Origin: Escherichia phage vB_EcoS_Uz-1
Sequence record: OP312987.1
DNA length: 64,000 bases
Reading direction: 5' to 3' (one strand)
Part shown: in pieces, positions 1-64,000 of the stretch
How the letters are laid out: each line of letters begins with the position of its first letter
How positions within the stretch are numbered: the stretch's first letter is position 1
The notes under the pieces: generated by a model
Database searches by the model: none
Told to the model about the DNA's origin: nothing
The model's input: the letters and a program-made list of their open reading frames with translations, nothing else
Translations under genes and position numbers: made by a program

Positions 1-268
1 CGTTTTCTGAATCTTTGCAGAATTCCTCAATACTTTTCTTACGCAGAGTCTCGTTCATAGCTGTTTCTTCAGCTAATTTGTTTACGAATGTATGCATTTC
101 TAACTTAGTACGGATGGCTTGTTTCTCTGCCATAGTAGATACATATGAGTTAAGCATACCTACTGCTTTAGTAGCTGTGCCAAATGTATCTGCAACAGTA
201 GTAGCAGCTGAGTTAACAGTACCAAGTAAAGTTCCTGCGGTCATACGTACAGTAGCTTGAGTAGTCAT
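1..268 (-). CDS. hypothetical protein, 3' end truncated by window edge
   Basis: Minus-strand frame opens at ATG 268..266 with GGAG about 9 nt upstream and stays open to position 1; Thr/Ala-rich product (MTTQATVRMTAGTLLGTVNSAATT...). The plus ORF 15..260 is its antisense. Confidence 0.45.
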   Translation of the reverse strand, partial: MTTQATVRMTAGTLLGTVNSAATTVADTFGTATKAVGMLNSYVSTMAEKQAIRTKLEMHTFVNKLAEETAMNETLRKKSIEEFCKDSEN

Positions 269-469
269 GATGATAGCTCCAATAGTTGATGATAGGACGA
301 CATGTCCATAACATGCGGAGCATGTGTAACGTGTAAGGTGGGGTAGGGTAGTGGCTACAGGGTCAACATACCGGGGGGGCTAGTTGAGTGTAAGGGTGTA
401 GCCCCTGCCACACCACTACAGCCATACATAGCTATCACAATTTTGGTATGCAAAAATAATATAGCTATC

Positions 470-796
470 TCACTTATAAGCAGTTAAATAGGAGGAAATA
501 ACCAGTGAGGGGTTGTAGTCATGGTAATACCAATATGCGTCACTATGGGTAGTGTTTATAGGCATACCAATGTAATCAAATACCCATAAGCAGAAGTGGT
601 TTACTTCATGGATAAGTGTTGGTAAGGGTTCCTGAAAGATACCCATAAGAACCTTATTACCGGAGTAAGAAGTAAACCCTTTACAACCTTCTATGTCTGG
701 TTCATACCCTTTAAGTTTCTTGTACTTCTTAACGAAGGTATCCTGATCAAATACTACCTCTAACTGCACTGGGTAGGGAGATGTGTTTAGTTTCAT
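470..796 (-). CDS. small hypothetical protein, possible sixth member of the paralog array (HEVNH motif)
   Basis: ORF track 108 aa; start overlaps the upstream gene stop (ATGA); contains LIHEVNHF, loosely alignable to the HExxG core of neighbouring paralogs. Confidence 0.5.
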   Translation of the reverse strand: MKLNTSPYPVQLEVVFDQDTFVKKYKKLKGYEPDIEGCKGFTSYSGNKVLMGIFQEPLPTLIHEVNHFCLWVFDYIGMPINTTHSDAYWYYHDYNPSLVISSYLTAYK

Positions 797-1076
797 TGTC
801 TTTCCTTATAGATTGGGGTGTTATCCTCGAAGGATAGGATGTACTTGTCTGTATTGAGATGCCATGGACTGAATCTACCCTGCCAGGACATTGGTGTACC
901 TGGTTCAAGTAGATGTACTTCTGCTTTCTTATTGTGTAAGAAAAGCAATCCTTGTAGTTCATGCAAGGACTGTTCGTCTGGAACCAGGATAAGTATATCA
1001 GCATCTAGGTTAGCTACTTTTTATGGTGGGTGTATTCATCCCAAGGTATTTCTGAATAAATTTTACTGATAACCAT
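793..1076 (-). CDS. paralog-family small protein, frame-shifted in this assembly
   Basis: Hand translation: ATG 1076..1074 gives MVISKIYSEIPWDEYTHHKK then a stop; the adjacent frame continues ...LDADILILVPDEQSLHELQGLLFLHN...YKERQ with the family core motif. The frames join if the T5 run near 1018-1023 gains one base. Not in the ORF track. Confidence 0.4.
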
Positions 1077-1306
1077 TAGATGCTCTCGTCGCTAGATAAA
1101 TATGAGGTAGATGGGTAGAGGGTAATGAGTCTACCGGTTAGAGTAGTTACTACCATAGGTTCTGTAGTGGAGTAGATGTACACAACTATGTGCTCCGGTA
1201 TTTCTACGGAATCTTCTATCTTAATGAATTTGATAGGTTGCCCCAGCATTAAGCAAGTACCAATGAACACTTCTGCTTCTTCGCATTGTTCGTAGTACAT
1301 GGTCAT
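1076..1306 (-). CDS. paralog-family small protein
   Basis: ORF track 76 aa; core EQCEEAEVFIGTCLMLG matches the family motif; N-terminus may lie upstream in another frame. Confidence 0.5.
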   Translation of the reverse strand: MTMYYEQCEEAEVFIGTCLMLGQPIKFIKIEDSVEIPEHIVVYIYSTTEPMVVTTLTGRLITLYPSTSYLSSDESI

Positions 1307-1395
1307 AGGCGTGCTTATTCTAATCCAGTGAGATTTACCTACCCCAGATTAAGGGGACTGGTACTACGATAACTCAAACCATAGAAGCGCATAAC

Positions 1396-1710
1396 TTACT
1401 TCCTTACATAGTAGTAACGGTACTCCTCATCATCATGCCTACAATCCCATTGGTAGTCATCGGATACCATCATGAAAGGTAGAGCGTCTACGCACTTAAA
1501 GTTGGTATATACTGATGGAGGAATGATACATACAACTTTACGGTCATTGCCTGCTAAGAAGAGCTGACCCCTTACTTCATGATAATCCTCTAAGGTAGGA
1601 ACCAAGATTACATGCTGGGGGTTGCTATCTATGACTTCCTCTAAAGTAAAGTCTGTTGTGTACAAGGCTCCCCTTCTAACAAAACTAGGGACGGTCAGTA
1701 TGAATTTCAT
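1396..1710 (-). CDS. paralog-family small protein
   Basis: ORF track 1396..1785; likely start at the internal Met (MKFILTV...); core VILVPTLEDYHEVRGQLFLAGN. Confidence 0.5.
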   Translation of the reverse strand: MKFILTVPSFVRRGALYTTDFTLEEVIDSNPQHVILVPTLEDYHEVRGQLFLAGNDRKVVCIIPPSVYTNFKCVDALPFMMVSDDYQWDCRHDDEEYRYYYVRK

Positions 1711-2074
1711 GGTTGATTTTCCTTCCTTTAGGGATAGGTCTGAAGTAAATGGAAAGTGTTTTATTAAAGAGGTTATGTTCAACAATCATTTCCCAGTCAG
1801 GTACTTTATAGAACCTGACTCCTGGGAAGAACTGTTTGAAGTCTGCATAATCAGTAAGGTCATACACAACTGGTTCAGTAAGTATCACAGTATTGATTTG
1901 CAGGTTTGATAAGAAAAGAGAGCCAACTATCTCGTGGGATTCTTCACAGTCTGGTAGGAAGACTACTTGTTTAGGAGCTAGGAACTTACTTACCATCTCT
2001 GGTTCCCCAGGTAGATAGGGTTCCTGCTTACGAAGTACTCCGGTAATATCAATATCAAAAGCGTAGATGCTCAT
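1685..2074 (-). CDS. paralog-family small protein
   Basis: ORF track 129 aa; core VVFLPDCEESHEIVGSLFLSN clearly related to the 1396, 1076, 793 and 2274 genes. Confidence 0.55.
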   Translation of the reverse strand: MSIYAFDIDITGVLRKQEPYLPGEPEMVSKFLAPKQVVFLPDCEESHEIVGSLFLSNLQINTVILTEPVVYDLTDYADFKQFFPGVRFYKVPDWEMIVEHNLFNKTLSIYFRPIPKGRKINHEIHTDRP

Positions 2075-2273
2075 AATTGCATACCTCCAGAAAAAGAAAT
2101 GGGGTAGAGCCTCTCGACTCTACCCTTACCGTTTTCTATCACGGGTCAGTTCATCACCCTAGATACTTGTGTATCGTTAGCCTACCAGGTAGGAAAGGAG
2201 CCGGGTAACCCTGACTGTAGAAGTTATTAACTCTTTACGAGTACCGCCACTGTCTACTAGGCGGTATGACTAA

Positions 2274-2564
2274 TCACATCGTCACCATCATCCGAACACT
2301 GTCTTTACTTCGTTTGATGGAAACACTATGAGGTAATTTTGTGAAGAACACAAGAGCTGAAAGTCTCTTTTCTAAAGAGTAAGTTTCTCTTGGTTCTAAG
2401 ATCTTAATGCCCGGACGATTCTCTAATAGCATCATCCCAGCTAATTCATGGTAGGAATCTTCATCATGTGTAATGATAATATCATCTGAAAGAATACCAG
2501 CCTTGGTGTGGTCTAGCTCTTTGTATTCATCTTTAGAGTCTAGGACTCTCATATAGATTCTCAA
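2274..2564 (-). CDS. paralog-family small protein
   Basis: ORF track 96 aa; core IIITHDEDSYHELAGMMLLEN. Confidence 0.5.
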   Translation of the reverse strand: MRIYMRVLDSKDEYKELDHTKAGILSDDIIITHDEDSYHELAGMMLLENRPGIKILEPRETYSLEKRLSALVFFTKLPHSVSIKRSKDSVRMMVTM

Positions 2565-2733
2565 AGGTTACTCCTTTTGGGAATAGGGTCATCGGAACAT
2601 TACATACTATTTAGTATCATGAACTTTTTCTATATCATGACTAAAGTGTAACTGTATGGTATGGTTTCTTCAAGGGTAACTCACCCCAAGAAAGAATCTT
2701 CTTTAATAGACATAACTTTGTAGAGAGATAAGT

Positions 2734-3423
2734 ATGAGTGAGCTAACTAAGCAGCAGATTGTTAATGCCCTTCCTGCTAACTTCAAGAACAGTGTAACCC
2801 AGGAGTTGGTGGACACAATTAACAACATTACCCAAGACCAACTGGTTGCTGAAGCATTCCGTGAAAACTTCATCTCTTACTCTGGTGTTATGAAGGAAGG
2901 TAAGTTTAAGACACAGGACTACATGAATGCAGTTCAGTATGTGACTTATAAACACATGGGCTACTCAAATAAGGAAGCCTACTTCAAAACATTCCCTAAC
3001 CGACAAGCAGAACTTGTGGCACGAGGAACCAGTGAAAAAGATATTAGTGCTTATGTATCTGCTTATCACAGAGGTAAGTTAGTTAACCTCATCATGGAAC
3101 AAAGTTTGGTTCCAGTGTGGATTGTTAACCAGGACAATTATCAAAAGGCTATCAACGTTCAGGTTGAACTAATGACCACAGCAGCAAGTGAGAAGGTAAG
3201 ATGTGATGCAGCTAACTCTATCCTTACTCACTTGGCTAAACCAAAAGACCAGGTAACGAATATCAATCTGGACTTGAGAGAGAACTCTGGGTTGACTGAC
3301 CTCAAGGCAACACTTGCTGCATTAGCTGAACAGCAAATTAATGCAATCAATAGTGGAGTACCTACTAAAGAGATTGCTGGTTCTAAACTAGTACGTGCAG
3401 ATGAGGACATTACAGATGTCTGA
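2734..3423 (+). CDS. hypothetical protein, candidate small terminase subunit (by position only)
   Basis: 229-aa ORF immediately upstream of and overlapping the large terminase gene; no motif verified. Confidence 0.5.
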   Translation: MSELTKQQIVNALPANFKNSVTQELVDTINNITQDQLVAEAFRENFISYSGVMKEGKFKTQDYMNAVQYVTYKHMGYSNKEAYFKTFPNRQAELVARGTSEKDISAYVSAYHRGKLVNLIMEQSLVPVWIVNQDNYQKAINVQVELMTTAASEKVRCDAANSILTHLAKPKDQVTNINLDLRENSGLTDLKATLAALAEQQINAINSGVPTKEIAGSKLVRADEDITDV

Positions 3424-5005
3424 GTTAATTAAGCAGGAACTAGATGAATGGTTGGACCAGGTGGATTACTCCTACCTTAATTCATCCAACTATGTTCCTA
3501 GTCAGTTTGCCCTTACCTTTGCCAACTTTATTAAGTTGGTTAATGGCAAGGAAGGTGAATCCAACAAAACACCCCCAGTTCACTTAAAGATGCTGGATAA
3601 GATGATTAGTCCGAACCAGTATGTAGTTAACCTGTGCTTCCGTGGTGCAGGTAAGACTGCTGTGTTCATGGAATACTTTACTTTGTTCCTGGCAGTGTTT
3701 GGTCACTTACCCAGTCTTGGTAAAGTAGAAGGAATGATTTACGTATCCGATTCAATGGATAACGGTGCTAAGTCTGCACGTAAGAATATTGAGTTCCGAT
3801 ATAAGAACAGTGAGTTCCTTCAGCAGTGGATACCTGAAGCTACCTTTACGGATAACCTGTTAGAGTTCCGTAATGCAGAGGGACATAGACTGGGGGTTAA
3901 GTTGTTTGGTGCTAAGACAGGTCTTCGTGGTACGAAGATATATGGTAAACGTCCAACACTCTGTGTACTGGATGACTTGATTAGTGACAGTGATGCAAAC
4001 TCCAAGACAAGCATGGAGGCTATTAAAGATACTGTTTATAAAGGTGTGAACCATGCTCTTGACCCAACCCGTCGTAAAGTAATTTTCAATGGTACTCCCT
4101 TTAATAAGGAAGACATTATCATTGAAGCAGTTGAGTCTGGTGCATGGGATGTCAACGTATGGCCTGTATGTGAGAAGTTCCCTTGTAGCAGAGAAGAGTT
4201 TCAAGGTGCATGGGATGACCGTTTCTCATACGACTACATCAAAGCCCAATATGACATGGCAGTTAAGACAGGTAAGCTGGCTGGCTTCTATCAGGAACTT
4301 ATGCTTCGTATTAGTTCTGAAGATGAGAGACTGGTTCAGGATAGTGAAATTAAATGGTACAGCAGGCAGCAACTATTAAGGATGAAGTCCTGCTACAACT
4401 ATTATATTACAACTGACTTTGCTACTTCGGAGAAACAGACCAGTGACTACAGTGTCATATCAGTTTGGGCTTACAGTTCTAATGGAGATTGGTTCTGGGT
4501 TGATGGTGTGGCTAATCGTCAGCTTATGGATAAAAACTTTGATGACTTATTCCGTCTGGTTCAAGAATACCAACCACAAAACGTTGGGGTCGAGATCACG
4601 GGACAGCAGAATGGGTTTATCTCCCTTCTCCAGAAAGAAATGATTAACCGTAACGTCTTCTTTAACTTTGCATCTTCTGAGGGTGGTAAGCCAGGCATAC
4701 GTCCTGTAACCTCTAAGCTGTCACGATTTAACCTGGTAGTTCCATGGTTCAAAGCTGGTAAGATGTACTTTCCAGAAGAGTTGAGAGATACAACTATTAT
4801 GGGTCTGTTCATGGGCCAGCTTAAACTAGCTACCATTAATGGAATTAAAGGTAAGGATGACTGTATTGATACTATCTCCATGCTGGGTTATCTCAATCCT
4901 TGGAAACCACAAGCAGGCATGACTATGGTGGATAACAAGGGTGATCCGATGTGGGATGACGAAGAAGAAGATAGTGTTAACCCTCTACGTTCATACATTG
5001 TGTGA
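3416..5005 (+). CDS. terL: terminase large subunit
   Basis: About 530 aa with P-loop-like FRGAGKT near the N-terminus, upstream of tail and portal genes in N4-like order. Start chosen at ATG 3416 (GAGG 9 nt upstream, overlaps upstream stop); the ORF track begins at GTG 3395. Confidence 0.8.
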   Translation: MSELIKQELDEWLDQVDYSYLNSSNYVPSQFALTFANFIKLVNGKEGESNKTPPVHLKMLDKMISPNQYVVNLCFRGAGKTAVFMEYFTLFLAVFGHLPSLGKVEGMIYVSDSMDNGAKSARKNIEFRYKNSEFLQQWIPEATFTDNLLEFRNAEGHRLGVKLFGAKTGLRGTKIYGKRPTLCVLDDLISDSDANSKTSMEAIKDTVYKGVNHALDPTRRKVIFNGTPFNKEDIIIEAVESGAWDVNVWPVCEKFPCSREEFQGAWDDRFSYDYIKAQYDMAVKTGKLAGFYQELMLRISSEDERLVQDSEIKWYSRQQLLRMKSCYNYYITTDFATSEKQTSDYSVISVWAYSSNGDWFWVDGVANRQLMDKNFDDLFRLVQEYQPQNVGVEITGQQNGFISLLQKEMINRNVFFNFASSEGGKPGIRPVTSKLSRFNLVVPWFKAGKMYFPEELRDTTIMGLFMGQLKLATINGIKGKDDCIDTISMLGYLNPWKPQAGMTMVDNKGDPMWDDEEEDSVNPLRSYIV

Positions 5006-5011
5006 GGAACC

Positions 5012-5722
5012 ATGCAAAAATTATCAGAAGTATACCGTGGCTTGGCACTAAGTACCTTGAAGGGTACTGGTGCAATCACGGATGATAGATTAGGTATTGA
5101 ACCAGATAGTAAGCCTGAAATACTGGCAGCTATTAATGAAGGACTGGTTCGACTGCATAGTCGTTTCCCCCTTAGGACTAATAGCTGTATTGTGGAGATG
5201 AAGGAAGGACGTACTGATTATCCTCTTCAATCCAAGTATGCTTACTCCAGGTTTACTAAACCTACTCTTGAGATTCAGTATCCGTATATCATGGATGGGT
5301 TCATGAAGCCTTTCCAGGATGATGTTATTAAAATCTTAAATGTGTTTGATAACTCAGGTAACCGACGTAGATTGAACGATGATTCAGACCCCCGTGCTAT
5401 CTTCACCCCACGGCCTGATACTATTCAGTGTATGCGACCTCGACACTTCGAAGCACTTAACGTAACTTATCAGGCAAAGCACCCAGTACTTACGGGTGAT
5501 GAAGAACAGGAAGTTGATTTAGCTGATACGCTAATGACGGCACTTCATAACTGGGTGGGTTATCGTTACCACACTGGTTTGAATACCCCAGAAGCTAATG
5601 CTAAAGCAGCAGAGTATCTGCAAACGTATGAAAGCATCTGTGGTGAGGTTGTTGATTACGACCTGGCTAATGGAAGTATTTCAATTACCGAAACTAAATT
5701 TGAACAACGAGGATGGCGATGA
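5012..5722 (+). CDS. hypothetical virion protein
   Basis: 236-aa ORF with GAGGA upstream of ATG 5012, inside the late structural block. Confidence 0.6.
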   Translation: MQKLSEVYRGLALSTLKGTGAITDDRLGIEPDSKPEILAAINEGLVRLHSRFPLRTNSCIVEMKEGRTDYPLQSKYAYSRFTKPTLEIQYPYIMDGFMKPFQDDVIKILNVFDNSGNRRRLNDDSDPRAIFTPRPDTIQCMRPRHFEALNVTYQAKHPVLTGDEEQEVDLADTLMTALHNWVGYRYHTGLNTPEANAKAAEYLQTYESICGEVVDYDLANGSISITETKFEQRGWR

Positions 5723-7515
5723 ACTCACATACCCCCTTTGATGCAAATCAGGATTGGACCAATCCTTACTGTCATAACAGTTCCAATGACCCTATGGTAG
5801 ATGCACTGCTTGGTAATGCTTACCATGTGGTACGTACTGTCTACTGTAATTTAGGTAACCTCAAACTCATTTATGATTTCTTGAATAAATATGGAATGGT
5901 GCTTGGTGTACAGTCTGAAGCAGAACTTAAAGCATTAACTACTAAAGCTAAGTATGCACGTATCTACGGCTTCTCTCGTACAGGTGACCGTCAGGTAACT
6001 GACTACTTATACGTAGAGGGTGACCGTACAGGTATTTTACCCGATGACACTACTGCAACCGGTTCATGGATTACTGTTGCTACTTCTGGCTCTACTGGTG
6101 GTGGTGGTACTTCTTCCAGTGAAGGTGCTTATATTCCTTGGGTATACAGCAATGGTTCCGCTACTGGTGGTGAAACCACAATTAACGTACCTGACGGTAC
6201 TGTGGGTGTACCTTTTATCATTATTAATGGTGACATGCAGTATGTAGGGCGAGGCTTTGAGTTTAACGCAGATAACCTGTCCGTAACTCTGGCTCAGCCT
6301 CTGGAAGAGGGTGATGAAGTAGTATTCCTTCTGACTGGGGTTCCTGCTGTACCAGATAATCCTAACGTTAACGACTGGGTTCAGATTAATTGGTTATACA
6401 ACAATGGTGCTGCTGTAGGAGGTGAGCAGGTTATTGCTATCCCTTATACCTTCCAGTCTATTCCTGCCGTGTATAAGAATGGACTTCGTTTGTATAAAGG
6501 ATTAACTACTGAGTCCTATACTGCTGACCCGGATAGCCAACGTATACTTCTTACTGAACCACTGACAACCAATGACCGGTTGATTGTGCAAATTGGTGGG
6601 GAAGCACAGGTACTGGAAGCATCAGACCATACTCTTCAGGAAGTTGCTCGTGCTGCTAATGTTAAAGATAGTGAAGTAATCCTTAGTACTGATACTTCTC
6701 AGATACTTAATGGTAAAAAGGTAATTTTTGATGTAGCTACCCAACACTGCTATGCCTTACCTACTTTGCCCAGTAATGTTTATATTACGTCTGTTAATGA
6801 AGGTCAGTTAACATTTTCCCCGGGTAATATAACAGTTGATTTGTTACCACTGGTTGACTCAAAGGAAAACATTGTTGCTGTGGTTAAGGATATCTATTCA
6901 CAGTCAACTGGTTCGGTATCCGTTGGGCATGGTTCAAGAACTGTTGCTGACAATCTAGATGATATCAAGCATTCAGCTAACTACCCTGATTTACAAGCTG
7001 CAATTGACGCTACAAATCCACGTGATGATCTGCTCATTACAGCAGGTACATACCCAGGTGGGTATACTTCAGGTAATGCAAACCTAATCGGTGTAGGTTA
7101 TGGTGTCAATTTTACCCCGGGTATTGGTAAAACTTCTCTTACACTTTCCGAGTCTTCTCGTTTATGGCAATACCGCCATGCGGAAAACTTTCTAATAACT
7201 GGGTCAGTAGATGTACCACAGGGCATCGGCATTACTTTTGGTGGTTCGCCTACACCGAACCTGGATGGGCGTTGGAATTTTAAACACATTGCATTTGACG
7301 GGCTTGACATTGGTGTATTTAAACCTAAAGGGAATATTGGTAATACATACCAACACTGCAGCTATTTAGGGTGTAATTACGGGCATAAAACTGAGTCAGA
7401 TCCAAATATGCACGTGGGGCTGATACATGGAGGGATTGCCATTTTGCAGGCATCAATACTTATGGTATTTACCTTAACGGTTCTGTTGGTGGCCCTGCTC
7501 CAGGTGGTGGTCTAG
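5713..7515 (+). CDS. tail fiber / tailspike-like protein (N-terminal part)
   Basis: 600-aa ORF, Gly/Thr/Ser-rich with an internal tandem repeat of an NG..GGE module; the last ~25 residues are hydrophobic and look out of frame. Confidence 0.65.
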   Translation: MAMNSHTPFDANQDWTNPYCHNSSNDPMVDALLGNAYHVVRTVYCNLGNLKLIYDFLNKYGMVLGVQSEAELKALTTKAKYARIYGFSRTGDRQVTDYLYVEGDRTGILPDDTTATGSWITVATSGSTGGGGTSSSEGAYIPWVYSNGSATGGETTINVPDGTVGVPFIIINGDMQYVGRGFEFNADNLSVTLAQPLEEGDEVVFLLTGVPAVPDNPNVNDWVQINWLYNNGAAVGGEQVIAIPYTFQSIPAVYKNGLRLYKGLTTESYTADPDSQRILLTEPLTTNDRLIVQIGGEAQVLEASDHTLQEVARAANVKDSEVILSTDTSQILNGKKVIFDVATQHCYALPTLPSNVYITSVNEGQLTFSPGNITVDLLPLVDSKENIVAVVKDIYSQSTGSVSVGHGSRTVADNLDDIKHSANYPDLQAAIDATNPRDDLLITAGTYPGGYTSGNANLIGVGYGVNFTPGIGKTSLTLSESSRLWQYRHAENFLITGSVDVPQGIGITFGGSPTPNLDGRWNFKHIAFDGLDIGVFKPKGNIGNTYQHCSYLGCNYGHKTESDPNMHVGLIHGGIAILQASILMVFTLTVLLVALLQVVV

Positions 7516-7520
7516 ATGGA

Positions 7521-8435
7521 TTGGCAATTCGTGATTGCATCATGGAGGCAAGCCCAGGTGGTGGCATTTATTTTAAAGGCAATGGATTAGCTCCTGTAGT
7601 ACCACCTACCATCAGCAATGTATGGTTCGAATTGGTAGCCACTGCAGACACAGTAACTGTTGACGGAGTTCCGCAAGCACCTAGACAGTTGAAACTAGAA
7701 AACGTTCCGGTAACTGTTGCAGAGGGATGCTATTTTAACAATATTGAGTTAATAAACTCTACTCTAGTGGCGAAAAACTGCAGGTTTGATAATGCGTCCG
7801 GTGTGTATGACATTAATGTCAATTCCGGTAGTCAAATCATTGCACATGACCTGATTGTTGGTGGCTCTGTTGGGCCAAAGGTTTTTGTAGAATCTGTATC
7901 GGATGTGTCATTCCCTGTTGCTAATAGTCTGGATTTATCCTTAAGAGGAACCTGTCTGAAAGGACGAATTAAGAGGCTTTCCAATGGTCAGGCAATGCTA
8001 TCTGAATCTTTCGCTGGTGCAGGTCCATGGCAGTTCCTGGGTACTTCTACTGTTGATGCAACTTCCGTAACGGATGGTGTATTGTCAGACACTTGCGGTC
8101 AAATAGTAGTACCAGCAGGAGCTACAGTAATGCTAAATGTACCCGCTAGTTTGGCTCAGTACTACACCCTAGTTTGGGGAGCAAGCCTGAAATTGGTATC
8201 CGGCGATGTAACAGCAACTCTATCGGATAGTATTAATATAGGTAGCTTGTATACCAGTACTGGTGAATGGGTGCACACCTTTGGGGTTGGGCAGTTAGGT
8301 ACTGCTGGTACAGTTAAACTAACCTTTTCCTCCGTGGCAGGTTGCGTTTTACGTATGAGTGATGTGTTTGTTGCTCAGTTTGCTAACAAGTATGATGCAT
8401 ATAATTTTGCTAACTCTCGTATGTCTATTGGCTAA
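7521..8435 (+). CDS. tail fiber / tailspike-like protein (probable C-terminal continuation of 5713 gene)
   Basis: ORF track start is TTG with no SD; this frame is open back to 7395 and reads protein-like sequence (GINTYGIYLNGSVGGPAPGGG...). Confidence 0.5.
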   Translation: MAIRDCIMEASPGGGIYFKGNGLAPVVPPTISNVWFELVATADTVTVDGVPQAPRQLKLENVPVTVAEGCYFNNIELINSTLVAKNCRFDNASGVYDINVNSGSQIIAHDLIVGGSVGPKVFVESVSDVSFPVANSLDLSLRGTCLKGRIKRLSNGQAMLSESFAGAGPWQFLGTSTVDATSVTDGVLSDTCGQIVVPAGATVMLNVPASLAQYYTLVWGASLKLVSGDVTATLSDSINIGSLYTSTGEWVHTFGVGQLGTAGTVKLTFSSVAGCVLRMSDVFVAQFANKYDAYNFANSRMSIG

Positions 8436-8483
8436 ACAGACTGCCTTCGGGGCAGTTCCTTATAGAAAAACAATGAGGTTTAT

Positions 8484-10598
8484 ATGAACGAAATGTTCTC
8501 ACAAGGCGGTAAAGGCTCTACTGGTATTCTTACCAATAAGCAAGCCATTGCCCGTAAGTTTGGTGTTAAGCAGAATGAAGTAGTCTATTTTTCTGTAGGT
8601 GTAGACTTGGGTGGATACAAAGTCATTTATGATAAGACTACTCAACGCGCTTACTCATTGCCCGTACTTCCAGTAGGAACCACTGCTGTAAGTCTTAGTG
8701 AACATGCAGTCTTGGTTCATTCGGCAGGTACAGTTGATTTGGGTGAACTGGCTGCTGCACGTAGAGAGTTTGTATGCTTATCTGATTCATTTACTACGGG
8801 CTTAGTAGTAAATACTCGAAATGAGCTTTTGATGCATAATGGTATTGGTTATACCTACTTAGGTTCTCTACCCGTAACTATTGTTGAAGGGGCCAACCCT
8901 GTTGGCAACACGGATTGGAAGTCCCAAACGGATCCTAATTTGCGTGCTCAGTTGGCATCTCAGGATGGTATGACTTTAATTGGTAGTGTACCCGACGTAA
9001 CTGCCCTGGCTTCTGTTGGAGCAACAGTAGGGTCTAGTATAATGCTAGATTCGTACTCAGGCTCTTCCGTTGGTGGGGGTATTATGATTGCGGTTCCTAA
9101 TACTACTCCTGTAGATGAAGTTGTAACTTTCACCGGTGCAGGAGTGGTCTGGAAGCGTAAGTTCTTTGATGGCACTGCTACGGTATACGATGCAGGTTAT
9201 ACTGGTACGGGGGATATTGCCCCATTCATTAACAAGGTAAACTCTGCCGGTTACGATTGTCTTGTACCTACATCAGGGACTATTAGTACACCTATCTTAC
9301 TGGATGTAGCTAAGGGGGCTTTAGTAGGAGCCAATAAGTGTACCCTTACGGAAATGGAAGGTGTAACAGGAGAGTATTATTTAACCGTAATCAATTCTAA
9401 TACAGATTACACAGCCCGTGATGCCATTAATGCTACTGCCCTATTAACAGGTATTTCCTTTGTAGGTAAAGGTACTCGAAAGATGTGCTTGGGCAGTAGT
9501 ACTGGAGGGGAGATAGCAGAATTACGTATATCTAACTGCGGGTTTATATCTACCGCAGGTATTGAGTTTAAAGATAATGCATACCGTATCCTGTTTGATA
9601 AGTGCACCATTTCTCGCAGTTTTACTAACTCTGTAATCTTTAATTCCCCGGTTAATGCTGGTGAGGTTATAAAATTCAACCACTGCTGGATGGTTGATAA
9701 TGGGGGTCCATTTACATTTGAGAATGGGCAGTTCATCTTTGATTCATGCTCATTACCAGCAGGTAAAAAGGCAGGCTACTTCGATCCAGTAGTGGCATTA
9801 AGTGATAATGCTACCTTAGTATTTGCTAACGGTAATATTGAGTATCAACCCGGGCAGAGTTTTGTAGGCTTTACTGTGAGTGGAAGCTCACGCCTCAGTA
9901 TTAAAGATTCTACTATTCTGCTTCCAGAAGGCTACAGTACAGTGCCTATTGTTAGTAATGGTGATGGGGTAGTTAGTTTAAATAACTGCTCATTGCCCCT
10001 CTACGGTAACACAACGATTGCTACTGGATTTGCTACAAGACAGTTGATAGGCGGTGCAAGTAAAAAAGTAATGTCCAGAGGGTGCTTCCCTCGTGCAGGA
10101 TTTATTACAACTAACTGGAATCTAGGGAGCATTGTAAGCCCATATATTAATAGTATTAGCAATGGCTCAGGACAGTTTGGAAATACATCTAACTGGACAC
10201 TCTCGCAAACTGGAACAGGTGCTGTCACTGCTACTACAGCAAATGATGTTCCTAACGATTTAATGTTTACAACTTCTTTTGTTTTATCTGTACCATCAGC
10301 AGATGCAGCAGCTAACTTCACTCAAACAATCATTGATTGTGAACCGGGTCGTTATTTTCAGTTTGGTTTTTGGGCTAAAAATACAACAACCACCTTGGCG
10401 TCAATTAGATTCCTGGACCAGCAAGGAAATGCTGTTGCGGATTCCATAGGATATATCATTCCAGTAGTAAACACGTTCAACTTTTACGCTTTGGTGGATT
10501 GCGTTCCTCCAGGAGCTTACAAAGCTGAAATTAATTTTAATGTTTCTTCAGTTGTTGGAGGCGTCGTAATACACAATGCAGTTTATGGATTGATTTAA
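8484..10598 (+). CDS. tailspike / receptor-binding-like protein
   Basis: 704-aa ORF, ATG 8484 with GAGG upstream; N-terminal ~45 aa share a motif (..TQ..Y.LP.LP) with an internal segment of the 5713 gene; beta-rich, Gly/Thr/Asn-rich. Confidence 0.7.
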   Translation: MNEMFSQGGKGSTGILTNKQAIARKFGVKQNEVVYFSVGVDLGGYKVIYDKTTQRAYSLPVLPVGTTAVSLSEHAVLVHSAGTVDLGELAAARREFVCLSDSFTTGLVVNTRNELLMHNGIGYTYLGSLPVTIVEGANPVGNTDWKSQTDPNLRAQLASQDGMTLIGSVPDVTALASVGATVGSSIMLDSYSGSSVGGGIMIAVPNTTPVDEVVTFTGAGVVWKRKFFDGTATVYDAGYTGTGDIAPFINKVNSAGYDCLVPTSGTISTPILLDVAKGALVGANKCTLTEMEGVTGEYYLTVINSNTDYTARDAINATALLTGISFVGKGTRKMCLGSSTGGEIAELRISNCGFISTAGIEFKDNAYRILFDKCTISRSFTNSVIFNSPVNAGEVIKFNHCWMVDNGGPFTFENGQFIFDSCSLPAGKKAGYFDPVVALSDNATLVFANGNIEYQPGQSFVGFTVSGSSRLSIKDSTILLPEGYSTVPIVSNGDGVVSLNNCSLPLYGNTTIATGFATRQLIGGASKKVMSRGCFPRAGFITTNWNLGSIVSPYINSISNGSGQFGNTSNWTLSQTGTGAVTATTANDVPNDLMFTTSFVLSVPSADAAANFTQTIIDCEPGRYFQFGFWAKNTTTTLASIRFLDQQGNAVADSIGYIIPVVNTFNFYALVDCVPPGAYKAEINFNVSSVVGGVVIHNAVYGLI

Positions 10599-10603
10599 TT
10601 AAA

Positions 10604-10628
10604 ACTAAGGCCCAAACTGGGCCTTTTC
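10604..10628. terminator. bidirectional intrinsic terminator between convergent genes
   Basis: Hairpin GGCCCAAACTGGGCC with T-rich flanks on both strands, between the stop of 8484..10598 (+) and the stop of 10629..11282 (-). Confidence 0.6.
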
Positions 10629-11282
10629 TTATATAGAGTTTACTGTTTGCATTACCTCAACCGATACTGCTGTTAGGGTAATTACTTGCCCGGATAAGTT
10701 AAACATACCCAACTGAATACCATCTACCATGAAAGGGTCAGATGAACCAAGTGTGTAAGTAGCTAGTACGTTATCCCTATTAGCTATGTCCGTACCCTGT
10801 ACCTTAACACTAGTGTCTGAACCAACTACTGTAGTTCCATTGGTTCGTCTTGTTTGTGTTCTCCATTCTCTTGCTGTACCAGCACCTCCTGTAATAGTTC
10901 CTGATATACGTACACTGAACATTACCTGGGTATTCCTGGTTCTAATAGGGAATTTAAGATTACCTCCTTCAATTGTTAATGCTGCTGTACCCCCAGGTGA
11001 TTTAGTTATCCATGGTAATGAAAAGTAATTGAGCCAGGACTGGTCATTTACTACCTGGCTCCCGGTCCATGTATACAAGTCCAGAAGGAAAGTATCTTCT
11101 AACTCTGTTGGTGGGATGGGTAGTAGTTCAGGGGGAAGCTCTGAAACGTTATTAGCAGAAACTATTCGTTCCCCATAGCTTCCCACGACCAACAAACCAC
11201 CCTTCATTTTGCACACAACATCCTTACCACTTTGGAAAATATCTTTAATAGACATAGATACCTCGTAGTTGATACCAGACAC
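10629..11282 (-). CDS. hypothetical protein encoded opposite to the late operon
   Basis: 217-aa minus-strand ORF inside the plus-strand late module, bounded by the bidirectional terminator and a ~100 bp AT-rich upstream region. Confidence 0.6.
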   Translation of the reverse strand: MSGINYEVSMSIKDIFQSGKDVVCKMKGGLLVVGSYGERIVSANNVSELPPELLPIPPTELEDTFLLDLYTWTGSQVVNDQSWLNYFSLPWITKSPGGTAALTIEGGNLKFPIRTRNTQVMFSVRISGTITGGAGTAREWRTQTRRTNGTTVVGSDTSVKVQGTDIANRDNVLATYTLGSSDPFMVDGIQLGMFNLSGQVITLTAVSVEVMQTVNSI

Positions 11283-11379
11283 TATGTCTGGATGTACTCC
11301 ATCATACTAAGTATTATCTAAGAGTCATCTTATGATACGACCCTATTGGGGTTTCTAACTTTACAACTACGGTAATATT

Positions 11380-11709
11380 ATGAATGAATCGGGTGAACTG
11401 CTCCTAGTCAGACTGGAGGAACGATTGAAGACTCTGTTTGAGAACCATACAAGGGAAAGGCAGGACCGTGAGAAACTGGAGGAAACTCTGGTGGAACTAC
11501 GGGATTCAATCAATGACATAGGCAATAGACTGAAAAATGTGGAAGAGAGCATCACTAAGTCTGAACCCACCATTGAAGAGTTCATCACCATTAAACATAA
11601 GGTTGCTGGTGCTGGGATTTTTGGTAAGTGGGTATGGGCTGGAGCAGGTGCAATTATTGGTGTATTGGCTGCTGCAAGACGGGAGATATTCGCATGGTTC
11701 GCAGGCTAA
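11380..11709 (+). CDS. membrane protein with coiled-coil N-terminus and C-terminal TM anchor (holin/antiholin candidate)
   Basis: 109 aa; charged coiled-coil-like N-terminal half, C-terminal hydrophobic stretch GIFGKWVWAGAGAIIGVLAAA; sits at the head of the lysis cassette. Confidence 0.5.
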   Translation: MNESGELLLVRLEERLKTLFENHTRERQDREKLEETLVELRDSINDIGNRLKNVEESITKSEPTIEEFITIKHKVAGAGIFGKWVWAGAGAIIGVLAAARREIFAWFAG

Positions 11710-11954
11710 AAAGAAAAGTAGAGTTAGTACCTAACTGGAAAAGATGCTGGAAGTGGGCATCCATTCAGATTAGTACATTTGGGTTAATTATGTTTTCTGC
11801 TATAGATATCATTCAACCAATGCTGACAGGATTACCCCGTCACATCCTAGAAGACATTCCCCATGGTTCAAATATTGCAATCGCACTCTTTGCCTTAAAC
11901 ATCATAGGCAGATTAATACGATTCCGACCAAAGGAAGATTCACATGAAAGCTAA
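11694..11954 (+). CDS. putative holin (two predicted TM segments)
   Basis: In-frame ATG 11694 inside ORF 11628..11954; product MVRRLKRK... has two hydrophobic segments; directly upstream of and overlapping the endolysin gene. Confidence 0.5.
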   Translation: MVRRLKRKVELVPNWKRCWKWASIQISTFGLIMFSAIDIIQPMLTGLPRHILEDIPHGSNIAIALFALNIIGRLIRFRPKEDSHES

Positions 11955-12579
11955 ACAGAAACTTGCTGCTAAAGGTGGTGCAGTGGGAGGAGTTGTCGCT
12001 GCTATCCTGGGGGCAGTGTTCTATATGGAAGGGGGATATGTAAATAATCCCCGTGACCCAGGTGGGGAAACTAATCATGGTATTACCCAATCGGTAGCTA
12101 AGACTCATAAAGAAGTTCTGGCTACTGAGTACGGTTGGGATGGTTCTATGAAGGGTTTATCTAAAGAGATGGCTGCTGAGATATACATTGATGACTACGT
12201 ACTCAAACCTAACTTCGTAGCCTTCGCTGATATATCCCCTGCTGTAACACATAAGCTGGTAGATGCTGGTGTTAACACTGGTGTAACCCGTCCGGCTAAG
12301 TGGTTACAGTTATCTCTTAATGAAATGTCCCGTGATGGCAAAGACTACCCTAAAATACAGGTTGATGGTAAAGTCGGTACAAGTACTGTTAATGCATATA
12401 AAGCATTACAGAAAAAACGAGGCAAAGTTGCAGCATGTCAGGTAATGATTAAGCTGCTTGATGCTAAACAACTGAACCACTATACCTCATTAAACATGCC
12501 AGACTTTACGTATGGTTGGGTAGCTAACCGAATTGGCAATGTGCCACTGGAGGCATGTAATGAAGATGCTAATCTCTAA
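11944..12579 (+). CDS. endolysin, GH108-type N-acetylmuramidase with N-terminal signal-anchor
   Basis: N-terminal hydrophobic GGAVGGVVAAILGAVF followed by the GH108 signature EGGYVNNPRDPGGETNHGIT and a C-terminal peptidoglycan-binding-like region; GGAAG SD before ATG. Confidence 0.85.
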   Translation: MKAKQKLAAKGGAVGGVVAAILGAVFYMEGGYVNNPRDPGGETNHGITQSVAKTHKEVLATEYGWDGSMKGLSKEMAAEIYIDDYVLKPNFVAFADISPAVTHKLVDAGVNTGVTRPAKWLQLSLNEMSRDGKDYPKIQVDGKVGTSTVNAYKALQKKRGKVAACQVMIKLLDAKQLNHYTSLNMPDFTYGWVANRIGNVPLEACNEDANL

Positions 12580-13066
12580 AGGTTGGCCTTATCTTCTGGT
12601 GGTGGTCCTTGGGGCCACCATTTACTTTTGGGGTAATTCCAATGGACAGTCTACTGTTCAAAAGAAGTGGGATGCCCAAAAGGTTGAAGACCAGAAGGCA
12701 ACGCAAAAACTACAGGATAAATACAATGCTCTCCAAAGAAACCATAGTTATGAAGTCGGGTTACTTACTTCCCGGTTGCAGACGGCTGAGAGTAATTACG
12801 CAAGTGAGCTTGCTCGCGTTAGCAGTGATTACGACAGCCGGATGCAACAGTCTGAAAGACGAGCATCGGTATATAAACGTCAAGCCGAAGCCGGAACCCT
12901 TGAGTGCAGAAGTCTTGCAAGCCATGCAGCCAGACTCGACAACAGTCTTGAAGAAGGCAGACGTTTGGTTGAAGAACTCCGGGCAACTGTTAGACTCCGT
13001 GACAACCAACTAATTGAGTTGGGTAAACAAATTCAGGCTGACCGTAAACTTTTTGAACAGGAATAA
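12560..13066 (+). CDS. i-spanin (Rz-like)
   Basis: Start at ATG 12560 (GGAGG 6 nt upstream; ORF track begins 12533); N-terminal [27 protein letters not shown] then long coiled-coil-like region; overlaps the endolysin 3' end. Confidence 0.7.
12750..13013 (+). CDS. o-spanin (Rz1-like lipoprotein) embedded in the i-spanin gene
   Basis: Alternate frame wholly inside 12560..13066; ATG 12750 gives [32 protein letters not shown] with a lipobox (TAGC) and Pro-rich mature part. Confidence 0.65.
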   Translation: MKSGYLLPGCRRLRVITQVSLLALAVITTAGCNSLKDEHRYINVKPKPEPLSAEVLQAMQPDSTTVLKKADVWLKNSGQLLDSVTTN

Positions 13067-13068
13067 CT

Positions 13069-15339
13069 ATGGAACACCAAGACACTTTTAAGCCTTTACC
13101 AGACCCGGCTCAATCAGATAAGTTAACGGACTGGAAGAAGGAACCAAGTATCCAATTACTGAAGGGTGATTTGGAATCTGCTAAACCTGCTCACGATGCA
13201 ATCATGGCACAGATTCGTGAGTGGAATGACTTAATGGAAGTTAAGGGTAAGGCTAAACCCCCAAAGGTTAAAGGACGCTCACAAGTCCAACCCAGACTGG
13301 TTCGCCGTCAGGCAGAGTGGCGATATGCTCCATTGTCTGAGCCGTTCCTCTCATCTAATAAACTCTTTAAGGTAACTCCGGTTACTTTTGAAGATGAGTT
13401 AGCTGCTCGTCAGAATGAACTAGTCCTTAACTACCAATTCCGTACTCAGCTTAATAAAGTAAAACTGGTAGATGATTACGTGCATAGTGTCGTAGATGAC
13501 GGTACTGGTATTGCTCGTATTGGTTGGGAACGTAAGACTGTTAAGATTAAAACGGAAACTCCAGTCTTCCAGTTGTATCCTATTGAGAACCAGGAACAAG
13601 CAGATGTTCTTCAGCAGGCTTTGCAGCTTCAGGCAGAGAATCCTCGTGAGTATGACGAAACAATGCCAGAAGATATTAAGGAAGCTGTTAACTACTTCAA
13701 TGAAACTGGGGAAGCTACTTACGCAATCCAGACAGGAGTTACTGAAGTAGAAGTAGAGAAAGCACTGGTTAACAGACCTACCGTTGAGATGCTTAACCCT
13801 AATAATGTAGTTATTGACCCAAGCTGTAATGGTGATTTGGATAAGGCTCTGTATGCAGTTATCTCCTTTGAAACTTGCAAAGCAGACCTTATGAAAAACA
13901 AAGACCGTTATCACAATCTGGATAAGATTGACTGGGAGAGTTCCAGTCCCATTACTGACCCAGACCATGAAAGTAAAACTCCTAGCGACTTCCAGTTTAA
14001 GGATGCTCTGCGTAAGAAAGTAGTTGCTTATGAGTACTGGGGATTCTACGACATTAATGATGACGGTTCCCTGGAACCAATTGTTGCTACCTGGATTGGT
14101 TCTACTCTTATTCGTATGGAGAAGAACCCATTCCCGGATGGCAAGTTACCATTGGTAGTTGTTCCTTACATGCCACGTAAACGTGAACTTTACGGTGAAG
14201 CTGATGCTGAACTCTTGGGTGATAACCAAGCAATCCTTGGTGCAACTATACGTGGGATGATTGACTTGTTGGGCCGAAGTGCAAATGGGCAACGTGGTTA
14301 CCCTAAAGGGATGTTAGATACTCTGAACCGACGTCGATATGATGATGGACAAGACTATGAATATAACCCAATGCAGGGTAATCCTAGTCAGTCCATTATG
14401 GAACACAAGTTTCCTGAGTTACCACAGTCGGCAATAGTGATGACTCAGATGCAAAACCAGGAAGCAGAAGCATTAACTGGGGTTAAGGCATTCTCCGGTG
14501 GTGTAACTGGTTCAGCTTACGGTGATGTTGCTGCTGGTATTCGTGGTGCACTTGATGCAGCATCCAAACGTGAGATGGCAATCCTTCGTCGATTAGCTAA
14601 GGGTATGGCAGACATTGGTACTAAAATTTGTGCAATGAATGCTGTGTTCTTATCTGAGAAAGAAGTAGTACGTATTACTAACGAGCAGTATGTAGAGATT
14701 AACCGTGAAGATCTTAAAGGTAATTTCGACATTGAGGTTGATATTAATACTGCTGAAATTGATAACCAGAAATCCCAGGACTTAAGCTTCATGGTTCAAA
14801 CGTTAGGTAATACAGTTGACCAGACTATTACGTTATCCCTTGTAGCTAAGATTGCAGAACTTAAACGTATGCCAGACCTTGCACATGAGTTACGTACATG
14901 GCAACCACAACCAGACCCTATGGAAGAACAGCTTAAGCAATTGGCAATTCAGAAAGCACAGCTTGAGAATGAAGAGTTGCAAAGTAAGATTGCACTCAAT
15001 ATGGCTAAGGCTAAAGAGGCTGCTTCTAGTGGTGACCTTAAAGACCTGGATTATCTGGAGCAAGAATCTGGTACTAAACATGCTCGTGATATGGAGAAAC
15101 AAAAAGCACAATCCCAAGGAAACCAGAACCTTCAGATAACTAAGGCGTTGACAACACCTACTAAAGAAGGTGAAACTACCCCCAACATATCTGCTGCTGT
15201 TGGATATAACGCTTTGACTAATGGGAACTCTATACCAGAACGTGATTTAGCTGCTCAGCAAGACCCAGCTTATTCGCTTAGTTCCCAATACTATGACCCT
15301 AGCCAAGACCCAGCATCGGCTCTTGGCATGAACTTGTAA
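13069..15339 (+). CDS. portal protein
   Basis: 756-aa ORF with AGGA SD, positioned between lysis genes and scaffold/capsid genes as in N4-like phages; assigned by size and synteny. Confidence 0.75.
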
Positions 15340-15352
15340 GGCAGACCTTCAT

Positions 15353-15697
15353 ATGAGTAAAGAATCAACAATCGCTGGACTGGAACATCGACTGGAAGCT
15401 GCTAAAGGTGCAGTTGCACATGCAGAAGATGTACGTAAACTTCTGGAGAATCCACTGTTCCGTAAAGTAATTCTTCGCCAGTTCTGTGTGGAAGATTGTG
15501 CACGTTACGTGCAAGAGTCTGGTGACCCACTGCTTGAACCAAATAACCGTGCAGATGCATTGAACATGGCTCAAGCTGCTGGTCACTTACGTCGTTGGCT
15601 CGACCTCGCCATTCGTATGGGCGAAAACGAAGCTGACGTTATTCTACAGGTAGAAGAAGAACTCGACGCAGTTCGTGCTGAACCTGAAGACGAATAA
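15353..15697 (+). CDS. hypothetical protein
   Basis: 114-aa ORF between portal and scaffold-like gene. Confidence 0.55.
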   Translation: MSKESTIAGLEHRLEAAKGAVAHAEDVRKLLENPLFRKVILRQFCVEDCARYVQESGDPLLEPNNRADALNMAQAAGHLRRWLDLAIRMGENEADVILQVEEELDAVRAEPEDE

Positions 15698-15716
15698 TTA
15701 ACCGGAGATATTTCCT

Positions 15717-16937
15717 ATGACTACGGAAGCTGCAACCACAGCTTCCGACATTCTCGCAATGTCGGATGATGAGATTCTGAATATGGAAGCCCCAGCAATT
15801 ATTGCTGAGGAAGATACTTCCACTCAGAACAACCCAGAAACCAACGGCGTACAGGCTCCTGAAGAAGAAGTTGACACCCCTGCTGTTGAAGACCTACCAA
15901 CCGAAGAAACCTCCCCCGAAGCCGAACCAGATGAAGAAGATTCAGCAAATCCTTTAACTTCTGATAAAGTTGATGATAAAGTTGTTGACACAGAAGTTGA
16001 TAGTAACGGCGAGCCGATTACTAAAGCTGAACCTTCTACTACTGAACCAGGCCAGGAACAGGAAGAAGAAGGCAAACAGTCTGAAGGTCTGCCTGCTGAC
16101 TTCAACTATAAGGAAGGTTACGAGAAGTTGATGGCTCCTTTTAAAGCTAACGGCAAAGTGATTACTCCCCGTTCACCGGAGGAGGCCATTAGCCTGATGC
16201 AGATGGGTGCTAACTATACTCGTAAGATGCAAGAACTAAAGCCTTACCGTAAGGTAATGCTGATGTTACAGAACAACGGTTTAATGGATGAGGATAAACT
16301 TTCTTTCCTGATTGATCTGGATAAAAAGAATCCTGAAGCTATTAAGAAGTTGCTCAAAGACTCTGGTACAGACCCTCTGGATTTTAACCCAGATGAGGAA
16401 ATTAACTACCAGGGTGGCAATCACCGTGTTACCGACACCGAAGCAGATTTTGCAACCGAAATTGACGACTTAAAGTCTACTCAAGAAGGACAAGCTACAT
16501 TAGGTGTTATCGGCTCGACATGGGATGCTGCCAGTAAAGATGCTCTTTACCAGAATCGTGGCCTACTTCAGACTATTCACGAACAACGTGAGAATGGTAT
16601 TTATGACACCATTGCAAACGAAGTGAACCGTCTTCAGATGTTAGGCCAGATTCCGGTAGGTACTCCGTTCATTCAGGCTTATAACCACGTCGGTAACCTC
16701 CTTGCACAGCAAGGGGCATTTAACCGAGTGACTAAGCCTGAACCGGTACAAGCAGTTAAACCAGTAGTTCAGCCGGTAGTGCGTGTAGCACAACCTAAGC
16801 AGACTCTGGCTAACAGTGAGCAAGCTAAAGCAGCTTCCCTTAATCGGGCTGCTACACGTAAAGCTACACCTATTGTAAACCCACTCGCTATGAGTGATGA
16901 AGATTTCGCTAAACTCCCAGTACCGGGTAGTCTTTAA
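15717..16937 (+). CDS. scaffold-like protein (acidic, low-complexity N-terminus)
   Basis: 406 aa, highly acidic Glu/Asp/Pro/Thr-rich N-terminal third, immediately upstream of the major capsid gene. Confidence 0.5.
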   Translation: MTTEAATTASDILAMSDDEILNMEAPAIIAEEDTSTQNNPETNGVQAPEEEVDTPAVEDLPTEETSPEAEPDEEDSANPLTSDKVDDKVVDTEVDSNGEPITKAEPSTTEPGQEQEEEGKQSEGLPADFNYKEGYEKLMAPFKANGKVITPRSPEEAISLMQMGANYTRKMQELKPYRKVMLMLQNNGLMDEDKLSFLIDLDKKNPEAIKKLLKDSGTDPLDFNPDEEINYQGGNHRVTDTEADFATEIDDLKSTQEGQATLGVIGSTWDAASKDALYQNRGLLQTIHEQRENGIYDTIANEVNRLQMLGQIPVGTPFIQAYNHVGNLLAQQGAFNRVTKPEPVQAVKPVVQPVVRVAQPKQTLANSEQAKAASLNRAATRKATPIVNPLAMSDEDFAKLPVPGSL

Positions 16938-16953
16938 ACAGGAATAAGATGAT

Positions 16954-18156
16954 ATGTTAAACTATAACGCCCCAATTGACGGCCAGAAATCTAGCATTGA
17001 TGGTGCTGGTTCCGACCAGATGAATACCTATTACTGGCTGAAGAAAGCTATTATTCAGTCTCGTAAAGATCAGTACTTCATGCCACTGGCTAACACCATT
17101 AACATGCCGAAGAACTATGGCAAGACTGTTAAGGTGTATGAGTACGTTCCGCTGCTTGACGATAAGAACATTAACGACCAGGGTATTGATGCCAACGGTG
17201 CTACCATTGTTAATGGTAACCTGTACGGTTCTTCCAGAGACGTTGGTAACATCACCTCTAAACTGCCTCTGCTGACAGAGAATGGTGGTCGTGTTAACCG
17301 TGTAGGCTTTACTCGTCTGTCTCGTGAAGGTTCCATCCATAAGTTTGGTTTCTTCTACGAATTTACTCAAGAGTCCCTGGACTTTGATTCTGATGACCAA
17401 CTGAAAGAACACCTGTCTCGTGAGCTGATGAACGGTGCTGTACAGTTGACTGAAGCTGTTCTCCAGAAAGACCTGTTGGCTGCTGCTGGTACTGTACTGT
17501 ATGCAGGTGCTGCTACCTCTGATGCTACCATCACTGGTGAAGGTGCTACCCCGTCTGTAGTTTCTTATAAGAACCTGATGCGTCTTGACCAGATTCTTAC
17601 TGAGAACCGTACTCCGACTCAGACTACTATCATCACTGGTTCTAAACTTACTGATACCAAAGTACTCGGTGGTACTCGTGTAATGTACGTTGGTTCTGAA
17701 CTGGTTCCAGAACTGAAAGCGATGAAAGACCTGTTCGGTAACAAAGCATTCATCGAGGTTCAGCACTATGCTGATGCTGGTACTCTGATGAATGGTGAGA
17801 TTGGTTGTATCGACAAGTTCCGTATTATCCAGGTTCCTGAGATGCTGCATTGGGCAGGTGCTGGTGCTCAGGTTACTACTAACCCGGGTTATCGTTCTTC
17901 TATGGTTAGTGGTCAAGAACACTACGACGTATTCCCAATGTTGGTAGTTGGTGATGACTCCTTCTCTACTATTGGCTTCCAGACTGATGGTAAGTCTGTT
18001 AAGTTCTCCATCATGACTAAGATGCCTGGTCGAGAAACTGCTGACCGTAATGACCCGTATGGTGAGACTGGCTTCAGTTCCATCAAGTGGTACTACGGTA
18101 TCCTGGTTAAACGTCCGGAACGTCTGGCTCTGATTAAGACTGTTGCTCCTCTGTAA
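16954..18156 (+). CDS. major capsid protein
   Basis: 400-aa ORF with AGGA SD, strongly expressed-gene codon usage (antisense strand stays open for 472 codons), followed by a strong hairpin; N4-like position. Confidence 0.8.
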
Positions 18157-18172
18157 TAGTCCTAAATAAAAC

Positions 18173-18194
18173 GAGGGGGACTTATGTCCCCCTC
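18173..18194. other. stable GC hairpin downstream of capsid gene
   Basis: GAGGGGGAC-TTAT-GTCCCCCTC, 9-bp stem; a T-tract follows only on the minus-strand reading. Confidence 0.4.
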
Positions 18195-18223
18195 TTAACA
18201 AAACTAATTGAACCACAGGAAAT

Positions 18224-18865
18224 ATGAACATGAGCATTAACGATAAACCGACCACTGACGTAGAACTGGGCGTACAGGGCAACGAAGATACCGTTAACGA
18301 TATTGCAATGCCTAGCGAACTTGAAGTTCTTAAGCAACGTGCAACGTTGATGAATATTAAGTTCTCTAACAACATCTCCGTTGAGAAACTCCGTGAGAAG
18401 ATTGAAGCTGCACAAGCAAAAGATGAACCAGAAGTAAAAGAAGCTGCTGTTAACCCTTTAGGCGAAAAACAAGAAGCTGGTGTTAAGAAAATGACTCTGG
18501 GTCAGAAGATTCGTGCAGAGCAGACTCGACTGATTCGTGTACGTATTCAGAACCTTGACCCTAAGAAGAAAGATCTGCCAGGTGAGATTATCACCGTAGC
18601 TAACGAATATATGGGTACTGTACGTAAGTTTGTTCCATTCGGTGAAGTCACCGACAATGGTTATCATATTCCGTACTGTATCTACGAGTTCCTTAAAGAA
18701 CGTAAGTTCATCAACATTACGACTCGTAAAGGTAAGAATGGCTTACCGGATATCCGTGCAACAGAAGCACGAGAGTTCTCCATTGAAGTATTGCCTCCGC
18801 TGACTGAAGCAGAATTGGCTCAACTGGCTCAAGCACAGATTGCTGCTGGTAGCCTGAACGATTAA
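18224..18865 (+). CDS. hypothetical virion protein
   Basis: 213-aa ORF, AGGAA SD, followed by an intrinsic terminator. Confidence 0.6.
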   Translation: MNMSINDKPTTDVELGVQGNEDTVNDIAMPSELEVLKQRATLMNIKFSNNISVEKLREKIEAAQAKDEPEVKEAAVNPLGEKQEAGVKKMTLGQKIRAEQTRLIRVRIQNLDPKKKDLPGEIITVANEYMGTVRKFVPFGEVTDNGYHIPYCIYEFLKERKFINITTRKGKNGLPDIRATEAREFSIEVLPPLTEAELAQLAQAQIAAGSLND

Positions 18866-18886
18866 CGTATAAGCTACAGTTCAACA

Positions 18887-18924
18887 CGGCTCACTGGGGT
18901 AACTCCGTGGGCCGTTTCTTTTTG
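18887..18924 (+). terminator. intrinsic terminator
   Basis: CGGCTCAC...GTGGGCCG stem followed by TTTCTTTTTG. Confidence 0.7.
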
Positions 18925-18935
18925 AACCAAGAGGA

Positions 18936-19778
18936 ATGATTATGTCTTGTTCTGCTGAGGTAGAAGCTAACCGACTCCTAGAAGAGTTGACTAAGGGTGA
19001 TGACTTTACCCTTCCCGATGTTGATATGACTGGTCCCGAATGGGATATCCCTGGTGGGGATGATTCTCCAATCTTTGGTGCTATTGATAAAATATCCAAC
19101 GAATCTCTTACTACTCGAGAAGTGGGTGGTAGTGGTACGTTTGATGCATTAATGGAATCTGCTCACAATCATCTTAAAGCTGAGTTTAAAGCTAACCGTA
19201 TTACTGGTGGTGAATATACCAAAGCATACATTGCTATGATGGAATCTTGCATGAGCAATGCTGTTCAGTTCTTACTTGGTCGTGACCAGGCATACTGGGC
19301 TGCTGCTATGGCACAGATTCAAGCAGTTACTGCTCGTGTTCAACTGGCAACGTCTAAAGCACAGTTTGTGCTGGCTAAGATTCAGGCACTGTCTGCTAAG
19401 AGTGAGTATGCTCTTACTAAGATGAAGATTGCTACTGAGTCTGAAACGTACTGTGCTGCACTGTTTAACGCTAACCAGATGTTACCTCAACAGCTTAAAT
19501 TGCTTACTGAGCAGACTGAAGCACAACGTGCACAGACACTTGATACCCGTAGTGATGGAGCTACTGTTACTGGTTCTGTAGGTAAACAGAAAGAGTTGTA
19601 CTCACAACAGATTACTTCTTACCAACGTGATGCAGAAGTTAAAGCATCCAAGCTGTTTACTGATGCATGGATTACTCAGAAGACTATTGATGAAGGCTTG
19701 AATCCACCTAATGGTTTCACTAATGCAAGTATTGATACCATTCTGACCAAGCTGAAGTCTAACAACGGGCTGAACTAA
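18936..19778 (+). CDS. hypothetical virion protein
   Basis: 280-aa ORF with AGAGGA SD (ATG 18936 or 18942). Confidence 0.6.
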
Positions 19779-19779
19779 T

Positions 19780-20916
19780 ATGGGCTTATTCAGTGGGAAG
19801 ACCAAAGTATACGTAGCATCCTCTGTCTATAACATGGCAGGGGATATACATAAGCGTCCAAACTATATGAAGACTGTAGTCATCGGTAAGATTGTTGCTG
19901 ATACAGGATTCACTATGGCAGATACTATCTCTGATAGTTATCTGAATGGACCGGGTATTCGTATGCGACTGTTCTCCAGCTGGAGTAAGAACCACTATGA
20001 CTCAGAAGTTGGTATGGCAGGAGCTTCATTAGGTGTGCTGGCAAAGATTGACCCTACTGTTATAGAGGGTCAAATTACCCCACCTGCTGGAGAATCAGTC
20101 TATGTTCAGGCAGCAGAGATTGGCTTTGCTGACTTTGAGCAATGGTGTGACCAGTATCTTTATGAGAATGCTCCAAGTCGAATCATGGAACGATTCGACA
20201 TAGACATTGATGAAGATACCAATGAAATTACTATGACCTCCCTTGATGGAGGTTCTACCATTACATTCACACCTACTAACTTTGAACCAGGTGCTTTATA
20301 TCTCTATGCTGATTACTCATTCTATAAGTCCCCGGCTACCAATCCACCGGTAGTAGGACCGACTACTGTCTATGATGATGAAGATGACTTACCGTCTACT
20401 TTGTTGTGGACTACCATCTCAAGTGATACGACAGCTAATACAACCAATCTTACTAAGACTATACAGACCCATTCTGTTTACTCTGATGGTAGGCCGGATG
20501 AAGACAGTACTGTTACTGAACCAAGTGTGGATAACTGGAACTCTTATGTTAAGGTTTACCGTAGAGGATTCACTGAAAAGCCTGATGACGTAACTGTAGT
20601 TGTATCTGACAGAGTAATGACTCATACAAAGTTTGGTGAGGTTCAATCCAGTACTACTGTAACTACCAATGTTGTTAATTTAGGTGGTGGTGTTACTCGC
20701 ACTGACACAATCACCACAACTACAGAGACACTGGTTCGTAAGTACTCATCCCAGACTACTCGTACTGATACTGAGATGACTGCTGTTGGTACACCTAAGA
20801 TGCTTATCTATAAGCAGAACTCTGGCAACGTTGCACTTGATTCCCTGTTTGAGACTGAAGCTACTGATAATCGATTCTACCATTTATTCCAATCAGGAAT
20901 GATAAACAATGGGTAG
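19780..20916 (+). CDS. hypothetical virion protein
   Basis: 378-aa ORF, Thr-rich C-terminal half; the next ORF frame is open across its 3' end. Confidence 0.6.
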   Translation: MGLFSGKTKVYVASSVYNMAGDIHKRPNYMKTVVIGKIVADTGFTMADTISDSYLNGPGIRMRLFSSWSKNHYDSEVGMAGASLGVLAKIDPTVIEGQITPPAGESVYVQAAEIGFADFEQWCDQYLYENAPSRIMERFDIDIDEDTNEITMTSLDGGSTITFTPTNFEPGALYLYADYSFYKSPATNPPVVGPTTVYDDEDDLPSTLLWTTISSDTTANTTNLTKTIQTHSVYSDGRPDEDSTVTEPSVDNWNSYVKVYRRGFTEKPDDVTVVVSDRVMTHTKFGEVQSSTTVTTNVVNLGGGVTRTDTITTTTETLVRKYSSQTTRTDTEMTAVGTPKMLIYKQNSGNVALDSLFETEATDNRFYHLFQSGMINNG

Positions 20917-20987
20917 AGAATGACCCAATCTATCCTCACTGTAAGAAGGCACTCTATAAAGCTACTGGTGGTAAGCTCAATAAAGTA

Positions 20988-22433
20988 GTGACGGAGCTTA
21001 AGAAGAATGACGACATAGGTGATATTCAATACATCTATGGTACATTTGGTGTATCTCTTAATACTCCAGAAGATACGGCTAAGGAATACATCTACCGTTT
21101 CTTTCAGATGGCTACTGAAGCATTCCCACCTGACCCAACTTACCCTACATTGGAAGCAGTGATTGCAGGTTATCAGGCAGCAAATGATGCAGTCGATGCA
21201 TACGTAGAATGGTGGAACAGGCAGGAAGGTCAGATTGTTGGAACACCTCCATCTCTTCCAGAATACCCTGTTATACCTAAGCGAGAGTTTAGGATACATA
21301 GTAATAAGCAGTATAAGTACGACATGACCATTGGTTGGAACTACGTGTCTGAAACTACCCATTCCGGTGAAGCATGGGCTGGTGCTAAGCAAGGACAACT
21401 TCGAGCCAGATATGCAGGAGATATAACTCTTACCCGTAAGAACATACGTACTGCTAGTACCTACTGCTATGCTAACAAACTAGAAGTTACCACTACGTTT
21501 TATTCTATGCAGGAATACGAGTTACTTTGGCAGGATGGTAATGACACTTACCGTAAACTTAGAGTACTGGGTCTAAATCACAACAATAGGGTATATAAGA
21601 ATAAATCAGTAAGTATTGATGTTGCCGAAGCAATGGGAGATGCAGAGGAGAGTGGGTTCATTATCCCACTACACACTAATATTTACCGTTCAATGTCACT
21701 GGTTCGTAGTACACAACTGTCTACTGCCTGTTCCTACTTAGTGATGAACTCATACAAGAAAGTTAAGCAGAAATGGTATCAAACCTCTGCTTTTAAGATT
21801 GTGGTCGTTGTAGTTGCTGTCGTTGTATCTGTATTCACTATGGGTACGGGTGGTGCAGGTATACTTGGGGCATATGGTGCAGTTGGTGCATCTCTGGGTT
21901 TTGTTGGATTAGCTGCTGTAATAGTTGGTGCTGTAGCAAACGCCATAGCTGCAATGATTCTGGTATCCATTATTACTAAAGTATCTACTTCACTGTTCGG
22001 TGATAAGCTAGGTTTTATCATTGCTGCTATTGCCTCAATGGTAGCCATGAACGTTGGTACTGCTTTGTCTACTGGTACATCCTTATCCTCCCTAGCTGGT
22101 GAAATGATGAATGCTCAAAACATCATGCAACTTACCAGTTCGGTAGGTAATGGTATTAGTCAGTATATTAATGCATCCACGGCTGCTACTATTCAGAAAG
22201 CAGAGAATGTAATGCAGCAGTACAATACTGATATGATGGCAATCAATAAGCAGTATGAAGAAATGTTTGGTACTGCTGGGCAGGGTGTAATTGACCCTAT
22301 GCAATTTGTGTCAATGGAGTCGTTGGATTCTTTCCTCTCACGTACTCTTATGACTGGTTCGGATATAGCTGACATGTCTTTAAACATGGTTGGCAGCTAC
22401 TCTGATATGACTCTTAATACAGACCTTGTTTAA
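20988..22433 (+). CDS. virion protein with Gly/Ala-rich multi-TM segment
   Basis: 481 aa; ORF track start is GTG and the frame is open upstream to 20871 with no ATG; central ~110 aa hydrophobic Gly/Ala/Val-rich region. Confidence 0.55.
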   Translation: MTELKKNDDIGDIQYIYGTFGVSLNTPEDTAKEYIYRFFQMATEAFPPDPTYPTLEAVIAGYQAANDAVDAYVEWWNRQEGQIVGTPPSLPEYPVIPKREFRIHSNKQYKYDMTIGWNYVSETTHSGEAWAGAKQGQLRARYAGDITLTRKNIRTASTYCYANKLEVTTTFYSMQEYELLWQDGNDTYRKLRVLGLNHNNRVYKNKSVSIDVAEAMGDAEESGFIIPLHTNIYRSMSLVRSTQLSTACSYLVMNSYKKVKQKWYQTSAFKIVVVVVAVVVSVFTMGTGGAGILGAYGAVGASLGFVGLAAVIVGAVANAIAAMILVSIITKVSTSLFGDKLGFIIAAIASMVAMNVGTALSTGTSLSSLAGEMMNAQNIMQLTSSVGNGISQYINASTAATIQKAENVMQQYNTDMMAINKQYEEMFGTAGQGVIDPMQFVSMESLDSFLSRTLMTGSDIADMSLNMVGSYSDMTLNTDLV

Positions 22434-22890
22434 CAGGAGAATCCCCATGGATTTGTCATTCTTAACAGGCAACCAAACCCCACAGCCAGCTGCTATGTCT
22501 TGGATGTCTAATAACAATCAGAACTTTAATACCCCAGCTATGAACTACAATCCGGGTGCAGCTATTGGTATGAATGCAGGTACAGGATTAACTACCCCTA
22601 CCTCTTTCTTATCTGGTTCAGCTAATCAGTTGGGTATGAACGTACCTACCTTCCAGCTAGGACTTGGTGCACTTGGTTCATTAGCCAATATCTATAGTGG
22701 TTTCCAAGCTAATAAGTTAGCCAAAGACCAGTTGAACTTTACTAAGAGTGTTACTAACACTAACCTGAATAACCAGATTAAGTCTTATAACACTGCACTG
22801 GAAGATCGTGCTCGTAGCCGTGCTACAGCAGAGAACCGTGACCAGTCTACTGCTGATGCTTATATTGCAGCTAATAAACTAACTCGTTAA
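22426..22890 (+). CDS. hypothetical virion protein
   Basis: 154-aa ORF overlapping the upstream gene end. Confidence 0.5.
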   Translation: MFNRRIPMDLSFLTGNQTPQPAAMSWMSNNNQNFNTPAMNYNPGAAIGMNAGTGLTTPTSFLSGSANQLGMNVPTFQLGLGALGSLANIYSGFQANKLAKDQLNFTKSVTNTNLNNQIKSYNTALEDRARSRATAENRDQSTADAYIAANKLTR

Positions 22891-22902
22891 TAGGAAACTA
22901 TC

Positions 22903-23769
22903 ATGGCTCAGATAACCTGGCGTAATGTTGATGCACCTAACTTCTCTGGAGTTGGTGACAGCATTCGCACATTTGGCAACATGATTGGTAACGCCACCTC
23001 CGGCTTAAGTGATGCACTGGGTAATTTCCAGAACGCTGCCAAGCAGGAGGCTGGTAATGCCGTCATGATGAATGCTATGCAGTACCAAGACCCAACTGAG
23101 TATCGTAATGCATTAGCATCTGGTGCACTGTTTCAGGGGGTTGACCCTTCATTGGTAAACCAGCGTACTCTCCAGAATCTGGATGAGCGAGCAGGTACTC
23201 TTCTGTCTCAGCAAGGTCAGCAGGGGATCAATGACTACAATGCTTATCGTTTTGGTCGTTTACAGAATACTGACTCTGCATTAGATAATGCTTCCCCAGC
23301 TATTCGTTTACTGTCTGAGGCTTATCAGTCTGGTGACCAGAATCGTATTAATGCTGCATTAGGTCAGACCCGTGAGGCATTATCTGCATTACCTGCTGAC
23401 CAACAACTGGATATGTTGAGTCGTCTACAAGGACAAGGTGGTCAGGCTATTAACCAAGCACAGAATCGTTTTGATTTGGGTGTGGCTCAACGTAATGATG
23501 CGGATAGTCAGGCAGCTATGGGTGTAATGTCACAGATTACCCGTGGTTCTGAGAACCTAATGATGCTCGTTTGTTGGCAGAGGCGTATAGTAAAAACCTG
23601 TCCCCTGTTGCACAGGCACGTTTACAGGAAATGCTTGCTCGTGCATACCGGTGTTTATGGTAATAATGTTGGTGCTACGTCTGCTCCGGGTACTGCTGGT
23701 ACTCGTCAGGGTTCCCCTTATGATGTTACTTACCAATTTGCTGGTACATCTACCCTATTACTCAAATGA
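22903..23769 (+). CDS. hypothetical virion protein
   Basis: 288-aa ORF with AGGAAA SD; Gln/Asn/Ala-rich; the 3' part has an alternative protein-like frame between 23570 and 23660. Confidence 0.55.
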   Translation: MAQITWRNVDAPNFSGVGDSIRTFGNMIGNATSGLSDALGNFQNAAKQEAGNAVMMNAMQYQDPTEYRNALASGALFQGVDPSLVNQRTLQNLDERAGTLLSQQGQQGINDYNAYRFGRLQNTDSALDNASPAIRLLSEAYQSGDQNRINAALGQTREALSALPADQQLDMLSRLQGQGGQAINQAQNRFDLGVAQRNDADSQAAMGVMSQITRGSENLMMLVCWQRRIVKTCPLLHRHVYRKCLLVHTGVYGNNVGATSAPGTAGTRQGSPYDVTYQFAGTSTLLLK

Positions 23770-24029
23770 GTATTGGTGATGTAATTAAACACCAGGATGG
23801 TATGAAGACGAACCAAGGTGCTTCACCTGTTGGTGCATTCCAAATTAACCAAGCTACTCTGAAAGACTTCGCTCCTAAAGTTCTTGGTTCAGATTGGCAA
23901 AGCCAGCCTCTTTCTCCTGAGAACCAGGATAAGATTGGTAAGGCTATCTTTGAGGCCCGTAAGAATGGCAACCTTAAAGATACCTGGGCTGCACTTCCTA
24001 ACTCTACCCAGGTGCTTATAAGGATATGA
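23766..24029 (+). CDS. hypothetical protein
   Basis: 87-aa ORF, ATGA start-stop overlap with neighbours on both sides. Confidence 0.45.
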   Translation: MSIGDVIKHQDGMKTNQGASPVGAFQINQATLKDFAPKVLGSDWQSQPLSPENQDKIGKAIFEARKNGNLKDTWAALPNSTQVLIRI

Positions 24030-24862
24030 CTTGGGAACAGATTAAACCTGTTATTGCTCAAGCCGAGGTGGGAGCTGACCCACTCGCTATGGTTCAGAAT
24101 AATCAAGGTAATCAGGCAGTATCTACTCTGGCTCAGGGTATGATTGGTACACGTTCTATGCAGGATAACACCGGTAGTCTTAACACTGACTTCCTTGGTA
24201 CTGTCACTGATAATACCCCAGTAGGTGAGATTGCTAACCGTTTGTTGGAAGGTGACTTTAAAGGTGCTGACCGTAACTGGGTACTGAACCGACTGAATGA
24301 TATTTCTCAACGTGGGAATATGTCACCAGCTATGGCTGCTGCTGTTATGCAACGTGCACAGACCGGTGTTCCAGAAGGTTATATTAGTCGTGCTATTGAT
24401 GCAGTTAACCCATTCATTACCAATGAAGCTGGTAATGGTATGCGTCTTAATGACCGTCTGGTAGATCAGTTAATTGAGGGTGTACAACGTGGTGAACCAC
24501 TGGAAGGTAGTGTGCGTAATCTTGGACGTGCTCAAGCTATGCAGAATATTCAGGCAGCACAGACTGCTTATGATGCTGCTGTAGCTGCACTGACAAATAC
24601 CCAGAACAAGATTAACACTGGACAAACTGGACTTACTGCACTGTTACCTGCACGTCAGGAAGCTGTTACTAAAGCTGCTGCAATGCTTCAAGCTGCCCAA
24701 GCTCAAGTACAGGCTGACCCAGCTAACCTGGCTCCAAGAGGTTTTCAGTCTCAGGCTAGTGTGGACAGGGCACGAGCCAAGGAAGATGAAGAACGTGCTG
24801 CACGATACTTACGTCAGGCACAAGGTTTGCCTGAGTATATGCAACCAAGACAAAATCGGTAA
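24026..24862 (+). CDS. hypothetical virion protein
   Basis: 278-aa ORF, ATGA overlap with upstream gene, followed by a strong terminator. Confidence 0.55.
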   Translation: MTWEQIKPVIAQAEVGADPLAMVQNNQGNQAVSTLAQGMIGTRSMQDNTGSLNTDFLGTVTDNTPVGEIANRLLEGDFKGADRNWVLNRLNDISQRGNMSPAMAAAVMQRAQTGVPEGYISRAIDAVNPFITNEAGNGMRLNDRLVDQLIEGVQRGEPLEGSVRNLGRAQAMQNIQAAQTAYDAAVAALTNTQNKINTGQTGLTALLPARQEAVTKAAAMLQAAQAQVQADPANLAPRGFQSQASVDRARAKEDEERAARYLRQAQGLPEYMQPRQNR

Positions 24863-24871
24863 TACTAATAA

Positions 24872-24894
24872 AAGCCCTTCGGGGCTTTTTTCTT
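24872..24894 (+). terminator. intrinsic terminator
   Basis: AAGCCC-TTCG-GGGCTT hairpin followed by TTTTTT. Confidence 0.8.
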
Positions 24895-24955
24895 AACAGG
24901 CTTACTGTAGAGTAAGCTTCCTATATACGATATAAGTTTGAACAGGAAACATGCT

Positions 24956-27900
24956 ATGTCAACATTTGACCGTCTGGCAGGTTTCGCAGACAGCATCACT
25001 AATGCTAAGCAAGTCGATGTCTCTACTGCAACCTCCCAGAAGCAAGCTGCACAAGGGCAAAGCCCTTTCCAATTAACCCCAGAGAATGCTTACAATCTCC
25101 AAACAGGTCGTGTAGGTAATCTTGGAATCGGTGCATTCGAACCAGGTTCACTTCAGGCAGATTTCACTCAAGCCTCCCCATTAGAAATTCTTAATAAATA
25201 CGGTAATGAGCAAGGTCTACAGATTCTTAATAGCCGAGCTAATGCTGCTGATGCTGTACGTCAGGACTTATCTAAACAACGTACTAACGCAGAAGCATTT
25301 GGCGATACTCTTTCTGGTGTTGGTCTTGGTGTTGCTAATACCCTTGGGGGCATTGCTGCTCTTGGTACAGGTCTGGTCAATGATAATGCCGGGGCATCCA
25401 TTGCTTCTGGGATGGATTGGCTGAATGAAGGTGTACATAATCTACAGTCTGATGCACTGAATGCTACCCGTAAGGTTGTTCAGAATCAGAACCAGATTTC
25501 TGCACAAAAGAACCAGAAGCTCTATAAGCAAGACATTAAAAATGGGGAGAGCAATTTAGTTGCCTCCTTGTCTCGTATTGGTCGTGACGCTTTTGATTCT
25601 GTTGCTAATACACTCGATAATGGTATGTCTGCTACTGACGGGTTAAGTGAGGGTGTTGGTTCCCTCTTTACTGGTGGTCCACTCATCCGTGGTGTATCTG
25701 CACTTGGTAAAGTAATGGTAGGTGGTAATAAAGCTGTTAAAGGCATTACCCTAGCTGCTGAGTTAGGTTCACGTCCTGCACAGGTTGCATTGTCTGCTGG
25801 TCGTGTTGCTGCACCTGCTATTGCAATTGGTGGTATGGAAGCAGGTGGTGCATACCAACAGACTGCTTCTGAAATCATGAAGATGCCCATCAATGAATTG
25901 GCAAGTAAGTCTCCTGTTTATCAACAACATATTGCTGATGGTTTATCTCCTGATGAAGCACGTCGTCAGACTGCATCTGAGACAGGTATCACTGCTGCTG
26001 GCTTAACTGCTCCAGTTGCTGCTGCTACCGGTCCACTGGTATCTCGCTTTGAACTTAACCCACTTAAGGTAGGTTCACTGGCTGGTGCTGGCTCTAATAT
26101 GCTGCGTGAAACTGTAGAAGAAGGTATTCAGTCTGGTACAAGTCAGTTTGCACAGAACAAGGCAATTCAGGGTAATGTAGATGCTAAGCGTGATTTGCTT
26201 AAAGGTGTCGGTGAGCAAGCAGGTCTTGGTGCACTTTATGGCTTCGGTAGTGCTGGTGTTGCTCAGGCTCCAGGTGCAACTGTTAAAGCTGTTGGTGCTT
26301 CTGCTGGGCCTGCTTTACGTACTACTCTGGCAGGTGCTTCTCTGGTTGGTAAGGCATTAGCAAAAGTAGCCTCTCCTCTTACTAACATCCTGGTTCAACG
26401 TGGGGAAGAAGTTGCTAAGCGCAATGAGCAAGCATCCCCTGTAGCTGATGCTACGGTTAATGCTGCTGCACAGGAAGCTGCTTCTCAGGCAGAACAAGCA
26501 CAGGCAACTGTACAGGAAGCAGTAGATGCAATGGACATCTCTCCAGAAGAGAAGGCTGCTGCTACCCAGTATGCTGCTGACTTAACTCAGGCAATGAAGT
26601 TTGACCCTGTAGAATTGGAACAAGCTAACCCAGTAATCCGTGAAGCTGTTTCTGGTTCCACTAACCGTGTAGAAGCTATTCAGAAAATGGCTGACTTGGT
26701 TAATACTGCTGAAGACCCTAACGTTCAAATGGAAGCTGCAATCCAGATGTATGACAATATCATGTCTATGGATAGCTTCATTAATCGTGACCCGGGTGCT
26801 CTGGCTAATCTGGAACAGGGATCTCCTGCTGCTACAATCGTAGACCAGTTCTCCGGCCTGATGGCTAACGTACAGAATACCCCTAAAGTACTTCGTGCAT
26901 TCCGTGCCATCCATTCCATGATTCAGGAACAGGCTGAAGCAGGTAAGCTGAAGGCTACTGAAGAAGCTAATCAAGCCCAAGCAAACAACATTGCTATGGC
27001 TGCCGATGTATCTCCAGAAGTACTGGATGCAGATTCAGTGAACATGGTTCTGAAACATGCAAGTGAAGGTAAGATTACACTGGGGAATCGTCAACGTGCT
27101 GCCCTGCAATCTGCTGCTGCCTTGTTACAGGGTGCACGAGAGTTCGACGCTAAAGCAGAAGAACTAGGCTTACGTCCTCAGGACATTGTTAGTAAACAGA
27201 TTAAAACCGACGAGTCTCGTTCTAATGAAGGACAGTACTCTGCGTTGCAACATGCGAAACGCATTCGTTCTGCGTATAACTCTGGTAACTTCGATTTGGC
27301 CTCCGCTTATCTGAGCGACTTTATGAAGTTCGCCCAGCACATGCAGAATAAGGTCGGAGCGTTGAATGAGCATCTGATTTCGGGGAATGCGGATAAGAAT
27401 AAGTCTGTCCATTATCAGGCTCTCTCGCCTTCCCGTGAATGGGTACGTAGTCGTACTGGTCTTGGTGTCAATCCGTATGATACCAAGTCGGTTAAGTTTG
27501 CCCAGCAAGTAGGACTGGAGGCCAAGACCGTAGCTGATATTGCTAACGCACTTGCTACGGCTTACCCGGAGCTTAATGTTTCTCATGTGAAAGTTACCCC
27601 ATTGGATTCACGTCTGGACAAGCCTGCTGCCCAGGTAGTTAAAGAGTTCCGTCAAGGTGGTCTTGATGCCACTCAGTCTCAACAGACTAATGAACCAGTG
27701 AATCAGGTTGATGAAACTCCTGCACCTGTGCAAGAGGCCACTACTACTGTACAGCCTAAAGCTAAACCAGTGGTAGAAAATAAGACTGTTCCTGTTAAGG
27801 AGACTAGTTCAAAAGCAGAAGAAGTCTCTACTACCGAATCCGAAAGGGATGCTTATGTGAAAGAAAATACTATTTCACAGGACATCCTCAATAAGAGTGG

Positions 27901-30900
27901 TGATCGTAGAGAGAGTCCTTGGCTCTTTGCTGATGGTACTGTTGTTGGTTCTAACGGTGATCACATTAGCCTGTCCGATGTATTTGGTCACGATGGTTAT
28001 CGTGATATGTCTCTGGACACTGGTGCTGTACGCTCCACTTTCTACAAAGGTAGTGAGCAACCATTTGTATCTCTGCAATTGTTTGATAATCAGAAGTTGA
28101 CTGCTAAACAGTTTGATACTGTTAAGTCCTTTGTTGATGCTAACAATGCACTGATTCAAGTAGGTGTAGATACTTCTGGTCGTAATACCAATAACGTTGA
28201 GAAGGTAGAGGTATCACTGGCTCAACTGAAAGCAGACTATACTGTTGGTGGTAAACCTTTGTCTGAGATGGAAACAGTGTTCCCTGTTTATAACAATGAC
28301 AAGACACCGAACCAGTTCCTTAAAGCATTTACCCTACCAGAAGAACCTAAGTCTCGTACCATTGGCTCTGAATCTCCTTTGACTGATGTTAAGAAAGCAC
28401 TGTCTTCTGCTGCTCGCTTTGAAGCATTCACTCAAAAAGAAAATAACGCTCTCACAAGTGATGTGATTAAGCGTTATCAGGACTTAATGGACTTTGGTGA
28501 AACCCTGAAGACTACCCTGTCTGACCGTCTGACTAAGTTCCTTGCTAACAAGAATGTCGGTAAACGCTTTGCAGAAGGTACTGAGGCTAACCGTTGGGTA
28601 GGTGGTAAGTTACTTAACATCGTAGAGAAAGATGGGGATACCTTTAAGTTTAATGACCAGTTGTTAGAGACTGCTGTACTTGCTGGTCTGCAATGGCGAT
28701 TGACTGCTACACAGAATGCTGCCGTTAAAGATATGAAAGACGTAGCTGCTATTACTGGTGTAGAAGCATCTCTGTTACCTGAAGGTATTCTGGCTGACTT
28801 CGAGAATGCTCAGACCCTGGTTGAAGCTACTAACTCACTGGCTCAAAAGATTGAATCTTATTGGGGTCTGAATCGTAATCCTAATGCACCACTGGGTTAT
28901 ACCAAAGGTATCCCAATGGCAATGGCTACGGAGATTCTGTCTTCTCTCATTGAGATGGGTGAAGTTAAAGAATCTATGCTTGATGTGTCTGAGATTGACC
29001 CAGATTCCAATAAGACTGTTGGTCTGTATACCATTGAGAAGCTGGATGACAATGATGCCATTAATAAATTCCCTACTGCTATTGAGGAAGCTGTCCTCTT
29101 AGAACCAGAAGAGAAAATGTACTTCGGTGACGACATTCCTTCCGTGGCTCAAACTCAGTTACGTAACCCGGCTGTTAAGAATACCCCTGAGCAGAAAGCT
29201 GCACTGAAAGCCGAACAGGCTACCGAGTTCCGTGTACACATGCCGATGGTTAACTTCTATGAAGCATTGGGACGTGACAACATTCTGGAACTGATGGGTG
29301 CTGGTACTCTTAACCCAGAACTACTGAACGTGAACACTGCTAAATCTCTGGAAGGTAAAAACCTGTCCGTATCCATGGCATATGATTCTCTGTTTGGTGT
29401 AATCAGCCAGATACGGGAACAAGAGAATGGACTGGATACACCTATCCATTACGGTTACAACATGACCCGTGTAGGTCGTATGCAGATGCTTGGTAAGAAC
29501 AACCCACAATCCAGTAAACTGGTTCGTGAAGCAATCTTACCGACTTTCTCTACTATCGACTTGAGTAATGAAAACAGCCAAGCGTTCTCTGACTTCCAGT
29601 TAGGACTGGCTCAGGCATTAGGCATCAAGGTACATAACATGTCCCGTGAAGCTATGTCTGAAAAGTTGACCAAGGCTCTGGAAGGTAATCTGAAACCTGC
29701 TGTTGATATGATGGTTGAGTTTGATAAGTCTGGGCACTTACCTGCTGATGCAGTAGATATTCTGAAGACCTCCTGGGTGGATGATAAATCCTTCGTAGCT
29801 CTCATGGCTCTGATGGAATATGCCCGTTACCTGAACAGTGATGACCGTGCCAACTTTACTACTCCACTTTACGTTGAAGCTGATGGAGTAACCAACGGCC
29901 CGATTAACGCAATGGTATTAATGACTGGTGGTAAGTTCACCCCAGACTGGATTAAGAATACTGCCAAAGGTGGCTTGTTCTTCGGCAAAGCTGGTAAGAC
30001 TATGAACGAACATCGTTCACAGGATGACAGTGTTGACCTGTATGAAGCATCTACCAATGGTCTGCAACAAGCCCTGAATGAGTTACGTACTACTTACCGT
30101 AACAACGTTCCGGTTATGAGCCAGATGAATCATCTCCAGAAGTTAATGGACCTGTTCATCAAAGACTTTAACCTGAACGAAGACGGTACTCTGGACCTGA
30201 AACGTGGTATCGCTAAAAACCCACTGACCATTACCATCTATGGCTCTGGTGCACGTGGTATTGCTGGCAAGATGGTTAGTGCAATTACTGACACCATCTA
30301 TGAACGCTTCAGTGACGTTCTGCAAGCACGGGCTGCTGACCCTAGCATTTCCCCGGCTATGGCAATGTTTGGTAAGGAGGCTGCGTCTGAGGCTGATGCT
30401 CAGGCTATGCTGGATACTTTCCTTACTTCTATGGAAGCACTGACTGGTAATGTTCCAGTTATGCGTAAAGGTGAATTGTCTATTCAGCAAGTAGAGGGTG
30501 CTCTGACTGGTAAGTTAGACCCTCAGAAATTTACCGTATCCGGTAACGCCCTGAAGAACTTACAGGAGAACATGCTCCATCTGTTCGTTGAACCAATGCG
30601 TACTGGTATCCGTAATACTGTTGGTGAAGGTCTGATGCACTCTACCGAGAACTTGCAGAAGGCTACCCAGATTCAGTCTCTGGTATTGCAGGATATGTTC
30701 CAACAAGCAGTACAGGCTAAGCTGGCAGAAAAAGAAAAAGACCCAACCTGGAAGAAGGGTGATTTCTTAACCCAGAAAGAACTGAATGAAATCCAGGAAT
30801 CATTGTCTCCATTGGCTCCAATGATTGAGACTGGTTCGCAGACTTTCTACATTGCTGGTAGTGAGAATACTGATGTTGCTAACCAAGTGCTGGCTACCAA

Positions 30901-39045: not shown

Positions 39046-39486
39046 TTAACTACGTTTAAGGCCAGCGAACAGTGAAGGCTTAGTAGCAGGTTTCTCTGCT
39101 GGTTCTTCAGCCTTAACTACTTCCTGCACAATTTCTTCTTGTGCTTCTGGTTCAGCTACAGCTTCTTCGTTAGGCTCCGACGTAGAACTCCCGTTCGGAC
39201 CACCAGTAGAGGTCTGGGTTTCTTCTTCCTTTACCTCTTCAACCACTTCTTCCGGTTCCGGTTCTACCGGACGGTGTTTGGCTTCCTGTGGGTTCTTACG
39301 AGAACGACGTGTCTTCTTCTCTACTCCCACGGGTGGAGCATCATGACTTACCTCTTCGTTGATACCAACGGAGGCTGTACCATCTGCATTGATGACAATA
39401 CTAATGTCACCTGCAAGATTGATTTGATCATCGACATAAGCCTGTACAGCAGCTTCTACTTCGGACTGGTTCAAAATGATTTGCAT
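39046..39486 (-). CDS. acidic hypothetical protein
   Basis: 146-aa ORF with Glu/Pro-rich C-terminal half, ahead of the resolvase gene in the minus-strand operon. Confidence 0.55.
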   Translation of the reverse strand: MQIILNQSEVEAAVQAYVDDQINLAGDISIVINADGTASVGINEEVSHDAPPVGVEKKTRRSRKNPQEAKHRPVEPEPEEVVEEVKEEETQTSTGGPNGSSTSEPNEEAVAEPEAQEEIVQEVVKAEEPAEKPATKPSLFAGLKRS

Positions 39487-39487
39487 G

Positions 39488-40042
39488 TTACGCCTTTAAT
39501 AATTTAATGAGGTTCTGGAAAGCTGGGAGATTTACACCAGCGTGGATTGCACCGATTGCATCTGCTAAGTGCTCATTCTTATTCAGAAGTTTGCCTTTCT
39601 TATCAGTGAGCCAGTTGGCTTCTGGATAGATGGCATGAGCAGCACGAATCATCGTGTCCTTAGATGCAGTTTTATCACCGACCAGTGCAAGTTTGTTTTC
39701 AATTGGGGATACTTCAAAGATTGGACAACCCAATGCACGAAATGCACCAATTAATCCTACGCATACACCATAGGATTTCATACCGTTAGCAGACTGGGAG
39801 CCTACTGGTACTTCTACGAATACTGCTTTAGCAGACCGTAACCATTCCTCGCAACCGAGAAACAAATCATGAGCGGCTTGTATATCTTTGGAGTTGGTTC
39901 GAACTTGTTTGTTGTGGTCAACTTCAGTTTGAACCAGTTTAAGTTCGACCTGCTCGAAAACGCCGGACTCAATGTCCAGCATCCCACGAGCTAAACCCCA
40001 ATTGCGGAGACTAATGTCTGCACCAACAATTGGGATTTTCAT
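39488..40042 (-). CDS. RuvC-like Holliday junction resolvase
   Basis: N-terminal MKIPIVGADISLRNWGLA and C-terminal NEHLADAIGAIHAGV resemble RuvC-family catalytic regions; 184 aa. Confidence 0.55.
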   Translation of the reverse strand: MKIPIVGADISLRNWGLARGMLDIESGVFEQVELKLVQTEVDHNKQVRTNSKDIQAAHDLFLGCEEWLRSAKAVFVEVPVGSQSANGMKSYGVCVGLIGAFRALGCPIFEVSPIENKLALVGDKTASKDTMIRAAHAIYPEANWLTDKKGKLLNKNEHLADAIGAIHAGVNLPAFQNLIKLLKA

Positions 40043-40845
40043 TAACGCTTACCGAACAGTGATTTACCACCAGCAGGAGCAGTACCCGTGCCAGCACCTG
40101 GTTTAGGTTTAGGAGGCAAGCCACCTTTGCCATTACCACCAGCAGAACCCTTGGTCTTATCACGGGTTTTGCCTTTGTTTTTCTCCAGCCATGCTGCATA
40201 GAATACAGCCAGTTCTGGGGTCAGTTCTTTTTCAGCCTTCTCTGCTTCCTGAGCCTCGACGACTGTGACCAGCAGTTCCGGATGAAATACTTTCTGAATC
40301 TCGTTTACTTCACGAGTTTCACCGGAATCAACGTAACCGTTGTCACCCTTAACCTGCTTGGATTCCAGAACTTTTTCCAGAGCGAAGGTAACAGTCTGAC
40401 CAACCAGGTCAACTGGAACCATGACAGATTTATTAACTTCTGCTTTGGCATCGAAGTCATAGACTTTAACAATCTTCTCTTCGAAGTCAGCTTCAGGCAG
40501 TTCCGTACCGGTAGCCATCAGCATCATGTCATTGATGACGGTATAACCTGGCAGGAAGTATTCTTTACCGTTCTTCTCGTAAGTAGGCTTATTACCTTTA
40601 GAATTACCAGAAGTGAAGTACACCTGTGCACGGAACTCACCAGCATGCATGCCAGCGGAACCTTTCAGGTTTTCAATGATTAACTGCATCCAGTCTGCAC
40701 CAGAGTCAGCTTTACCAACGTAAGCTACTTTGACCTCTCCGGTGTAGATATCAGTCTCTTTTGCACCGAATCCACCACCACCAAGGGTGTCTTTTACAGC
40801 TTCAACGTTTTTGGTTTTTTCTTTCAAGTTACTGAACAGGGACAT
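40042..40845 (-). CDS. single-stranded DNA-binding protein candidate (N4 SSB-like by position)
   Basis: 267-aa ORF next to ATPase and primase genes, the position of the SSB gene in N4-like genomes as I recall; Gly/Pro/Lys-rich C-terminal tail. Confidence 0.45.
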   Translation of the reverse strand: MSLFSNLKEKTKNVEAVKDTLGGGGFGAKETDIYTGEVKVAYVGKADSGADWMQLIIENLKGSAGMHAGEFRAQVYFTSGNSKGNKPTYEKNGKEYFLPGYTVINDMMLMATGTELPEADFEEKIVKVYDFDAKAEVNKSVMVPVDLVGQTVTFALEKVLESKQVKGDNGYVDSGETREVNEIQKVFHPELLVTVVEAQEAEKAEKELTPELAVFYAAWLEKNKGKTRDKTKGSAGGNGKGGLPPKPKPGAGTGTAPAGGKSLFGKR

Positions 40846-40884
40846 AATATTTTCCTAATAAGTGATTAACAACCAGGCAAACGC

Positions 40885-41637
40885 TTAAGCGTAGTATTCA
40901 GCCAGATGGTCTAAGAGTTTCTGGGCATCGTTATCAATATAAGTCTCGGACTTATCGAACATACCCATTGGGGAACGAAGTCGTTTACCAACCGACTTCT
41001 TAGTTGGACGGGTCTGGAATACGTGCTTATACCCTAAGTCACGTTCTTCTTCCGTAATTTCAAGCATCTTGTTGCCATACTTCTCCAGTTCCTTAATGTC
41101 TACACGCTCTGCGTAAACCACTGTAGAGAAGTAAGCCTCAAGGCCATTGTTCTTCAGAGAGCCTTTCACTGGGATGAACGTTTTAATCACACCAGCAGCT
41201 TCGTCGAGTTCATCTTTGGCATGGGCAGTAATAATTACCGGCTTACCAAACTTAACAACTTTCTGTTGCAGCAGTATTTTAAAGAACTGTGCAAAGTCAC
41301 CCCATGCTTTCTGGGTATTAGCAGATGGCAGTACATACTGGGATTCCAGCATATCCATCATGAAGGTAGCAGAGTCGATAATGATACCGTCAACATCGTC
41401 TGCCATTTCTCCACCCGGGGATGCAACATCAAACGCTTCCCAAATCTGGTATGGGTCTTCAATGTTGTAGGTATTGAACTTGTTACGGAAAGGCAGACGT
41501 TTACCTGCTTCTGTATTCAGGTAGAGCCAGCGTTCCTGGTTCCTGATGTTACGCAGTGATGCTGATTTACCACTCGCTGAGAATCCTGCAATCAGGATTA
41601 GCTGAGTGTTCATATCATTGGAGATTTCTTCGGACAT
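40885..41637 (-). CDS. P-loop ATPase (replication/recombination associated)
   Basis: Walker A GFSASGKS near the N-terminus; 250 aa. Confidence 0.65.
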   Translation of the reverse strand: MSEEISNDMNTQLILIAGFSASGKSASLRNIRNQERWLYLNTEAGKRLPFRNKFNTYNIEDPYQIWEAFDVASPGGEMADDVDGIIIDSATFMMDMLESQYVLPSANTQKAWGDFAQFFKILLQQKVVKFGKPVIITAHAKDELDEAAGVIKTFIPVKGSLKNNGLEAYFSTVVYAERVDIKELEKYGNKMLEITEEERDLGYKHVFQTRPTKKSVGKRLRSPMGMFDKSETYIDNDAQKLLDHLAEYYA

Positions 41638-41693
41638 TATTTTTCCTCGTTTAATTTAGGAGTCCTTCAAACCAAAGAAAGACTCCTGTTTAC

Positions 41694-43586
41694 TTATTTG
41701 CCAGCGTAGCGTTTAGCCACGGTGACCATTACGGTTGCATTCAATTCATCATCAGGTAATGGATTAGCCAGCTTCTTATTGAATGAGTGGACGGCTTGCT
41801 GTACTTGAGCAAAGTCCCAACCACTGTCAACCAATGCCAGTGCGTACTTAATCATTTGATTATTACGATTACCGGAGGCAATACGACTAGCGAACCAACG
41901 CTCCAGATTATCCAACGACTGTACTTCCTTCATCTGGTTCTGGAACTGCTCGTTCTTACTAGTACGAGGAATAAAGTCACGCACATCTAACAGATTTGCA
42001 TCAAGGTTGTAATGATAAGAACCAGTCTCACAGGACATCCACTTCTTGGCTCGTTGGTTAGCTGACTCATCTGTTTCGAATGGTAGCCAAGCCATAACGT
42101 TATTCATGAACTCTTTGTATTCCTCTGTATCGAGGTGTAACTCATAGTTCATTGGAATAATCAGACGGAAGCGGTTCTCTTCATCAGTATGACGCTTGGT
42201 GGTATAGGTCATGAACTTATATTCCTTCATCAGTTCATGGCACGTATGCAGTGGTACTCCACCATCACAGTCAATAACAATCATGTTAAATCCTGGGATA
42301 ACGTTCTCTTCAGAACGATGCCCATTCTTCATGTGATGGTTTACCCAGTGCATACCGGGAGCTTGGGTTAATACATGCAACTGGTCGAACGGTACGCGTT
42401 CACCAATGTAGTCATAAGCAAAGCTATCACTATATGCCACTATCATCTCATTGATGTCAGTCTCTTTAAGAGTTTCACCACGGAAGAACTCAATACCCTC
42501 ATTGAAGGTCTTCTTAATGATGATGTGCTGTTTGTAACCCCATGCAGTAGCAAGAGTCATCATTTCATTACGAGCTGCATTACCACTCTTATAGAATGGT
42601 AAAGACTCCAGCAAGTCAGCATGAGTTACTTCTTTACCTACGGAGGCAATGTACTTAGCCAGCTTCACATAGGCTTTTTCACGATTAAGGATTGTCTGGA
42701 ATGCTGCCCCAGATTCCTCTACAAGCAGAATTGCTTGTTTAAGGTGAGCCATCTCAATAAATGAACTCTGGTCAACAAATGCCAGTGCACCTGCCAGCTT
42801 AAGAGCTTTGAAGTAACGGTGGGAGATTTCAGCTTTACGAATCTCTTCGTGGTCAGCCATAGCTTCTGCTTGTTTCTCACAATCAATTTTGTAAGTAATC
42901 AGGGCAATACCTACAGCATCTTCCACAATCATCTTAAAGCCAAACAAGTTTGGGTCAGCCAGACTATGGAAGTGGTTAGCCCATTTACCAAGAGACTGTA
43001 CGTTATCCTGTTTAATCAGGTTACGGTAGATTTCTTCTGGGGTTAGTGTTGCATGTGCTCGTTTGTCTAAATGCCCGATGGCAAACAAACAACGACGTGC
43101 ATAACCTGTATCAAGGAAGTCATAGAACTGGTCCTCAGTCTGACCACCATCCAGCAGTTTACTCGGAGTACCAAACAACAGCAGGTTAGTTGGAGTCTTA
43201 CCGTCCAGTTCTTCACCACGAACGCTTTCAGCAGTATTCTTGGTCAGCTTCTGCTTAACCTTACCCTGGTCATATAGCTCCAGAAACAGAGTTAATACAT
43301 CAGAGTTAGCCAACAGATTTGAACCAATTTCATCAATTTGAAGATTGATTGAACCACATCCAGCCATTAACAGTTTATGACGTAGCTGTTTAACTGCTGG
43401 TGGAGTACCTGAGTCAAACGTAAACGGATATGCTCCGGCACGTTTATATTCTGCTTCAACTTTATCAAACTCTTCCTGCTGGTCAGTACCTTGACGTGCA
43501 GAGCGTTCGTTAGCAATCTTCCATAGACGGTCATTTGCAATGACGGGCATGGTGTCTTCCATAAAACGTTTACGGAAGCCAGTCAT
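41694..43586 (-). CDS. DNA primase-like protein (AEP-type motif in C-terminal half)
   Basis: 630 aa; Walker B-like LQIDEIGS in the N-terminal part, hhhDxD-like NMIVIDCDGG in the C-terminal part; start overlaps upstream ORF stop (ATGA). Confidence 0.5.
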   Translation of the reverse strand: MTGFRKRFMEDTMPVIANDRLWKIANERSARQGTDQQEEFDKVEAEYKRAGAYPFTFDSGTPPAVKQLRHKLLMAGCGSINLQIDEIGSNLLANSDVLTLFLELYDQGKVKQKLTKNTAESVRGEELDGKTPTNLLLFGTPSKLLDGGQTEDQFYDFLDTGYARRCLFAIGHLDKRAHATLTPEEIYRNLIKQDNVQSLGKWANHFHSLADPNLFGFKMIVEDAVGIALITYKIDCEKQAEAMADHEEIRKAEISHRYFKALKLAGALAFVDQSSFIEMAHLKQAILLVEESGAAFQTILNREKAYVKLAKYIASVGKEVTHADLLESLPFYKSGNAARNEMMTLATAWGYKQHIIIKKTFNEGIEFFRGETLKETDINEMIVAYSDSFAYDYIGERVPFDQLHVLTQAPGMHWVNHHMKNGHRSEENVIPGFNMIVIDCDGGVPLHTCHELMKEYKFMTYTTKRHTDEENRFRLIIPMNYELHLDTEEYKEFMNNVMAWLPFETDESANQRAKKWMSCETGSYHYNLDANLLDVRDFIPRTSKNEQFQNQMKEVQSLDNLERWFASRIASGNRNNQMIKYALALVDSGWDFAQVQQAVHSFNKKLANPLPDDELNATVMVTVAKRYAGK

Positions 43587-43903
43587 GAACCCGTCTTCGA
43601 TGATATTACTGAGTGACCTTTACCGAAACCAGATGTAGCCAACGCTATAGCGTAGATGTTTACCGGCAGGTCACCACGGTCTTTAGTTACGATGGTTGCA
43701 CCCATGCAGGATGCCATTTTAGCCAAGAAGTAGGCTACTTCGACACGGAAGAATCCCCGGTCATTGTTCTGGGTTTTATTGCAGAGCACATCTACGATTT
43801 CTTCAATCGCTGGATGGTGCACTACTCCGGTAAGGTCAATACTCATGATGGAAAATATCTCTCTCTTTGTTTGCAAATGGTCGCGACAGGGCAGTATAAA
43901 CAA
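43583..43903 (-). CDS. small hypothetical protein, possibly the N-terminal segment of the primase gene
   Basis: 106-aa ORF ending ATSGFGKGHS..., ATGA overlap with the primase ORF. Confidence 0.4.
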   Translation of the reverse strand: MFILPCRDHLQTKREIFSIMSIDLTGVVHHPAIEEIVDVLCNKTQNNDRGFFRVEVAYFLAKMASCMGATIVTKDRGDLPVNIYAIALATSGFGKGHSVISSKTGS

Positions 43904-44823
43904 CGCTTAACCTGCCCCTCCACGACCTTGATAGCACCCTTGCCACCTTTTTCAGCCATGAAGATACGGGCAGATGCCATATCGTCAAAGTTTTTGGTAC
44001 TTCTGGCTCCAGGCACATCTACCTTAGAAGCATCAGAGAAGTATTTGAATTGTGGCTCTGTTCGCCACAACTCCTCGTCAGTACATTCAGGAATTTCCTC
44101 TTCAGGAGCATCCCAGTACTTTTCGATGAGGTGAATCTTCTCTTCCACCCAACGTTCAGTCTTCTCGACAGATAGCAGCGGAATATCCTTATGCATAATA
44201 CGATTAGCAGGATAGTTCGGGTTGCTATTAGCCATGTGTTTCATGAAGTCAGTGAAGATGTAGTTAATACGGATTACATCCTCCGTAATGATGTCGTTAT
44301 GAATCCAACGGTACAAGCTGCCTTGCATCTTGTGTTCATCATCACGGGAACCGGCAACCCAGGAATAGGTTGAGGTAGACTTAAAGTCTTGCAACAGACC
44401 TTCCGTTACGATGTCGAACTTACCACCGATAGTCCAACCCTTAACTACCCTGGTTCCACGTTGTTCAATGTAGATTGGGATAAGGTCTGGGTTAGCATCA
44501 AAGTCTGCTTTGGTTGGGTTAATGACTACTGCATCAATGACTCGCTGAGGATAGCCTAGTTTCTTCAATGCAGTCTTATGCCCCAGCTTCCAGGCTTTCT
44601 CAATAGAATCATGCAAGCCAGTACCCATTGATGTGGAGACGAAATCCATAACATCAATGGATTGTTCACTGAGATCTACGCGATGCTTCATGACGATTTG
44701 CTTAATGGGTTTAAGCAATGTAGTAGCAGACAAGTACTTAGGATTGTCTACATAATCATACTCGTCATGTAATAGCCATACAGCTAGTGCAAGACTAACG
44801 TCGTGTTTGTTGGTAAGTTTCAT
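43843..44823 (-). CDS. PD-(D/E)XK nuclease, Cas4-like exonuclease with C-terminal Cys cluster
   Basis: GKFDIVTEG...QDFK nuclease-like motifs and C-terminal C-x2-C-x5-C (KRCLYCPVATICK); 326 aa. Confidence 0.5.
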   Translation of the reverse strand: MKLTNKHDVSLALAVWLLHDEYDYVDNPKYLSATTLLKPIKQIVMKHRVDLSEQSIDVMDFVSTSMGTGLHDSIEKAWKLGHKTALKKLGYPQRVIDAVVINPTKADFDANPDLIPIYIEQRGTRVVKGWTIGGKFDIVTEGLLQDFKSTSTYSWVAGSRDDEHKMQGSLYRWIHNDIITEDVIRINYIFTDFMKHMANSNPNYPANRIMHKDIPLLSVEKTERWVEEKIHLIEKYWDAPEEEIPECTDEELWRTEPQFKYFSDASKVDVPGARSTKNFDDMASARIFMAEKGGKGAIKVVEGQVKRCLYCPVATICKQRERYFPS

Positions 44824-45317
44824 AACAGTCCCAATTGCTTATTAGTTTTAGCAAACTCACCATAATGAGTTATAGCAGCTTCATCATAGAGAACAGCAGC
44901 TTCTCTTGGGTCATCTGTAAAACCTAATGTAATTGGTTTACTGTTAACCCAAATAGTTGCTCTGTATTTACCTAAATTCTTTGAAAAGGATACCCCCTTA
45001 AATCCAGATGTGTTTGTTTTAGATAAAACAGCACTCTGGTTATTCTGCTTGTGGGTCGCTTCTCTGAGGTTATCTATCCAGTTGTGATGGCGAATATTGT
45101 CCTTATGGTCAATCCTATCCGTAGGCCATACACCGTGCACATAGAACCATGCAAGGATATGCCCATAGTACAACACACTATCTACACGGAGTTGAACGTA
45201 ACCACTCTTCATTAGGTAACCAGATACCTTTCCGGTATTCCTACGAGTAAAAATCCCGGAAATAGGGTCATAACTAACAAGCTGTAAAAGCCTGTCATGG
45301 GCAATCCTCTGTTTCAT
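44820..45317 (-). CDS. HNH homing endonuclease with AP2-like DNA-binding domain
   Basis: HNH motif IDHKDNIRHHNWIDNLREATHKQN followed by GFKGVSF...YRATIW...LGFTDDPREAAVLYDEAA; 165 aa; flanked by a duplicated fragment of the downstream gene. Confidence 0.85.
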   Translation of the reverse strand: MKQRIAHDRLLQLVSYDPISGIFTRRNTGKVSGYLMKSGYVQLRVDSVLYYGHILAWFYVHGVWPTDRIDHKDNIRHHNWIDNLREATHKQNNQSAVLSKTNTSGFKGVSFSKNLGKYRATIWVNSKPITLGFTDDPREAAVLYDEAAITHYGEFAKTNKQLGLL

Positions 45318-45324
45318 AATTAGT

Positions 45325-45392
45325 TACTCGTCATGCAATAGCCATACAGCCAGGGCCAGTGATACATCATGGTTGTTGGTTATCTTCATTAG
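45325..45392 (-). repeat. duplicated 5' fragment of the exonuclease gene (direct repeat with 44757..44823)
   Basis: About 77% identical over 64 nt to the first 64 nt of the exonuclease gene, first 34 nt nearly identical; encodes MKITNNHDVSLALAVWLLHDE-stop versus MKLTNKHDVSLALAVWLLHDEYDY... Confidence 0.7.
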
Positions 45393-45865
45393 TAAGTAAT
45401 CCTGTATCTGTGAACCCAGTTCCACTTAATTTCACTTAGCTGATTGAAGTTATACGAGTAAATTTCATCTCGTTCATCTTTATAAACAATCTCAATGAAT
45501 GAAAATTCTTTAGTGAAGTGAGGTTTACCATTGTTTGTATGGTGCCAATAACTACCAACGGTATTTACATTCGTAGCAGGATCCGGAAATAACTCACTAG
45601 CTAACTTCTCTTTAGCGAGAATACGATTAGCGTAATGAACCAGCTTCTCAGCATCATACACCGAAGAGTTTCCTGGTTTACCATTACCCATACGGGCAGC
45701 AGCATTTCGCCATAGAGCCTTAAAGGCACAACCTTCATCGAAGGTCATGCCCAGTGCCTGGATAATATCCTCACACTCTGCTTGGTATGGCTCTTGCTCT
45801 TTCCGTTGGGGGTTCTTAACTGGTACTACATACCAGTTATTCAATCCACCGGAGAGCTTAGTCAT
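45389..45865 (-). CDS. hypothetical protein
   Basis: 158-aa ORF; its stop overlaps the ATG of the duplicated exonuclease fragment (TAATG). Confidence 0.55.
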   Translation of the reverse strand: MTKLSGGLNNWYVVPVKNPQRKEQEPYQAECEDIIQALGMTFDEGCAFKALWRNAAARMGNGKPGNSSVYDAEKLVHYANRILAKEKLASELFPDPATNVNTVGSYWHHTNNGKPHFTKEFSFIEIVYKDERDEIYSYNFNQLSEIKWNWVHRYRITY

Positions 45866-46170
45866 TATTCCCCCTTGGGAATCATGTTTGCCTGGAACTC
45901 TGGTTCAGACATCAGACCCAGGTTGTTAATGGACAGATAAACAATGTCTTTCAAATCAACCGAAGTGTCGAAACGCTGGTCCAGACTAATTTTAAGAGAG
46001 TGATTGGCACGGGCCAAATCTTTATAGGTCACATGAGGCTCGTCAGTGAGCAGCATTGTGTTCATAGTAAGCAGGGAGCCATCATCAGCTTTGGGAAGCT
46101 GGAAGATTACCTGTGCTGCTACCATCCAATGATATTTTCTGACAACGGTTTCTTTAGTACTTTTAGTCAT
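45865..46170 (-). CDS. hypothetical protein
   Basis: 101-aa ORF directly downstream of the DNA polymerase gene. Confidence 0.5.
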   Translation of the reverse strand: MTKSTKETVVRKYHWMVAAQVIFQLPKADDGSLLTMNTMLLTDEPHVTYKDLARANHSLKISLDQRFDTSVDLKDIVYLSINNLGLMSEPEFQANMIPKGE

Positions 46171-46661
46171 GCGAATGCCTTTTGAATTATTTGATGAACT
46201 TCATCTGGGGTAGCGTGATTTGGAATTTCAATCTCGTTAGCCCACGTTGGATAAAACAAGGATAGTTCCCCACCCAAACCAACTTCTGGATGAGCAATAT
46301 CAGGATGGTCTTGCCAGTTAACGGCTTCAACCAAGTGCTTGTTCGTATACTGTAAGGTATCCATGTTGTCACGGATCATGAAGTATTGGGCATCATGAAT
46401 GTGAATACAAGGACGGATATCTAACCTGAACTCACTGGTTCTGACTTTACGCATAAACTCTGAGCCAGCACGGTTATTAAGTAGACACCAGCTTTGACCT
46501 AATGCATTACCAGCAGTTCTGCCTTCAGCTTCTGCTTCATACGGAGTCTTACATGTCCCACGTAATACCTGAGCCAGTAAAGGAGTACGCACTCTTAAAC
46601 CAAATGCAGCAGTTACATAACCAGTCTTAGCAGCTTCGTCTAGCTTAGCCTGAACCCACAA
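46167..46661 (-). CDS. DNA polymerase family A, C-terminal fragment
   Basis: ...GYVTAAFGLRVRTP ... AEGRTAGNALGQS ... IHIHDAQYF resemble the Pol I C-terminal region and motif C; frame is open upstream to about 46739. Confidence 0.8.
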   Translation of the reverse strand: MWVQAKLDEAAKTGYVTAAFGLRVRTPLLAQVLRGTCKTPYEAEAEGRTAGNALGQSWCLLNNRAGSEFMRKVRTSEFRLDIRPCIHIHDAQYFMIRDNMDTLQYTNKHLVEAVNWQDHPDIAHPEVGLGGELSLFYPTWANEIEIPNHATPDEVHQIIQKAFA

Positions 46662-46669
46662 ATCACTAA

Positions 46670-47122
46670 CTACATAGAGATCGTGATAACGTTTCTCCGT
46701 AGTTTTAGCCTTCTCTTCGGAGAAGCCACAGTTTTCATTAAGCCCATGTAAGTACCACCATAGGTAAGCAGGAAGGTTGGAGCCTTCGAGTCACTACGTA
46801 ATGATTTGTACTTATGCTGAATGGAATTAATGGATTCTACTGTGTCTTCTATGTCTGGCATCTGCTCACCAAAATAAGCATATGCACGGAGACTGTGACC
46901 ATCATAGCCATCGGTATATACCTTAAGCTTCTGCGGGTCTTTAGTAGTTAAAGCTGAGATACGGTCTTCAAGGCTTGCAAAGTCCAGTCCACAAAATATC
47001 CAACCTGGTGGTGCTTCGAAGCATTTCTTAATCTTCTTGGCGTATTTGGAACCACTGGGGATGGTCTGTAGATTAGGCTCGGACGCTGAGAGACGTCCTG
47101 ATACTGTGCCTCCAAATTGAGG
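46670..47122 (-). CDS. DNA polymerase family A, middle fragment (motifs A and B)
   Basis: Hand translation of a second frame: PQFGGTVSGRLSASEPNLQTIPS ... CGLDFASLEDRISA ... KAPTFLLTYGGTYMGL; the ORF track shows only its last 63 codons (46670..46861). Confidence 0.7.
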   Translation of the reverse strand, partial: PQFGGTVSGRLSASEPNLQTIPSGSKYAKKIKKCFEAPPGWIFCGLDFASLEDRISALTTKDPQKLKVYTDGYDGHSLRAYAYFGEQMPDIEDTVESINSIQHKYKSLRSDSKAPTFLLTYGGTYMGLMKTVASPKRRLKLRRNVITISM

Positions 47123-48633
47123 TTACCGAACAGGTAGTGCCATCCATCTGGTCCAGGTTGTGCATTACGGAAAGCTGGGATGAATGAAGTGATGATCTTA
47201 TCCACCAGCTTATAGTCGATAAGTGCATTGAGCAGTTCCTTAACATCTTCACTCTGCGTATGTGTACGCAGTGCTTTAATAGTGTCACCGTCAGTAGCAG
47301 GTTGCTTGCTCTTAGTAAGACCAAGAACCGGTAAGCCGATGTAGTCAAATAACAATTTCTGTAATTGTGGACCAGAGTTAGGATTAAACTCTATGTCACA
47401 ATCAGCCAACGTTACCTGCTTCTTCTTAAGCTTGGCATTCTTATCGTCTACCCATTCCTGACGAAGCATCAGGGTGAAGTTCTTCATGAGCTTAGACTCA
47501 CGAATAGTTTTCAGAGCCTGGTTCCTGTCAGTTTCCATTTCTTCAGCTACTTGGTTAACGGTTTCCATATTCATGGGCATACCGGTTAACTGCATCTGAA
47601 TAATGTCTTCGCAGGCTGGTTTAAAGATGTTGTTATAAACATCTAGTTGGTTATCAGCTACCAGGGTATCCCAGTGTTTCTCGTAGGTGTACCAGGTACA
47701 CAAACCATCAATAAGGTTGTATCGTAACAGTTGCTCATTAGGAATGAGACGAATGTCTTTAATATCATCCTGAGCATAGTTACCAGCATACTCCTGAGCC
47801 TGCTCTTTTAGACTAAGGTGATTACCAGCACAACTGTTAGTAGCTAAATAAGTAATTAATTTAGTACAGTCCCAGTTACGCAGCATGATGTCCATGCCAT
47901 GCAGTAAGCCTCCAGTATCAATCAGGTTATCCATGAATAACTGATAAATAAGTATGTACACATCATAACTAATGTTGTGATACATCTGCCGTTGGGTGTA
48001 CTTAATGAAGAACTCACGGAGAAGATTTCGAACAATATCATTACGATTGATTCTCCCATAAGGTGCTTCAGTAGCTCCCCTAATTGGCTCGTAATCCACA
48101 TTAAAGGCTATGCCCTGTGTCTTACTCCAACAGAACGTAATTGTTCCTATACCTGCGTTATAGTGCTTTAAACCGAATGCCTCGATGTCTATAGCCAGAG
48201 GCTTATTCATCTCAAGCAACTGGTCTAGCCAGGCTTTAATCTTTTCTGGAGTATCTGGATAGGCTTCAAACTCAATGATTCCCTGACCTGGTTCAGCATA
48301 CTGCCCACGTATGTGGTTTAGTAATGCATCCATACCCTGAGCAATTTTGGCTCTCACTACAGGTGGGTCATAAAAGACCTGTCTGTAACTAGGCGTATAG
48401 ATAACTTTCTGTTTACCCCATACTGAATCACAAACATAGCCGAGATTAGCCTCTGCTTTAGCCTCTTTAGTCAGTATTTTGAAGTAATCAGAATCGGTGC
48501 AGATAATGTACTGGGTCTCTGCATCATCCAGTACTTGCTGCAATTCCTGCTTTATGAACTCCTTAATCTCTCTTGCTGGGGTCTTCTTCTTGCCCGGAGC
48601 AGAGTGAAGTTCAATAAAGATGAAGTCTTCCAT
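46948..48633 (-). CDS. DNA polymerase family A, N-terminal fragment with 3'-5' exonuclease motifs
   Basis: LAIDIEAFGL (Exo I-like) and HNISYDVY (Exo II-like) in a 561-aa ORF; authentic sequence ends near 47100; a strong SD plus ATG at 48670 joins this frame if the T3 run at 48658-48660 is one base longer. Confidence 0.8.
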   Translation of the reverse strand: MEDFIFIELHSAPGKKKTPAREIKEFIKQELQQVLDDAETQYIICTDSDYFKILTKEAKAEANLGYVCDSVWGKQKVIYTPSYRQVFYDPPVVRAKIAQGMDALLNHIRGQYAEPGQGIIEFEAYPDTPEKIKAWLDQLLEMNKPLAIDIEAFGLKHYNAGIGTITFCWSKTQGIAFNVDYEPIRGATEAPYGRINRNDIVRNLLREFFIKYTQRQMYHNISYDVYILIYQLFMDNLIDTGGLLHGMDIMLRNWDCTKLITYLATNSCAGNHLSLKEQAQEYAGNYAQDDIKDIRLIPNEQLLRYNLIDGLCTWYTYEKHWDTLVADNQLDVYNNIFKPACEDIIQMQLTGMPMNMETVNQVAEEMETDRNQALKTIRESKLMKNFTLMLRQEWVDDKNAKLKKKQVTLADCDIEFNPNSGPQLQKLLFDYIGLPVLGLTKSKQPATDGDTIKALRTHTQSEDVKELLNALIDYKLVDKIITSFIPAFRNAQPGPDGWHYLFGNLNLEAQYQDVSQRPSLIYRPSPVVPNTPRRLRNASKHHQVGYFVDWTLQALKTVSQL

Positions 48634-48752
48634 GCTTAGGTCATAAGGCAGCAGGTAGGTTTAATCATCTCCTCCCTTCGGATTTGATGACCGAGGATAG
48701 CAATAGGATACTTACCAGTATCCTGAGAGGTGATGTAACGCATAGCTTTACC

Positions 48753-49283
48753 TTAAAAGATCAGATGGGAAGCTGCATAATACTCAATAGAGGGCAGAAT
48801 CTTCTCATACTGCTTGATTGCCATAGCATCACCAGCAAGTGTCCAGGCTGCTTCACGAGTACGTGGCAGACCTTTGTACTGACCAGTCTGATCTTGTGCT
48901 ACCAGACATTCAGGCAGGGCATCTCGTACATCCTGATAAGACATACAACCACGAACCAGGCGATATACAGTCTGGTTCACAAGGTGTACTTCCATAATCA
49001 GACGACTGGAGGCTTTCAGATACTTGTCCATTGCAGGCCATAGTTCTGGATTAAGCGTTAATCGTTCACCATAGGTTGGGGGTCTGGTAGCATTAGAACG
49101 CTGATAGAACTCCCCTTGGTGAAGGAATCCAGCCGATACATCTACACCATTGATGCGATCATTCTTATCAATGATACCGTTTAACACACCATCAAGACGA
49201 ACCAGTTCTGCTAAGAACAGGTGTTTGACTATCTCGCTGCTATTGGCAACTTGACCAATAGTCGCTGAACCAATCTGAGGCAT
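48753..49283 (-). CDS. hypothetical protein
   Basis: 176-aa ORF between helicase and polymerase genes. Confidence 0.55.
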   Translation of the reverse strand: MPQIGSATIGQVANSSEIVKHLFLAELVRLDGVLNGIIDKNDRINGVDVSAGFLHQGEFYQRSNATRPPTYGERLTLNPELWPAMDKYLKASSRLIMEVHLVNQTVYRLVRGCMSYQDVRDALPECLVAQDQTGQYKGLPRTREAAWTLAGDAMAIKQYEKILPSIEYYAASHLIF

Positions 49284-49293
49284 ATATCCTCCC

Positions 49294-50604
49294 TTAGAAA
49301 GTTAGACCACCATACTTACTGGCAAGATTGCCATAGAACACTACACGCTTACGGGCACGAGACACAGCTACGTAAAGCAGACGAGCAACCATATCCGGTT
49401 GGCGACAACTTGAGAGGTCATTTGCATCAATGAAGATTGTGTCGTAAGTAGAGCCTTGTGATTTATGGACAGTACATGCATGGGTAGCACGTAGGTCTGG
49501 AATGGTTTCTTTAAGACGGAAGTAAGGTTCCCAGTTTTTCTCTTTACCTAACCATTTAACCAAACGGTTGAAGTAGTCTGGATCAGTAGGAACTGGAACT
49601 TCACTTACGATACCACCGTAACCAAGGTCAAGAGTACTATCACGAACTTCCAGTTCCAGGTCACCTGTAACCTTAATCATGCGAGTACTACTATCCTGGT
49701 CGATGAGTTTTACGTCTTGCTCGATAGACAGACGATTATCCACACCTAAGCGAACAGCAGAGTTAGATACTAGTTGCTCGCCGATGGAGTACTCACCTAC
49801 GTAACCATTAGCTTCACGGATGTAGTTATTGTAATTAATAACCTGGTCATTCGTATAAGCAACAATACGGCTGTTGGTAGGTTGAGTGAAGTGACTGAGA
49901 ACCAGTCTCTCCATCTCTTCTTCCTGTACCCAGTCAATGATACCCGGAATACATTTAATAGGCAGGAAGCCTGTCTTACCCTCCACCGTATCACGCAATT
50001 GCTGGTGCAATGCTTTAAGTTCCGGTGCATCAGTACGCATCTGTTCAGTCAGATAGTGTGTTGGGATATTACCTGCATACACTGGAGACTTATTCTCTTT
50101 AACAGGTAAAAGCTGAGAAGCATCGCCTACGAATACCAGTTTGCACTGGTGAGTACCTTCACGAGCATACTTAAGTAACTGGCGGTCAATCATGGATGCT
50201 TCATCTACGAAGATGATTTTGTTCTTCTTAATATTGAATGATTTAGATGGTACGACATTAGCCTCACCAGTCTTAAAGTCATTCTTAACAATCAGACCCT
50301 GGAAGGAGTGATAGGTAGATGTTGGACGTCCTGTAGCTTGAGCCAGTACTTCAGCAGCTTTGTTCGTGGTCGCAGTCATGACAACTTCGTTATACAGAGG
50401 CTTGGTTCCCATTAGAGAACAAGTTTCTATATATGCAGGCATAGTGTCATCAATGAGGTGCGACATCAGGAATGTCTTACCAGTTCCCCCAGGTCCACTA
50501 ATATTGAATTCTGAGGCATTAGGGTCGAGCAGGAAGTCGAAGAACTCCTTCGCAACCGCTTCTTGCCCCTGGTTCAGTGGGGCTTTGGTAGGTTTGGAAA
50601 ACAT
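49294..50604 (-). CDS. SF1 DNA helicase (Dda/RecD-like)
   Basis: Walker A GPGGTGKT, Walker B IFVDEASMI, LVFVGDASQLLPV motif; 436 aa. Confidence 0.8.
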   Translation of the reverse strand: MFSKPTKAPLNQGQEAVAKEFFDFLLDPNASEFNISGPGGTGKTFLMSHLIDDTMPAYIETCSLMGTKPLYNEVVMTATTNKAAEVLAQATGRPTSTYHSFQGLIVKNDFKTGEANVVPSKSFNIKKNKIIFVDEASMIDRQLLKYAREGTHQCKLVFVGDASQLLPVKENKSPVYAGNIPTHYLTEQMRTDAPELKALHQQLRDTVEGKTGFLPIKCIPGIIDWVQEEEMERLVLSHFTQPTNSRIVAYTNDQVINYNNYIREANGYVGEYSIGEQLVSNSAVRLGVDNRLSIEQDVKLIDQDSSTRMIKVTGDLELEVRDSTLDLGYGGIVSEVPVPTDPDYFNRLVKWLGKEKNWEPYFRLKETIPDLRATHACTVHKSQGSTYDTIFIDANDLSSCRQPDMVARLLYVAVSRARKRVVFYGNLASKYGGLTF

Positions 50605-50637
50605 TAAAATCTCCAGTAAAAAACCCTCCGTAGAGGG

Positions 50638-51105
50638 TTAGATGTATGGGGTTAAATCCGGGGGAGTGTAGTCTTTCCCCTTCATGACTTTCTTGTTCTC
50701 ATTGAAGACAGGTTCCCCATCCTCAAACTTAGAGTAGTTAGAGCGATTGACCTCACTCAATGCTCCCGGGACATTCATCCCAAGGAAAGTACCGACGCCA
50801 GTTGCTGTAACAATCTGGTCTGCCAGTGAATCCAGCAAAGCCAAGCGATTGCTATTTGCTGGGAAGATAGCCATGTGGTCTGCTTTCATCAGCAGAGATA
50901 ATTTACCCAAAGCAGCCTGTGCATCGGCTAACACTTGCATACTATCCTCGCAGGATGGGGTCAACTCATCTAACATTTCTGCTACTTCTTCCAGATGACA
51001 ACCAATCTGGGTACTAATGTTCTTACTCGTCGGATTTGGTACTGCTTTCCGGAACCAGGCTTCCGTATTTACCAGCGTACAAACGGATGAACTTGTCATG
51101 CTCAC
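50638..51105 (-). CDS. hypothetical protein (acidic helical; weak MazG-like resemblance)
   Basis: 155-aa ORF; HLEEVAEMLDE segment loosely resembles an EExxE pyrophosphohydrolase motif; true start may be internal since it overlaps the upstream gene by ~80 nt. Confidence 0.4.
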   Translation of the reverse strand: MSMTSSSVCTLVNTEAWFRKAVPNPTSKNISTQIGCHLEEVAEMLDELTPSCEDSMQVLADAQAALGKLSLLMKADHMAIFPANSNRLALLDSLADQIVTATGVGTFLGMNVPGALSEVNRSNYSKFEDGEPVFNENKKVMKGKDYTPPDLTPYI

Positions 51106-51418
51106 TCTCTTGGTTAAGGTGGCGATTATTATATGCTTCCAGAATCAAGTCTCTTACATATGAGCGAATCTCATAAGCAGGACCAACTTGTTCTGACAGC
51201 CAATCTGCCACATGGGTTGGTAATGGACGGAGTACATTCTCCATGAACGTCCGACGTGTGTCGGCTGGTTCAATGTTTAAAGAACGCAATCGCAGAGTAA
51301 CCGTAGTGGGGTGAACCCCCAACGTCTTAGCGATAGTTGCGAGGGACAGACCAACAGCATTCATACGAATGATGTCTTCATCAGTTGCTTTGCGATTACT
51401 TCTGAATACTTTAGACAT
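51023..51418 (-). CDS. helix-turn-helix DNA-binding protein
   Basis: N-terminal MNAVGLSLATIAKTLGVHPTTVTLRL resembles an HTH; 131 aa. Confidence 0.55.
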   Translation of the reverse strand: MSKVFRSNRKATDEDIIRMNAVGLSLATIAKTLGVHPTTVTLRLRSLNIEPADTRRTFMENVLRPLPTHVADWLSEQVGPAYEIRSYVRDLILEAYNNRHLNQESEHDKFIRLYAGKYGSLVPESSTKSDE

Positions 51419-51480
51419 AGCTTATTTCCTCTTCAAAGATAGCCTCACTTTATTACAAGTGAGGGCATTTGAACAGGCTA

Positions 51481-53529
51481 TTACTTAACGTGCTTTGACA
51501 GCTTAGTAGCCAATTTGCTCTCTTCTTCAGTCAGACCCATTGCAGCTGAAGACTTCTTAGCTGCACGCTTATAGTCTTGTAGGGCATGACCTTTCTGATA
51601 GTCAGAGATAGGACTATCTTCAGGATGTACGCAGATTATCATGGCATGTTTACCAGTAATGGCAGGCTTATATTTAGTGGGTAGAACGGTCTTAGCTTGC
51701 TTCACTGGTTTTGGTTTGCCGATGGGTTTAGCTGTGTAAGTTGTACGTACATCAGCAATCTTAGCCACTACATCGGAACCAACTCCTAAAGCAGCCCATG
51801 GCTTACGGGCCTTGCCTCGCATTTCCACAAGCAAATCAGCAGCAGCTAATTTATCTTCTGGGGTTGTTGCATTGAGGAACTCTTTGACCAGTTCCTGGAT
51901 TTGTTCTTTCACAGTAGGAGCCTTCTTAATAACGGGTTTAAGGTCAGTAGCCTTCACTGGTTCAGAAGCTACAGTTTCATTCAGTGACTCTTCCATATTC
52001 AGTGCTTCTTTATTAGCAACTGTACGGAATTGTTCTACAGAACCAGATGTGAGATTAGTATATTTGAGGTTAGTACCACGATGTCCACCAACCATAACAA
52101 GTGTGGTAGGTGAACTATGGTTCCCAACGATGGCATCATTAAGCAACTTCTTACCTACTTCTGTCTTAGACAGATAGATACCGTTGTTAACGTTGCAACG
52201 TTCCTCTTCCGGCAGTTCAGCAATAATGTGATATGCAGATACACGCATCTTATTAGTGCTGTACTGAGGAACAGCAAATACATCTTCTGGTGCTACTTTA
52301 CCAAGGATAGTTACGTTACCACCGAAGCTACGAATGTAGCTCATGGATGCTACATGCAGACCATTAGAACAGTCCTGGCGACGGTCAGGGTCTACCAGGT
52401 CTTCGCGTACCTGCACTTTACATCCTACCCATTGACGAATGTTGCCTGAGTGACAATCAACGAATACACGTTTACCATTCTCTAGACTTCTATACTTCAG
52501 ACGTTTCAGGAACAGGATTGAACCATCATCAGCAATAGGTAGCTCAGCAGTTTCCATGAACTTCATCAGGTCTTCAACTGAGTGTAGACGGTCTTTAATT
52601 ACTGGAGCCAGACGCTCAAGGAACTTAGTAAAGCCCTTGTAGTCTTTCAGTTGGGCAGACTGACGCAAGTGACGTTGCAGGTTCTCAACTCCAGGGATAA
52701 CCCCATCGTTGGTAACAGCAACAACCACTTCATCTTCCTTCACATCAGTGTGGAAGTTAGCGTCATCAGTACTAATAGCACCCAATGCAGCCAGTTTCTC
52801 AGAAGCAGCAGCCAGCTTATCCTGATTCGTAACTTTAACCTCTTCTACATAAGGCAGTGGAGTTTCATCGCGACTGGTAAATACAATGTGTACTCCTTTG
52901 ATATGTTTGGCTTGTTTAGCAAACTCACTCATTTCATCATCGGATACTGCACGAATTGCAATAGGCCATTCTTGCTTAAGAATGCTGTCAGTATGCTTAT
53001 AACTCCAACACAGTACATCATTAATAAAACGAACCAGTGCAGGATGGTTATGGTCCTTGTCCCAACCAGTAACCCACATCAGATTGTCACGTTTATCGTA
53101 ACAACCGTCTGCTACTGTTACTTCTGGTTCATTAGCCTGGACAGCCAGGAAGGTATCCATAGCTCTAGACACCAGCGTCTTAGTGGGATTTCCCAGCTTA
53201 ATATCTGAGACGATTCGGGCTGGTTGAGTACTTGTACCATCTTCGAAGAACTCTTTGAGTTTAGCCTTAGCTACCTTGAAGAAACGGACGAATCCGTTAG
53301 TGTTCTTCTCTGCTTCCAGATATTCAGTACGCAGGTTTACTTCTGGTGCAATGTTTACTTCTATCTGGTCTTTGGTAGTTCCCAGACCTTTGGTTTGTGC
53401 TTCAGATACAATACGAGCAACCCGTGGGTCGCTCTGAGGATATACAATCGTGGAGCCATCAGGCTTCCACAGTGTAAGGTTACGACTGTCAACTGCCAGT
53501 GCGATGATAGAAATCAGTTCGATTTTCAT
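51481..53529 (-). CDS. large hypothetical protein, rIIB-like candidate by position
   Basis: 682-aa ORF downstream of the rIIA-like gene; no motif verified. Confidence 0.4.
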   Translation of the reverse strand: MKIELISIIALAVDSRNLTLWKPDGSTIVYPQSDPRVARIVSEAQTKGLGTTKDQIEVNIAPEVNLRTEYLEAEKNTNGFVRFFKVAKAKLKEFFEDGTSTQPARIVSDIKLGNPTKTLVSRAMDTFLAVQANEPEVTVADGCYDKRDNLMWVTGWDKDHNHPALVRFINDVLCWSYKHTDSILKQEWPIAIRAVSDDEMSEFAKQAKHIKGVHIVFTSRDETPLPYVEEVKVTNQDKLAAASEKLAALGAISTDDANFHTDVKEDEVVVAVTNDGVIPGVENLQRHLRQSAQLKDYKGFTKFLERLAPVIKDRLHSVEDLMKFMETAELPIADDGSILFLKRLKYRSLENGKRVFVDCHSGNIRQWVGCKVQVREDLVDPDRRQDCSNGLHVASMSYIRSFGGNVTILGKVAPEDVFAVPQYSTNKMRVSAYHIIAELPEEERCNVNNGIYLSKTEVGKKLLNDAIVGNHSSPTTLVMVGGHRGTNLKYTNLTSGSVEQFRTVANKEALNMEESLNETVASEPVKATDLKPVIKKAPTVKEQIQELVKEFLNATTPEDKLAAADLLVEMRGKARKPWAALGVGSDVVAKIADVRTTYTAKPIGKPKPVKQAKTVLPTKYKPAITGKHAMIICVHPEDSPISDYQKGHALQDYKRAAKKSSAAMGLTEEESKLATKLSKHVK

Positions 53530-53533
53530 CAGA

Positions 53534-53779
53534 TTAGTTACCTTTCAGTTTATTTAGACGATTACGGTAGAGGGACTTAAACCCAGGAATATCCTCTGGA
53601 TTCTTCTTAAGGTGTTTGACCAAACTACCTAAGTCCAGCGTCTGTAGGATGTCATTTTTATTCCAGCTATAACTGAATAATTCTTTGTAATCATTAAGTA
53701 TTTTAAAGTACTTATGATTACGCGGATTAGTCATTATTGCATATGGCTCTAAGTCATCCACTGACTTAATACAACCCAT
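53534..53779 (-). CDS. hypothetical protein
   Basis: 81-aa ORF between the rIIA-like and 682-aa genes. Confidence 0.45.
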   Translation of the reverse strand: MGCIKSVDDLEPYAIMTNPRNHKYFKILNDYKELFSYSWNKNDILQTLDLGSLVKHLKKNPEDIPGFKSLYRNRLNKLKGN

Positions 53780-53880
53780 TTCAACAAGTTTTTCTTTGTT
53801 GTCGTGTGGTCGATTCCGTAGAAAGTCATATGCCCATTCATATTCTGGTTTAAAAATCAGATTCTGTAATGGTTTGAAGG

Positions 53881-55263
53881 TTAGACCAGTATGTCTAGGA
53901 TTTCCCAGTATTCCCTGTCATCCAGTCCTACGTATTCCAGAATACCAATACGGTGTTCAGTAACATATTTCTTGAAGCCTTTACTGGTAATAACTGGCAT
54001 CAGCTCCATAAAGCGAACATCATCAATGTGGATAGCACCTCTCCGTTTGGCCTTGTTAGCTTCGATTTGATTACGGCAGACAACAGTCTCTGCTCTCATC
54101 TCATCAGATAACTCATACCATTTCCACATGGTTCCAATTCGAGCAGTTACTGGGCTACCTGAACCAACCTGATTGGCTAGTACGTAGTACTTAGGTTGCT
54201 CTACTTCAACGAAACCAGACTTATCATGGCGACTTGGGTCTGCAAATTCCTTCTGAATATAAGGCTTTGGTTCCCAATCCCCATTTTTATTCCGTATTTG
54301 GGTAGCACCAAGAACTGCATTCAATGAAATCAGAGAATTAGTTTTACCTCCTGCCTTGGTTTTATTGGCAGCGATTGTCTTAGACCGTTTCTCAGCAGCT
54401 ATCTTAGCTTTCTCTCTACGGAAGTTAGTTGGTTTGTCCCACTCATTATATTGAGTAAGGTCGATTACCCGATAACCCATAGCAGTGAACTTAGCCACAG
54501 CTTCTTCTGCTGCACCCTTCTTAGGTCCAACGACGTGAACAAAAGCTGTACGCTCCAGGTCACCTCGATCGTACTCAGGGAAGTACGAGAAAGAGTCTGC
54601 ACAGTCAGACAAACGTCGGGTAACTACAACGTTTTTGGTAGTGAATATGCCAATACTTTGGTGGGAGTTATTGTATATCCTAAAGTAGTCAGTAAGTTTA
54701 CCTTTTACCAAGTCAACACGGTTACCTTGATTCATTATGTAACCAGACCACTTAATACCAGAGGTTTTCAAAGCAGCCAGCTGAGGTAAGTGCAGATGGC
54801 GATATACTAATTCCGAGAATGGGGAGTATGTACTTTCTTCACGAGTATCCTTAAGAGCACGCATAGCCTTACCATACAGTTTCTTAAGACCTGCGTATTC
54901 AGGACGAGCTAATAATGCCTTATTGGATAAATTACGCCAGTGCTTGATGTAATGCTTACGTTGCTTAGCCCACAAACTAGAGGACATATAGCGTTGAACA
55001 GTTCTGTCTGTAACAGCACCCAGGAATGATGGATACTCCCAGAAGCGAGTAGAGGATTTAGAAGCATATTCTTCAACCTGCTTAATGGCTTCAGGAATCT
55101 TAGCCTTAATCTCTTTCTCCATACGGTCTACTAAATCTACACATAGAGTAGTAATACCATCGTCGGTTAACTTCTGGTTAGACAGCGTTTCTCGACTAGG
55201 AGCAATAGCTAAAGTGTCTGGTGCAGCCTGAACTACTAGATTAGAAGCACCAATAATATTCAT
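53881..55263 (-). CDS. rIIA: rIIA-like protein, C-terminal fragment
   Basis: 460-aa ORF starting 17 nt after the GHKL-ATPase ORF in another frame with no SD; its frame is open ~20 codons upstream into the other ORF's end. Confidence 0.55.
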   Translation of the reverse strand: MNIIGASNLVVQAAPDTLAIAPSRETLSNQKLTDDGITTLCVDLVDRMEKEIKAKIPEAIKQVEEYASKSSTRFWEYPSFLGAVTDRTVQRYMSSSLWAKQRKHYIKHWRNLSNKALLARPEYAGLKKLYGKAMRALKDTREESTYSPFSELVYRHLHLPQLAALKTSGIKWSGYIMNQGNRVDLVKGKLTDYFRIYNNSHQSIGIFTTKNVVVTRRLSDCADSFSYFPEYDRGDLERTAFVHVVGPKKGAAEEAVAKFTAMGYRVIDLTQYNEWDKPTNFRREKAKIAAEKRSKTIAANKTKAGGKTNSLISLNAVLGATQIRNKNGDWEPKPYIQKEFADPSRHDKSGFVEVEQPKYYVLANQVGSGSPVTARIGTMWKWYELSDEMRAETVVCRNQIEANKAKRRGAIHIDDVRFMELMPVITSKGFKKYVTEHRIGILEYVGLDDREYWEILDILV

Positions 55264-55280
55264 GAAGTTGAGGATAAGGC

Positions 55281-56099
55281 CTACAGCTTCTTCACTAGCT
55301 GGGCTGGATACAATTGGTACATTACATTACCGTAGCGAACGTATATGTTACTGCTACCCATATAGCCTTGATACCATCTATCAGACATATCATATGAACC
55401 AGGTTCAAATGGCATGCCTAGTGTATCCAGTAGAGTGTAGTCGCCTTGTTGAATACTATTACTCTCGTCTGTTCTAATGAGTTTGGGAGTACTTAGCTCA
55501 GCTTTAATTTCACCGTTAAACACAATTGATTTGATGTAATGAATAAAGGTATTTAAATCATGTTTGCCTAACTGGAATTTAACTTCCAGACCAGATTCCT
55601 CAGTAGGAATACCAGTAATAATAGGAACAATACCAGGCTTACCATCATTCTCAATTGCAGCCTTAGCTACGTTATATACAGACATCTTCCCTTGGTTCCA
55701 TGATGTAACCTGGAAGCTATCTGTATAAGCGAATGGGGATTTACATCCCAGACCAAAGCCACCAGTAACACTACTGTTGGACTTCTTGGTAGATGCACCA
55801 TAGACACCATAAATGGAGCCAATGAGTTCATCTTGGATACCGTTACCGAAGTCACGGAAGGTAATAAAGTTGTCAGTATCAATGGTAATACGGATAGGAG
55901 TATCAGTCTTACCTGCTTCAATATGGGCATCCCAACTGTTACAGATAGTTTCACGGACTACTGCCAGAGTAGGGTTGTTATACAAGGAAGTACTTAATAC
56001 ATGAAAGAATGCCGGGTCATCAGAGATGCCAAAGGCGATTGCTTCTTTGCCACCCAGTGTCGCTGAAGTGGCTGATTGATTGGTATCTGCAACTAACAT
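55281..56099 (-). CDS. rIIA: rIIA-like protein, N-terminal GHKL (Bergerat-fold) ATPase fragment
   Basis: ExxxNxxDA-type VRETICNSWDAH, DxGxG-type FRDFGNGI and Gly-rich VTGGFGLGCKSPF motifs, as in GyrB/Hsp90/MutL-type ATPase domains found at rIIA N-termini. Confidence 0.65.
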   Translation of the reverse strand: MLVADTNQSATSATLGGKEAIAFGISDDPAFFHVLSTSLYNNPTLAVVRETICNSWDAHIEAGKTDTPIRITIDTDNFITFRDFGNGIQDELIGSIYGVYGASTKKSNSSVTGGFGLGCKSPFAYTDSFQVTSWNQGKMSVYNVAKAAIENDGKPGIVPIITGIPTEESGLEVKFQLGKHDLNTFIHYIKSIVFNGEIKAELSTPKLIRTDESNSIQQGDYTLLDTLGMPFEPGSYDMSDRWYQGYMGSSNIYVRYGNVMYQLYPAQLVKKL

Positions 56100-56126
56100 T
56101 TATTTACTCTCCAGTTTAAATGTTGC

Positions 56127-56375
56127 TTACATTAGAACTTGTTTACACTTATCAAAAATAGCTTTACGAAGTTCAGCTTCTTCCCGTGGTTCATCATTAG
56201 GATGGTGACCTACAGGACTATTTTGAAAAGCATTCATTAGGAATAAGACCTGATACTCGGTTAAACCATTAATCTGAATGCTATACGTTTTCTCTGAGGC
56301 GATATTTACATTAGCCATTGCGTTTACCTGCCATTGCTTGTAATACAAACACAGCCATATCTGATGCCATGTCAT
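56127..56375 (-). CDS. small hypothetical protein
   Basis: ORF track 82 aa; probable start at internal Met (MANVNIAS...) near 56318 because of overlap with the upstream ORF. Confidence 0.4.
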   Translation of the reverse strand: MTWHQIWLCLYYKQWQVNAMANVNIASEKTYSIQINGLTEYQVLFLMNAFQNSPVGHHPNDEPREEAELRKAIFDKCKQVLM

Positions 56376-56685
56376 CTGTTATATCGTTGACCGTTCCATA
56401 TGGTAGTGGGCCGTTCTCTTCCCAGTTATCTAACGTGTTTTGTACTTCAGCTAAACCAGCCTGAATCATTTCCTTGCTTGGTTCCAGCCATAACTTACGT
56501 TCCTCTGCTAGTGCAGCGATGCATATGCATAGAGAGGCAATGTTAGCTGGACAAGCAGCAATATCACCAGTTACTGCAATCTCACTGAGTGGGACAGCCT
56601 TACCGGTTTTACTATGAATTACTTCAGGGTTAATCATGAATTTGCTCCAGGTTATGGGCAGGAATAGGGAAGCATGGATAGTCAC
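56311..56685 (-). CDS. hypothetical protein
   Basis: 124-aa ORF. Confidence 0.45.
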   Translation of the reverse strand: MTIHASLFLPITWSKFMINPEVIHSKTGKAVPLSEIAVTGDIAACPANIASLCICIAALAEERKLWLEPSKEMIQAGLAEVQNTLDNWEENGPLPYGTVNDITDDMASDMAVFVLQAMAGKRNG

Positions 56686-56842
56686 CGGTAGGGTCCAGTG
56701 TTACTGACACATGCAGTGTATTTGTCATTTGGGTTAGCATCTGAGCAGCATTGAAATCATCCTGGATACAGGCATATACAATGTCGCCCTTCTCACCCTC
56801 ACACATTACGGGTGTGTCTTTGATACGGTATTTAGCAGGCAT
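56630..56842 (-). CDS. small hypothetical protein
   Basis: 70-aa ORF immediately downstream of a minus-strand terminator. Confidence 0.4.
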   Translation of the reverse strand: MPAKYRIKDTPVMCEGEKGDIVYACIQDDFNAAQMLTQMTNTLHVSVTLDPTGDYPCFPIPAHNLEQIHD

Positions 56843-56867
56843 ATGCCCTCCTGAAAGAGTTAATTGA

Positions 56868-56897
56868 AACCAAAAAAGACCTCCCGGAGGAGGTCTT
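56868..56897 (-). terminator. intrinsic terminator
   Basis: AGACCTCC-CGGA-GGAGGTCT hairpin followed on the minus strand by TTTTTTGG. Confidence 0.7.
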
Positions 56898-56901
56898 AGG
56901 T

Positions 56902-57117
56902 TTACTTACGATTTTGTTCTACAAATCGTATCATTTGTTTTTTCACTTCTTCTTGCTCACGAATTGCTTCGTAGTCACGAGCAAAGTAGTAAACACACCA
57001 TAAACCAATCTCGCTTACAAAGAACAGAATACTAGCTCGAATGAACTGCATATCTGTTTCTACGACAAAGGCAACTTTGTATGCGTAGGTCAGTGTTAGT
57101 AGGGTACTAATTAGCAT
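56902..57117 (-). CDS. small membrane protein
   Basis: 71 aa with two hydrophobic segments. Confidence 0.5.
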   Translation of the reverse strand: MLISTLLTLTYAYKVAFVVETDMQFIRASILFFVSEIGLWCVYYFARDYEAIREQEEVKKQMIRFVEQNRK

Positions 57118-57136
57118 TGCGTATAGAGCTAGTTTT

Positions 57137-58081
57137 TCATTCTGTAATTGTTTCTCCGGGGATTAGTTTACGGAATTGGATGAAATCCAGTAAGTTGCCA
57201 GAATACAGCTTACCTTCACGGTCCATAGATGTAACACCCTGTTCCCATGTTAATGGGTTCTGGTTGTTCACATACTTATCACCAACAGTCATAGGAGTTG
57301 CCTGGTGTTCGGTAGGGGATGCATGAATAGGTTGGTTTTCAACTAACTTAGCAAACAATCCTAAGTCCTCTTCAATAGTAGATGGACGGCCTTCGAAATT
57401 GTTGTAAGAAGCACGAGCACAACGAGCAGCACTTACTTTAAGAAGTAAGCCATACACTTCTTCACGACTTGGCTCATCACGAGTAATTCGCTGATGTTTG
57501 CAGTAATTATAAGCCCCGACACGATCAATATGAGCAATATACGGTAAATGCCATTCCCCTTGTGGGAGTGCTCTCGTAGTGCTTTCATTGTGTGCCTTAC
57601 GCATTGCTTGAGCCAGTTCACGAATCTCTGGTTGAGCGTCCTCATGGTCACGCAATCCATAGAAGTTAGTCCAGCTAGTTGAAGTTACCACTACACGGAT
57701 ATGTGTGAATGGTTCCAGAATACGGTTAACAATCTGCTTATGTACTTGACCACGACGAAGCATTTCTGCATAGGTAGCAGCACTGGACGCAGCCTGATTC
57801 CAGATAAAGATTGCATCTACGTTGGTCTTCGGACTGAGTTCCTCAAATGCCTGCATACCCTTCTGGTTCTTACCCCAGTGACTTGGCATCACTGGTTCAT
57901 TACGAACCTGTTCGATGAACTTAGAAGTAGGGATAGCACGACTACTTGAAGCATTTCGGTTGAATACACGGTGAGTCATAAACTCACTGTGGATGAATCG
58001 GGGGTAAACCAATTCAAAGGTAGTAATACGAGTTCCTGTTTCTGGGTGAACGGAATCTGCAATGACAGTTGCCTTAATCAT
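57137..58081 (-). CDS. thyX: ThyX-like (flavin-dependent thymidylate synthase family) protein, tentative
   Basis: Segment TTFELVYPRFIHSEFMTHRVFNRNASSSR resembles the ThyX core around the RHR...S.R signature as recalled, with T in place of the first R; 314 aa. ThyA motifs absent. Confidence 0.45.
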   Translation of the reverse strand: MIKATVIADSVHPETGTRITTFELVYPRFIHSEFMTHRVFNRNASSSRAIPTSKFIEQVRNEPVMPSHWGKNQKGMQAFEELSPKTNVDAIFIWNQAASSAATYAEMLRRGQVHKQIVNRILEPFTHIRVVVTSTSWTNFYGLRDHEDAQPEIRELAQAMRKAHNESTTRALPQGEWHLPYIAHIDRVGAYNYCKHQRITRDEPSREEVYGLLLKVSAARCARASYNNFEGRPSTIEEDLGLFAKLVENQPIHASPTEHQATPMTVGDKYVNNQNPLTWEQGVTSMDREGKLYSGNLLDFIQFRKLIPGETITE

Positions 58082-58524
58082 TAGAATGACCTTAGATAGT
58101 TGGTGATACCACTTCTCGTCTCTGTAATCCTCTTAACCTGAACATATACCAGCTTAAACTCACTACGAGGTAGTTCTTGTAATACTGCTATACCTTCGGT
58201 AAGGGCCACAGAACACGCTACAGCGGTTTCTTTTTTAAAGGAGTACAAGTCTTCATACATGAGGGCTTCATACTCCCTACGGAGCATACAGAGAGCATCT
58301 CTTGCTTTATCACTTACTTCTTGTGAACCAGCAGACATAGCTAAGCTGTATATGATAAAGACTTGTTCAAAAACAAAGTCCAGTAATCTATCAGGATTGT
58401 TAGTCCCCATAAATAATTTTGTTGTGTAGGAACGAGCTTTACGGTTGAGTTCATACTCATCCTCTATGCCTTTATTGTAAAGAACAGGATTTCGTTCCCT
58501 TTTCCGTAGGAATGGGATACGCAT
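58081..58524 (-). CDS. hypothetical protein
   Basis: 147-aa ORF. Confidence 0.5.
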   Translation of the reverse strand: MRIPFLRKRERNPVLYNKGIEDEYELNRKARSYTTKLFMGTNNPDRLLDFVFEQVFIIYSLAMSAGSQEVSDKARDALCMLRREYEALMYEDLYSFKKETAVACSVALTEGIAVLQELPRSEFKLVYVQVKRITETRSGITNYLRSF

Positions 58525-58904
58525 TAGTATTTACTGCCTCTTCTATACCAAGGATAGTGATGGGTAGTACTTTTACCTTTGAACACATCCTTAGTACGCG
58601 GATTCTTTTGTATTTGAGCCAGGTAAAGAGGTATTTCGTCATAACACGGGTTAAGCCAAAACAAATCTATGATTCGGTCTACCTTAGTTTTCAGATTAGG
58701 TTCTAGGGGAATGTATGAATTAAAAGGTCTGCTAGTAGTCCATCCTCTCTGAACAAGAACCTGCATTGTTGTATAAAGATCTAATTCATTTCCATTCTCT
58801 ACTTGATCATGAATAGTTTTACCTAAAGTAAGCATTGCAGTTTGTTCCAGCTTACTTAAGTCCAATCCTTGCAGGATAGACTTACCATTTTGTCTACTTG
58901 ACAT
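58524..58904 (-). CDS. hypothetical protein
   Basis: 126-aa ORF. Confidence 0.5.
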   Translation of the reverse strand: MSSRQNGKSILQGLDLSKLEQTAMLTLGKTIHDQVENGNELDLYTTMQVLVQRGWTTSRPFNSYIPLEPNLKTKVDRIIDLFWLNPCYDEIPLYLAQIQKNPRTKDVFKGKSTTHHYPWYRRGSKY

Positions 58905-58912
58905 AAGAGTAC

Positions 58913-58945
58913 CTGTAAATAAAAAAGCCCACTGGTTAGGTGGGC
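58913..58945 (-). terminator. intrinsic terminator
   Basis: AGCCCAC...GTGGGCT hairpin followed on the minus strand by TTTTTTATTTAC. Confidence 0.7.
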
Positions 58946-59059
58946 TTGGGTTAGGAGATGGATAAGCAATGAGCTGGAAGTAACTTCCGCAAGCACCACT
59001 ATGTAATGATGCTTAGATTAGTTACTCTGCTTTGCTACTACCGTTTGAGACTACAACAG

Positions 59060-59299
59060 TTACGATTGTAGTCTGAGACTGCCTTTATTAGACAGTGCCC
59101 AAATTAGTGCTACTACCCAGAAGACTAAAGACCAGCCTAATACGATATTGAGCACACCAATGCCCCACTTGGAGGCATGGCCTCGTGCAAAAGCAATGAT
59201 AGTAGGGATGAGGTATACAGCTATTATGAATAAGAAAACAAGGATTGCTGCTAAAGATTCCATGATGGTTCCTATGTGGGGTTGAGTTAGTTTCTTCAC
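59060..59299 (-). CDS. superinfection immunity (Imm-like) membrane protein
   Basis: 79-aa two-TM protein with YLIPTIIAFARGHASKWGIGVLNIVLGWSLVFWVVALIWAL, matching the recalled signature of the T4 Imm-like family. Confidence 0.65.
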   Translation of the reverse strand: MKKLTQPHIGTIMESLAAILVFLFIIAVYLIPTIIAFARGHASKWGIGVLNIVLGWSLVFWVVALIWALSNKGSLRLQS

Positions 59300-59336
59300 A
59301 AATAGCCCAACTATGCTGGGCTATTTAGGCAGCTAC

Positions 59337-59546
59337 TTACTCAGCATCTTTGCTTGCAGAAGCAAGAGCTTTCTTCAGGTAATTACGTACTGAACGATAG
59401 GTTTCTTTAGTATCCATAGCATTATCATTTACGAAAGTGATACGTGCACAATCAGACAGCGGAATCTGCTCCACTGCAATTACATTTGCAGCATTAATGG
59501 TTACACGTACATCTGAGGTTGCATGAGTTACTTGAAATACTGACAT
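59337..59546 (-). CDS. small hypothetical protein
   Basis: 69-aa ORF. Confidence 0.45.
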   Translation of the reverse strand: MSVFQVTHATSDVRVTINAANVIAVEQIPLSDCARITFVNDNAMDTKETYRSVRNYLKKALASASKDAE

Positions 59547-59555
59547 GTTGTTTCC

Positions 59556-60062
59556 TTAATTAAGCCGTCTAGCAGCTACTGGTTTATCTTCCTGGTTCTG
59601 ATACTTGCCATTGTAATTAGCAGGTTCTTGAACCAGATGAAATAATACTTGAGCTATCCCAGCACCAGCCGGGATATGCAATTTCTTACGACCATGATAG
59701 ACCAGTTCGAGGGTAAGATACCCTTTCCATCCTGGTTCTATTACGGTATTGAACACTGATAATGCACGTCTTGCCCACGTAGACTTATCGTGAACGATGG
59801 CTACACAGGACGGGGACATATTAAACTTCTCAATTGCTGAGGCCAAGGCGAACTTACCGAGATGGCGTGATACTTGATTTCCATCAACGACTTTCACCAT
59901 TGGAATCAACCCAAATAAGCGATAGAAGGTAATATCCTGTTTGATACGAATATCATAACCAGCTTCACCTAATCCGTAGCTTACACCATGCTTAGATACC
60001 TTACGGTCTGGGACATCCAGCAGCTGAGATGAACGGTATAGAGAATTACCATTAACAACCAT
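59556..60062 (-). CDS. dCTP deaminase-like protein (dUTPase superfamily)
   Basis: AGYDIRI and VIEPGWKGYLTLELVYHG resemble dCTP deaminase/dUTPase motifs; 168 aa. Confidence 0.55.
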   Translation of the reverse strand: MVVNGNSLYRSSQLLDVPDRKVSKHGVSYGLGEAGYDIRIKQDITFYRLFGLIPMVKVVDGNQVSRHLGKFALASAIEKFNMSPSCVAIVHDKSTWARRALSVFNTVIEPGWKGYLTLELVYHGRKKLHIPAGAGIAQVLFHLVQEPANYNGKYQNQEDKPVAARRLN

Positions 60063-60580
60063 TATTTCATTCCTTTAGGGATATGAACTACCTCCCCAAA
60101 AGGTACGGTAGCATTGGGATTATTCAGAACACACCAGATGATAGGAATATCAAATGGCAATTCTTCCATTGGACGAACATACATATCGGAGAATATGATT
60201 GCAGCGGTTGGCTTATTCTTAATAATCCAATCACGTACTGGTTCCAGGTTTGTACCACCACGACCTGTAATCTTAATCTCTTCAAATGTATCTTCTTCAG
60301 TGATGTCTATCTCTTCTTGGATAATATCGTCGAAGGTAATTAGGGACATCTTCTTAGGATTGAACTGGCTTTTAACGTAGGCAACCTCTGAGTTAAATCG
60401 CAGAGAGTCTGCACTACTAATAGAACCAGATACATCTTCAAAGTAGGCCAGGTGTCGTAAACGTCCTTCATCATCTTCCATAGAAGGTAGATAGATATCA
60501 GTAAAACGACGGTTAGGTCTGGCCCATGTATAACGTGATTCATCAATGTCGGTAAAAAGTTCATCAGAACTTCTTGCCAT
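60062..60580 (-). CDS. VWA-like domain fragment (C-terminal part of a metallopeptidase-VWA protein)
   Basis: MIDAS-like EDVSGSIS and ITGRGGT motifs; upstream region continues in other frames toward the metallopeptidase ORF. Confidence 0.55.
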   Translation of the reverse strand: MARSSDELFTDIDESRYTWARPNRRFTDIYLPSMEDDEGRLRHLAYFEDVSGSISSADSLRFNSEVAYVKSQFNPKKMSLITFDDIIQEEIDITEEDTFEEIKITGRGGTNLEPVRDWIIKNKPTAAIIFSDMYVRPMEELPFDIPIIWCVLNNPNATVPFGEVVHIPKGMK

Positions 60581-60634
60581 GGAACCACTGGTTTAAGAAA
60601 TTGGGTAATAACCTCTTCCATACGACCAGCACCC

Positions 60635-61234
60635 TTACCTGGCATCTGTCCACCAGCCATTTTCTGGCTTTGCATTGCACGTACTACGTTGTTGACAACA
60701 GCACCCTGGGACTGCCCGGAGTGGGGATTTCATGTCGCCAGCAAGACCTGCTCCAGCACCCCCTGACGGCTTCTGCCTTTTCTGAGGGTTCTTCATCAAG
60801 TCATCGTAGATATCTTCTTCGACCCATCCTTTATATTGAGGGTCTTTGCAAATACCTTTGTCGATACCAGTGAATTTGTAACCATCTTCTTCTAACTGAA
60901 GGTTAATGAAGTGGTCACATGCCTGGTTCCAGACTTCTGGGTCACGGCTTCCACGACGGATGTCATGTAGATATGCCACATGCCAGAGTTCGTGCATTAA
61001 CACTGTTTCTCTTGCGTCTGGACACATCCAGATAAAGAAATCTGGATTGAAATGGAGTTCTATCCCATCGGTACATGCAGTGGGACAATCCTCGCGTTTC
61101 CACGAGAACTTAAGACTACATAGTAATGAACCAAAGAACGCAGCGCTTCGACCTAGGAAAGCCTGAGCTTGAATACGATCATATTCACGCATGAGTTGTT
61201 CATCTGTGAGACTATGCGTAGGTATACTGTTCAT
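60635..61234 (-). CDS. zinc metallopeptidase-like fragment (HExxH), N-terminal part of metallopeptidase-VWA protein
   Basis: HELWHVAYLH motif; C-terminal ~40 aa of the ORF look out of frame (Cys/Gln-rich). Confidence 0.55.
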   Translation of the reverse strand: MNSIPTHSLTDEQLMREYDRIQAQAFLGRSAAFFGSLLCSLKFSWKREDCPTACTDGIELHFNPDFFIWMCPDARETVLMHELWHVAYLHDIRRGSRDPEVWNQACDHFINLQLEEDGYKFTGIDKGICKDPQYKGWVEEDIYDDLMKNPQKRQKPSGGAGAGLAGDMKSPLRAVPGCCCQQRSTCNAKPENGWWTDAR

Positions 61235-61712
61235 TAGGGTGCTCCATGATTGGGGTGATAGCCATACAGTTTTTCAGCCGCTTTTCTGGCGTCTATGGCA
61301 TCTTGCTTGTCTGCAAAAGTGCCCAAACTTACCAGACGTGTTCCATCAGATATAGCTGCATACCAGATGGAATCACGCTTGTGCCAGTACACACCAGTAA
61401 CACCACTGGAATTAGTTACCCGTTTCTTTTGGTTTCTGGTGTTAGTTCTGCTGTCTACTAATCTAAAGTTACTTAGAAGGTTATTAACCCTATTGTGGTC
61501 TAGGTGATCAATCTGCATACCTTTCGGGATAGGTCCATTGTGCATTTCCCATATGACACGGTGCACTTTGTAACTTTTGCCCTTATAGTTGAAGCATAAA
61601 TAACCATCGCTATTTAGATTACCTACCTTTTTCCAGCAATGCCTCTGGAGGCTACTGTAACTTTCCAGAATAGCTCCCCATTTATGTAAACGAGTATGTC
61701 ATTCCAGTTCAT
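61234..61712 (-). CDS. HNH homing endonuclease with AP2-like domain, frame-shifted in this assembly
   Basis: ORF track 61234..61566 has HNH motif IDHLDHNRVNNLLSNFRLVDSRTN and AP2-like tail; the N-terminal ~50 aa (MNWNDILVYINGELFWKV...) lie upstream in another frame from ATG 61712, joined if an A5 run gains one base. Confidence 0.75.
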
Positions 61713-61719
61713 GTTGTGA

Positions 61720-62220
61720 TTATCCGTGAATGTAGCGGGAGATGTTAGCAGCAGCCTTACGCCATTCAGGGGTAGCCTGAAGTTCTGGCAATGCTCTGCC
61801 TACTGTACGAAAGTACAGAATCTTATGAGTGAACGTTTTAAAGCGTTCAATGTACTGAAGAACATCAGCGAAGTTTTCCTCAGTAGTTTTGTTAGCCAGA
61901 TGGTTAACGGTAGCCCAACACAGGTTATTATCTTCCGGTAGTGTACAGCCCATAGGGTCTTTGACTACCTTATCAATCGTAATGATACGATTGTACACCT
62001 GTGTAAATTGAACAAACTCTGTAGCCTTACCAGCAGTAACGTGTCCTGCATAGTAGATAGAATCTTCATCAGGCAGAGCACCTTCAGGACGGTTCTTGAG
62101 GTCTTTGTTAACAAAGTCCCAGGTACGAGGGCAACAGAACGTTTTGTTCTTATGTGCTGGGTCGAAGTCATGCAGATAACCGGGGTTAGCATGTAAGAAT
62201 GCAACCAGACGTTCATCCAT
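61720..62220 (-). CDS. MoxR-like AAA+ ATPase, C-terminal fragment
   Basis: 166-aa ORF overlapping the 3' part of the ATPase ORF in another frame; protein-like sequence. Confidence 0.5.
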   Translation of the reverse strand: MDERLVAFLHANPGYLHDFDPAHKNKTFCCPRTWDFVNKDLKNRPEGALPDEDSIYYAGHVTAGKATEFVQFTQVYNRIITIDKVVKDPMGCTLPEDNNLCWATVNHLANKTTEENFADVLQYIERFKTFTHKILYFRTVGRALPELQATPEWRKAAANISRYIHG

Positions 62221-62771
62221 TGTTGTGGAATCATTACGTCTTCAACAAAGATGTCGAAGTTAAGTTCCATTTCGAAGTGGACAACACGGGACTGCATTGC
62301 AGTACCCAGTGGGTTAACGATGGCACGGTCAGTAGCTTTGTTACCAGCACAGATAATCATCACATTAGGATGAAGTTTTTTCTGACCAGTCATACGGTCT
62401 AGAATCAGTTTATATGCAGCAGCTATTACTTCTTTGCGAGCAGATGGGAACTCATCAAGGAATAAGAGCCAGCCATTATATCCTTCCGGTATTTTATCCC
62501 CTTCAATTGGGAATAAGTCAGCGAATGGAATAAACTCTGCACGGTCACCATTACGGAATGGTAAGCCAGAAAGGTCTTCCGGGGCAGAAGTTGACAGACG
62601 ATGGTCTATCAACTTCATACCAAATTCTTCTGCAATAGAACGAATGATTGCAGATTTACCCATGCCAGGTGATGAAGTCAGGAACGGTACGTTACCTGCT
62701 TTCAAAGCACGGATAATAAAGTTACGAGCTTGACGTGAATTACATACGGTCAAGGAGTCAATGCTTGCCAT
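61965..62771 (-). CDS. MoxR-like AAA+ ATPase, N-terminal part
   Basis: Walker A SSPGMGKSA, Walker B LLFLDEFPSA, ICAGN sensor-like motif; last ~60 aa look out of frame. Confidence 0.7.
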   Translation of the reverse strand: MASIDSLTVCNSRQARNFIIRALKAGNVPFLTSSPGMGKSAIIRSIAEEFGMKLIDHRLSTSAPEDLSGLPFRNGDRAEFIPFADLFPIEGDKIPEGYNGWLLFLDEFPSARKEVIAAAYKLILDRMTGQKKLHPNVMIICAGNKATDRAIVNPLGTAMQSRVVHFEMELNFDIFVEDVMIPQQWMNVWLHSYMLTPVICMTSTQHIRTKRSVALVPGTLLTKTSRTVLKVLCLMKILSTMQDTLLLVRLQSLFNLHRCTIVSLRLIR

Positions 62772-62805
62772 TTACTTACTCTCCTAAAGCTAATGGAATT
62801 ACTGA

Positions 62806-63135
62806 TTAAGATTTAGTGCAGGGATAGGCCTTGTGTACTGAGTACACAACAATTTGAGATGTATTCTTCATCTTGAGGATTGCAGAGTCATAAATAACCA
62901 CTTTGGCAATCTTAGGCAGAATGACCGAATATTTAATACCTTCTGGAACACAGTTATCTGTGCTCTCGATGTAAGAGATCATACTGCCCATGAAGAAACC
63001 TTGTCCGAACGCATCACGAGTGTCATCCAGGTAAGCCTGAGCACCTTCCAGAATTGGTTCTGGTTCAATTGCTTGTGCACTTGGGGCTAAAGCTATCAGT
63101 GCAGCTACTGCAATACCTTTAAGTAAAGTTTTCAT
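62806..63135 (-). CDS. secreted/periplasmic hypothetical protein
   Basis: N-terminal signal-peptide-like MKTLLKGIAVAALIALAPSAQA; 109 aa. Confidence 0.55.
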   Translation of the reverse strand: MKTLLKGIAVAALIALAPSAQAIEPEPILEGAQAYLDDTRDAFGQGFFMGSMISYIESTDNCVPEGIKYSVILPKIAKVVIYDSAILKMKNTSQIVVYSVHKAYPCTKS

Positions 63136-63321
63136 TTAGTTACCTTTCATTTCATTGAGTTTAAGTACACCGATAGGGGTTAATGACCACCCAAGACCAG
63201 CATTGAACTGAACTAAGCCCAGCTTCTTAAGAGACTGTGCGGTTTTGTTATTACGGTTGCTGGTGGCAGAACCACCTTGAACCATACGAAGGAAGATTGC
63301 TTGGGACTGAGTTAATTTCAA
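63136..63321 (-). CDS. small hypothetical protein
   Basis: 61-aa ORF abutting neighbours in a compact operon. Confidence 0.4.
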   Translation of the reverse strand: MKLTQSQAIFLRMVQGGSATSNRNNKTAQSLKKLGLVQFNAGLGWSLTPIGVLKLNEMKGN

Positions 63322-63527
63322 AGGTAATATCCTTCCAGGTTTATTGGTGTTACAAATGTATTTGCTGATAGATAGAATGATTTACCAGTTTCTACAGCAA
63401 CAGCAGCAGGTTTGCCTTCAGGTAGGTGAATCTTTAAACACACTGTCTGGTTATAAATAAAACCATTAGCAGGCTCTACATCACCGAAAGTTACTTCATT
63501 GTTCTCAGAACGATTTGTTACTTTCAC
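63318..63527 (-). CDS. small hypothetical protein
   Basis: 69-aa ORF, 4-nt overlap with neighbours. Confidence 0.45.
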   Translation of the reverse strand: MKVTNRSENNEVTFGDVEPANGFIYNQTVCLKIHLPEGKPAAVAVETGKSFYLSANTFVTPINLEGYYL

Positions 63528-63784
63528 TCATCTTCTCCTTCATCCGGTAGCGGTGATAAATCTACACCTAAATGCTTCAGGCGTTTCTCTAAGTCATCTA
63601 CCTTATTTTGATAAAATGACAGTAGCTCAGGTAGTATTCTTGTACGAGCTTGCGGTCCTAAATCCTTATCGTAAAAGGATACTTTCACCATATGTGGAGC
63701 TTTCTTCAAACTAGCTAATTGCTGTCGGTTGTCGTTGTATTCTTCATACAATTTCTCAACCAAATGTAGATTGTGGATATTCAT
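63524..63784 (-). CDS. hypothetical protein
   Basis: 86-aa ORF, 4-nt overlap with neighbours. Confidence 0.5.
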   Translation of the reverse strand: MNIHNLHLVEKLYEEYNDNRQQLASLKKAPHMVKVSFYDKDLGPQARTRILPELLSFYQNKVDDLEKRLKHLGVDLSPLPDEGEDE

Positions 63785-63969
63785 TTCTTCTCCGGTACGA
63801 ACTGCATTACACAGCTTTGATTACGAGGGATATTAAGTTCACATTCATGCTTGAGGGTTTGTGTTACAGAGTTTGGAGTAGAACCAAAATAGGTATTGGA
63901 GATAGCTACGAATCCTGCACCTATTAAACCACCTAGTAAGAATGAGAAGAATGCAATCTCTTTATACAT
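63781..63969 (-). CDS. small membrane protein
   Basis: 62 aa with N-terminal hydrophobic segment IAFFSFLLGGLIGAGFVAI. Confidence 0.45.
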   Translation of the reverse strand: MYKEIAFFSFLLGGLIGAGFVAISNTYFGSTPNSVTQTLKHECELNIPRNQSCVMQFVPEKK

Positions 63970-64000
63970 TTCCTGGCTCCAGATGTAGAAAACCCAGTCA

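Follow-up and report, generated by a model that had tools for sequence, protein, structure and literature searches.

Frame breaks in a 64-kb Gamaleyavirus sequence probably stem from missing bases in the older phage Bp4 record

Phages Bp4 (KJ135004.2 / NC_024142.2, Gamaleyavirus Bp4) and PD38 (MH669274.1) belong to the same phage type and differ by 3 mismatches over 72 kb and by 39 gaps, each of which is a deletion in Bp4. The Bp4 record annotates gp53, gp43, gp39, gp33, gp25 and gp24 as split genes; PD38 annotates single genes for the polymerase (2,580 nt), rIIA (2,568 nt), gp43, gp51, gp53, gp24 and the tail fibre. The error class which we take to apply to the Bp4 sites is the miscounting of homopolymer lengths to which flow-based sequencing (454 / Ion Torrent type) is prone. 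The sites resemble this class in the single-base length changes in runs, the steep rise with run length and the occurrence in coding and non-coding DNA alike, and differ from it in that only under-calls are seen here (39 vs 0) and about 38% of the sites lie in runs of at most 3. A genuinely interrupted gp39 is known as well: in other Gamaleyaviruses, for example PhAPEC5, PhAPEC7, U1G, PGN829.1, phi G17 and SP5M, the gene is split by an HNH endonuclease and is likewise represented by two polymerase CDSs, the split being an insertion of about 0.7-0.85 kb with the HNH gene, and the polymerase matches in two pieces.

The window (the whole stretch of 64,000 nt analysed here) derives from an E. coli phage of the genus Gamaleyavirus (G7C/N4-like) and, unlike the PhAPEC5-type phages, has no insertion in gp39, which merely lacks three single bases. 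PD38, which shares its tail-fibre module with the window and is otherwise 6% diverged from it, was used as the error-free template for repair. Relative to PD38, 36 bases are absent from the window at 34 sites and none is inserted (34 deletions vs 0 insertions, P = 1e-10); 32 of these sites are short by 1 nt and two by 2 nt, and PD38 carries the extra base at 34/34. The Bp4 record, in turn, equals the window in coordinates, ORF boundaries and all 34 missing-base sites. We consider it very likely (probability about 0.93) that the breaks are 34 homopolymer under-calls from the 2014 Bp4 record, inherited through a substitution-only, reference-templated consensus. The finding is a matter of data quality and holds no new biology.

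The coding sites (22 of the 34) hit 14 genes, with at most four break sites per gene and some of them within catalytic domains:

1018..1022, minus strand, small ORF 793-1076: T5 vs T6 in PD38, ORF broken (PD38 CDS, 285 nt)
1342..1345, minus strand, small ORF 1076-1392, which contains Bp4 orf4: C4 vs C5 in PD38, N-terminus cut (repaired, 105 aa)
7416..7419, plus strand, tail fibre/tailspike gene 5713-8435: G4 vs G5 in PD38, halves 5713-7515 and 7521-8435 (repaired, 907 aa)
20880..20881, plus strand, gp53: 1 base absent, halves 19780-20916 and 20988-22433 (repaired, 884 aa)
23556..23557, plus strand, gp51, first of four sites: CC vs CCC in relatives
23648..23651, plus strand, gp51, second site (23650): CCGG vs CCCGGG in PD38 and G7C, 2 nt gone
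23753..23755, plus strand, gp51, third site: C3 vs C4 in PD38, terminates ORF 22903-23769
24007..24009, plus strand, gp51, fourth site: C3 vs C4 in relatives, terminates ORF 23766-24029
38652..38656, minus strand, orf34: T5 vs T6 in relatives, C-terminus changed and lengthened
43606..43607, minus strand, primase/DNS protein gp43: TT vs TTT in relatives, halves 41694-43586 and 43583-43903
46732..46735, minus strand, DNA polymerase gp39, first of three sites: T4 vs T5 in relatives
47109..47113, minus strand, gp39, second site: CCTCC vs CCTCCC in G7C; C5 in Bp4, C6 in PD38 and ECBP1
48660..48662, minus strand, gp39, third site: T3 vs T4 in relatives, true N-terminus lost
53886..53887, minus strand, rIIA gp33, first of two sites: CC vs CCC in PD38 and ECBP1
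55316..55317, minus strand, rIIA gp33, second site: GG vs GGG in relatives (both repaired, 855 aa)
57133..57137, minus strand, gp30.1-like ORF: T5 vs T6 in PD38 and ECBP1, start region lost (240 nt in PD38)
59082..59083, minus strand, Imm-like gp27.1: CC vs CCC in PD38 and G7C, C-terminus changed
60554..60558, minus strand, gp25 (DUF2201_N metallopeptidase and VWA-like), first of three sites: A5 vs A6 in PD38
60718..60726, minus strand, gp25, second and third sites (60718, 60723): C3 vs C4 and G4 vs G5
61628..61632, minus strand, HNH_3/AP2 endonuclease gp24.1: T5 vs T6 in PD38, N-terminus cut (repaired, 159 aa)
62217..62218, minus strand, AAA/MoxR-like ATPase gp24: CC vs CCC in relatives, halves 61965-62771 and 61720-62220 (repaired, 350 aa)

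Repair of the four gp51 sites (5 nt) and of the three gp25 sites gives products of 654 and 391 aa, the same as those of G7C, and the polymerase with its three sites repaired measures 859 aa; intact gp43 is 717 aa in PD38 and in Logan contigs. A sequence-only reading had named eight genes, as a minimum, with one-base frame breaks, and all eight are indeed broken where it placed the breaks. Its count was nevertheless too low, since gp51, gp43, ORF 1076-1392, orf34, the gp30.1-like ORF and gp27.1 were missed, as were the 12 non-coding sites (no strand assigned):

2123..2125: C3 vs C4 in PD38, ECBP1 and G7C
2674..2676: G3 vs G4 in relatives
2691..2693: A3 vs A4 in relatives
8444..8445, between the tail fibre and tailspike genes: CC vs CCC in PD38
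24886..24895, upstream of the virion RNA polymerase: T5-C-T3 in Bp4, T6-C-T3 in PD38, T6-C-T2 in the window
36254..36254: C vs CC in relatives
37745..37746, 39 nt from the tRNA 37785-37863: one C absent, outside any run
38335..38343, two sites: CC vs CCC and G3 vs G4
38539..38543: G5 vs G6 in PD38
56872..56877: A6 vs A8 in PD38, 2 nt gone
63993..63995: C3 vs C4 in PD38

Measured in the intact sequence, 32 of the 34 sites fall within runs of 3 or longer, where 4.5 would be expected by chance (P = 4e-26), and 22 within runs of 4 or longer (1.15 expected). The rate of loss climbs with run length from 1 to 8 as 0.003%, 0.035%, 0.42%, 2.1%, 3.9%, 30%, 50% and 100%, and three of the five runs of length 7-8 are affected. 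Read in the window itself, 13 sites are runs of just 2, in coding DNA most sites are short C or G runs of length 2-4, and only 8 sites touch a run of at least 5, so that the check proposed earlier, listing homopolymers of 5 or more at ORF junctions, would miss most breaks. Non-coding DNA holds a modest surplus of sites (12/34, where about 17.5% would be expected, P = 0.01); one reason may be that some of the coding errors were corrected by hand for version 2 of the Bp4 record.

Comparison with relatives supports the view that the frame breaks are missing-base sequencing errors and not biology. In ECBP1 and G7C the extra base is present at almost all sites that can be aligned, and two Logan Illumina contigs have it at every site to which they align. 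The polymerase span is 2,580 nt in 39/39 single-piece matches from other phage records and 2,577 nt in both Bp4 records and the window, and each of the 120 best polymerase homologues has a length of 859 aa. No conserved frame break or slippery site was found among the relatives examined, each of which has one continuous ORF, one base longer. With the bases re-inserted, each of the 62 PD38 CDSs reads through on the window as an unbroken ORF, about 3,800 substitutions notwithstanding; the Pfam score for DNA_pol_A goes up from 24.6 bits to 132.4, and DUF2201_N, matched before over profile positions 3-152, is then covered over 3-270 of its 271 positions. Substitutions between the window and Bp4 are mainly synonymous and, segment by segment, favour third codon positions of the restored frame, including the polymerase segment 46732-47111, which lies mostly outside the listed ORFs of that strand (30/34 at codon position 3). 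As the substitutions keep to the restored frame, the donor of the window's alleles must have evolved with unbroken genes.

The register with Bp4 indicates where the errors come from. Over 64,000 nt the window and KJ135004.2 show 3,822 substitutions (6.0%) and 0 indels, position i of one being position i of the other, and the window has 34 gaps vs PD38, 68 vs ECBP1 and 203 vs G7C. All 34 of the Bp4 gaps inside the range of the window recur in it. Homopolymer-length errors had been correctly recognised in the sequence-only reading; an attribution to the assembly of the window's own reads, the literal sense of that reading, probably does not hold, the errors being instead those of the older Bp4 record, with which 34/34 sites are shared and beside which there are 0 private indels. 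The window is identical (100%) to Bp4 in 12 blocks and 6-12% diverged in the remainder:

5902..11543, no strand assigned, the largest block of identity with Bp4
186-359, 780-1079, 35698-36318, 37465-38250, 38636-38837 and 44774-45610, further blocks
50768-50979, 53267-55679, 56116-57142, 61200-61722 and 62503-64000, further blocks

Outside these blocks lie 22 of the 34 sites, the three of the polymerase included. Of the alleles in which the window departs from Bp4, 52% are those of G7C. Across the polymerase, AN24P2 and VTCCBPA_322 (94.5-94.7%) are nearer to the window than Bp4 is (92.2%), but the three deletions that the window carries there are those of Bp4. Similarly, at 23650 a G7C-like haplotype bears the exact 2-nt loss of Bp4, and at 24886..24895 the one-base deficit of Bp4 is retained, shifted by two substitutions. 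The lack of indels relative to Bp4, combined with natural-looking substitutions, argues that alleles of another phage were laid on Bp4 coordinates and that the errors of Bp4 were inherited with them. Reads or contigs of another natural Gamaleyavirus would have been placed on the Bp4 reference, whereupon substitutions alone would have been called and insertions relative to the reference discarded. Stretches without a usable alignment would have retained Bp4 bases, and the missing bases of Bp4 would have persisted, so that 14 genes which the real phage has whole appear broken.

The likeliest candidate for the source record of the window is vB_EcoS_Uz1 (OP312987). A published description (PMC9670874) gives this phage a length of 72,583 bp, the same as Bp4, names Bp4, PD38 and ECBP1 as its closest relatives and lists tRNAs "(Xle, Cys)", which match the Bp4 annotation. 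The paper names the reads (SRR21162442), the pipeline reported there took in Genome Detective, and the 72,583-bp contig is attributed to SPAdes de novo assembly (PMC9670874). Since SPAdes de novo assembly would not give a reference-registered sequence, either this description omits a reference-based step or the window is a different record.

In practical terms, gene calls are wrong for 14 genes (split, shortened or with false termini), among them those for DNA polymerase, primase, rIIA and three virion proteins, and protein sets derived from the window would hold fragments with out-of-frame tails. The Bp4 record is the exemplar of its species, and its errors seem to have passed into a second sequence by way of reference-templated consensus building; an old reference can thus contaminate newer "complete genomes" even where the new data are accurate, the 39 indel errors of the exemplar RefSeq NC_024142.2 seeding, on this evidence, later records of that kind. 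Polishing against the Bp4 reference leaves the errors in, de novo assembly or indel-aware calling would clear them, and the table of 34 sites given above permits immediate correction.

Another explanation of the same register is that the window is an in-silico derivative of Bp4, furnished with natural-like substitutions without indels, for instance with alleles taken from alignments of relatives. The perfect register and the restriction to substitutions would fit, as would the failure to find the donor phage: an exact donor of the alleles did not turn up, the nearest polymerase differing at 8 residues, and the exact proteins of the window, the portal protein likewise, were not found in a collection of 15 billion proteins. 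At about 30% of the differing sites, however, the allele is present in neither ECBP1 nor G7C, and a published record exists with the exact length of Bp4 and matching properties, so we regard an in-silico origin as unlikely. The verdict on the frame breaks stays the same whether or not the window was made in this way.

It is very improbable that the errors arose anew, independently of Bp4, during assembly of the window's own reads from a homopolymer-prone platform. Run-length dependence and the occurrence of deletions only are the signature of a flow-based type of error and would be expected in that case too, but two error processes independent of each other would not hit the same sites in 34/34 cases, and the complete agreement with Bp4, without a single indel of the window's own over 64 kb in spite of a divergence of about 6%, contradicts such an origin. 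Moreover, the second polymerase site (47109) has no long run in the window and the same base is absent from it.

Hardly any credence can be given to a variant in which some of the breaks are genuine, namely those at A/T runs of 5-6 in non-essential genes (for example gp24.1 at 61628 or gp25 at 60554); these could then be length-variable tracts in the phage population, expressed by slippage, of which the Bp4 record caught real minority states. That the breaks as a whole are real, be it as frameshift mutations or pseudogenes, programmed ribosomal frameshifting or transcriptional slippage, has next to no probability: slippage at A or T runs does occur in some phage genes and a few of the sites are A5-A6 or T5-T6 runs, but 12 of the 34 are non-coding, the coding ones are mostly the short C/G runs mentioned above, a plaque-forming phage would have to manage with broken genes for the essential polymerase (3 sites) and primase and for gp51, a virion protein (4 sites), the breaks are absent from PD38, which only 3 substitutions separate from Bp4, and none is kept in any relative examined. 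Programmed frameshifting or slippage was rejected as a candidate because the slippery site is unconserved and the sites are not confined to coding junctions. Gene decay was rejected likewise, the codon-position-3 bias persisting in every segment with no relaxed constraint.

Returning to inheritance from the Bp4 record, the blocks of full identity fit natural recombination with a Bp4-like phage equally well as reference fill-in. Some of their edges coincide with the points where homology of G7C/ECBP1 to Bp4 is lost (11539/11543, 35696/35698 and 61204-61720/61200-61722), and the blocks that end in this manner include those of the tail-fibre module and of gp24.1, the HNH gene. The rIIA block 53267-55679 is among the others, which sit in genes conserved in all relatives.

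The window spans the greater part of an N4-like E. coli podophage genome (Schitoviridae, Gamaleyavirus, G7C-like group). Structural genes occupy the + strand and replication genes the - strand, and there are three tRNAs and a virion RNA polymerase gene of 3,576 aa (24938-35668). According to megablast, the nearest records are those of phages Bp4 (KJ135004.2 / NC_024142.2) and PD38 (MH669274.1), with 93.9-94.5% identity. These two represent essentially the same phage: over 72 kb their records differ by 3 mismatches, yet by 39 gaps (37 of one base and two of two bases), all of them deletions in Bp4. Each of the 34 gaps that fall within the 64 kb is also present in the window. All genes listed as frame-broken in the sequence-only reading proved to be broken at the places indicated, and the set was extended to 34 sites and 14 genes. 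The gene names proposed there were confirmed by Pfam, the fragments showing truncated domain matches.

Sites at which the window and Bp4 lack one or two bases present in PD38 (window positions; the last seven lines were missed by the sequence-only reading)
46732, 47109, 48660: breaks in the DNA polymerase gene
53886, 55316: breaks in rIIA
62217: break in the AAA ATPase gene gp24
60554, 60718, 60723: breaks in gp25 (metallopeptidase and VWA-like)
61628: break in the HNH/AP2 gene gp24.1
1018: break in the small ORF 793-1076
7416: break in the tail fibre gene
20880: break in gp53
four sites within 23556-24007, 5 nt: breaks in gp51
43606: break in the primase gene gp43
1342: site in the small ORF 1076-1392, which contains Bp4 orf4
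38652: site in orf34
57133: site in a gp30.1-like ORF
59082: site in the Imm-like gene gp27.1
12 sites: non-coding

Runs of 3 nt or more in the intact sequence hold 32 of the 34 sites (4.5 expected, P = 4e-26), those of 4 or more hold 22 (1.15 expected) and those of 6 or more hold nine (0.09 expected). Every one of the 34 is a deletion (sign test, P = 1e-10), and the rate of loss per run climbs from 0.4% of 3-mers to 30% of 6-mers, three of the five runs of 7-8 nt being shortened. The defining features of homopolymer under-calling tested here were found, and the sites behave like those of its classical form. In the window's own reading 13 sites stand in runs of two and just eight touch a run of at least 5, so that a scan for such runs at ORF junctions would catch a minority of the breaks. 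Over the whole Bp4 record (the genome is 43% G+C), the single-base losses number 37, and C or G accounts for 25 of them (C on the + strand for 17). Non-coding sites are in excess (12 of 34, against a run-length-weighted expectation of ∼17.5%, P = 0.01), possibly owing to the hand-fixing of some coding errors in version 2 of the Bp4 record.

Five lines of evidence point to the frame breaks being an artefact. The further relatives ECBP1 and G7C have the extra base at nearly all alignable sites, and two Logan contigs from Illumina runs ERR11438302 and DRR251959 have it at all sites aligned, encoding an 855-aa rIIA, an 859-aa polymerase and a 717-aa gp43. In the phage collection all 39 full-length single-piece polymerase matches measure 2,580 nt, a span of 2,577 nt being confined to the window and both records of Bp4; the best 120 of 3,074 polymerase homologues are all exactly 859 aa long. 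Insertion of the PD38 bases into the window yields single ORFs with G7C lengths, and in this repaired window 62 of 62 PD38 coding sequences are intact ORFs despite ∼3,800 substitutions. With the bases restored, the DNA_pol_A match scores 132.4 bits over profile positions 11-336, against 24.6 bits over 11-95 without them, and DUF2201_N coverage reaches 3-270 of 271 instead of 3-152. In every segment between breaks, the substitutions separating the window from Bp4 are found at third positions in the codons of the restored frame (30 of 34 in polymerase segment 46732-47111, most of which lies outside the window ORFs listed for that strand); this indicates that the lineage supplying the alleles evolved with unbroken genes. 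The fifth line is that 12 sites are in non-coding DNA, where a translational mechanism is impossible. At the tail-fibre site 7416 support at the DNA level comes from PD38 alone. Since this DNA is common to Bp4 and PD38 only, a 200-aa peptide spanning the repaired junction was used as a test; it gave an unbroken alignment to 38 further phage records, most of them annotated there as tailspike or tail-fibre genes, and its alignment to Bp4 fell into two pieces.

As for the origin of the errors, the window and Bp4 differ by no indel in 64,000 positions and have identical ORF coordinates, while 3,822 substitutions (6.0%) separate them, transitions being ∼2.2 times as frequent as transversions. Third codon positions account for 75-87% of the substitutions in well-conserved genes and for about two-thirds in rIIB and thyX, 52% of the substitutions carry the G7C allele, and over the regions of the virion RNA polymerase and the DNA polymerase VTCCBPA_322 and AN24P2 are nearer to the window than Bp4 is. 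The substitutions therefore look natural; random mutation as their source is ruled out by the third-position share in the well-conserved genes and by all ORFs being open. Indels join the window with Bp4, whereas substitutions join Bp4 with PD38, a conflict that no phylogenetic tree can explain. Frame-destroying artefacts shared by Bp4 and the window on a diverged background imply that the window was built on Bp4 coordinates. Local detail supports this: the haplotype at 23650 is G7C-like, yet carries the exact 2-nt loss of Bp4; at 47109 the window reads CCTCC against CCTCCC in G7C; and at 24886 the deficit has passed, through two substitutions, to the T run that follows.

The remainder of the window, in which 22 of the 34 sites fall, is diverged from Bp4, but twelve blocks are not.

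Blocks of the window 100% identical to the Bp4 record
186-359
780-1079
5902-11543 (the largest; host-range module)
35698-36318
37465-38250
38636-38837
44774-45610
50768-50979
53267-55679
56116-57142
61200-61722
62503-64000

Several of these blocks stop where the homology of G7C or ECBP1 to Bp4 ends, as expected if reference bases were kept in unaligned stretches; blocks within conserved genes could instead reflect natural recombination. Together with the collinearity, the blocks suggest that the sequence is chimeric or reference-templated rather than independently assembled. The sequence-only reading had regarded the breaks as homopolymer errors of this assembly. Their artefactual nature is upheld, but the errors very probably originated in the Bp4 reference record and were passed on to the window sequence rather than generated anew, and it is this inheritance that the present analysis adds. 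It brings no new biology, its value being mainly that of a curation note on sequence records.

Less probably, the window is a designed, natural-like in-silico derivative of Bp4, which would not change the verdict on the breaks. Errors made afresh and independently in this assembly are contradicted, as they would not match those of Bp4 at 34 of 34 sites without one private indel. Against genuine frameshifts, pseudogenes or programmed recoding stand PD38, the codon-position pattern, the non-coding sites and the fact that, in a phage that forms plaques, essential genes are hit repeatedly. A genuine split of gp39 does exist in other Gamaleyavirus phages (PhAPEC5, PhAPEC7, ST4, U1G, PGN829.1, phi G17, SP5M, Moonfish and PD205), whose polymerase matches (homologous to window 46167-48743) come as two pieces ∼0.7-0.85 kb apart, with an HNH endonuclease (“intron mobility”) annotated between them; the window, however, has no such insertion.

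The genome of vB_EcoS_Uz1 (OP312987) was announced at 72,583 bp, the exact length of Bp4, with Bp4, PD38 and ECBP1 named as its closest relatives and with 97 features including tRNAs “(Xle, Cys)” (PMC9670874), a label that repeats the unusual one of the Bp4 annotation. The reads came from Illumina MiSeq (SRR21162442; 2x300, ∼120x), Genome Detective was part of the pipeline, and the contig is described as a SPAdes assembly (PMC9670874), which does not fit a reference-registered sequence. An exact 61-mer spanning the 47109 break had no match in IMG/VR, and exact-sequence look-up found neither the polymerase fragment nor the portal protein of the window on record. A search for the allele donor with the repaired polymerase among 5.8 billion proteins identified none; the closest matches, 8 residues different, come from the unrelated samples ERR11438302 and DRR251959, whose contigs lend extra independent support on the breaks.

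Between ssb (40042-40845) and gp44 (40885-41637), at ∼40854, both Logan contigs carry an additional base compared with the window and with Bp4 and PD38; as PD38 reads like the window here, the difference looks natural, a case of intergenic variation rather than of a further under-call. ARAGORN, run to see whether the non-coding deletions disrupt or mask tRNA genes, gave an identical set of three tRNAs for the window as read and as repaired. It predicted a tRNA-Ala (anticodon cgc, 38155-38226, - strand) that is not annotated in the Bp4 record; the remaining two (37006-37084 and 37785-37863) have the odd anticodons Ile aat and Cys aca, the latter labelled “tRNA-Pseudo-ACA” in ECBP1. The gene for the major coat protein (16954-18156, + strand) is crossed over its whole length by an antisense ORF of 472 aa (16957-18375, - strand), which is probably a shadow ORF. 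Finally, nucleotides 1-410 of the Bp4 record recur as its last ∼410 nt, and both copies are matched by PD38 1-410; a terminal redundancy is thus included in the linear record, and the window start falls inside it.

Follow-up and report, generated by a model that had tools for sequence, protein, structure and literature searches.

The stretch of DNA analyzed here (the window) comprises 64,000 nucleotides of Escherichia phage vB_EcoS_Uz-1 (OP312987.1), whose proteins it matches. It is assigned to Gamaleyavirus (G7C/N4-like phages), and Bp4 is its nearest relative at the DNA level. Near the right genome end, the minus strand carries an array of small genes, bordered by the terminase operon on one side and by the right terminal repeat on the other. 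Based on homology to Mimir124, the terminal repeat starts at approximately position 412, and a conserved DNA block (413..496, minus strand) delimits the array distally, extending to the repeat and covering the final codons (..SSYLTAYK-stop) of whatever gene stands last in the array. The original prediction, made from the letters of the sequence alone, had placed such an array at the genome end of an N4-like phage; both points were confirmed, as were the coordinates of the open reading frames, all on the minus strand, and a true terminus adjoins the array.

The array contains six genes, all on the minus strand and here named A to F. Gene A (2274..2564, 96 aa, TTG start) is the orthologue of N4 gp70 and G7C gp70 (phrog_7213) and is the sole member present at every Schitoviridae locus examined. 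Gene B (1685..2074, 129 aa) is of the N4 gp71/G7C gp71 type (phrog_9160), and its product is 100% identical to P0232 of vB_EcoS_Uz-1. Gene C (1396..1710, 104 aa), which shares 26 nt with the end of B, is of the G7C gp71.1 type (phrog_11661). Both D (1076..1392; G7C gp71.2 type, phrog_12099), a probable divergent member, and E (793..1076; phrog_16338) are frame-broken, and F (470..796, 108 aa; phrog_1365) lies outside the family. Every window protein hits its own PHROG family (E=1e-41 to 1e-62). Family members are stand-alone cytoplasmic proteins of ~95-130 aa, and the proteins are mildly acidic (pI 5.0-6.4). The right-end genes of N4 and G7C match those of the window in position, orientation, size, and the presence of a conserved spacer of ~200 nt with a terminator between the first two genes. 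N4, however, has two members, compared with four to five in the window phage, which also carries the unrelated F.

The spacer between A and B (2075..2273, minus strand) is conserved and non-coding. It contains a GC hairpin (ACCGCC-N11-GGCGGT) right after the stop codon of A, a TTAATAAC..CTACAG box, and a terminator-like hairpin with a T-run (2102-2125) that ends 27 nt ahead of the start codon of B. [quoted passage not shown] A sigma-70-like element reading toward A (2645..2673, minus strand; TTGAAG-17 nt-TACACT) was recognized by eye from the alignment, and relatives carry similar sequences (TTGCAG-17-TAGACT in N4 and TTGAAG-17-TAGACT in KP8). It agrees with 8 of 12 consensus positions, which is under the threshold of the promoter scan, and may be regarded as a consensus-level candidate. 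No promoter was identified for B-F. Rfam, tRNA, and tmRNA searches of positions 1-3500 revealed nothing real, and a match to mir-279 in the same segment (E=0.81) was attributed to chance.

The relationship among these genes was assessed by pairwise Smith-Waterman scores against 2000 shuffles, which gave z values of 12.2 for A-E, 9.5 for B-C, 6.8 for C-E, 6.1 for B-E, and 5.0 for A-C, while the A-B pair taken alone reached only 2.4. Cross-hits in PHROG (38,880 families searched), with E values from 2e-4 to 1e-3, connect the families of A, B, C, and E. When the six-frame translation of the complete 64-kb window (723 segments) was searched with a profile built without D, only A, B, C, and E matched. 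With the family profile, N4 gp70 and gp71 obtained 32.1 and 19.9 bits, respectively. On these sequence comparisons, A, B, C, and E are homologous, well above chance. The shared motif is thus significant in these four genes (pairwise z up to 12.2), and no Pfam or NCBIfam match to a known core phage family was found. That the motif reflects a chance or compositional resemblance among unrelated ORFans, a view to which the lack of significant pairwise similarity of D and F to the other array genes lends something, has a negligible probability and is already refuted for A, B, C, and E by the pairwise z values, the cross-hits joining their families, the specificity of the profile within the window, and the agreement of the predicted folds.

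With regard to D, no significant pairwise similarity to the window paralogs was detected (z<=1.7). Full-length D orthologues score 7-15 bits against the D-free profile (E 8e-4 to 0.2, 723 targets) with the motif in register, and the window copy scores 7.9 bits. hhalign gives P=5.5e-4, yet a probability of just 30%. D keeps the glycine and the hydrophobic pattern of the core motif and is devoid of its proline and histidine. D is therefore considered a probable member, judging from these profile scores.

F had been suggested as a possible sixth paralog, which was ruled out by hhalign (E=0.38), profile (-0.3 bits against the D-free profile), and pairwise scores (z<0). Its product carries an HE[LV]NHF (HExxH) motif, of which HE[LV]NH is invariant in five orthologues; the homologue of F in the KP8 array has the same HELNH. 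A conserved S[ED]AY approximately 20 residues downstream of the HExxH could supply a third zinc ligand. Comparison of F with peptidase profiles yielded no Pfam, NCBIfam, or PDB sequence match. F is one of the cassettes that make up the variable distal portion of the array. On sequence grounds, the locus is thus an array of small, fast-evolving tandem paralogs of the N4 gp70/gp71 family, of which four copies are certain and a fifth probable, with an unrelated sixth gene; the five to six paralogs originally proposed stand for A, B, C, and E, probably for D, and not for F.

E had been described as frame-shifted, and it is indeed broken; the break in D had been missed. In D, a run of four G residues at 1342-1345 replaces the five found in relatives, so that 30 N-terminal residues are lost and the gene is split into a 5′ ORF (1339-1392, 17 codons) and a 3′ ORF (1076-1306, 76 aa), whereas the intact protein of relatives has 103-107 aa. 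In E, a 1-nt deletion (CATAAAAAGTAG at 1014-1025 versus CATAAAGAAGTAG or CATAAAGATGTAG in relatives) separates a 5′ ORF (1014-1076) from a 3′ part (793-1017) of what is an intact protein of 94 aa in relatives. Bp4 carries both breaks identically, and the coordinates of the window and of Bp4 coincide exactly along at least 54 kb, with identical lengths; the indels may therefore simply have been copied from the Bp4 reference. In IMG/VR, the G5 allele of D is present and the G4 allele is absent. Most likely, both breaks were taken over from the Bp4 reference, as mutations or as errors of assembly, and are not programmed frameshifts. It is very improbable that they represent programmed -1 ribosomal frameshift sites from which full-length D and E are still made. 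A homopolymeric codon does directly precede UAG at both sites (CUG GGG UAG and AAA AAG UAG), a -1 slip in the P-site would re-pair perfectly (GGG to GGG, AAG to AAA), and the next codon after the slip is GUA in both cases, which restores the sequence of the relatives; AAA AAG is also the shifty part of the dnaX heptamer. However, neither site (CUG GGG UAG, U AAA AAG UAG) forms a full X XXY YYZ heptamer, the ORFs are uninterrupted at both sites in all other relatives examined, and both events shorten a homopolymer, as is typical of errors in sequencing or assembly; the missing G4 allele and the identity with Bp4 in register and length point the same way.

Among 1.84 billion proteins, the family forms 21 clusters at 50% identity, all of 54-132 aa and none fused to another domain. 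It was met only in Schitoviridae, at the same genome position and read in the direction of the terminal repeat, with 1 to 7 copies per genome. Copy number in related genomes ranges from 1-2 to 7: N4 has two members, G7C has three plus D, and IME11 has up to seven, and KP8, JWAlpha, and inbricus carry multiple copies at the equivalent position. L023, a natural 70-kb relative, has only A and F and is devoid of B-E. Locus retrieval with a single protein as query returned Gamaleyaviruses only; in most Gamaleyaviruses, B-D are constant, and the distal half of the array is mosaic with exchangeable cassettes. The dN/dS of array genes is 0.18-0.27 versus 0.02-0.03 for the terminase genes (approximately ten times higher), and B, C, and F are 80-84% identical to Bp4 versus 93-96% for neighbouring genes. 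The proposal of a rapidly diversifying accessory locus is borne out by the variable copy number, the dN/dS values, and the mosaic distal half. At the same time, a dN/dS of about 0.2 shows purifying selection and that the genes matter, and the accessory label may not apply to A, which is universal and under purifying selection.

PHROG keeps families 7213, 9160, 11661, 16338, 12606, and 12099 apart, all of which are merged here by cross-hits, profiles, and predicted structures, 12099 (D) being joined weakly. Two array genes of Mimir124 are annotated as PHROG 12606, and both align with the family. Judged by these alignments, the gp70/gp71 superfamily unites at least five PHROG families (7213, 9160, 11661, 16338, and 12606), each labelled 'unknown function'. 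The searchable literature contains no published function for the N4/G7C gp70/gp71 genes and no earlier statement that they are mutual paralogs. Literature on N4 gp70/gp71, right-end genes, transcriptomes, the replication origin, and essentiality screens provided no functional data, and no partner, phenotype, or expression data were found for any member.

The core motif consists of a hydrophobic strand with a proline, a helix with an invariant glycine, h-L-x-N/G, and a second strand ending in proline. The motif first noticed is present and reaches further than described, into the next strand (KILEP, VILTEP, VCIIPP, or HLLEP). The 'invariant acidic residues plus HE' hold within the Gamaleyavirus A, B, C, and E groups, where the Asp/Glu...His-Glu helix face is strictly kept, but not across the wider family (N4 gp70/gp71, KP8, JWAlpha, PHROG 12606, and D), in which the mid-helix glycine is the sole invariant residue (alignments of 22 and of 18 diverse sequences). 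Within orthologous groups, the loops carry the variability, while 112 sequences of C show no variation in the motif region. A and C were modelled with AF2, the predicted order of elements being the same in both: pLDDT is 84.5 for A (77-84 across all five models) and 82 for the best model of C (54-66 for the remaining four). The confident C model came from one of five runs, which is one limit on the support given by the models. The predicted fold is a small alpha/beta domain with a hydrophobic strand running to a proline, a long helix with the central glycine, a turn, a second strand to a proline, and a C-terminal beta-sheet. Foldseek searches of BFVD retrieved only uncharacterised Schitoviridae proteins, several per phage, the three closest paralogs having TM-scores of 0.84-0.88 and other family hits 0.4-0.65. 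Pfam, NCBIfam, and PADLOC scans of the array proteins gave zero matches, and PDB sequence-profile searches with the family and with F gave nothing below E=0.5.

The explanation we favour, with a probability of roughly one half, is that this is a cassette-swapped tandem array of N4 gp70/gp71 paralogs encoding accessory, non-catalytic binding proteins. The conserved residues would form a scaffold and one helix face, while the variable loops would tune the specificity of each module. The macromolecules bound, of host or phage origin, probably differ from paralog to paralog, with binding in the middle or late part of infection. The non-catalytic character is suggested by the glycine being the only residue invariant across subfamilies, together with the lack of Pfam, NCBIfam, PADLOC, and PDB sequence matches, and the accessory character by high dN/dS, lower identity to Bp4, variable copy number, and the loss of B-E in L023. 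Recombination probably exchanges the cassettes, with the A-B spacer and the block beside the terminal repeat acting as conserved non-coding anchors. A is probably transcribed from the conserved host-type promoter up to the terminator; if so, expression of B-F would depend on read-through or on a phage-polymerase promoter that escaped recognition.

An unlikely alternative is that the family, or at least A, does not manipulate the host but acts on the phage's own DNA at the genome end, for instance in packaging, in replication, or in generating the terminal repeats. It would account for the retention of A at every Schitoviridae locus examined, for its constant position as divergent neighbour of the gp69/terminase operon with a strongly conserved intergenic region in between, and for the conserved block at the terminal-repeat boundary that adjoins the array; the models also show a weak fold resemblance to nucleic-acid motor domains. 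However, B-E differ in number between genomes and may be missing altogether, dN/dS exceeds that of the terminase genes about tenfold, and the mildly acidic proteins have no recognisable DNA-binding motif.

Less probable still are small metal- or nucleotide-binding enzymes or cofactor binders, with the acidic and His-Glu residues at the strand-helix junction as active site. In the models, D/T-x-E-E/D-x-x-H-E forms the N-terminus of a helix after a beta-strand, a common ligand position in Rossmann- and RecA-like folds; the segment is invariant in 112 C orthologues, as is HEL in A orthologues, and the strict helix face of the A, B, C, and E groups would suit a small ligand or metal site. We also take the hhhh-D-E-x-H pattern to recall faintly motif II of SF2 helicases. 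Nevertheless, His and Glu are substituted in true members, including N4 gp70 (FHYISG), N4 gp71 (THALLG), PHROG 12606 (ADSTRG, AEFAQG), D (ADEFIG), and JWAlpha (RGIQAAG), and are likewise replaced in the KP8 members, while the acidic positions themselves vary among A orthologues. There is neither a Walker A nor a P-loop. The metal- or nucleotide-binding fold of the original prediction thus finds no support in Pfam, NCBIfam, or PDB sequence searches.

A weak fold resemblance may link the family to the C-terminal RecA-like domain (domain 2) of SF2 helicases, such as the DEAD-box protein Prp28 (PDB 5dtu). On a speculative and rather improbable reading, gp70/gp71 would be a phage-invented, stripped-down RecA-like module, similar to helicase domain 2, acting as decoy or inhibitor of host SF2-helicase machines, and the array, which expands and swaps cassettes, an anti-defence arsenal whose expression is gated by the structured A-B RNA and terminator. 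Candidate targets would be Zorya, Hachiman, type I restriction-modification, and the RNA degradosome. Helicase_C gave no Pfam match at E<=1 and no PDB sequence match, and neither the arginine-finger motif VI nor motif V of SF2 helicases was seen by eye in the array proteins. Acidic DNA-mimic anti-restriction proteins (Ocr/ArdA-like) were rejected on charge, the array proteins being mildly acidic (pI 5.0-6.4).

Small non-essential genes, early or accessory, also cluster at the genome ends of other phages, as do the class I 0.x genes of T7 and the pre-early region of T5. The present array resembles them in its small ORFs, high turnover, location near a terminus, and dispensability in some relatives. 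It differs in that it consists of true paralogs of one fold, enters the cell last under the injection model, and has no demonstrated host-takeover or anti-defence activity. In the N4 injection model, the genome end that carries the array goes into the cell last (PMC4496689), which makes anti-restriction in the immediate-early phase a less plausible role.

N4-like phages, a large family, are used in phage therapy and serve as a classic transcription model, yet no role has been assigned to their genes beyond the terminase. Here, separate 'hypothetical' PHROG families become one lineage-specific superfamily with 1 to 7 copies and conserved, putative recombination anchors on both sides. The universal member A (N4 gp70) is the likeliest holder of a core role, and the array offers a concrete, deletable target set for questions of host range and defence evasion in N4-like phages. 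If the proteins do inhibit host machinery, the array would represent a ready-made library of natural variants.

The original prediction of five to six tandem paralogs in this region is real but narrower than stated. All six open reading frames are present on the minus strand as originally placed, namely A (2274-2564), B (1685-2074), C (1396-1710), D (1076-1306, the 3' part of a broken gene spanning 1076-1392), E (793-1076), and F (470-796), and the family among them comprises four to five members, not six. In local alignments against 2000 shuffles, pairs within A, B, C, and E gave z-scores of 12.2 (A-E), 9.5 (B-C), 6.8 (C-E), 6.1 (B-E), 5.0 (A-C), and 2.4 (A-B). The proposed shared motif (hydrophobic residues and proline, then acidic residues, His-Glu, and glycine) is more than a chance resemblance in these four. 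None of the pairs with D (z ≤ 1.7) or with F (z < 0) was significant. Each array protein matches its own PHROG family, and cross-matches (E = 2e-4 to 1e-3) lead from A and C to the family of E, from B to that of C, and from E to that of A. When the 64-kb window was translated in six frames into 723 segments, a profile combining the A, B, C, E, and PHROG-12606 types matched only A, B, C, and E. Against a D-free profile enlarged with distant members, D orthologues scored 7-15 bits, in register at the motif, with window D at 7.9 bits (E = 0.12). In hhalign, D matched the family with P = 5.5e-4 and a probability of 30%. Together, the shuffle, cross-match, profile, and hhalign scores mark A, B, C, and E as established paralogs and D as a probable member.

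F (phrog_1365) is unrelated; its membership was ruled out by the negative z-scores, by -0.3 bits against the D-free enlarged profile, and by an hhalign E-value of 0.38. Its HE[LV]NHF motif (HExxH) is invariant and is followed some 20 residues further on by a conserved S[ED]AY, a combination resembling in sequence that of minimal zinc metallopeptidases. Pfam, NCBIfam, and PDB sequence gave no match to F, which turns up repeatedly as a cassette in Gamaleyavirus and KP8 arrays (homologue at 5616-5948 of the relative locus L008).

As judged from sequence comparison, the array family is very probably the N4 gp70/gp71 family, which is uncharacterised and has expanded in Gamaleyaviruses. The family profile scored N4 gp70 (102 aa) at 32.1 bits and gp71 (121 aa) at 19.9 bits, and the G7C annotation names the same genes gp70, gp71, gp71.1, and gp71.2. 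A known core phage family did not emerge from profile searches, with Pfam, NCBIfam, PADLOC, and PDB sequence all without a match, and no published function for N4 gp70/gp71 was found in the literature searched. When 1.84 billion representative proteins were searched exhaustively with HMMER, only 21 clusters emerged at E ≤ 1e-3, all of 54-132 aa and none fused to another domain. With A as the query, tblastn matched 97 phage records (Escherichia, Shigella, Klebsiella, Achromobacter, and Pseudomonas phages), those inspected all being Schitoviridae. [quoted passage not shown] KP8, JWAlpha, and inbricus each have an A-type gene, a spacer of about 250 nt behind it, and more members beyond the spacer (at least five plus an F homologue in KP8, five in JWAlpha, and two to three in inbricus). 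Two hypothetical proteins on a 2.76-Mb Enterococcus faecium contig (P0115 and P0205) are also A-type, 84% identical to window A, which suggests contamination or misassembly because a coliphage gene is found in a Gram-positive assembly.

Window 1-3400 matches Gamaleyavirus genomes (G7C-like, Schitoviridae), best Escherichia phage Bp4 (90.7% identity in one gap-free piece at identical coordinates). At the protein level, B is 100% and C 99% identical to products of phage vB_EcoS_Uz-1. The array is adjoined on the plus strand by an N4 gp69 homologue (2734-3423) and the large terminase (3395-5005). In Mimir124, whose ends have been determined, a 403-bp direct terminal repeat corresponds to approximately window 1-412; thus, the minus-strand genes of 470-2564 span from the terminase operon to the physical right end, toward which they are transcribed, and the predicted location at a phage genome end is supported. 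The true repeat boundary lies near 412 at a TGGCAGGGGCT motif, which resembles the conserved G7C left-end sequence (bioRxiv 10.1101/542787). The window itself starts within a minus-strand gene (1-268), which the arbitrarily placed origin of the Bp4-style record splits in two.

Normal lengths are 94 aa for E and 103-107 aa for D according to PHROG profiles and relatives. As originally noted, E is frame-shifted, by a single break (1014-1025, minus strand) reading CAT AAA AAG TAG where relatives, intact at 94 aa, have CATAAAGAAGTAG or CATAAAGATGTAG. D is broken at 1339-1345 (minus strand), reading CTG GGG TAG at the place of a G5 run in relatives; in IMG/VR, the G5 allele occurs in three contigs and the G4 allele was not found. 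Both breaks are homopolymer contractions creating an immediate in-frame TAG. At both, slipping by -1 on the homopolymer codon that precedes UAG would bring back the frame, with GTA as the next codon, but programmed -1 frameshifting is highly improbable. Bp4 has the same two breaks, which none of the other relatives examined shows. Over 1-4898 and 30000-54000, the coordinates of the window and Bp4 (KJ135004.2) correspond exactly, without a net insertion or deletion, although 6.5-9% of the bases there are substituted (91-93.5% identity); segments such as window 801-1000 are 100% identical, and PD38, another relative, shows net indels over the same span. This register, together with the equal length of the Uz-1 record and Bp4 (72,583 bp), suggests that the sequence is a consensus guided by Bp4 as the reference, in which case the window indels are not independent observations and, like the stretches of full identity, may have been carried over from Bp4.

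The A-B spacer of about 200 nt (2075-2273, minus strand; L007 4865-5074, L008 3798-4053, L009 3870-4059, and L010 3885-4071 in relatives) is more conserved than the genes across N4, KP8, G7C-like, JWAlpha, and inbricus phages. Within it lie a GC hairpin whose compensatory changes span five lineages, a TTAATAAC..CAG box, and a hairpin resembling an intrinsic terminator, which ends 27 nt upstream of the B start codon and coincides with a terminator called in the JWAlpha annotation. The spacer, to which Rfam gave no match, may act as a structured 3'UTR or as a small RNA, or may attenuate read-through into B-F. The divergent gp69-A intergenic region (2565-2733, minus strand), especially 2645-2690, is strongly conserved in N4, KP8, and G7C-like phages; a GGGG-N7-CCCC hairpin beside a T-run is followed by a conserved sigma-70-like element pointing toward A (TTGAAG-17-TACACT in the window, TTGCAG-17-TAGACT in N4, and TTGAAG-17-TAGACT in KP8). 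At least A looks host-polymerase dependent. In the N4 model, entry into the cell begins with the left end, and late genes are transcribed by host RNA polymerase (PMC4496689), so the array arrives last. Both points make an immediate-early anti-restriction role unlikely; the array may act later.

The array behaves as a set of accessory genes, as proposed. Relative to Bp4, dN/dS is about tenfold above that of the terminase genes (A 0.18, B 0.27, C 0.18, D 3' part 0.18, and F 0.21, versus 0.02 for the gp69 homologue and 0.03 for terminase). In a census of 21 loci plus the window, A-B-C-D is constant in all Gamaleyavirus loci but one, whereas the distal cassettes vary (E, F, two PHROG-12606 types, and an E-like extra copy). 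N4 has two family members. Locus L023, a natural 70-kb metagenomic Gamaleyavirus-like contig (IMGVR_UViG_3300024308_000028, 5944-7073), has A, the spacer, and F only, and B-E are therefore dispensable as a block. In Shigella phage Moonfish, one cassette within the array is an unrelated 125-aa ORF (L005 1866-2243, minus strand), whose 'YAIKFP ... KIDYG' look recalls small protein-kinase-like proteins. A conserved end block (413-496, minus strand) comprises the last 27 nt of the terminal gene and the DNA up to the terminal repeat. It is common to whichever gene is last: four gene families (F, D, the E-like copy, and PHROG-12606) end in ..SSYLTAYK* through it, and in Mimir124 it is read in another frame. 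Two GATAGCTAT copies in the block flank an inverted repeat, ATTTTTGCAT..CAAAAT. What is conserved here is probably a site acting in cis or a boundary of recombination, not coding sequence. The spacer and end block would serve as two homologous anchors between which cassettes could be exchanged.

AlphaFold2 models of C (12-sequence alignment; best pLDDT 82, the other four 54-66) and A (69-sequence superfamily alignment; 84.5, all five 77-84) place the motif in a beta-strand, proline, a 13-residue helix centred on the invariant glycine, a turn, and a second strand, with a beta-sheet coming after it. A Foldseek search of BFVD yielded uncharacterised Schitoviridae proteins only, several per phage. 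A helicase-domain likeness of the predicted fold is a pointer and not a classification. The metal- or nucleotide-binding fold originally suggested by the acidic and His-Glu residues was not borne out: these are replaced in N4 gp70 and gp71, PHROG 12606, D, and JWAlpha and KP8 members, and the helix glycine is the sole residue invariant across subfamilies. The motif is a fold signature, not a demonstrated ligand site. Inside orthologous groups it is strongly conserved: residues 33-68 hardly vary among 112 C orthologues, whose differences are concentrated in three loops. This pattern fits a conserved scaffold with a group-specific functional face, typical of binding proteins, and a shared catalytic centre would fit it less well. 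The array proteins are mildly acidic (pI 5.0-6.4), with negative or near-zero mean hydropathy. Taken as a whole, the reading that the N4 gp70/gp71 family consists of accessory proteins that would bind host or phage partners non-catalytically is given a probability of roughly 0.5.

Follow-up and report, generated by a model that had tools for sequence, protein, structure and literature searches.

In G7C-like phages the N-terminus of the tailspike is conserved and the C-terminus is swapped, and a conserved stem-loop separates the two tailspike genes (bioRxiv 10.1101/542787). The names XD2 and XD3, for the domains that dock the second spike, are taken from PMC8825819. We analysed 64,000 nts of Escherichia phage vB_EcoS_Uz-1 (record OP312987.1), hereafter the window. 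It includes a tailspike gene in the same slot as the G7C-like one (G7C gp66 per PMC8825819), 3' of an adaptor gene (N4 gp68-like) and 5' of a second tailspike gene. The window gene shares the G7C-like pattern of a conserved N-terminus and a swapped C-terminus, but it carries another allele of the C-terminal receptor-binding domain, G7C gp66 being compared here through a published summary. As deposited, the gene is split into two ORFs because one G is absent from a G run.

Gene layout and annotation

The features of the locus are listed below, with coordinates in the window. PD38 is a phage of the species Gamaleyavirus Bp4 with the same neighbouring genes as the window.

5012-5722: ORF of the adaptor gene (SU10_adaptor match)
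5713-7419, + strand: 5' part of the tailspike gene in the correct frame, residues 1-569 from ATG 5713 (homology; the phrog_27367 match ends at residue 569)
7416-7419, + strand: GGGG run with one G missing, the site of the frame break (comparison with PD38; one added G opens a 907-codon frame)
7420-7515, + strand: out-of-frame read-through into the artificial hydrophobic tail LIHGGIAILQASILMVFTLTVLLVALLQVVV, ended by a false stop (translation)
7419-7520, + strand: true -1-frame coding sequence missed by the annotation, reading ADTWRDCHFAGINTYGIYLNGSVGGPAPGGGLDG (translation; invariant residues in homologues)
7521-8435, + strand: 3' part of the tailspike gene, encoding what remains of the receptor-binding domain and the C-terminus (phrog_27367 positions 433-735; uninterrupted homologues)
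8441-8457, + strand: terminator-like hairpin after the gene, ACTGCC TTCG GGGCAGT, one C fewer than in PD38
8484-10598: ORF of the second tailspike gene (annotated tail spike)

The upstream ORF, 5713-7515, has 600 aa and ends in a hydrophobic tail of 31 residues (...HVGLIHGGIAILQASILMVFTLTVLLVALLQVVV*). Amongst the PHROG profiles, no family match reaches into this 0-frame tail past residue 569. The downstream ORF, 7521-8435, lies in the -1 frame relative to the upstream one; it has 304 aa and is annotated separately as orf12 with start codon TTG. Downstream of the stop at 7392-7394, this TTG is the first ATG, GTG or TTG of its frame, and reading by eye we find no AGGAGG-like Shine-Dalgarno sequence at usable spacing upstream of it. 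The frame is open back to 7395, where it reads VRSKYARGADTWRDCHFAGINTYGIYLNGSVGGPAPGGGLDGLAIRDC..., and from that position on it encodes conserved tailspike sequence. The G-rich sites are GGGG at 7416-7419 and GGAGGG at 7429-7434. The hydrophobic end, the TTG without a Shine-Dalgarno and the frame open to 7395 had all been described in an earlier, sequence-only reading of this DNA, and translation and sequence reading bear them out.

As for the start of the gene, ATG 5719-5721 (+ strand) overlaps the stop codon of the upstream adaptor gene (5720-5722) as ATGA, with AGGA at 5710-5713, and both the PD38 annotation and the four Logan gene calls use the equivalent ATG (MN[SA]HTPF...). ATG 5719 is more likely to be the true start codon than ATG 5713. 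At the other end of the gene, the hairpin of PD38 has a perfect stem of 7 bp and a TTCG loop (ACTGCCC TTCG GGGCAGT).

Tailspike identity and domains

By its sequence matches, we identify the protein as the particle-attached branched tailspike of a Gamaleyavirus (G7C-like, N4-related) coliphage. Homology assigns residues 1 to about 383 to the virion anchor and the T4 gp10-like branching domains, after which the receptor-binding domain follows. Residues 1-383 match residues 1-383 of the Moo19 chain 9d80_D (E 1.4e-155) and also the B2 Gp49 chain 9d83_D, and the N-terminal anchor region matches phrog_12242 (tail protein) with 1044-1058 bits. In the N-terminal ~383 aa, identity is 85% to the St11Ph5 tail protein and 61% to Moo19. 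The T4 gp10-like XD2/XD3 branching domains are found by sequence matches. Residues 102-211 match residues 228-335 of 7rej_A/7rfo_A (a 341-aa 'Tailspike protein'), and 6w4q_A is also matched. Residues 141-383 have matches in tailspikes of Ackermannviridae and Przondovirus phages (as annotated), and share ~40% identity with the tailspikes of ~150-kb Salmonella, Escherichia and Shigella phages.

Other Gamaleyaviruses are similar at the DNA level up to about nucleotide 1000-1130 of the gene. Unrelated coliphages such as LM33_P1 and Golestan share the C-terminal receptor-binding domain, and N4 does not. Proteins of LM33_P1 (Kayfunavirus), Golestan (Kagunavirus), XT34 (Drexlerviridae) and myPSH1131 (Kuravirus) are 39-65% identical over the whole 491-aa C-terminal region, collinear and unbroken, but they have their own phage-type N-terminal anchors, unlike the one in the window. 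The label 'N4-like tail protein' of the sequence-only reading is right in the broad sense of a Gamaleyavirus (G7C-like) tailspike, with a receptor-binding domain that is not shared with N4.

A right-handed parallel beta-helix fold is plausible for the C-terminal part. The Pfam Beta_helix model (PF13229) stays below its gathering threshold, with 20.7 and 18.2 bits vs a cut-off of 25.9, and a profile search with the C-terminal 491 aa finds no PDB relatives at E up to 1. A single-sequence AlphaFold2 model of the PD38 protein has a mean pLDDT of 35. From homology, residues 1 to about 383 would attach the trimer to the tail, with their gp10-like domains serving as the dock for the second spike (ORF 8484-10598), and the C-terminal part, probably a beta-helix, would bind and possibly cleave surface polysaccharide.

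Continuity of the protein

The junction-spanning segment is uninterrupted in about 40 phage records of other families, as found by tblastn with the 491-aa C-terminal junction-spanning region as the query (40 records covered at least 80% of it). Among the records listed, all but two Bp4 entries span the junction in one piece; Bp4 needs two. Four Logan assemblies encode proteins of 904-906 aa that read ...MHVGADTWRDCHF... across the junction. Invariant residues flank the junction on both sides, M150, H151 and G153 before it and D155, T156, H161 and F162 after it. Homologues in four other phage groups all keep residues D155, T156, H161, F162, G164, I165, Y168 and Y171 of the -1-frame stretch 7419-7520.

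The PHROG 27367 profile connects the two ORFs. Its positions 127-400 match the upstream ORF in an alignment that ends at residue 569, the shift site, and its positions 433-735 match the downstream ORF; the PD38 protein gives one continuous match to positions 127-735 (E 1.4e-138). Judged by these matches, the division of PHROG 27367 between two ORFs is not a chance pattern. The predicted products differ in their peptides. The fused protein, with a predicted ~97 kDa, would have the junction tryptic peptide TESDPNMHVGADTWR, and the tryptic peptide DCHFAGINTYGIYLNGSVGGPAPGGGLDGLAIR is encoded 5' of the annotated TTG. The 600-aa product, with a predicted 64 kDa, would have the C-terminal peptide …ILQASILMVFTLTVLLVALLQVVV, ending ...LLQVVV.

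Comparison with PD38 and Bp4

The PD38 and Bp4 genomes have 3 mismatches over 72 kb. In PD38 the run is GGGGG and there is a single CDS (tail fiber protein AXY81356.1, 905 aa), whereas the window and Bp4 have GGGG at 7416-7419 and two annotated CDSs. The extra G is the sole DNA difference between PD38 and the window within the gene from 5902 on, and the remaining differences lie before 5902. When one G is restored at 7416-7419, the window encodes 907 aa from ATG 5713 or 905 aa from ATG 5719, and the repaired product is the PD38 protein but for 4 N-terminal substitutions. A single uninterrupted ORF of about 900-1100 codons is absent from the window as written (600 + 304 aa), and is present after one added G, in PD38 and in the four Logan assemblies. 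We attribute the lack of a single ORF in the window to sequence error, and not to the gene.

The sequence-only reading had proposed one tail protein of ~900 aa, reached by a frame change near either GGGG or GGAGGG, and had preferred indel error over programmed frameshifting. The single CDS of PD38, the four assemblies and the ~40 unbroken records all agree with one such protein. As to the site, GGGG at 7416-7419 stands, given the GGGGG of PD38, and GGAGGG at 7429-7434 is ruled out because the sequence there is identical in PD38. The preference for indel error is upheld by the genome-wide comparison of Bp4 with PD38, in which 41 bases are missing in Bp4 and 0 are extra.

Of these 41 missing bases, 40 sit in homopolymer runs with lengths of 2-8 bases. 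Bp4 has breaks in the DNA polymerase, primase, rIIA, gp53, gp51 and gp24, all of which PD38 has in one piece. Homopolymers are under-called in flow-based sequencing (454 / Ion Torrent type), and the missing bases of Bp4, one-directional and in homopolymers, resemble errors of that type, a likeness in error pattern only. The locus has the marks of a homopolymer indel artefact: a homopolymer site, a near-identical genome that is one base longer and has the gene intact, and genome-wide one-directional homopolymer indels that break essential genes.

The vB_EcoS_Uz-1 record is 72583 bp long, the same as the Bp4 record, and over 64 kb there are 3822 substitutions and 0 indels between the window and Bp4. 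The third-codon-position phase of these substitutions moves by one at each Bp4 missing-base site tested (DNA polymerase, gp53 and gp51), and therefore selection acted on intact genes. This codon-phase test is inapplicable at 7416-7419, because the window is identical to Bp4 at 5902-11543.

Explanations for the split

We consider it highly probable that the split is an artefact, in which the Bp4 reference record is one G short of the GGGGG run through under-calling, and the vB_EcoS_Uz-1 record inherited the gap. With one G missing from a G run, sequencing or assembly error, and not biology, is almost certainly responsible. Since the vB_EcoS_Uz-1 record has the exact length of Bp4 and substitutions only, it would have taken over the missing base, most probably by reference-guided assembly on Bp4. 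We infer that base-calling or assembly, as opposed to a real mutation in the phage stock, removed the base, and that Bp4 served as the reference for the window. The true gene would be one ~2.72-kb ORF from ATG 5713 or 5719 to the stop at 8435, with 905-907 aa. A point against this reading is the note for orf11 in the Bp4 annotation, the available part of which carries the wording 'confirmed ...'.

The one-base deletion could instead be real in the stock. G runs are natural slippage hot spots, and the truncated Bp4 tailspike would lose the distal receptor-binding domain but keep the anchor and branching domains, with infection via the second spike (ORF 8484-10598). The truncated product retains residues 1-383, the holder of the second spike by homology (PMC8825819), so that some hosts could still support such a phage. 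However, the Bp4 record lacks 40 other bases, all in one direction and nearly all in homopolymers, and its breaks include the DNA polymerase and the primase, which a viable phage needs. PD38 is intact at only 3 substitutions from Bp4, and counting the four Logan assemblies there are five independent assemblies with the gene intact. A real deletion is thus disfavoured, and we regard it as unlikely. It is more doubtful still that the Bp4/Uz-1 stock truly has the GGGG allele and uses the G run as a slippage-prone switch, where most particles would have a truncated spike still holding the second tailspike and rare -1 slippage, by the ribosome or the replicating polymerase, would restore the full-length receptor-binding domain. 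If true, this would lead to a phase-variable host range.

Programmed -1 ribosomal frameshifting on G_GGG at 7416-7419 would make a short 600-aa and a long 907-aa product. The tRNA-Gly on GGG 7417-7419 can re-pair perfectly with GGG 7416-7418, and the long product would then equal the PD38 protein. However, an X_XXY_YYZ heptamer is lacking; with the codons CAC GTG GGG CTG, the sequence C_GTG_GGG_C allows a single-tRNA slip only. The downstream 81 nts (7420-7500) fold no better than shuffles (MFE -18.6 kcal/mol vs a shuffle mean of -18.67, z = 0.02), the 0-frame tail has no family match, and the two-frame layout is absent in PD38 and all homologues, each of which has one continuous frame. With no slippery heptamer, no downstream RNA structure and a split that is not conserved, programmed frameshifting is unsupported, and we give it very little weight. 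The least credible reading, to which we assign next to no probability, takes the annotation literally as two real separate proteins, orf11 (tail protein) and orf12 (tail fiber protein), as they are listed in the GenBank and RefSeq annotation of Bp4 and also in vB_EcoS_Uz-1. Here the second protein (a 32-kDa product starting MAIRDCIME) would begin inside a conserved domain at a TTG without a Shine-Dalgarno, and 34 conserved residues (ADTW...LDG) would be left uncoded. The split is seen in no other genome amongst the tblastn records and Logan assemblies, and a single PHROG profile covers both ORFs.

Consequences for the reference records

The value of the under-called G as an explanation is mainly curatorial, and no open biological question is touched. 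The RefSeq species-exemplar record of Bp4 (NC_024142.2) and the derived vB_EcoS_Uz-1 record have about 40 one-base deletions, which split the tailspike, DNA polymerase, primase, rIIA and others. Host-range prediction, receptor-binding-protein catalogues and gene-family counts would take from them two false proteins (600 aa and 304 aa) instead of one 905-aa tailspike. As a reference, PD38 (MH669274.1) is preferable.

The split tailspike gene

The tailspike locus of the window is annotated as two ORFs, followed by a second spike gene.

Features of the tailspike locus (strand as given)
5713-7515, upstream ORF, 600 aa, product exactly UWJ04303.1 of vB_EcoS_Uz-1
7416-7419, GGGG run
7521-8435, downstream ORF, 304 aa, TTG start
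8441-8457, terminator-like hairpin between the two spike genes, one C fewer than PD38
8484-10598, second spike gene

This region matches phage Bp4 (Schitoviridae, Gamaleyavirus; KJ135004.2/NC_024142.2) at identical coordinates, and also PD38 (MH669274.1) of the same species. In the three-way alignment, the run at 7416-7419 is GGGG in the window and in Bp4 and GGGGG in PD38, the sole difference within the tailspike gene from 5902 on. Bp4 annotates two entries (orf11 and orf12) and PD38 a single 905-aa CDS (AXY81356.1, labelled "tail fiber protein"). Adding one G to the window opens a frame of 907 codons, whose product is the PD38 protein but for four N-terminal residues in the diverged portion before 5902. 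The sequence-only reading, which placed a frame change near this run and proposed one tail protein of about 900 aa, is borne out on both points. It was also right that the downstream frame is open back to 7395: from there it translates as VRSKYARGADTWRDCHFAGINTYGIYLNGSVGGPAPGGGLDGLAIRDCIMEASPGGGIYFK..., and the TTG is the earliest candidate start codon following the stop at 7392-7394.

Homologues run through the junction, the point where the frame changes. In the 90%-identity cluster of the downstream ORF are the PD38 protein and, from the public Logan assemblies, four proteins of 904-906 aa, all four of which read ...DPNMHVGADTWRDCHFAGINTYGIYLNGS... across it. With a 491-aa junction-spanning tblastn query, 40 phage records cover at least 80% of the query, and it is in one piece in all matches listed but the two Bp4 entries, where it is in two. 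Four aligned homologues, from XT34 (Drexlerviridae), LM33_P1 (Autographiviridae), Golestan (Guernseyvirinae) and myPSH1131 (Kuravirus), share invariant residues on either side (M150, H151 and G153 before; D155, T156, H161, F162, G164, I165, Y168 and Y171 after). PHROG 27367 (tail fiber protein) aligns to the PD38 protein without a break over profile positions 127-735; it matches the upstream ORF over 127-400, ending at residue 569, the shift site, and the downstream ORF over 433-735. This continuity indicates that the hydrophobic end of the upstream ORF (...NMHVGLIHGGIAILQASILMVFTLTVLLVALLQVVV*), already remarked on in the sequence-only reading, is conserved coding sequence translated out of frame.

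The gene probably begins two codons downstream of its annotated start (ATG 5713). The ATG at 5719 overlaps the stop of the adaptor gene (ATGA; stop at 5720-5722), has AGGA (5710-5713) five bases upstream, and is the start in PD38 and in the four Logan gene calls. In myPSH1131 (MG983840.1), a full-length receptor-binding-domain homologue lies at 2501-3985, in a stretch without an annotated gene; that record lists none from locus position 916 to 4218.

Probable homopolymer under-calls in the Bp4 record

Bp4 and PD38 have 3 mismatches in 72.2 kb, and 41 bases are missing from Bp4 against none from PD38. All but one of the missing bases (40/41) fall within homopolymer runs of 2-8 bases, and 36 are inside the window. 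Besides the tailspike gene, they split seven further genes in Bp4.

Genes split by missing homopolymer base(s), each a single CDS in PD38 (window coordinates)
19780-22433, gp53-like gene
22903-24862, gp51-like gene
41694-43726, DNA primase
46167-48633, DNA polymerase
53534-56099, rIIA
60062-61234, gp25-like gene
61720-62771, gp24-like ATPase

A viable lytic phage cannot lose its polymerase and primase, so homopolymers are systematically under-called in the Bp4 record. The hairpin after the tailspike gene agrees with this. In PD38 (ACTGCCC TTCG GGGCAGT) its 7-bp stem around the TTCG loop is perfect, and the window has ACTGCC TTCG GGGCAGT. In G7C-like phages, a conserved stem-loop here has been proposed to mark a recombination boundary of the tailspike module (bioRxiv 10.1101/542787).

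The main alignment spans Bp4 411-72582 and covers all of PD38. Bases 1-410 of Bp4 align in reverse complement to the last 410 bases of PD38; about 410 bp of the Bp4 record are thus present once in PD38, which explains the length difference between the records.

Origin of the Uz-1 sequence

The window is from vB_EcoS_Uz-1. The Uz-1 record is 72583 bp, identical in length to that of Bp4, and all 64000 bases of the window align to Bp4 with 3822 substitutions and zero gaps. The substitutions provide an independent check: they are mainly at third codon positions, and the third-position phase moves by exactly one at each of the tested sites where Bp4 has a missing base.

Third-position phase across Bp4 missing-base sites
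DNA polymerase: 0, 2, 1 across 46731 and 47108
gp53: 0, 2 across 20879
gp51: 0, 2, 0, 2, 1 across 23555, 23649 (two bases), 23752 and 24006

Genes were therefore intact in the phage in which this divergence arose, and the divergence was placed on Bp4 coordinates. Together with the equal record lengths and the lack of indels, the phase pattern speaks for a consensus built with Bp4 as its guide, from which it took over the indel errors; the GGGG allele in the window is then not an independent observation. The phase test is inapplicable at 7416 itself, as there are no substitutions there: 5902-11543, most of the tailspike gene and the next spike gene, has none.

Window stretches identical to Bp4
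5902-11543
35698-36318
37465-38250
44774-45610
53267-55679
56116-57142
61200-61722
62503-64000

Elsewhere divergence from Bp4 is about 6%. Among the sequence in these stretches are the entire tailspike module and two genes labelled HNH endonuclease by RefSeq. They may be reference sequence kept where no reads mapped, in which case the tailspikes of the Uz-1 record may not be Uz-1's own; the alternative is natural mosaic recombination.

Explanations for the frame break

We are confident that the two ORFs belong to a single, ordinary tailspike gene and that its break in the record is artefactual, with a G missing at 7416-7419. The sequence-only reading holds throughout, also as to the site. A real deletion in the phage stock is improbable, and the remaining readings are jointly less probable still. 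Programmed frameshifting, which the sequence-only reading already ranked below an indel error, is very improbable. The 0-frame codons CAC GTG GGG CTG contain no X_XXY_YYZ heptamer, and at G_GGG re-pairing is possible for one tRNA only. For the 81 nt that follow, folding is no stronger than in shuffles (z = 0.02), and the two-frame arrangement is kept in none of the relatives compared (PD38, tblastn records, aligned homologues and Logan proteins). Both records, Bp4 and Uz-1, should be corrected, and PD38 is the reference to use instead.

Identity of the tailspike

For the C-terminal domain, whose fold and activity we infer, there is a sub-threshold Pfam Beta_helix match; sequence search finds no PDB relative, and structure prediction without an alignment is unusable (pLDDT 35). 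The first 383 residues match chain 9d80_D, the Moo19 "tail fiber protein" (E 1.4e-155), and B2 Gp49 chain 9d83_D, with 61-86% identity to proteins of ZQ2, St11Ph5, PhAPEC7 and Moo19. Within them, residues 141-383 match tailspikes of phages annotated Ackermannviridae and Przondovirus primary receptor-binding proteins. The domains matched are the T4 gp10-like XD2/XD3, by which G7C gp66 holds its second spike gp63.1 (PMC8825819). The gene lies after an SU10-adaptor-like gene and before the second spike gene. DNA similarity to other Gamaleyaviruses ends about 1.0-1.1 kb into it, which fits the C-terminal module swapping described in G7C-like phages (bioRxiv 10.1101/542787).

Follow-up and report, generated by a model that had tools for sequence, protein, structure and literature searches.

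The two tailspikes of phage G7C, gp66 and gp63.1, are reportedly joined in a branched complex, described by Prokhorov et al. in 2017. According to two reports, the secondary spike gp63.1 makes no contact with the virion, and its head binds the XD3 domain of gp66 in a 1:1 complex (PMC6872550; PMC8825819); the latter, on G7C deletion mutants, states that gp63.1 needs this domain (PMC8825819). The primary spike gp66 is described as attached to the virion by residues 1–134, with canonical head and receptor-binding domains coming after the first 294 residues (PMC6517402). In the solved structures of D1 (also TD1), a head subdomain of such spikes, the trimer axis is occupied by a three-helix bundle, made by the N-terminal helix, with a small beta structure packed round it, and D1 of TSP1 and TSP3 contains a metal site, the ligand being a His in TSP1 and Asn24 in TSP3 (PMC6517402). 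D1 is N-terminal in TSP1 and TSP3 and internal in TSP2 and TSP4, and TSP2 has D1 only (PMC8825819; PMC7506556), with a 12-residue neck right behind it (PMC7506556).

The window analysed here, a stretch of 64,000 nucleotides from Escherichia phage vB_EcoS_Uz-1 (OP312987.1), is that of a Bp4-like Gamaleyavirus, i.e. an N4/G7C-like podovirus, with 98.8–100% identity to phage Bp4. Its genes are ordered as in G7C: terminase, gp67-like adaptor, a gp66-like gene starting at position 5713 (gpA) and a gp63.1-like gene starting at 8484 (gpB). The original prediction was that a module of about 45 residues is shared by these two proteins, internally in gpA and at the N-terminus in gpB. Considering the observed homology, fold, domain order and mosaic breakpoints, we regard it as highly probable that this module is the D1 head subdomain known from the superfamily of G7C/CBA120-type tailspikes, and that its double occurrence is explained by an anchored, branched gpA paired with gpB, the locus encoding the branched adsorption apparatus with two spikes that is standard in Gamaleyaviruses.

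The two segments first aligned were found exactly, at residues 308–353 of gpA (nucleotides 6634–6771) and 19–63 of gpB (8538–8672), and BLASTP confirmed that the module is common to both spikes (gpA 308–390 against gpB 19–99: 31/83 identities, 37%, E 3e-8). It should be noted that the similarity extends further than the 45 residues, the shared module being about 85 residues long. The Smith-Waterman score of the pair, 102, is far above that of shuffled segments (26.0 ± 4.5; z = 16.7), none of 2000 of which scored as high; shuffles of the whole of gpB gave 50.8 ± 6.9 (z = 7.5), and 0 of 300 reached 102. The objection that the alignment might be no better than that of shuffled sequences therefore falls away. 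Profiles built from 65 internal-type and 70 N-terminal-type modules, none of them from the window, were aligned by HHalign with a probability of 98.5% (E 1.6e-15), and PHROG families behaved likewise, those with an N-terminal module matching gpA 309–402 and those with an internal module (at about 347–498) matching gpB 21–167. Pfam recognised no family in either spike, and the module has no Pfam model; a word-indexed homologue search with the 101-residue gpA module alone found none, the query being too short for the index. Homologues of the module were surveyed by exhaustive HMM search, and the spikes were identified by PHROGs, PDB sequence search and Foldseek.

As to its fold, the module was compared with the solved D1 domains of TSP1 and TSP3 (residues 13–96), TSP2 (169–244) and gp63.1. 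In the PDB sequence search, gpA 300–390 aligned to about residues 170–254 of TSP2 (6w4q), and gpB 1–100 to 4oj5, 4qnl, 9d84_A and 6nw9; the gpB head was assigned by sequence, with E values of 5e-57 to 9e-44 against solved heads. For the gpA copy the structure prediction that had been suggested was carried out, and the AlphaFold model of residues 294–396, a monomer of moderate confidence (pLDDT 74.5), has the D1 fold, with a helix at 6–21 (segment numbering), six strands and the neck helix. Foldseek returned 18 significant matches to this model, every one a D1 domain, from TSP2, TSP4, TSP1, TSP3, G7C gp63.1 and B2 Gp48; TM scores against solved D1 domains were 0.60–0.72, and the rmsd to D1 of TSP4, TSP1, gp63.1 and TSP3 was 1.6–1.7 Å over 75 residues. 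The metal-ligand position of TSP1 and TSP3 is aligned with a Lys in gpB and an Ala in gpA.

The gene for gpA, the gp66-type primary (anchor-branch) tailspike, occupies positions 5713–8435 of the + strand, on which all the features given here lie, and encodes 907 residues once one G is restored. Its residues 1–135 (5713–6117) are the tail (particle) anchor domain, matched in the PDB to the N-termini of Moo19 gp82 and B2 Gp49 (9d80, 9d83) and representing the only part of gpA common to N4 gp66 (9lc0, residues 1–73). Two T4 gp10-like domains follow, namely the branching domain XD2 at residues 140–210 (6130–6342), which matches TSP4-N (7rej, 228–335) and TSP2 (6w4q, from residue 18), and XD3 at residues 222–296 (6376–6600), placed by homology; the two constitute an internal repeat (E 2e-11), and together with the anchor they are supported by the matches to 9d80, 9d83, 7rej, 7xy1 and 6w4q. 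Next come the subtype II D1 head at residues 300–385 (6610–6867), located by sequence and by the AlphaFold model and with no D2 after it, and a predicted neck helix at residues 384–395 (6862–6897; helix 91–102 of the model), which joins head to body. Residues 1–383 of gpA match Moo19 gp82 and B2 Gp49, and gpA 140–390 matches residues 18–254 (XD2-XD3-D1) of CBA120 TSP2. The protein is a composite, in which an adaptor (anchor, XD2, XD3) precedes a tailspike of canonical build (D1, neck, beta-helix body).

The gpA reading frame is broken. A GGGG run at 7412–7415 is one G shorter than in phage PD38, so that the frame shifts and the 600-residue ORF starting at 5713 ends in about 33 out-of-frame residues; the product of the 5713 gene is not a 600-residue protein. 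The missing G splits one 907-residue gene into the ORFs 5713–7515 and 7521–8435, which are spanned, in order, by PHROG 27367; PD38 has an intact gpA gene of 905 residues with 4 amino acid differences, and P0008 is 97% identical to gpA across the break. For annotation, the two ORFs should be treated as a single gp66-type tailspike gene with a frameshift. It is quite unlikely that the shorter run is a genuine allele, and not a sequencing error, that reduces gpA to an adaptor (anchor, XD2, XD3, D1) and is switched by slippage. Were it so, slippage in the G run would turn the receptor-binding body of the primary spike off and on while gpB was still presented, the truncated gpA would resemble the natural 375-residue ECBP1 and 410-residue B2 gp49 forms, and D1 would always be kept at the ends of adaptors because the branching domains require it for capping and trimerisation.

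It had also been proposed that the frame starting at 5713 fuses two originally separate genes. It is no recent or artefactual fusion; in the sequence analysed here the frame is itself split by a one-nucleotide deletion. In the evolutionary sense, however, a fusion of adaptor and tailspike is supported by the spike genes of relatives, in which the two parts are separate or differently joined: ECBP1 has an adaptor of 375 residues, B2 has gp49 (410 residues) and gp48, Moo19 has a single gp82, and in CBA120 TSP4 a gpB-type body sits behind XD domains.

Between the two spike genes, a stem-loop with a 6-bp stem (ACTGCC-TTCGG-GGCAGT) was read directly from the sequence at 8440–8456; its PD38 counterpart has one extra C, and an inverted-repeat scan of the gpA–gpB intergenic region at default length gave no match. 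In G7C-like phages a terminator-like stem-loop is conserved at the same intergenic position (bioRxiv 10.1101/542787).

The gpB gene (8484–10598), immediately downstream, encodes a gp63.1-type secondary tailspike of 704 residues, recognised by its PDB sequence matches, which has a D1-D2 head and no anchor. Residues 1–96 (8484–8771) comprise a conserved leader and a subtype I D1, match the solved N-termini of TSP1, gp63.1, B2 Gp48 and TSP3, and include the GTTAVSL motif (PMC8432352). Residues 97–168 (8772–8987) correspond, by homology to TSP1 and TSP3, to the D2 head subdomain (97–154) and the neck helix (155–168) (PMC6517402), and the matches to the four solved heads extend over gpB 1–173. The beta-helix body, i.e. 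the receptor-binding/enzymatic part (8988–10595), is homologous to that of CBA120 TSP4, gpB 20–704 matching TSP4 (5w6h) from its internal D1 on (E = 0). Bodies of this type are reported to be specific for E. coli O78 (PMC8825819; PMC8432352), and phage EC1-UPM, whose host is O78:K80, carries the gpB gene at 97%; by analogy gpB may have the same specificity, and the gene is best annotated as that of a secondary tailspike of the TSP4-like type, which is reported as O78-specific.

Neck and body follow directly on D1 in both proteins, D1 itself being N-terminal in gpB and preceded by gp10-like XD domains in gpA. We propose that gpA would act as the primary spike, in which the anchor (residues 1–135), XD2 and XD3 precede a D1, a neck and a beta-helix body of its own, and gpB as the secondary spike, whose D1-D2 head would plug onto the XD3 trimer of gpA and not onto the virion. 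The module is thus internal in gpA and N-terminal in gpB because in the primary spike a complete tailspike is joined to an adaptor (anchor-XD2-XD3). Head and body together form a unit that is exchanged horizontally. Docking of the gpB head on gpA XD3, the putative docking site, is to be expected from the G7C complex, and D1 of gpA and gpB presumably trimerises as in the solved heads. Docking in cis of the D1 of gpA onto its orphan XD2 site was also considered, and judged unlikely because the XD3–D1 linker has only about 6–10 residues. D1 is retained even in the adaptor-only orthologues of ECBP1 and B2 (gp49), a retention for which a pure role as the start of a spike body does not fully account.

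The exhaustive HMM search gave 345 matches to the module among 1.84 billion representative proteins, and in the best 150 of these it starts at discrete positions: about 11 (78 proteins), about 172 (12, TSP2-like), about 297 (56, gp66-like) and beyond 320 (12, TSP4-like). Modules of subtype II (LSTDT...) lie inside their proteins in nearly all cases, and those of subtype I (YFSVG...YKVIYDK) nearly always at the N-terminus; each subtype is conserved across podoviruses and Ackermannviridae. Among 12 Gamaleyaviruses, the gp66 homologues are conserved to about residues 378–404, the end of D1, the gp63.1 homologues to about 160–180, the end of D2, and beyond these points they are unrelated.

That every gp66 homologue diverges right behind D1 would suit the idea that D1 inside gpA serves chiefly as a recombination joint, a conserved site for the homologous exchange of receptor-binding bodies, with little structural role. 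Consistent with this, D1 of CBA120 TSP4 has a hybrid character: the helix part agrees at 11–14/19 positions with subtype II and 6–7/19 with subtype I, and the remainder at 42–43/57 with subtype I and 17–21/56 with subtype II. The body of gpA recurs at 97% identity in a TSP2-type protein (P0008), and a motif for recombination in TD1 has been proposed earlier (PMC8432352). However, the D1 fold is conserved, solved homologues having a trimer-axis helix and a metal site (PMC6517402), the adaptor-only proteins of ECBP1 and B2 keep it with no body to swap, and the two subtypes are too dissimilar in DNA sequence to recombine by homology. We therefore consider a mere joint highly unlikely; recombination at D1 complements the D1-head explanation and does not replace it. 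In practice, the D1 boundary (at about residue 385 of gpA and 160 of gpB) is a natural graft point for host-range engineering in this phage group.

The original prediction further saw in the module a common virion-attachment domain swapped between receptor-binding proteins. The module is indeed shared and exchanged, but the anchor is gpA 1–135. The notion that both spikes bind the tail through the module can draw on the historical name of the N-terminal region of TSP1/gp63.1-type spikes, the 'head-binding' domain, and on the module being better conserved than the rest of either protein. Yet in gpA it lies at residues 300–390, downstream of the real anchor, to which it has no similarity by BLASTP; the G7C papers cited above place gp63.1 on gp66 XD3 and not on the particle, to which gp66 is attached by residues 1–134 (PMC6872550; PMC8825819; PMC6517402), and TSP2 and TSP4 carry D1 behind assembly domains (PMC8825819; PMC7506556). 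As the gpB head is expected, from G7C, on gpA XD3, a common virion-attachment domain is very improbable.

It is hardly credible, and ruled out by the DNA comparison, that one spike gene recently copied the start of the other by duplication or gene conversion, since the copies, although they lie on one strand at a distance of 1.9 kb, have a codon-aligned identity of only 49%, with a longest exact match of 12 nt, and fall in two old and widely conserved subtypes, II and I. The two spike genes contain no DNA-level repeat, and their modules are ancient paralogous subtypes and not a recent swap inside the genome.

The D1 head in an anchored and branched spike pair, which we prefer, makes this an ordinary finding, because the domain, both its positions and its branched-spike role have already been published for G7C, CBA120, B2 and Moo19; it has little value as a discovery, and its practical value lies in the annotation of spike genes and in engineering boundaries. 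The closest system is the gp66/gp63.1 complex of G7C (PDB 4QNL), of the same genus and with the same gene order. Residues 3–378 of gpA (anchor, XD2, XD3 and D1) are 76% identical to gp66 1–375, and the gp63.1 head shares 50% identity with gpB 1–220, whereas the receptor-binding bodies are unrelated, gp63.1 having an SGNH esterase where gpB has a TSP4-like beta-helix, and the body of gpA being unlike that of gp66. In the Gamaleyavirus ECBP1, the locus is the same and gpB is 98% identical, but the gpA homologue, of only 375 residues, stops right behind D1 (295–372), a natural adaptor-only form. TSP1–4 of the Kuttervirus CBA120 (PDB 4OJ5, 6W4Q, 6NW9, 5W6H, 7REJ) have the same D1 fold, N-terminal or internal; the TSP2 region aligned to gpA has D1 only, without D2, and TSP4 is aligned to gpB from D1 to the C-terminus. 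However, CBA120 belongs to the myoviruses, has four spikes and differs in its baseplate anchor, and the TSP4 body, which it carries on an anchored primary spike, is found here on the free secondary spike. In the Shigella phages B2 and Moo19 (Sci Adv 2024; PDB 9D80–9D84), gpA 16–381 aligns to the adaptor-only Gp49 of B2 (410 residues, ending after D1), the gpB head aligns to B2 Gp48, and gpA 1–383 aligns to Moo19 gp82. Adaptor and enzyme are two proteins in B2, and in Moo19 the adaptor is fused directly to an esterase body; unlike either, Bp4-type phages combine a primary spike of the fused kind with a secondary spike that is free.

The similarity between the two tailspikes gpA (product of the 5713 gene, a gp66-type primary tailspike, 5713–8435, plus strand) and gpB (a gp63.1-type secondary tailspike of 704 aa, 8484–10598, plus strand) is genuine and well beyond chance. 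The original prediction of a module of about 45 aa, internal in gpA and N-terminal in gpB, was borne out: the strings it quoted lie at gpA residues 308–353 (nt 6634–6771) and gpB residues 19–63 (nt 8538–8672), BLASTP aligned gpA 309–390 with gpB 20–99 (37% identity, E 3e-8), and HHalign comparison of 65 internal-type with 70 N-terminal-type modules, taken from other organisms, gave a probability of 98.5% (E 1.6e-15). In the shuffling check it had proposed, the Smith-Waterman score of 102 exceeded that of every shuffle (shuffled segments 26.0 ± 4.5, z = 16.7, 0/2000 reaching 102), and shuffling of the whole protein gave z = 7.5 (0/300). The codon-aligned DNA identity between the two copies is only 49%.

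The module is the D1 (TD1) head subdomain of about 85 residues. A PDB sequence search matched gpA 1–383 to Moo19 gp82 (9d80), 16–381 to B2 Gp49 (9d83), 140–390 to residues 18–254 of TSP2 (6w4q) of phage CBA120, 102–211 to the XD3 domain of TSP4-N (7rej) and 3–79 to N4 gp66 (9lc0). In the same search, gpB 1–173 matched the heads of CBA120 TSP1 (4oj5), G7C gp63.1 (4qnl), B2 Gp48 (9d84) and TSP3 (6nw9), and gpB 20–704 matched TSP4-deltaN (5w6h, E = 0), the chain of which starts at the internal D1 of TSP4. In TSP1 and TSP3, D1 (13–96) is followed by D2 (97–154) and a neck (155–168); TSP2 has D1 only (169–244), preceded by XD2-XD3, and TSP4 is arranged as AD-XD1-XD2-XD3, then D1-D2 (PMC6517402, PMC7506556, PMC8825819). 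The D1 fold of TSP2 is the same as in TSP1, TSP3, TSP4 and gp63.1 (PMC7506556). From its N-terminus, gpA comprises an anchor (aa 1–135), the T4 gp10-like branching domains XD2 (140–210) and XD3 (222–296), which are an internal repeat of one another (E 2e-11), D1 (300–385), a neck (384–395) and a beta-helix body through aa 907, and gpB a conserved leader MNEMFSQGGKGSTGILTNKQ with D1 (1–96), D2 (97–154), a neck and a TSP4-like body.

Structure prediction for the gpA copy agreed with this assignment. The AlphaFold model of residues 294–396 (pLDDT 74.5) consists of a helix, six strands and a C-terminal helix, and its 18 significant Foldseek matches, led by TSP2 (E 1e-11), were all D1 domains; the next match had E ~0.9. 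TSP4, TSP1, Gp48, gp63.1 and TSP3 superpose on the model with an rmsd of 1.6–1.7 Å over ~75 residues. At E <= 0.01, Pfam-A assigned no family to either tailspike (5713–8435, 8484–10598), and therefore the XD and D1/D2 domains of a widespread family are missed by Pfam-based annotation.

After the large terminase, the annotation lists a gp67-like adaptor of 236 aa (Pfam SU10_adaptor), the 5713 gene, the 7521 ORF and the 8484 gene; a minus-strand ORF comes next, followed by lysis genes and the portal. The adsorption locus of G7C, gp67-gp66-gp63.1, is arranged in the same way. Positions 5000–11300 align full length, with equal coordinates, to Escherichia phage Bp4, a Gamaleyavirus (Schitoviridae, N4/G7C-like). 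Over 9.3 kb aligned with Bp4 and its near-twin PD38 there are only two indels, one G short in the G run at 7412–7415 and one C absent at 8443. In PD38 the tail fibre gene is annotated as a single 905-aa ORF; putting the G back gives a gpA of 907 aa, differing from PD38 at 4 residues; P0008, a representative protein with 97% identity to gpA, spans the junction intact; and PHROG 27367 covers gpA 298–566 with profile positions 127–397 and the 7521 ORF with positions 433–735. Hence 5713–7515 and 7521–8435 are one gp66-type gene, broken rather than fused, and the final ~33 residues of the 600-aa ORF are out of frame. The shortened G run may represent a real truncation of gpA; however, both indels are homopolymer-length differences, and this points to sequencing error.

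Across the 5,642 bp of 5902–11543, identity with the Bp4 record is 100%, frameshift included; this block takes in gpB and the greater part of gpA, together with the minus-strand ORF and the beginning of the 11380 gene. The flanks 3500–5901 and 11544–12800 diverge from Bp4 by 6.9% and 5.3%, without indels and mostly at third codon positions (ts/tv 171/61), and the identity over 1–5700 is only 91.8%. This pattern suggests a mosaic genome related to Bp4 and carrying an identical two-spike cassette, the left breakpoint of which lies near gpA codon 63. Between the spike genes, the terminator-like stem-loop ACTGCC TTCGG GGCAGT (8440–8456), which in PD38 has one C more (7-bp stem, TTCG loop), corresponds to a conserved one proposed as a recombination landmark by the G7C group (bioRxiv 10.1101/542787). 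A perfect 8-bp hairpin (10607–10625) separates gpB from the convergent 217-aa ORF (10629–11282, minus strand; PHROG 17779, function unknown). Where this ORF has its counterpart, some related records (UE-M3, UE-S5b) carry the label 'tail needle knob', others 'hypothetical'.

Among 12 Gamaleyaviruses, the gp66 homologues are 59–88% identical as far as residue ~378–404 (the D1 end) and the gp63.1 homologues conserved as far as ~160–180 (the D2 end), both being unrelated beyond; this pattern of conserved N-terminal and swapped C-terminal parts was described earlier by the G7C group. When 1.84 billion representative proteins were searched exhaustively with an HMM, 345 carried the module, and in the best 150 of these it starts at discrete positions: ~11 (78 proteins), ~172 (12), ~297 (56) and >320 (12). 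By tblastn it occurs in 330–497 phage genomes, often in 2–3 copies, including Gamaleyavirus, Kuttervirus and other Ackermannviridae of Salmonella, Klebsiella and Dickeya. Subtype I (…AIARKFGVKQNEVVYFSVG…YKVIYDK…GTTAVSL) is nearly always N-terminal and followed by D2; subtype II (…EVARAANVKDSEVILSTDT…) is nearly always internal, without D2. The D1 of CBA120 TSP4 (L014, 3315–6425, aa 344–426) is a hybrid, with a gp66/TSP2-like helix and a TSP1/gp63.1-like beta part: in TSP4-type domains the helix part shares 11–14/19 residues with subtype II vs 6–7/19 with subtype I, and the remainder 42–43/57 with subtype I vs 17–21/56 with subtype II. This make-up indicates that a crossover once happened within D1, directly behind the conserved ...VK..EV motif. 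In addition, the protein P0094 has an internal D1 in which a trace of the free-spike leader (…GILANKQA…) survives, ECBP1 (375 aa) and B2 gp49 (410 aa) are natural adaptor-only forms, and Moo19 gp82 is a directly fused one. Taken together, these observations support a composite, adaptor-plus-spike make-up of gp66-type proteins. The earlier suggestion that the 5713 frame fuses two fibre genes is supported for the protein type; the frame itself is one broken gene, and adaptor-spike joining is old and recurrent across the family, not peculiar to vB_EcoS_Uz-1.

The module had also been proposed as a common virion-attachment domain, which the analogy with G7C makes very unlikely: gpA would hold the tail via its N-terminal anchor, and gpB would be bound by gpA, not by the virion. 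For gp63.1 of G7C to bind, gp66 must have XD3 but can lack XD2, and the two proteins form a 1:1 complex (PMC6872550, PMC8825819). The module thus opens a 'complete tailspike' unit: in gpB this unit is free and its head would be the docking plug, and in gpA it is covalently joined behind the branching adaptor. Cleavage of the O78 O-antigen has been reported for CBA120 TSP4, as has a receptor in common with three G7C-like phages (PMC8825819, PMC8432352). The gpB of EC1-UPM, the isolation host of which is O78:K80, is 97% identical to the gpB studied here.

Overall, the observation is confirmed and its earlier interpretation partly supported, the only small additions being the subtype and position statistics and the hybrid helix of the TSP4-type D1. 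The shared module amounts to a correct rediscovery: every element of the architecture has been published, from D1/TD1 in both placements, the gp10-like branching domains and the gp66/gp63.1 complex to the TSP4-like spikes that G7C-like phages carry and the swapping of receptor-binding modules at TD1 (motif GTTAVSL; PMC8432352).

Follow-up and report, generated by a model that had tools for sequence, protein, structure and literature searches.

The window analysed here is the whole 64,000 nt stretch of DNA from Escherichia phage vB_EcoS_Uz-1 (OP312987.1). Over a 4.3-kb stretch around the gene considered below, identity to Escherichia phage Bp4 (NC_024142.2) and to PD38 was 98.5 %, with matching coordinates; Bp4 is classified in Gamaleyavirus, Enquatrovirinae, Schitoviridae. 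The plus strand of the window carries, in order, a terminase, a virion protein, the receptor-binding proteins orf11 and orf12 and the 704-aa tailspike orf13 (8484–10598), whose N-terminal 170 aa were 81 % identical to an Ackermannviridae tailspike. The plus-strand genes resume with orf15 (11380–11709), which is N4 gp63-like and opens the lysis cassette; behind it come genes for holin, endolysin, spanin, portal and further proteins up to the 3576-aa virion RNA polymerase. The minus-strand ORF between orf13 and orf15 corresponds to orf14 of Bp4 (EpBp4_0014, annotated ‘hypothetical protein’), and its product was 100 % identical in Bp4 and PD38. As stated in the first-pass annotation of this DNA, the gene is antisense to those around it: orf13 and orf15 both lie on the plus strand, the former convergent with orf14 at a terminator and the latter divergent from it.

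The longer version of the ORF starts from a GTG, spans 10629–11282 on the minus strand and encodes 217 aa, and a beta-rich protein of this length had been proposed initially. The ORF exists and the structural model of its product was mostly beta, but the length probably does not stand: translation almost certainly begins from the ATG of 11255, giving a protein of 208 aa (CDS including the stop codon, 10629–11255, minus strand), and the GTG start is unlikely. This assignment was based on a Shine–Dalgarno sequence, GAGG (11261–11264, minus strand), located 5 nt before the ATG, and on the start positions of the homologues. The GAGG was conserved in pSb-1 and UE-M6, and all 20 of the 20 aligned homologues begin no more than three residues from the Met aligned with that of ATG 11255. 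One homologue, P0002, possesses a 17-residue N-terminal extension, which probably reflects an upstream start call.

Pairwise comparison of the copies in Bp4, pSb-1 and UE-M6 gave dN/dS values of 0.08–0.14 at dS 0.29–0.37, with the N-terminal and C-terminal parts behaving alike; values were 0.11–0.14 where Bp4 was involved and 0.08 for pSb-1 versus UE-M6. The protein matched PHROG family 17779 (function unknown) with an E value of 5e-116, and homologues in Salmonella and Shigella N4-like phages showed 51–66 % identity. An alignment of 21 homologues (56–92 % identity) revealed a variable N-terminal part of approximately 55 residues and a very conserved C-terminal part of approximately 150 residues, which includes the motif GGAGTAREWRTQTRR. 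The Bp4/PD38 copy departs from the family at two positions that are at least 90 % invariant (G82W and R200E). The GC content across orf14 (0.38–0.49) was the same as that of its flanks. orf14 is a real gene under purifying selection, and a lack of coding signal, which the first-pass annotation had named as refuting, is at odds with the low dN/dS and the conserved homologues. That the frame is a chance antisense ORF, and not a gene, is ruled out for practical purposes by the strong purifying selection, the hundreds of homologues, the confident fold and the ribosome-binding site, and we regard this explanation as vanishingly improbable.

A hairpin of 8 bp, five of them G–C, with a 3-nt loop (10607–10625, readable on both strands) lies between the stop codons of the convergent orf13 and orf14, and is a candidate bidirectional intrinsic terminator. 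It is followed by a T-run in either direction (TTCTTATAT on the plus strand and AGTTTTAATT on the minus strand), and its free energy was approximately −13 kcal/mol whichever strand was folded (z = −2.5 and −2.9). The hairpin was conserved in EC1-UPM, compensatory changes had maintained it in A221 (Ackermannviridae), and in St11Ph5 a different G+C-rich stem was found at the same place. This pattern of conservation looks like that expected of a functional terminator. The evidence for the hairpin is convincing, and the earlier proposal that orf14 shares a terminator with the tailspike gene was upheld by the stem, the T-rich tracts on both strands and their conservation or compensation.

The intergenic region upstream of orf14 covers 11256–11379 (11283–11379 if counted from the GTG). 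The gene had been credited with an AT-rich upstream region of its own; such a region is present, with a sigma70-like site, but it is only marginally AT-rich (GC 0.34–0.38, compared with 0.36–0.49 in adjacent 100-nt windows). The candidate sigma70-type promoter (11301–11328, minus strand) consists of a −35 element, ATGACT (11328–11323), a 16-nt spacer and a −10 element, TATGAT (11306–11301); it matches the consensus at nine of 12 positions, and sites of this quality were no commoner here than in shuffled sequence. It was invariant in pSb-1, UE-M6, EC1-UPM and St11Ph5. The 27 nt around the −10 element agreed at 19 positions with the region upstream of orf8 (2595–2621), which is the first gene of the late block. 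Two strings, TTAGTATSATG and AATAGGGTC, are both found as exact matches, and in an unchanged order, upstream of orf14 as well as of orf8, and AATAGGGTC is matched exactly at one more position of the window, 45261. This suggests that the putative orf14 promoter is of a late sigma70 type, which by analogy with N4 may be N4SSB-dependent.

A second −10-like TATGAT is found on the plus strand (11331–11336), back-to-back with that of orf14, and is a candidate promoter for the unit comprising orf15, the lysis genes and the portal gene. The approximately 90 bp upstream of the leader hairpin described below were almost invariant, even in phages without orf14, and we infer that a plus-strand promoter for the lysis/portal unit would be the simplest explanation for the retention of this region after deletion of the gene. 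The predicted 5′ leader of orf14 contains a perfect hairpin, CCAGACA-tag-TGTCTGG (11275–11291, both strands), with a 7-bp stem and a 3-nt loop, the fold energy of which was unexceptional (z = −0.67). It was considered as an early promoter for the N4 virion RNA polymerase and rejected. Such promoters have a GC-rich heptamer centred at −11, with a purine at −11 and G at −10 and −8, and are located at the genome end (PMC4496689); the hairpin follows neither the sequence rules nor the location.

A structural model of the orf14 product was obtained with AlphaFold2 from the homologue alignment (mean pLDDT 76). It comprised a small alpha/beta N-terminal region, a low-confidence linker (residues 47–53) and a beta jelly roll, so that the structure prediction suggested at the outset for this protein returned a knob-like beta domain. 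The jelly roll occupies codons ~55–208 (10632–11093, minus strand) and resembles the knobs of the TNF/C1q class. The best Foldseek matches in the PDB were the tail-needle knobs of Sf6 and HS1 (3RWN and 4K6B; E approximately 1e-6), and others included the C1q-like ExsFA, the lectins PLTL and BC2L-C, the PRD1 P5 spike and ligands of the TNF family, all with a probability of 1.0. For 3RWN, 4K6B, 7R5I, 9IB7, 1YQ5 and 2WQ4 the match probability was 1.0, with E values of 1e-6 to 1e-4 and TM scores of 0.54–0.64 when normalized by target. In the viral structure library BFVD, matches were labelled ‘Sf6-type tail needle knob’ and ‘C1q domain’ or were collagen-repeat proteins. A Pfam scan of orf14 gave no family at E < 0.01.

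A HMMER search of 1.8 billion representative proteins detected 126 relatives of 170–900 aa, and in nearly all of them the matched domain ended a few residues from the C-terminus. Where the N-terminal partners of the knob were scanned or read, they included collagen repeats, phage fibre repeats, a tail-tip domain and a GDSL esterase, and in Chaseviridae the knob gene is the fifth, after four tail-fibre genes. From the model, the C-terminal domain of orf14 is therefore predicted to be a distal knob of the general TNF/C1q-like kind that phage fibres carry, and its fold class, together with the collagen-repeat partners of its relatives, would imply a trimer. Homologues in the records of TR2, S5 and CLB_P1 carry the label ‘protease’; this was rejected, as no Pfam family was found and all the fold matches were jelly-roll knobs.

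The N-terminal module comprises codons 1–45 (11121–11255, minus strand). When a profile built from 21 family members was run against PDB sequences, a single match was obtained, 9D82_J (‘B2 Dec Gp45’), with an E value of 4.8e-8 over positions 1–47. In the Shigella phage B2 (Ithacavirus), the gp45 gene lies directly upstream of gp46, which is the orf14 homologue of that phage. Pairwise alignment of B2 gp45 with B2 gp46 showed 49 % identity over 45 residues (E 1e-14), and with Bp4 orf14 44 % identity (E 4e-6). The pattern M..D.(I/V)..DGKD...K..GG..VVG..GE..L.AKD..ELP, which describes the module, is present in orf14, and orf14 is the sole Bp4 protein that carries it. B2 gp45 (99 aa) is a homotrimeric capsid decoration protein that was modelled by cryo-EM and found by mass spectrometry of virions (Subramanian et al. 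2024, PMC11654681). The same mass spectrometry data listed gp45 and not gp46, and gp46 is absent from the capsid and tail models (PMC11654681). The supplement of that study added nothing on gp45 or gp46, and the TR2 paper contained no relevant text.

The C-terminal half of gp45 gave matches to the phi29 head fibre, over its distal 50 residues, and to a head-fibre protein of a crAss-like phage, and gp45 possesses PF11133, the phi29-type head-fibre tip, which orf14 lacks. Because the C-terminal half of gp45 thus corresponds to the distal end of the phi29 fibre, the module shared with orf14 is most plausibly the capsid-proximal part of gp45. The major capsid proteins of Bp4 and B2 were 60 % identical, and in Moo19 a Hoc-like protein related to Bp4 gp17 is found at the capsid position that gp45 takes in B2. 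A search of 5.8 billion proteins with a profile of the N-terminal 45 aa recovered only fragments and TR2-type Dec proteins, and no new domain combinations. Similarly, a tblastn search of phages with B2 gp45 found the N-terminal module in Ithacavirus and Triduovirus and not outside them, the other matches being to the C-terminal tip motif. A 99-aa gene upstream of the knob gene in the Uetakevirus PAT1 was considered as a possible Dec-like protein and discarded, its product being an unrelated Bbp19-like protein.

The distribution of orf14 was patchy. Among 98 records matching the 4.3-kb region, the gene was intact or nearly so in about 10 Gamaleyavirus phages, namely Bp4, PD38, nithesis, pSb-1, four UE phages, VTCCBPA_322 (in which the copy aligned in two pieces) and the divergent Jgk1; it was also found in metagenomic relatives. 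In Gamaleyavirus it was always antisense and always flanked by the gp63-like gene on one side and the last receptor-binding gene on the other, the latter varying between a Bp4-type tailspike, a K5 lyase and small proteins. The gp50–gp69 block of N4 is fully co-directional, which agrees with what the first-pass annotation had stated of the N4 late region, and N4 has no orf14 homologue and no remnant of the gene in its gp64–gp63 intergenic region. With few keepers of the gene among the matching records, its description as accessory was supported.

The accompanying view that orf14 had been inserted into a co-directional operon was not supported for this lineage: relatives without the gene retained both of its ends, and the GC content was that of the flanks. 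The retained parts were the last 30–100 nt of the CDS with the terminator on one side, and the promoter with half of the 5′ hairpin on the other. EC1-UPM, ZQ2, PW8 and PD205 shared one junction, from window position 10731 to ~11268, at a TGGTAT microhomology. In the G7C-like phages St11Ph5 and ShWW44, only ~30 nt of the 3′ end of the CDS and a scrap of the interior were left, HK2 showed a third deletion junction, and U1G, PGN829.1 and the PBM phages retained the promoter side only. Every right-hand junction lay at or just downstream of the leader hairpin (11275–11291). Close relatives with the same tailspike were among those in which orf14 was deleted. Because relatives lacking the gene keep both of its ends with at least two to three different internal junctions, orf14 is ancestral in Gamaleyavirus, was lost on at least two to three separate occasions and was not recently inserted.

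Outside the genus, Ithacavirus and Triduovirus (also Schitoviridae) possess a homologue at the equivalent place, again convergent on the tailspike. There it forms part of an antisense operon comprising two holins, an endolysin, a spanin, the decoration protein, the homologue and a 105-aa protein, and in B2, FSL SP-058 and TR2 the gp45-type gene adjoins the orf14 homologue. This operon encodes lysis genes and a virion protein, and an antisense orientation is therefore compatible with late expression; by analogy, the orientation of orf14 does not imply non-late or foreign expression.

The explanation that we prefer, tentatively and with slightly less than even confidence, is that the product of orf14 is a trimeric knob of the TNF type whose short N-terminal anchor attaches it to the virion, most likely to the capsid, where it would serve as a short head fibre or an optional adhesin. 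Transcription would start at the gene's own weak sigma70-type promoter, back-to-back with that of the lysis/portal unit, and would end at the hairpin terminator shared with the tailspike gene. Late expression is suggested because the putative promoter resembles that of the first late gene and because the B2 homologue belongs to a late antisense operon. The protein would trimerize, and its N-terminal module would dock on the virion, most probably on the capsid as in B2 gp45, so displaying the knob as an optional adhesin for a glycan or another surface ligand. As a short head fibre the protein would then resemble phi29 gp8.5 or T4 Hoc in function, helpful in some niches yet dispensable, and the repeated loss of orf14 would be accounted for by this dispensability and niche-limited use. 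Several observations run against docking on the capsid: mass spectrometry and models of the B2 virion report gp45 without gp46, Bp4 encodes a Hoc-like gp17 decoration protein elsewhere in its genome that may already occupy the site, and in other phages the knob is mostly found on tail fibres, the gene here always lying beside tailspike genes. The G82W and R200E substitutions at near-invariant positions in the Bp4/PD38 copy likewise speak against the explanation as a whole.

The knob might instead belong to the tail, as a stubby trimeric auxiliary receptor-binding protein that adds specificity to the tailspike complex of orf11–orf13. The constant position of the gene, which borders the hypervariable tailspike module and converges on a tailspike gene, fits this idea, and where domains were scanned (L017, L018 and B2) the convergent tailspike has an N-terminus of the Tail_spike_N type. 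The same domain tips tail-fibre-like proteins elsewhere, as in Chaseviridae and in the relatives with fibre repeats or tail-tip domains, and the nearest solved fold is a tail-needle knob. The N-terminal module, however, has a capsid decoration protein and no tail protein as its only detectable homologue, phages with an identical tailspike set work without orf14, and gp46 is missing from the B2 tail model and from the mass spectrometry data, so that a place on the tail is considered unlikely. The absence of gp46 from the B2 virion proteome and models would be more readily understood if the protein were not part of the virion at all and acted as a soluble lectin- or TNF-like trimer, in the infected cell or after lysis, for instance in receptor masking or the binding of debris. 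An antisense, dispensable gene with its own candidate promoter and terminator would suit such a role, and free lectins (PLTL and BC2L-C) are among the structural neighbours. Nevertheless, no signal peptide or membrane segment was apparent on reading the orf14 sequence, none of the matches seen was to a known defence or exclusion protein, the N-terminal module is common to a structural capsid protein encoded next door in B2, and in almost every relative the domain forms the C-terminal tip of a longer, fibre-like protein. We consider a role outside the virion doubtful.

It is also conceivable that the gene in Bp4 and PD38 is a decaying, functionless relic, retained only until it is deleted. The several deletions that have removed it from most of the genus would be in keeping with decay, as would the radical G82W and R200E substitutions in this copy and the two alignment pieces of the copy in VTCCBPA_322. 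Against this, the reading frame, Shine–Dalgarno sequence, promoter region and terminator are all intact, and the dN/dS values involving Bp4 (0.11–0.14) are close to that of pSb-1 versus UE-M6 (0.08), which makes a relic quite improbable.

Comparison with known systems places the preferred reading, that of a virion-docked knob, between several precedents. B2 gp45 (PDB 9D82) is the closest, with a homologous N-terminus of ~45 residues in a small protein composed of that module, a short linker and a distal domain; the distal domain is a solved homotrimer in gp45 and is predicted to trimerize in orf14. The two differ in that gp45 has 99 aa and ends in a PF11133 tip, in place of which orf14 has a 150-aa TNF-like knob, and in that the capsid location is proven for gp45, whereas orf14 and B2 gp46 have not been seen there. 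The phi29 gp8.5, T4 Hoc and N4 gp17 proteins resemble orf14 in the role proposed for it, as dispensable and variably present projections of the capsid that may aid adherence, but not in fold, the phi29 head fibre being a helix-turn-helix supercoil and Hoc and gp17 being Ig-like, all unrelated to the orf14 knob.

The tail-needle knobs of Sf6 gp9 and HS1 (3RWN and 4K6B) consist of a TNF-like jelly roll that caps the C-terminal end of a phage fibre, an arrangement also predicted for orf14, although identity to orf14 was only ~17 % and no Pfam match was found. A needle of the P22/Sf6 type was rejected: only ~55 residues precede the knob, these are predicted to form short helices and strands with no coiled coil, there was no Pfam match, and neither the gp10-binding N-terminus nor the long trimeric coiled coil of the Sf6/P22 needle is present in orf14. 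To our knowledge, N4-like tails have no needle of this type. The GenBank records of UE-M3 and UE-S5b label the orf14 homologue ‘tail needle knob’.

The N-terminal domain of BC2L-C, together with PLTL and ExsFA, has the trimeric jelly-roll fold class predicted for the orf14 knob, but these proteins show no sequence similarity to orf14, no conservation of their ligand-binding residues could be detected, and they are cellular, not phage-borne. Membership of this TNF-like lectin fold class, as modelled, supports the idea that orf14 may bind glycans at its protomer interfaces. Phage morons offer a genetic parallel, with the promoter-like site and candidate terminator, patchy distribution and dispensability of orf14, yet orf14 has no compositional anomaly and is ancestral in the genus and not recently inserted, and a Bp4-type phage is virulent, so that the logic of lysogenic conversion does not apply.

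The gene itself already has an annotation, as a hypothetical protein, and its fold class is a common one among phages. Two points appear to be new: the N-terminus is linked to a capsid decoration protein of solved structure, and the gene was present ancestrally and then lost repeatedly. No paper describing the orf14 gene was found in the literature consulted.

The ends left behind by the deleted gene are fossils that can be used as markers: they record that co-directionality of the N4-like late region has not always held in Gamaleyavirus, and they trace the exchange of tailspike cassettes between two phage families. Should the protein prove not to be part of the virion, orf14 would be one more dispensable accessory gene. 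If it is displayed on the virion, Bp4-type phages would carry an extra adhesin that host-range predictions centred on tailspikes would miss, a point of interest for the use of E. coli phages in therapy, the UE series among them. Display on the virion would also make gp45 and gp46/orf14 a clear case of modularity on the phage head, with an anchor and swappable tips. A speculative extension, to which we attach a low probability, is that some Schitoviridae possess a modular capsid-fibre system, parallel to that of the tailspikes, in which a conserved 45-aa anchor is combined with interchangeable tips, either the phi29-type tip of gp45 or the TNF-like lectin knob of gp46/orf14; in addition, the 3′ end of orf14 with its terminator, and the promoter region at the opposite end, may act as conserved homology arms for tailspike swaps within Gamaleyavirus and into Ackermannviridae. 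If such a system exists, the head as well as the tail of these phages would carry exchangeable adhesion modules.

The allele of orf14 (minus-strand, 10629–11255; 208 aa, with a predicted TNF/C1q-like knob) found in Bp4/PD38 carries the substitutions G82W and R200E, both at sites with at least 90 % invariance across 21 homologues; either relaxed constraint or adaptation could account for them. The leader of the gene contains a perfect palindrome at 11275–11291 (CCAGACA-tag-TGTCTGG; 7 bp arms, 3 nt loop). In the Gamaleyavirus relatives that have suffered separate internal deletions of orf14, every right-hand junction lies at, or just downstream of, this palindrome, for which possible roles are an operator, an RNA stabilizer or a recombination hotspot.

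A knob domain of the orf14 type (56 % identity) was also observed in a 181-aa protein of three epsilon15-like Uetakevirus phages, as exemplified by Salmonella phage PAT1 (4917–5462). The gene is located within the head-gene block, with portal and Bbp19-like genes on one side and the protease gene on the other, and is an accessory gene situated in the head module.

On the other side of the orf14 leader lies orf15 (11380–11709, plus strand; N4 gp63-like). Several records name its product ‘tail length tape-measure protein’ or ‘tail needle protein’, and a protein of this type was handled as a receptor-binding protein in the UE-phage paper. Read from its sequence, the 109-aa product has what appears to be a coiled coil, together with a C-terminal hydrophobic segment, and the gene directly precedes the holin gene; a membrane protein of the lysis cassette seems the more likely identity.

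Elsewhere in the window, the rIIA-like gene at 53881–56099 (minus strand) appears as two adjacent ORFs of 272 and 460 aa, which correspond to the N-terminal and C-terminal parts, respectively, of the PHROG rIIA profile; the gene may be split, or the break may come from a frameshift or a sequencing error. Two adjacent minus-strand ORFs at 60635–61545, equivalent to orf66 and orf67 of Bp4, in which they are annotated as HNH endonucleases, are flanked by gp25-like and gp24-like genes. The mechanically called 472-aa ORF at 16957–18375 (minus strand) overlaps the major capsid protein gene in antisense and is probably spurious.

Unannotated remnants of orf14 (140–300 nt) were present in Agtrevirus-type Ackermannviridae phages, namely A221, RPN242, PC3, PH4, LHE287, SKML-39, YX22, fGh-Ecl02 and CAU_YEP3. 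These fossils comprise the 3′ end of orf14 and the candidate terminator hairpin, with 82–92 % nucleotide identity; by nucleotide similarity, window positions 10600–10904 match 5980–6283 of the A221 locus. In A221 the fossil is convergent on a tailspike gene whose product is 81 % identical to Bp4 orf13 (the tailspike) over its N-terminal 170 aa. The dN/dS of the fossil against intact orf14 copies was approximately 0.06–0.08, indicating that it descends from a functional copy.

The opposite flank of the orf14 cassette was found in another member of the Ackermannviridae, AV101, where it lies between two tailspike genes (window 11275–11420, corresponding to 5001–5136 of the AV101 locus; 84 % identity) and comprises half of the 11275–11291 hairpin, the predicted divergent promoter region and the initial codons of orf15. 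Together, the orf14 fossils and the AV101 flank suggest that the tailspike clusters of Ackermannviridae have received entire tailspike-flank segments from Gamaleyavirus.
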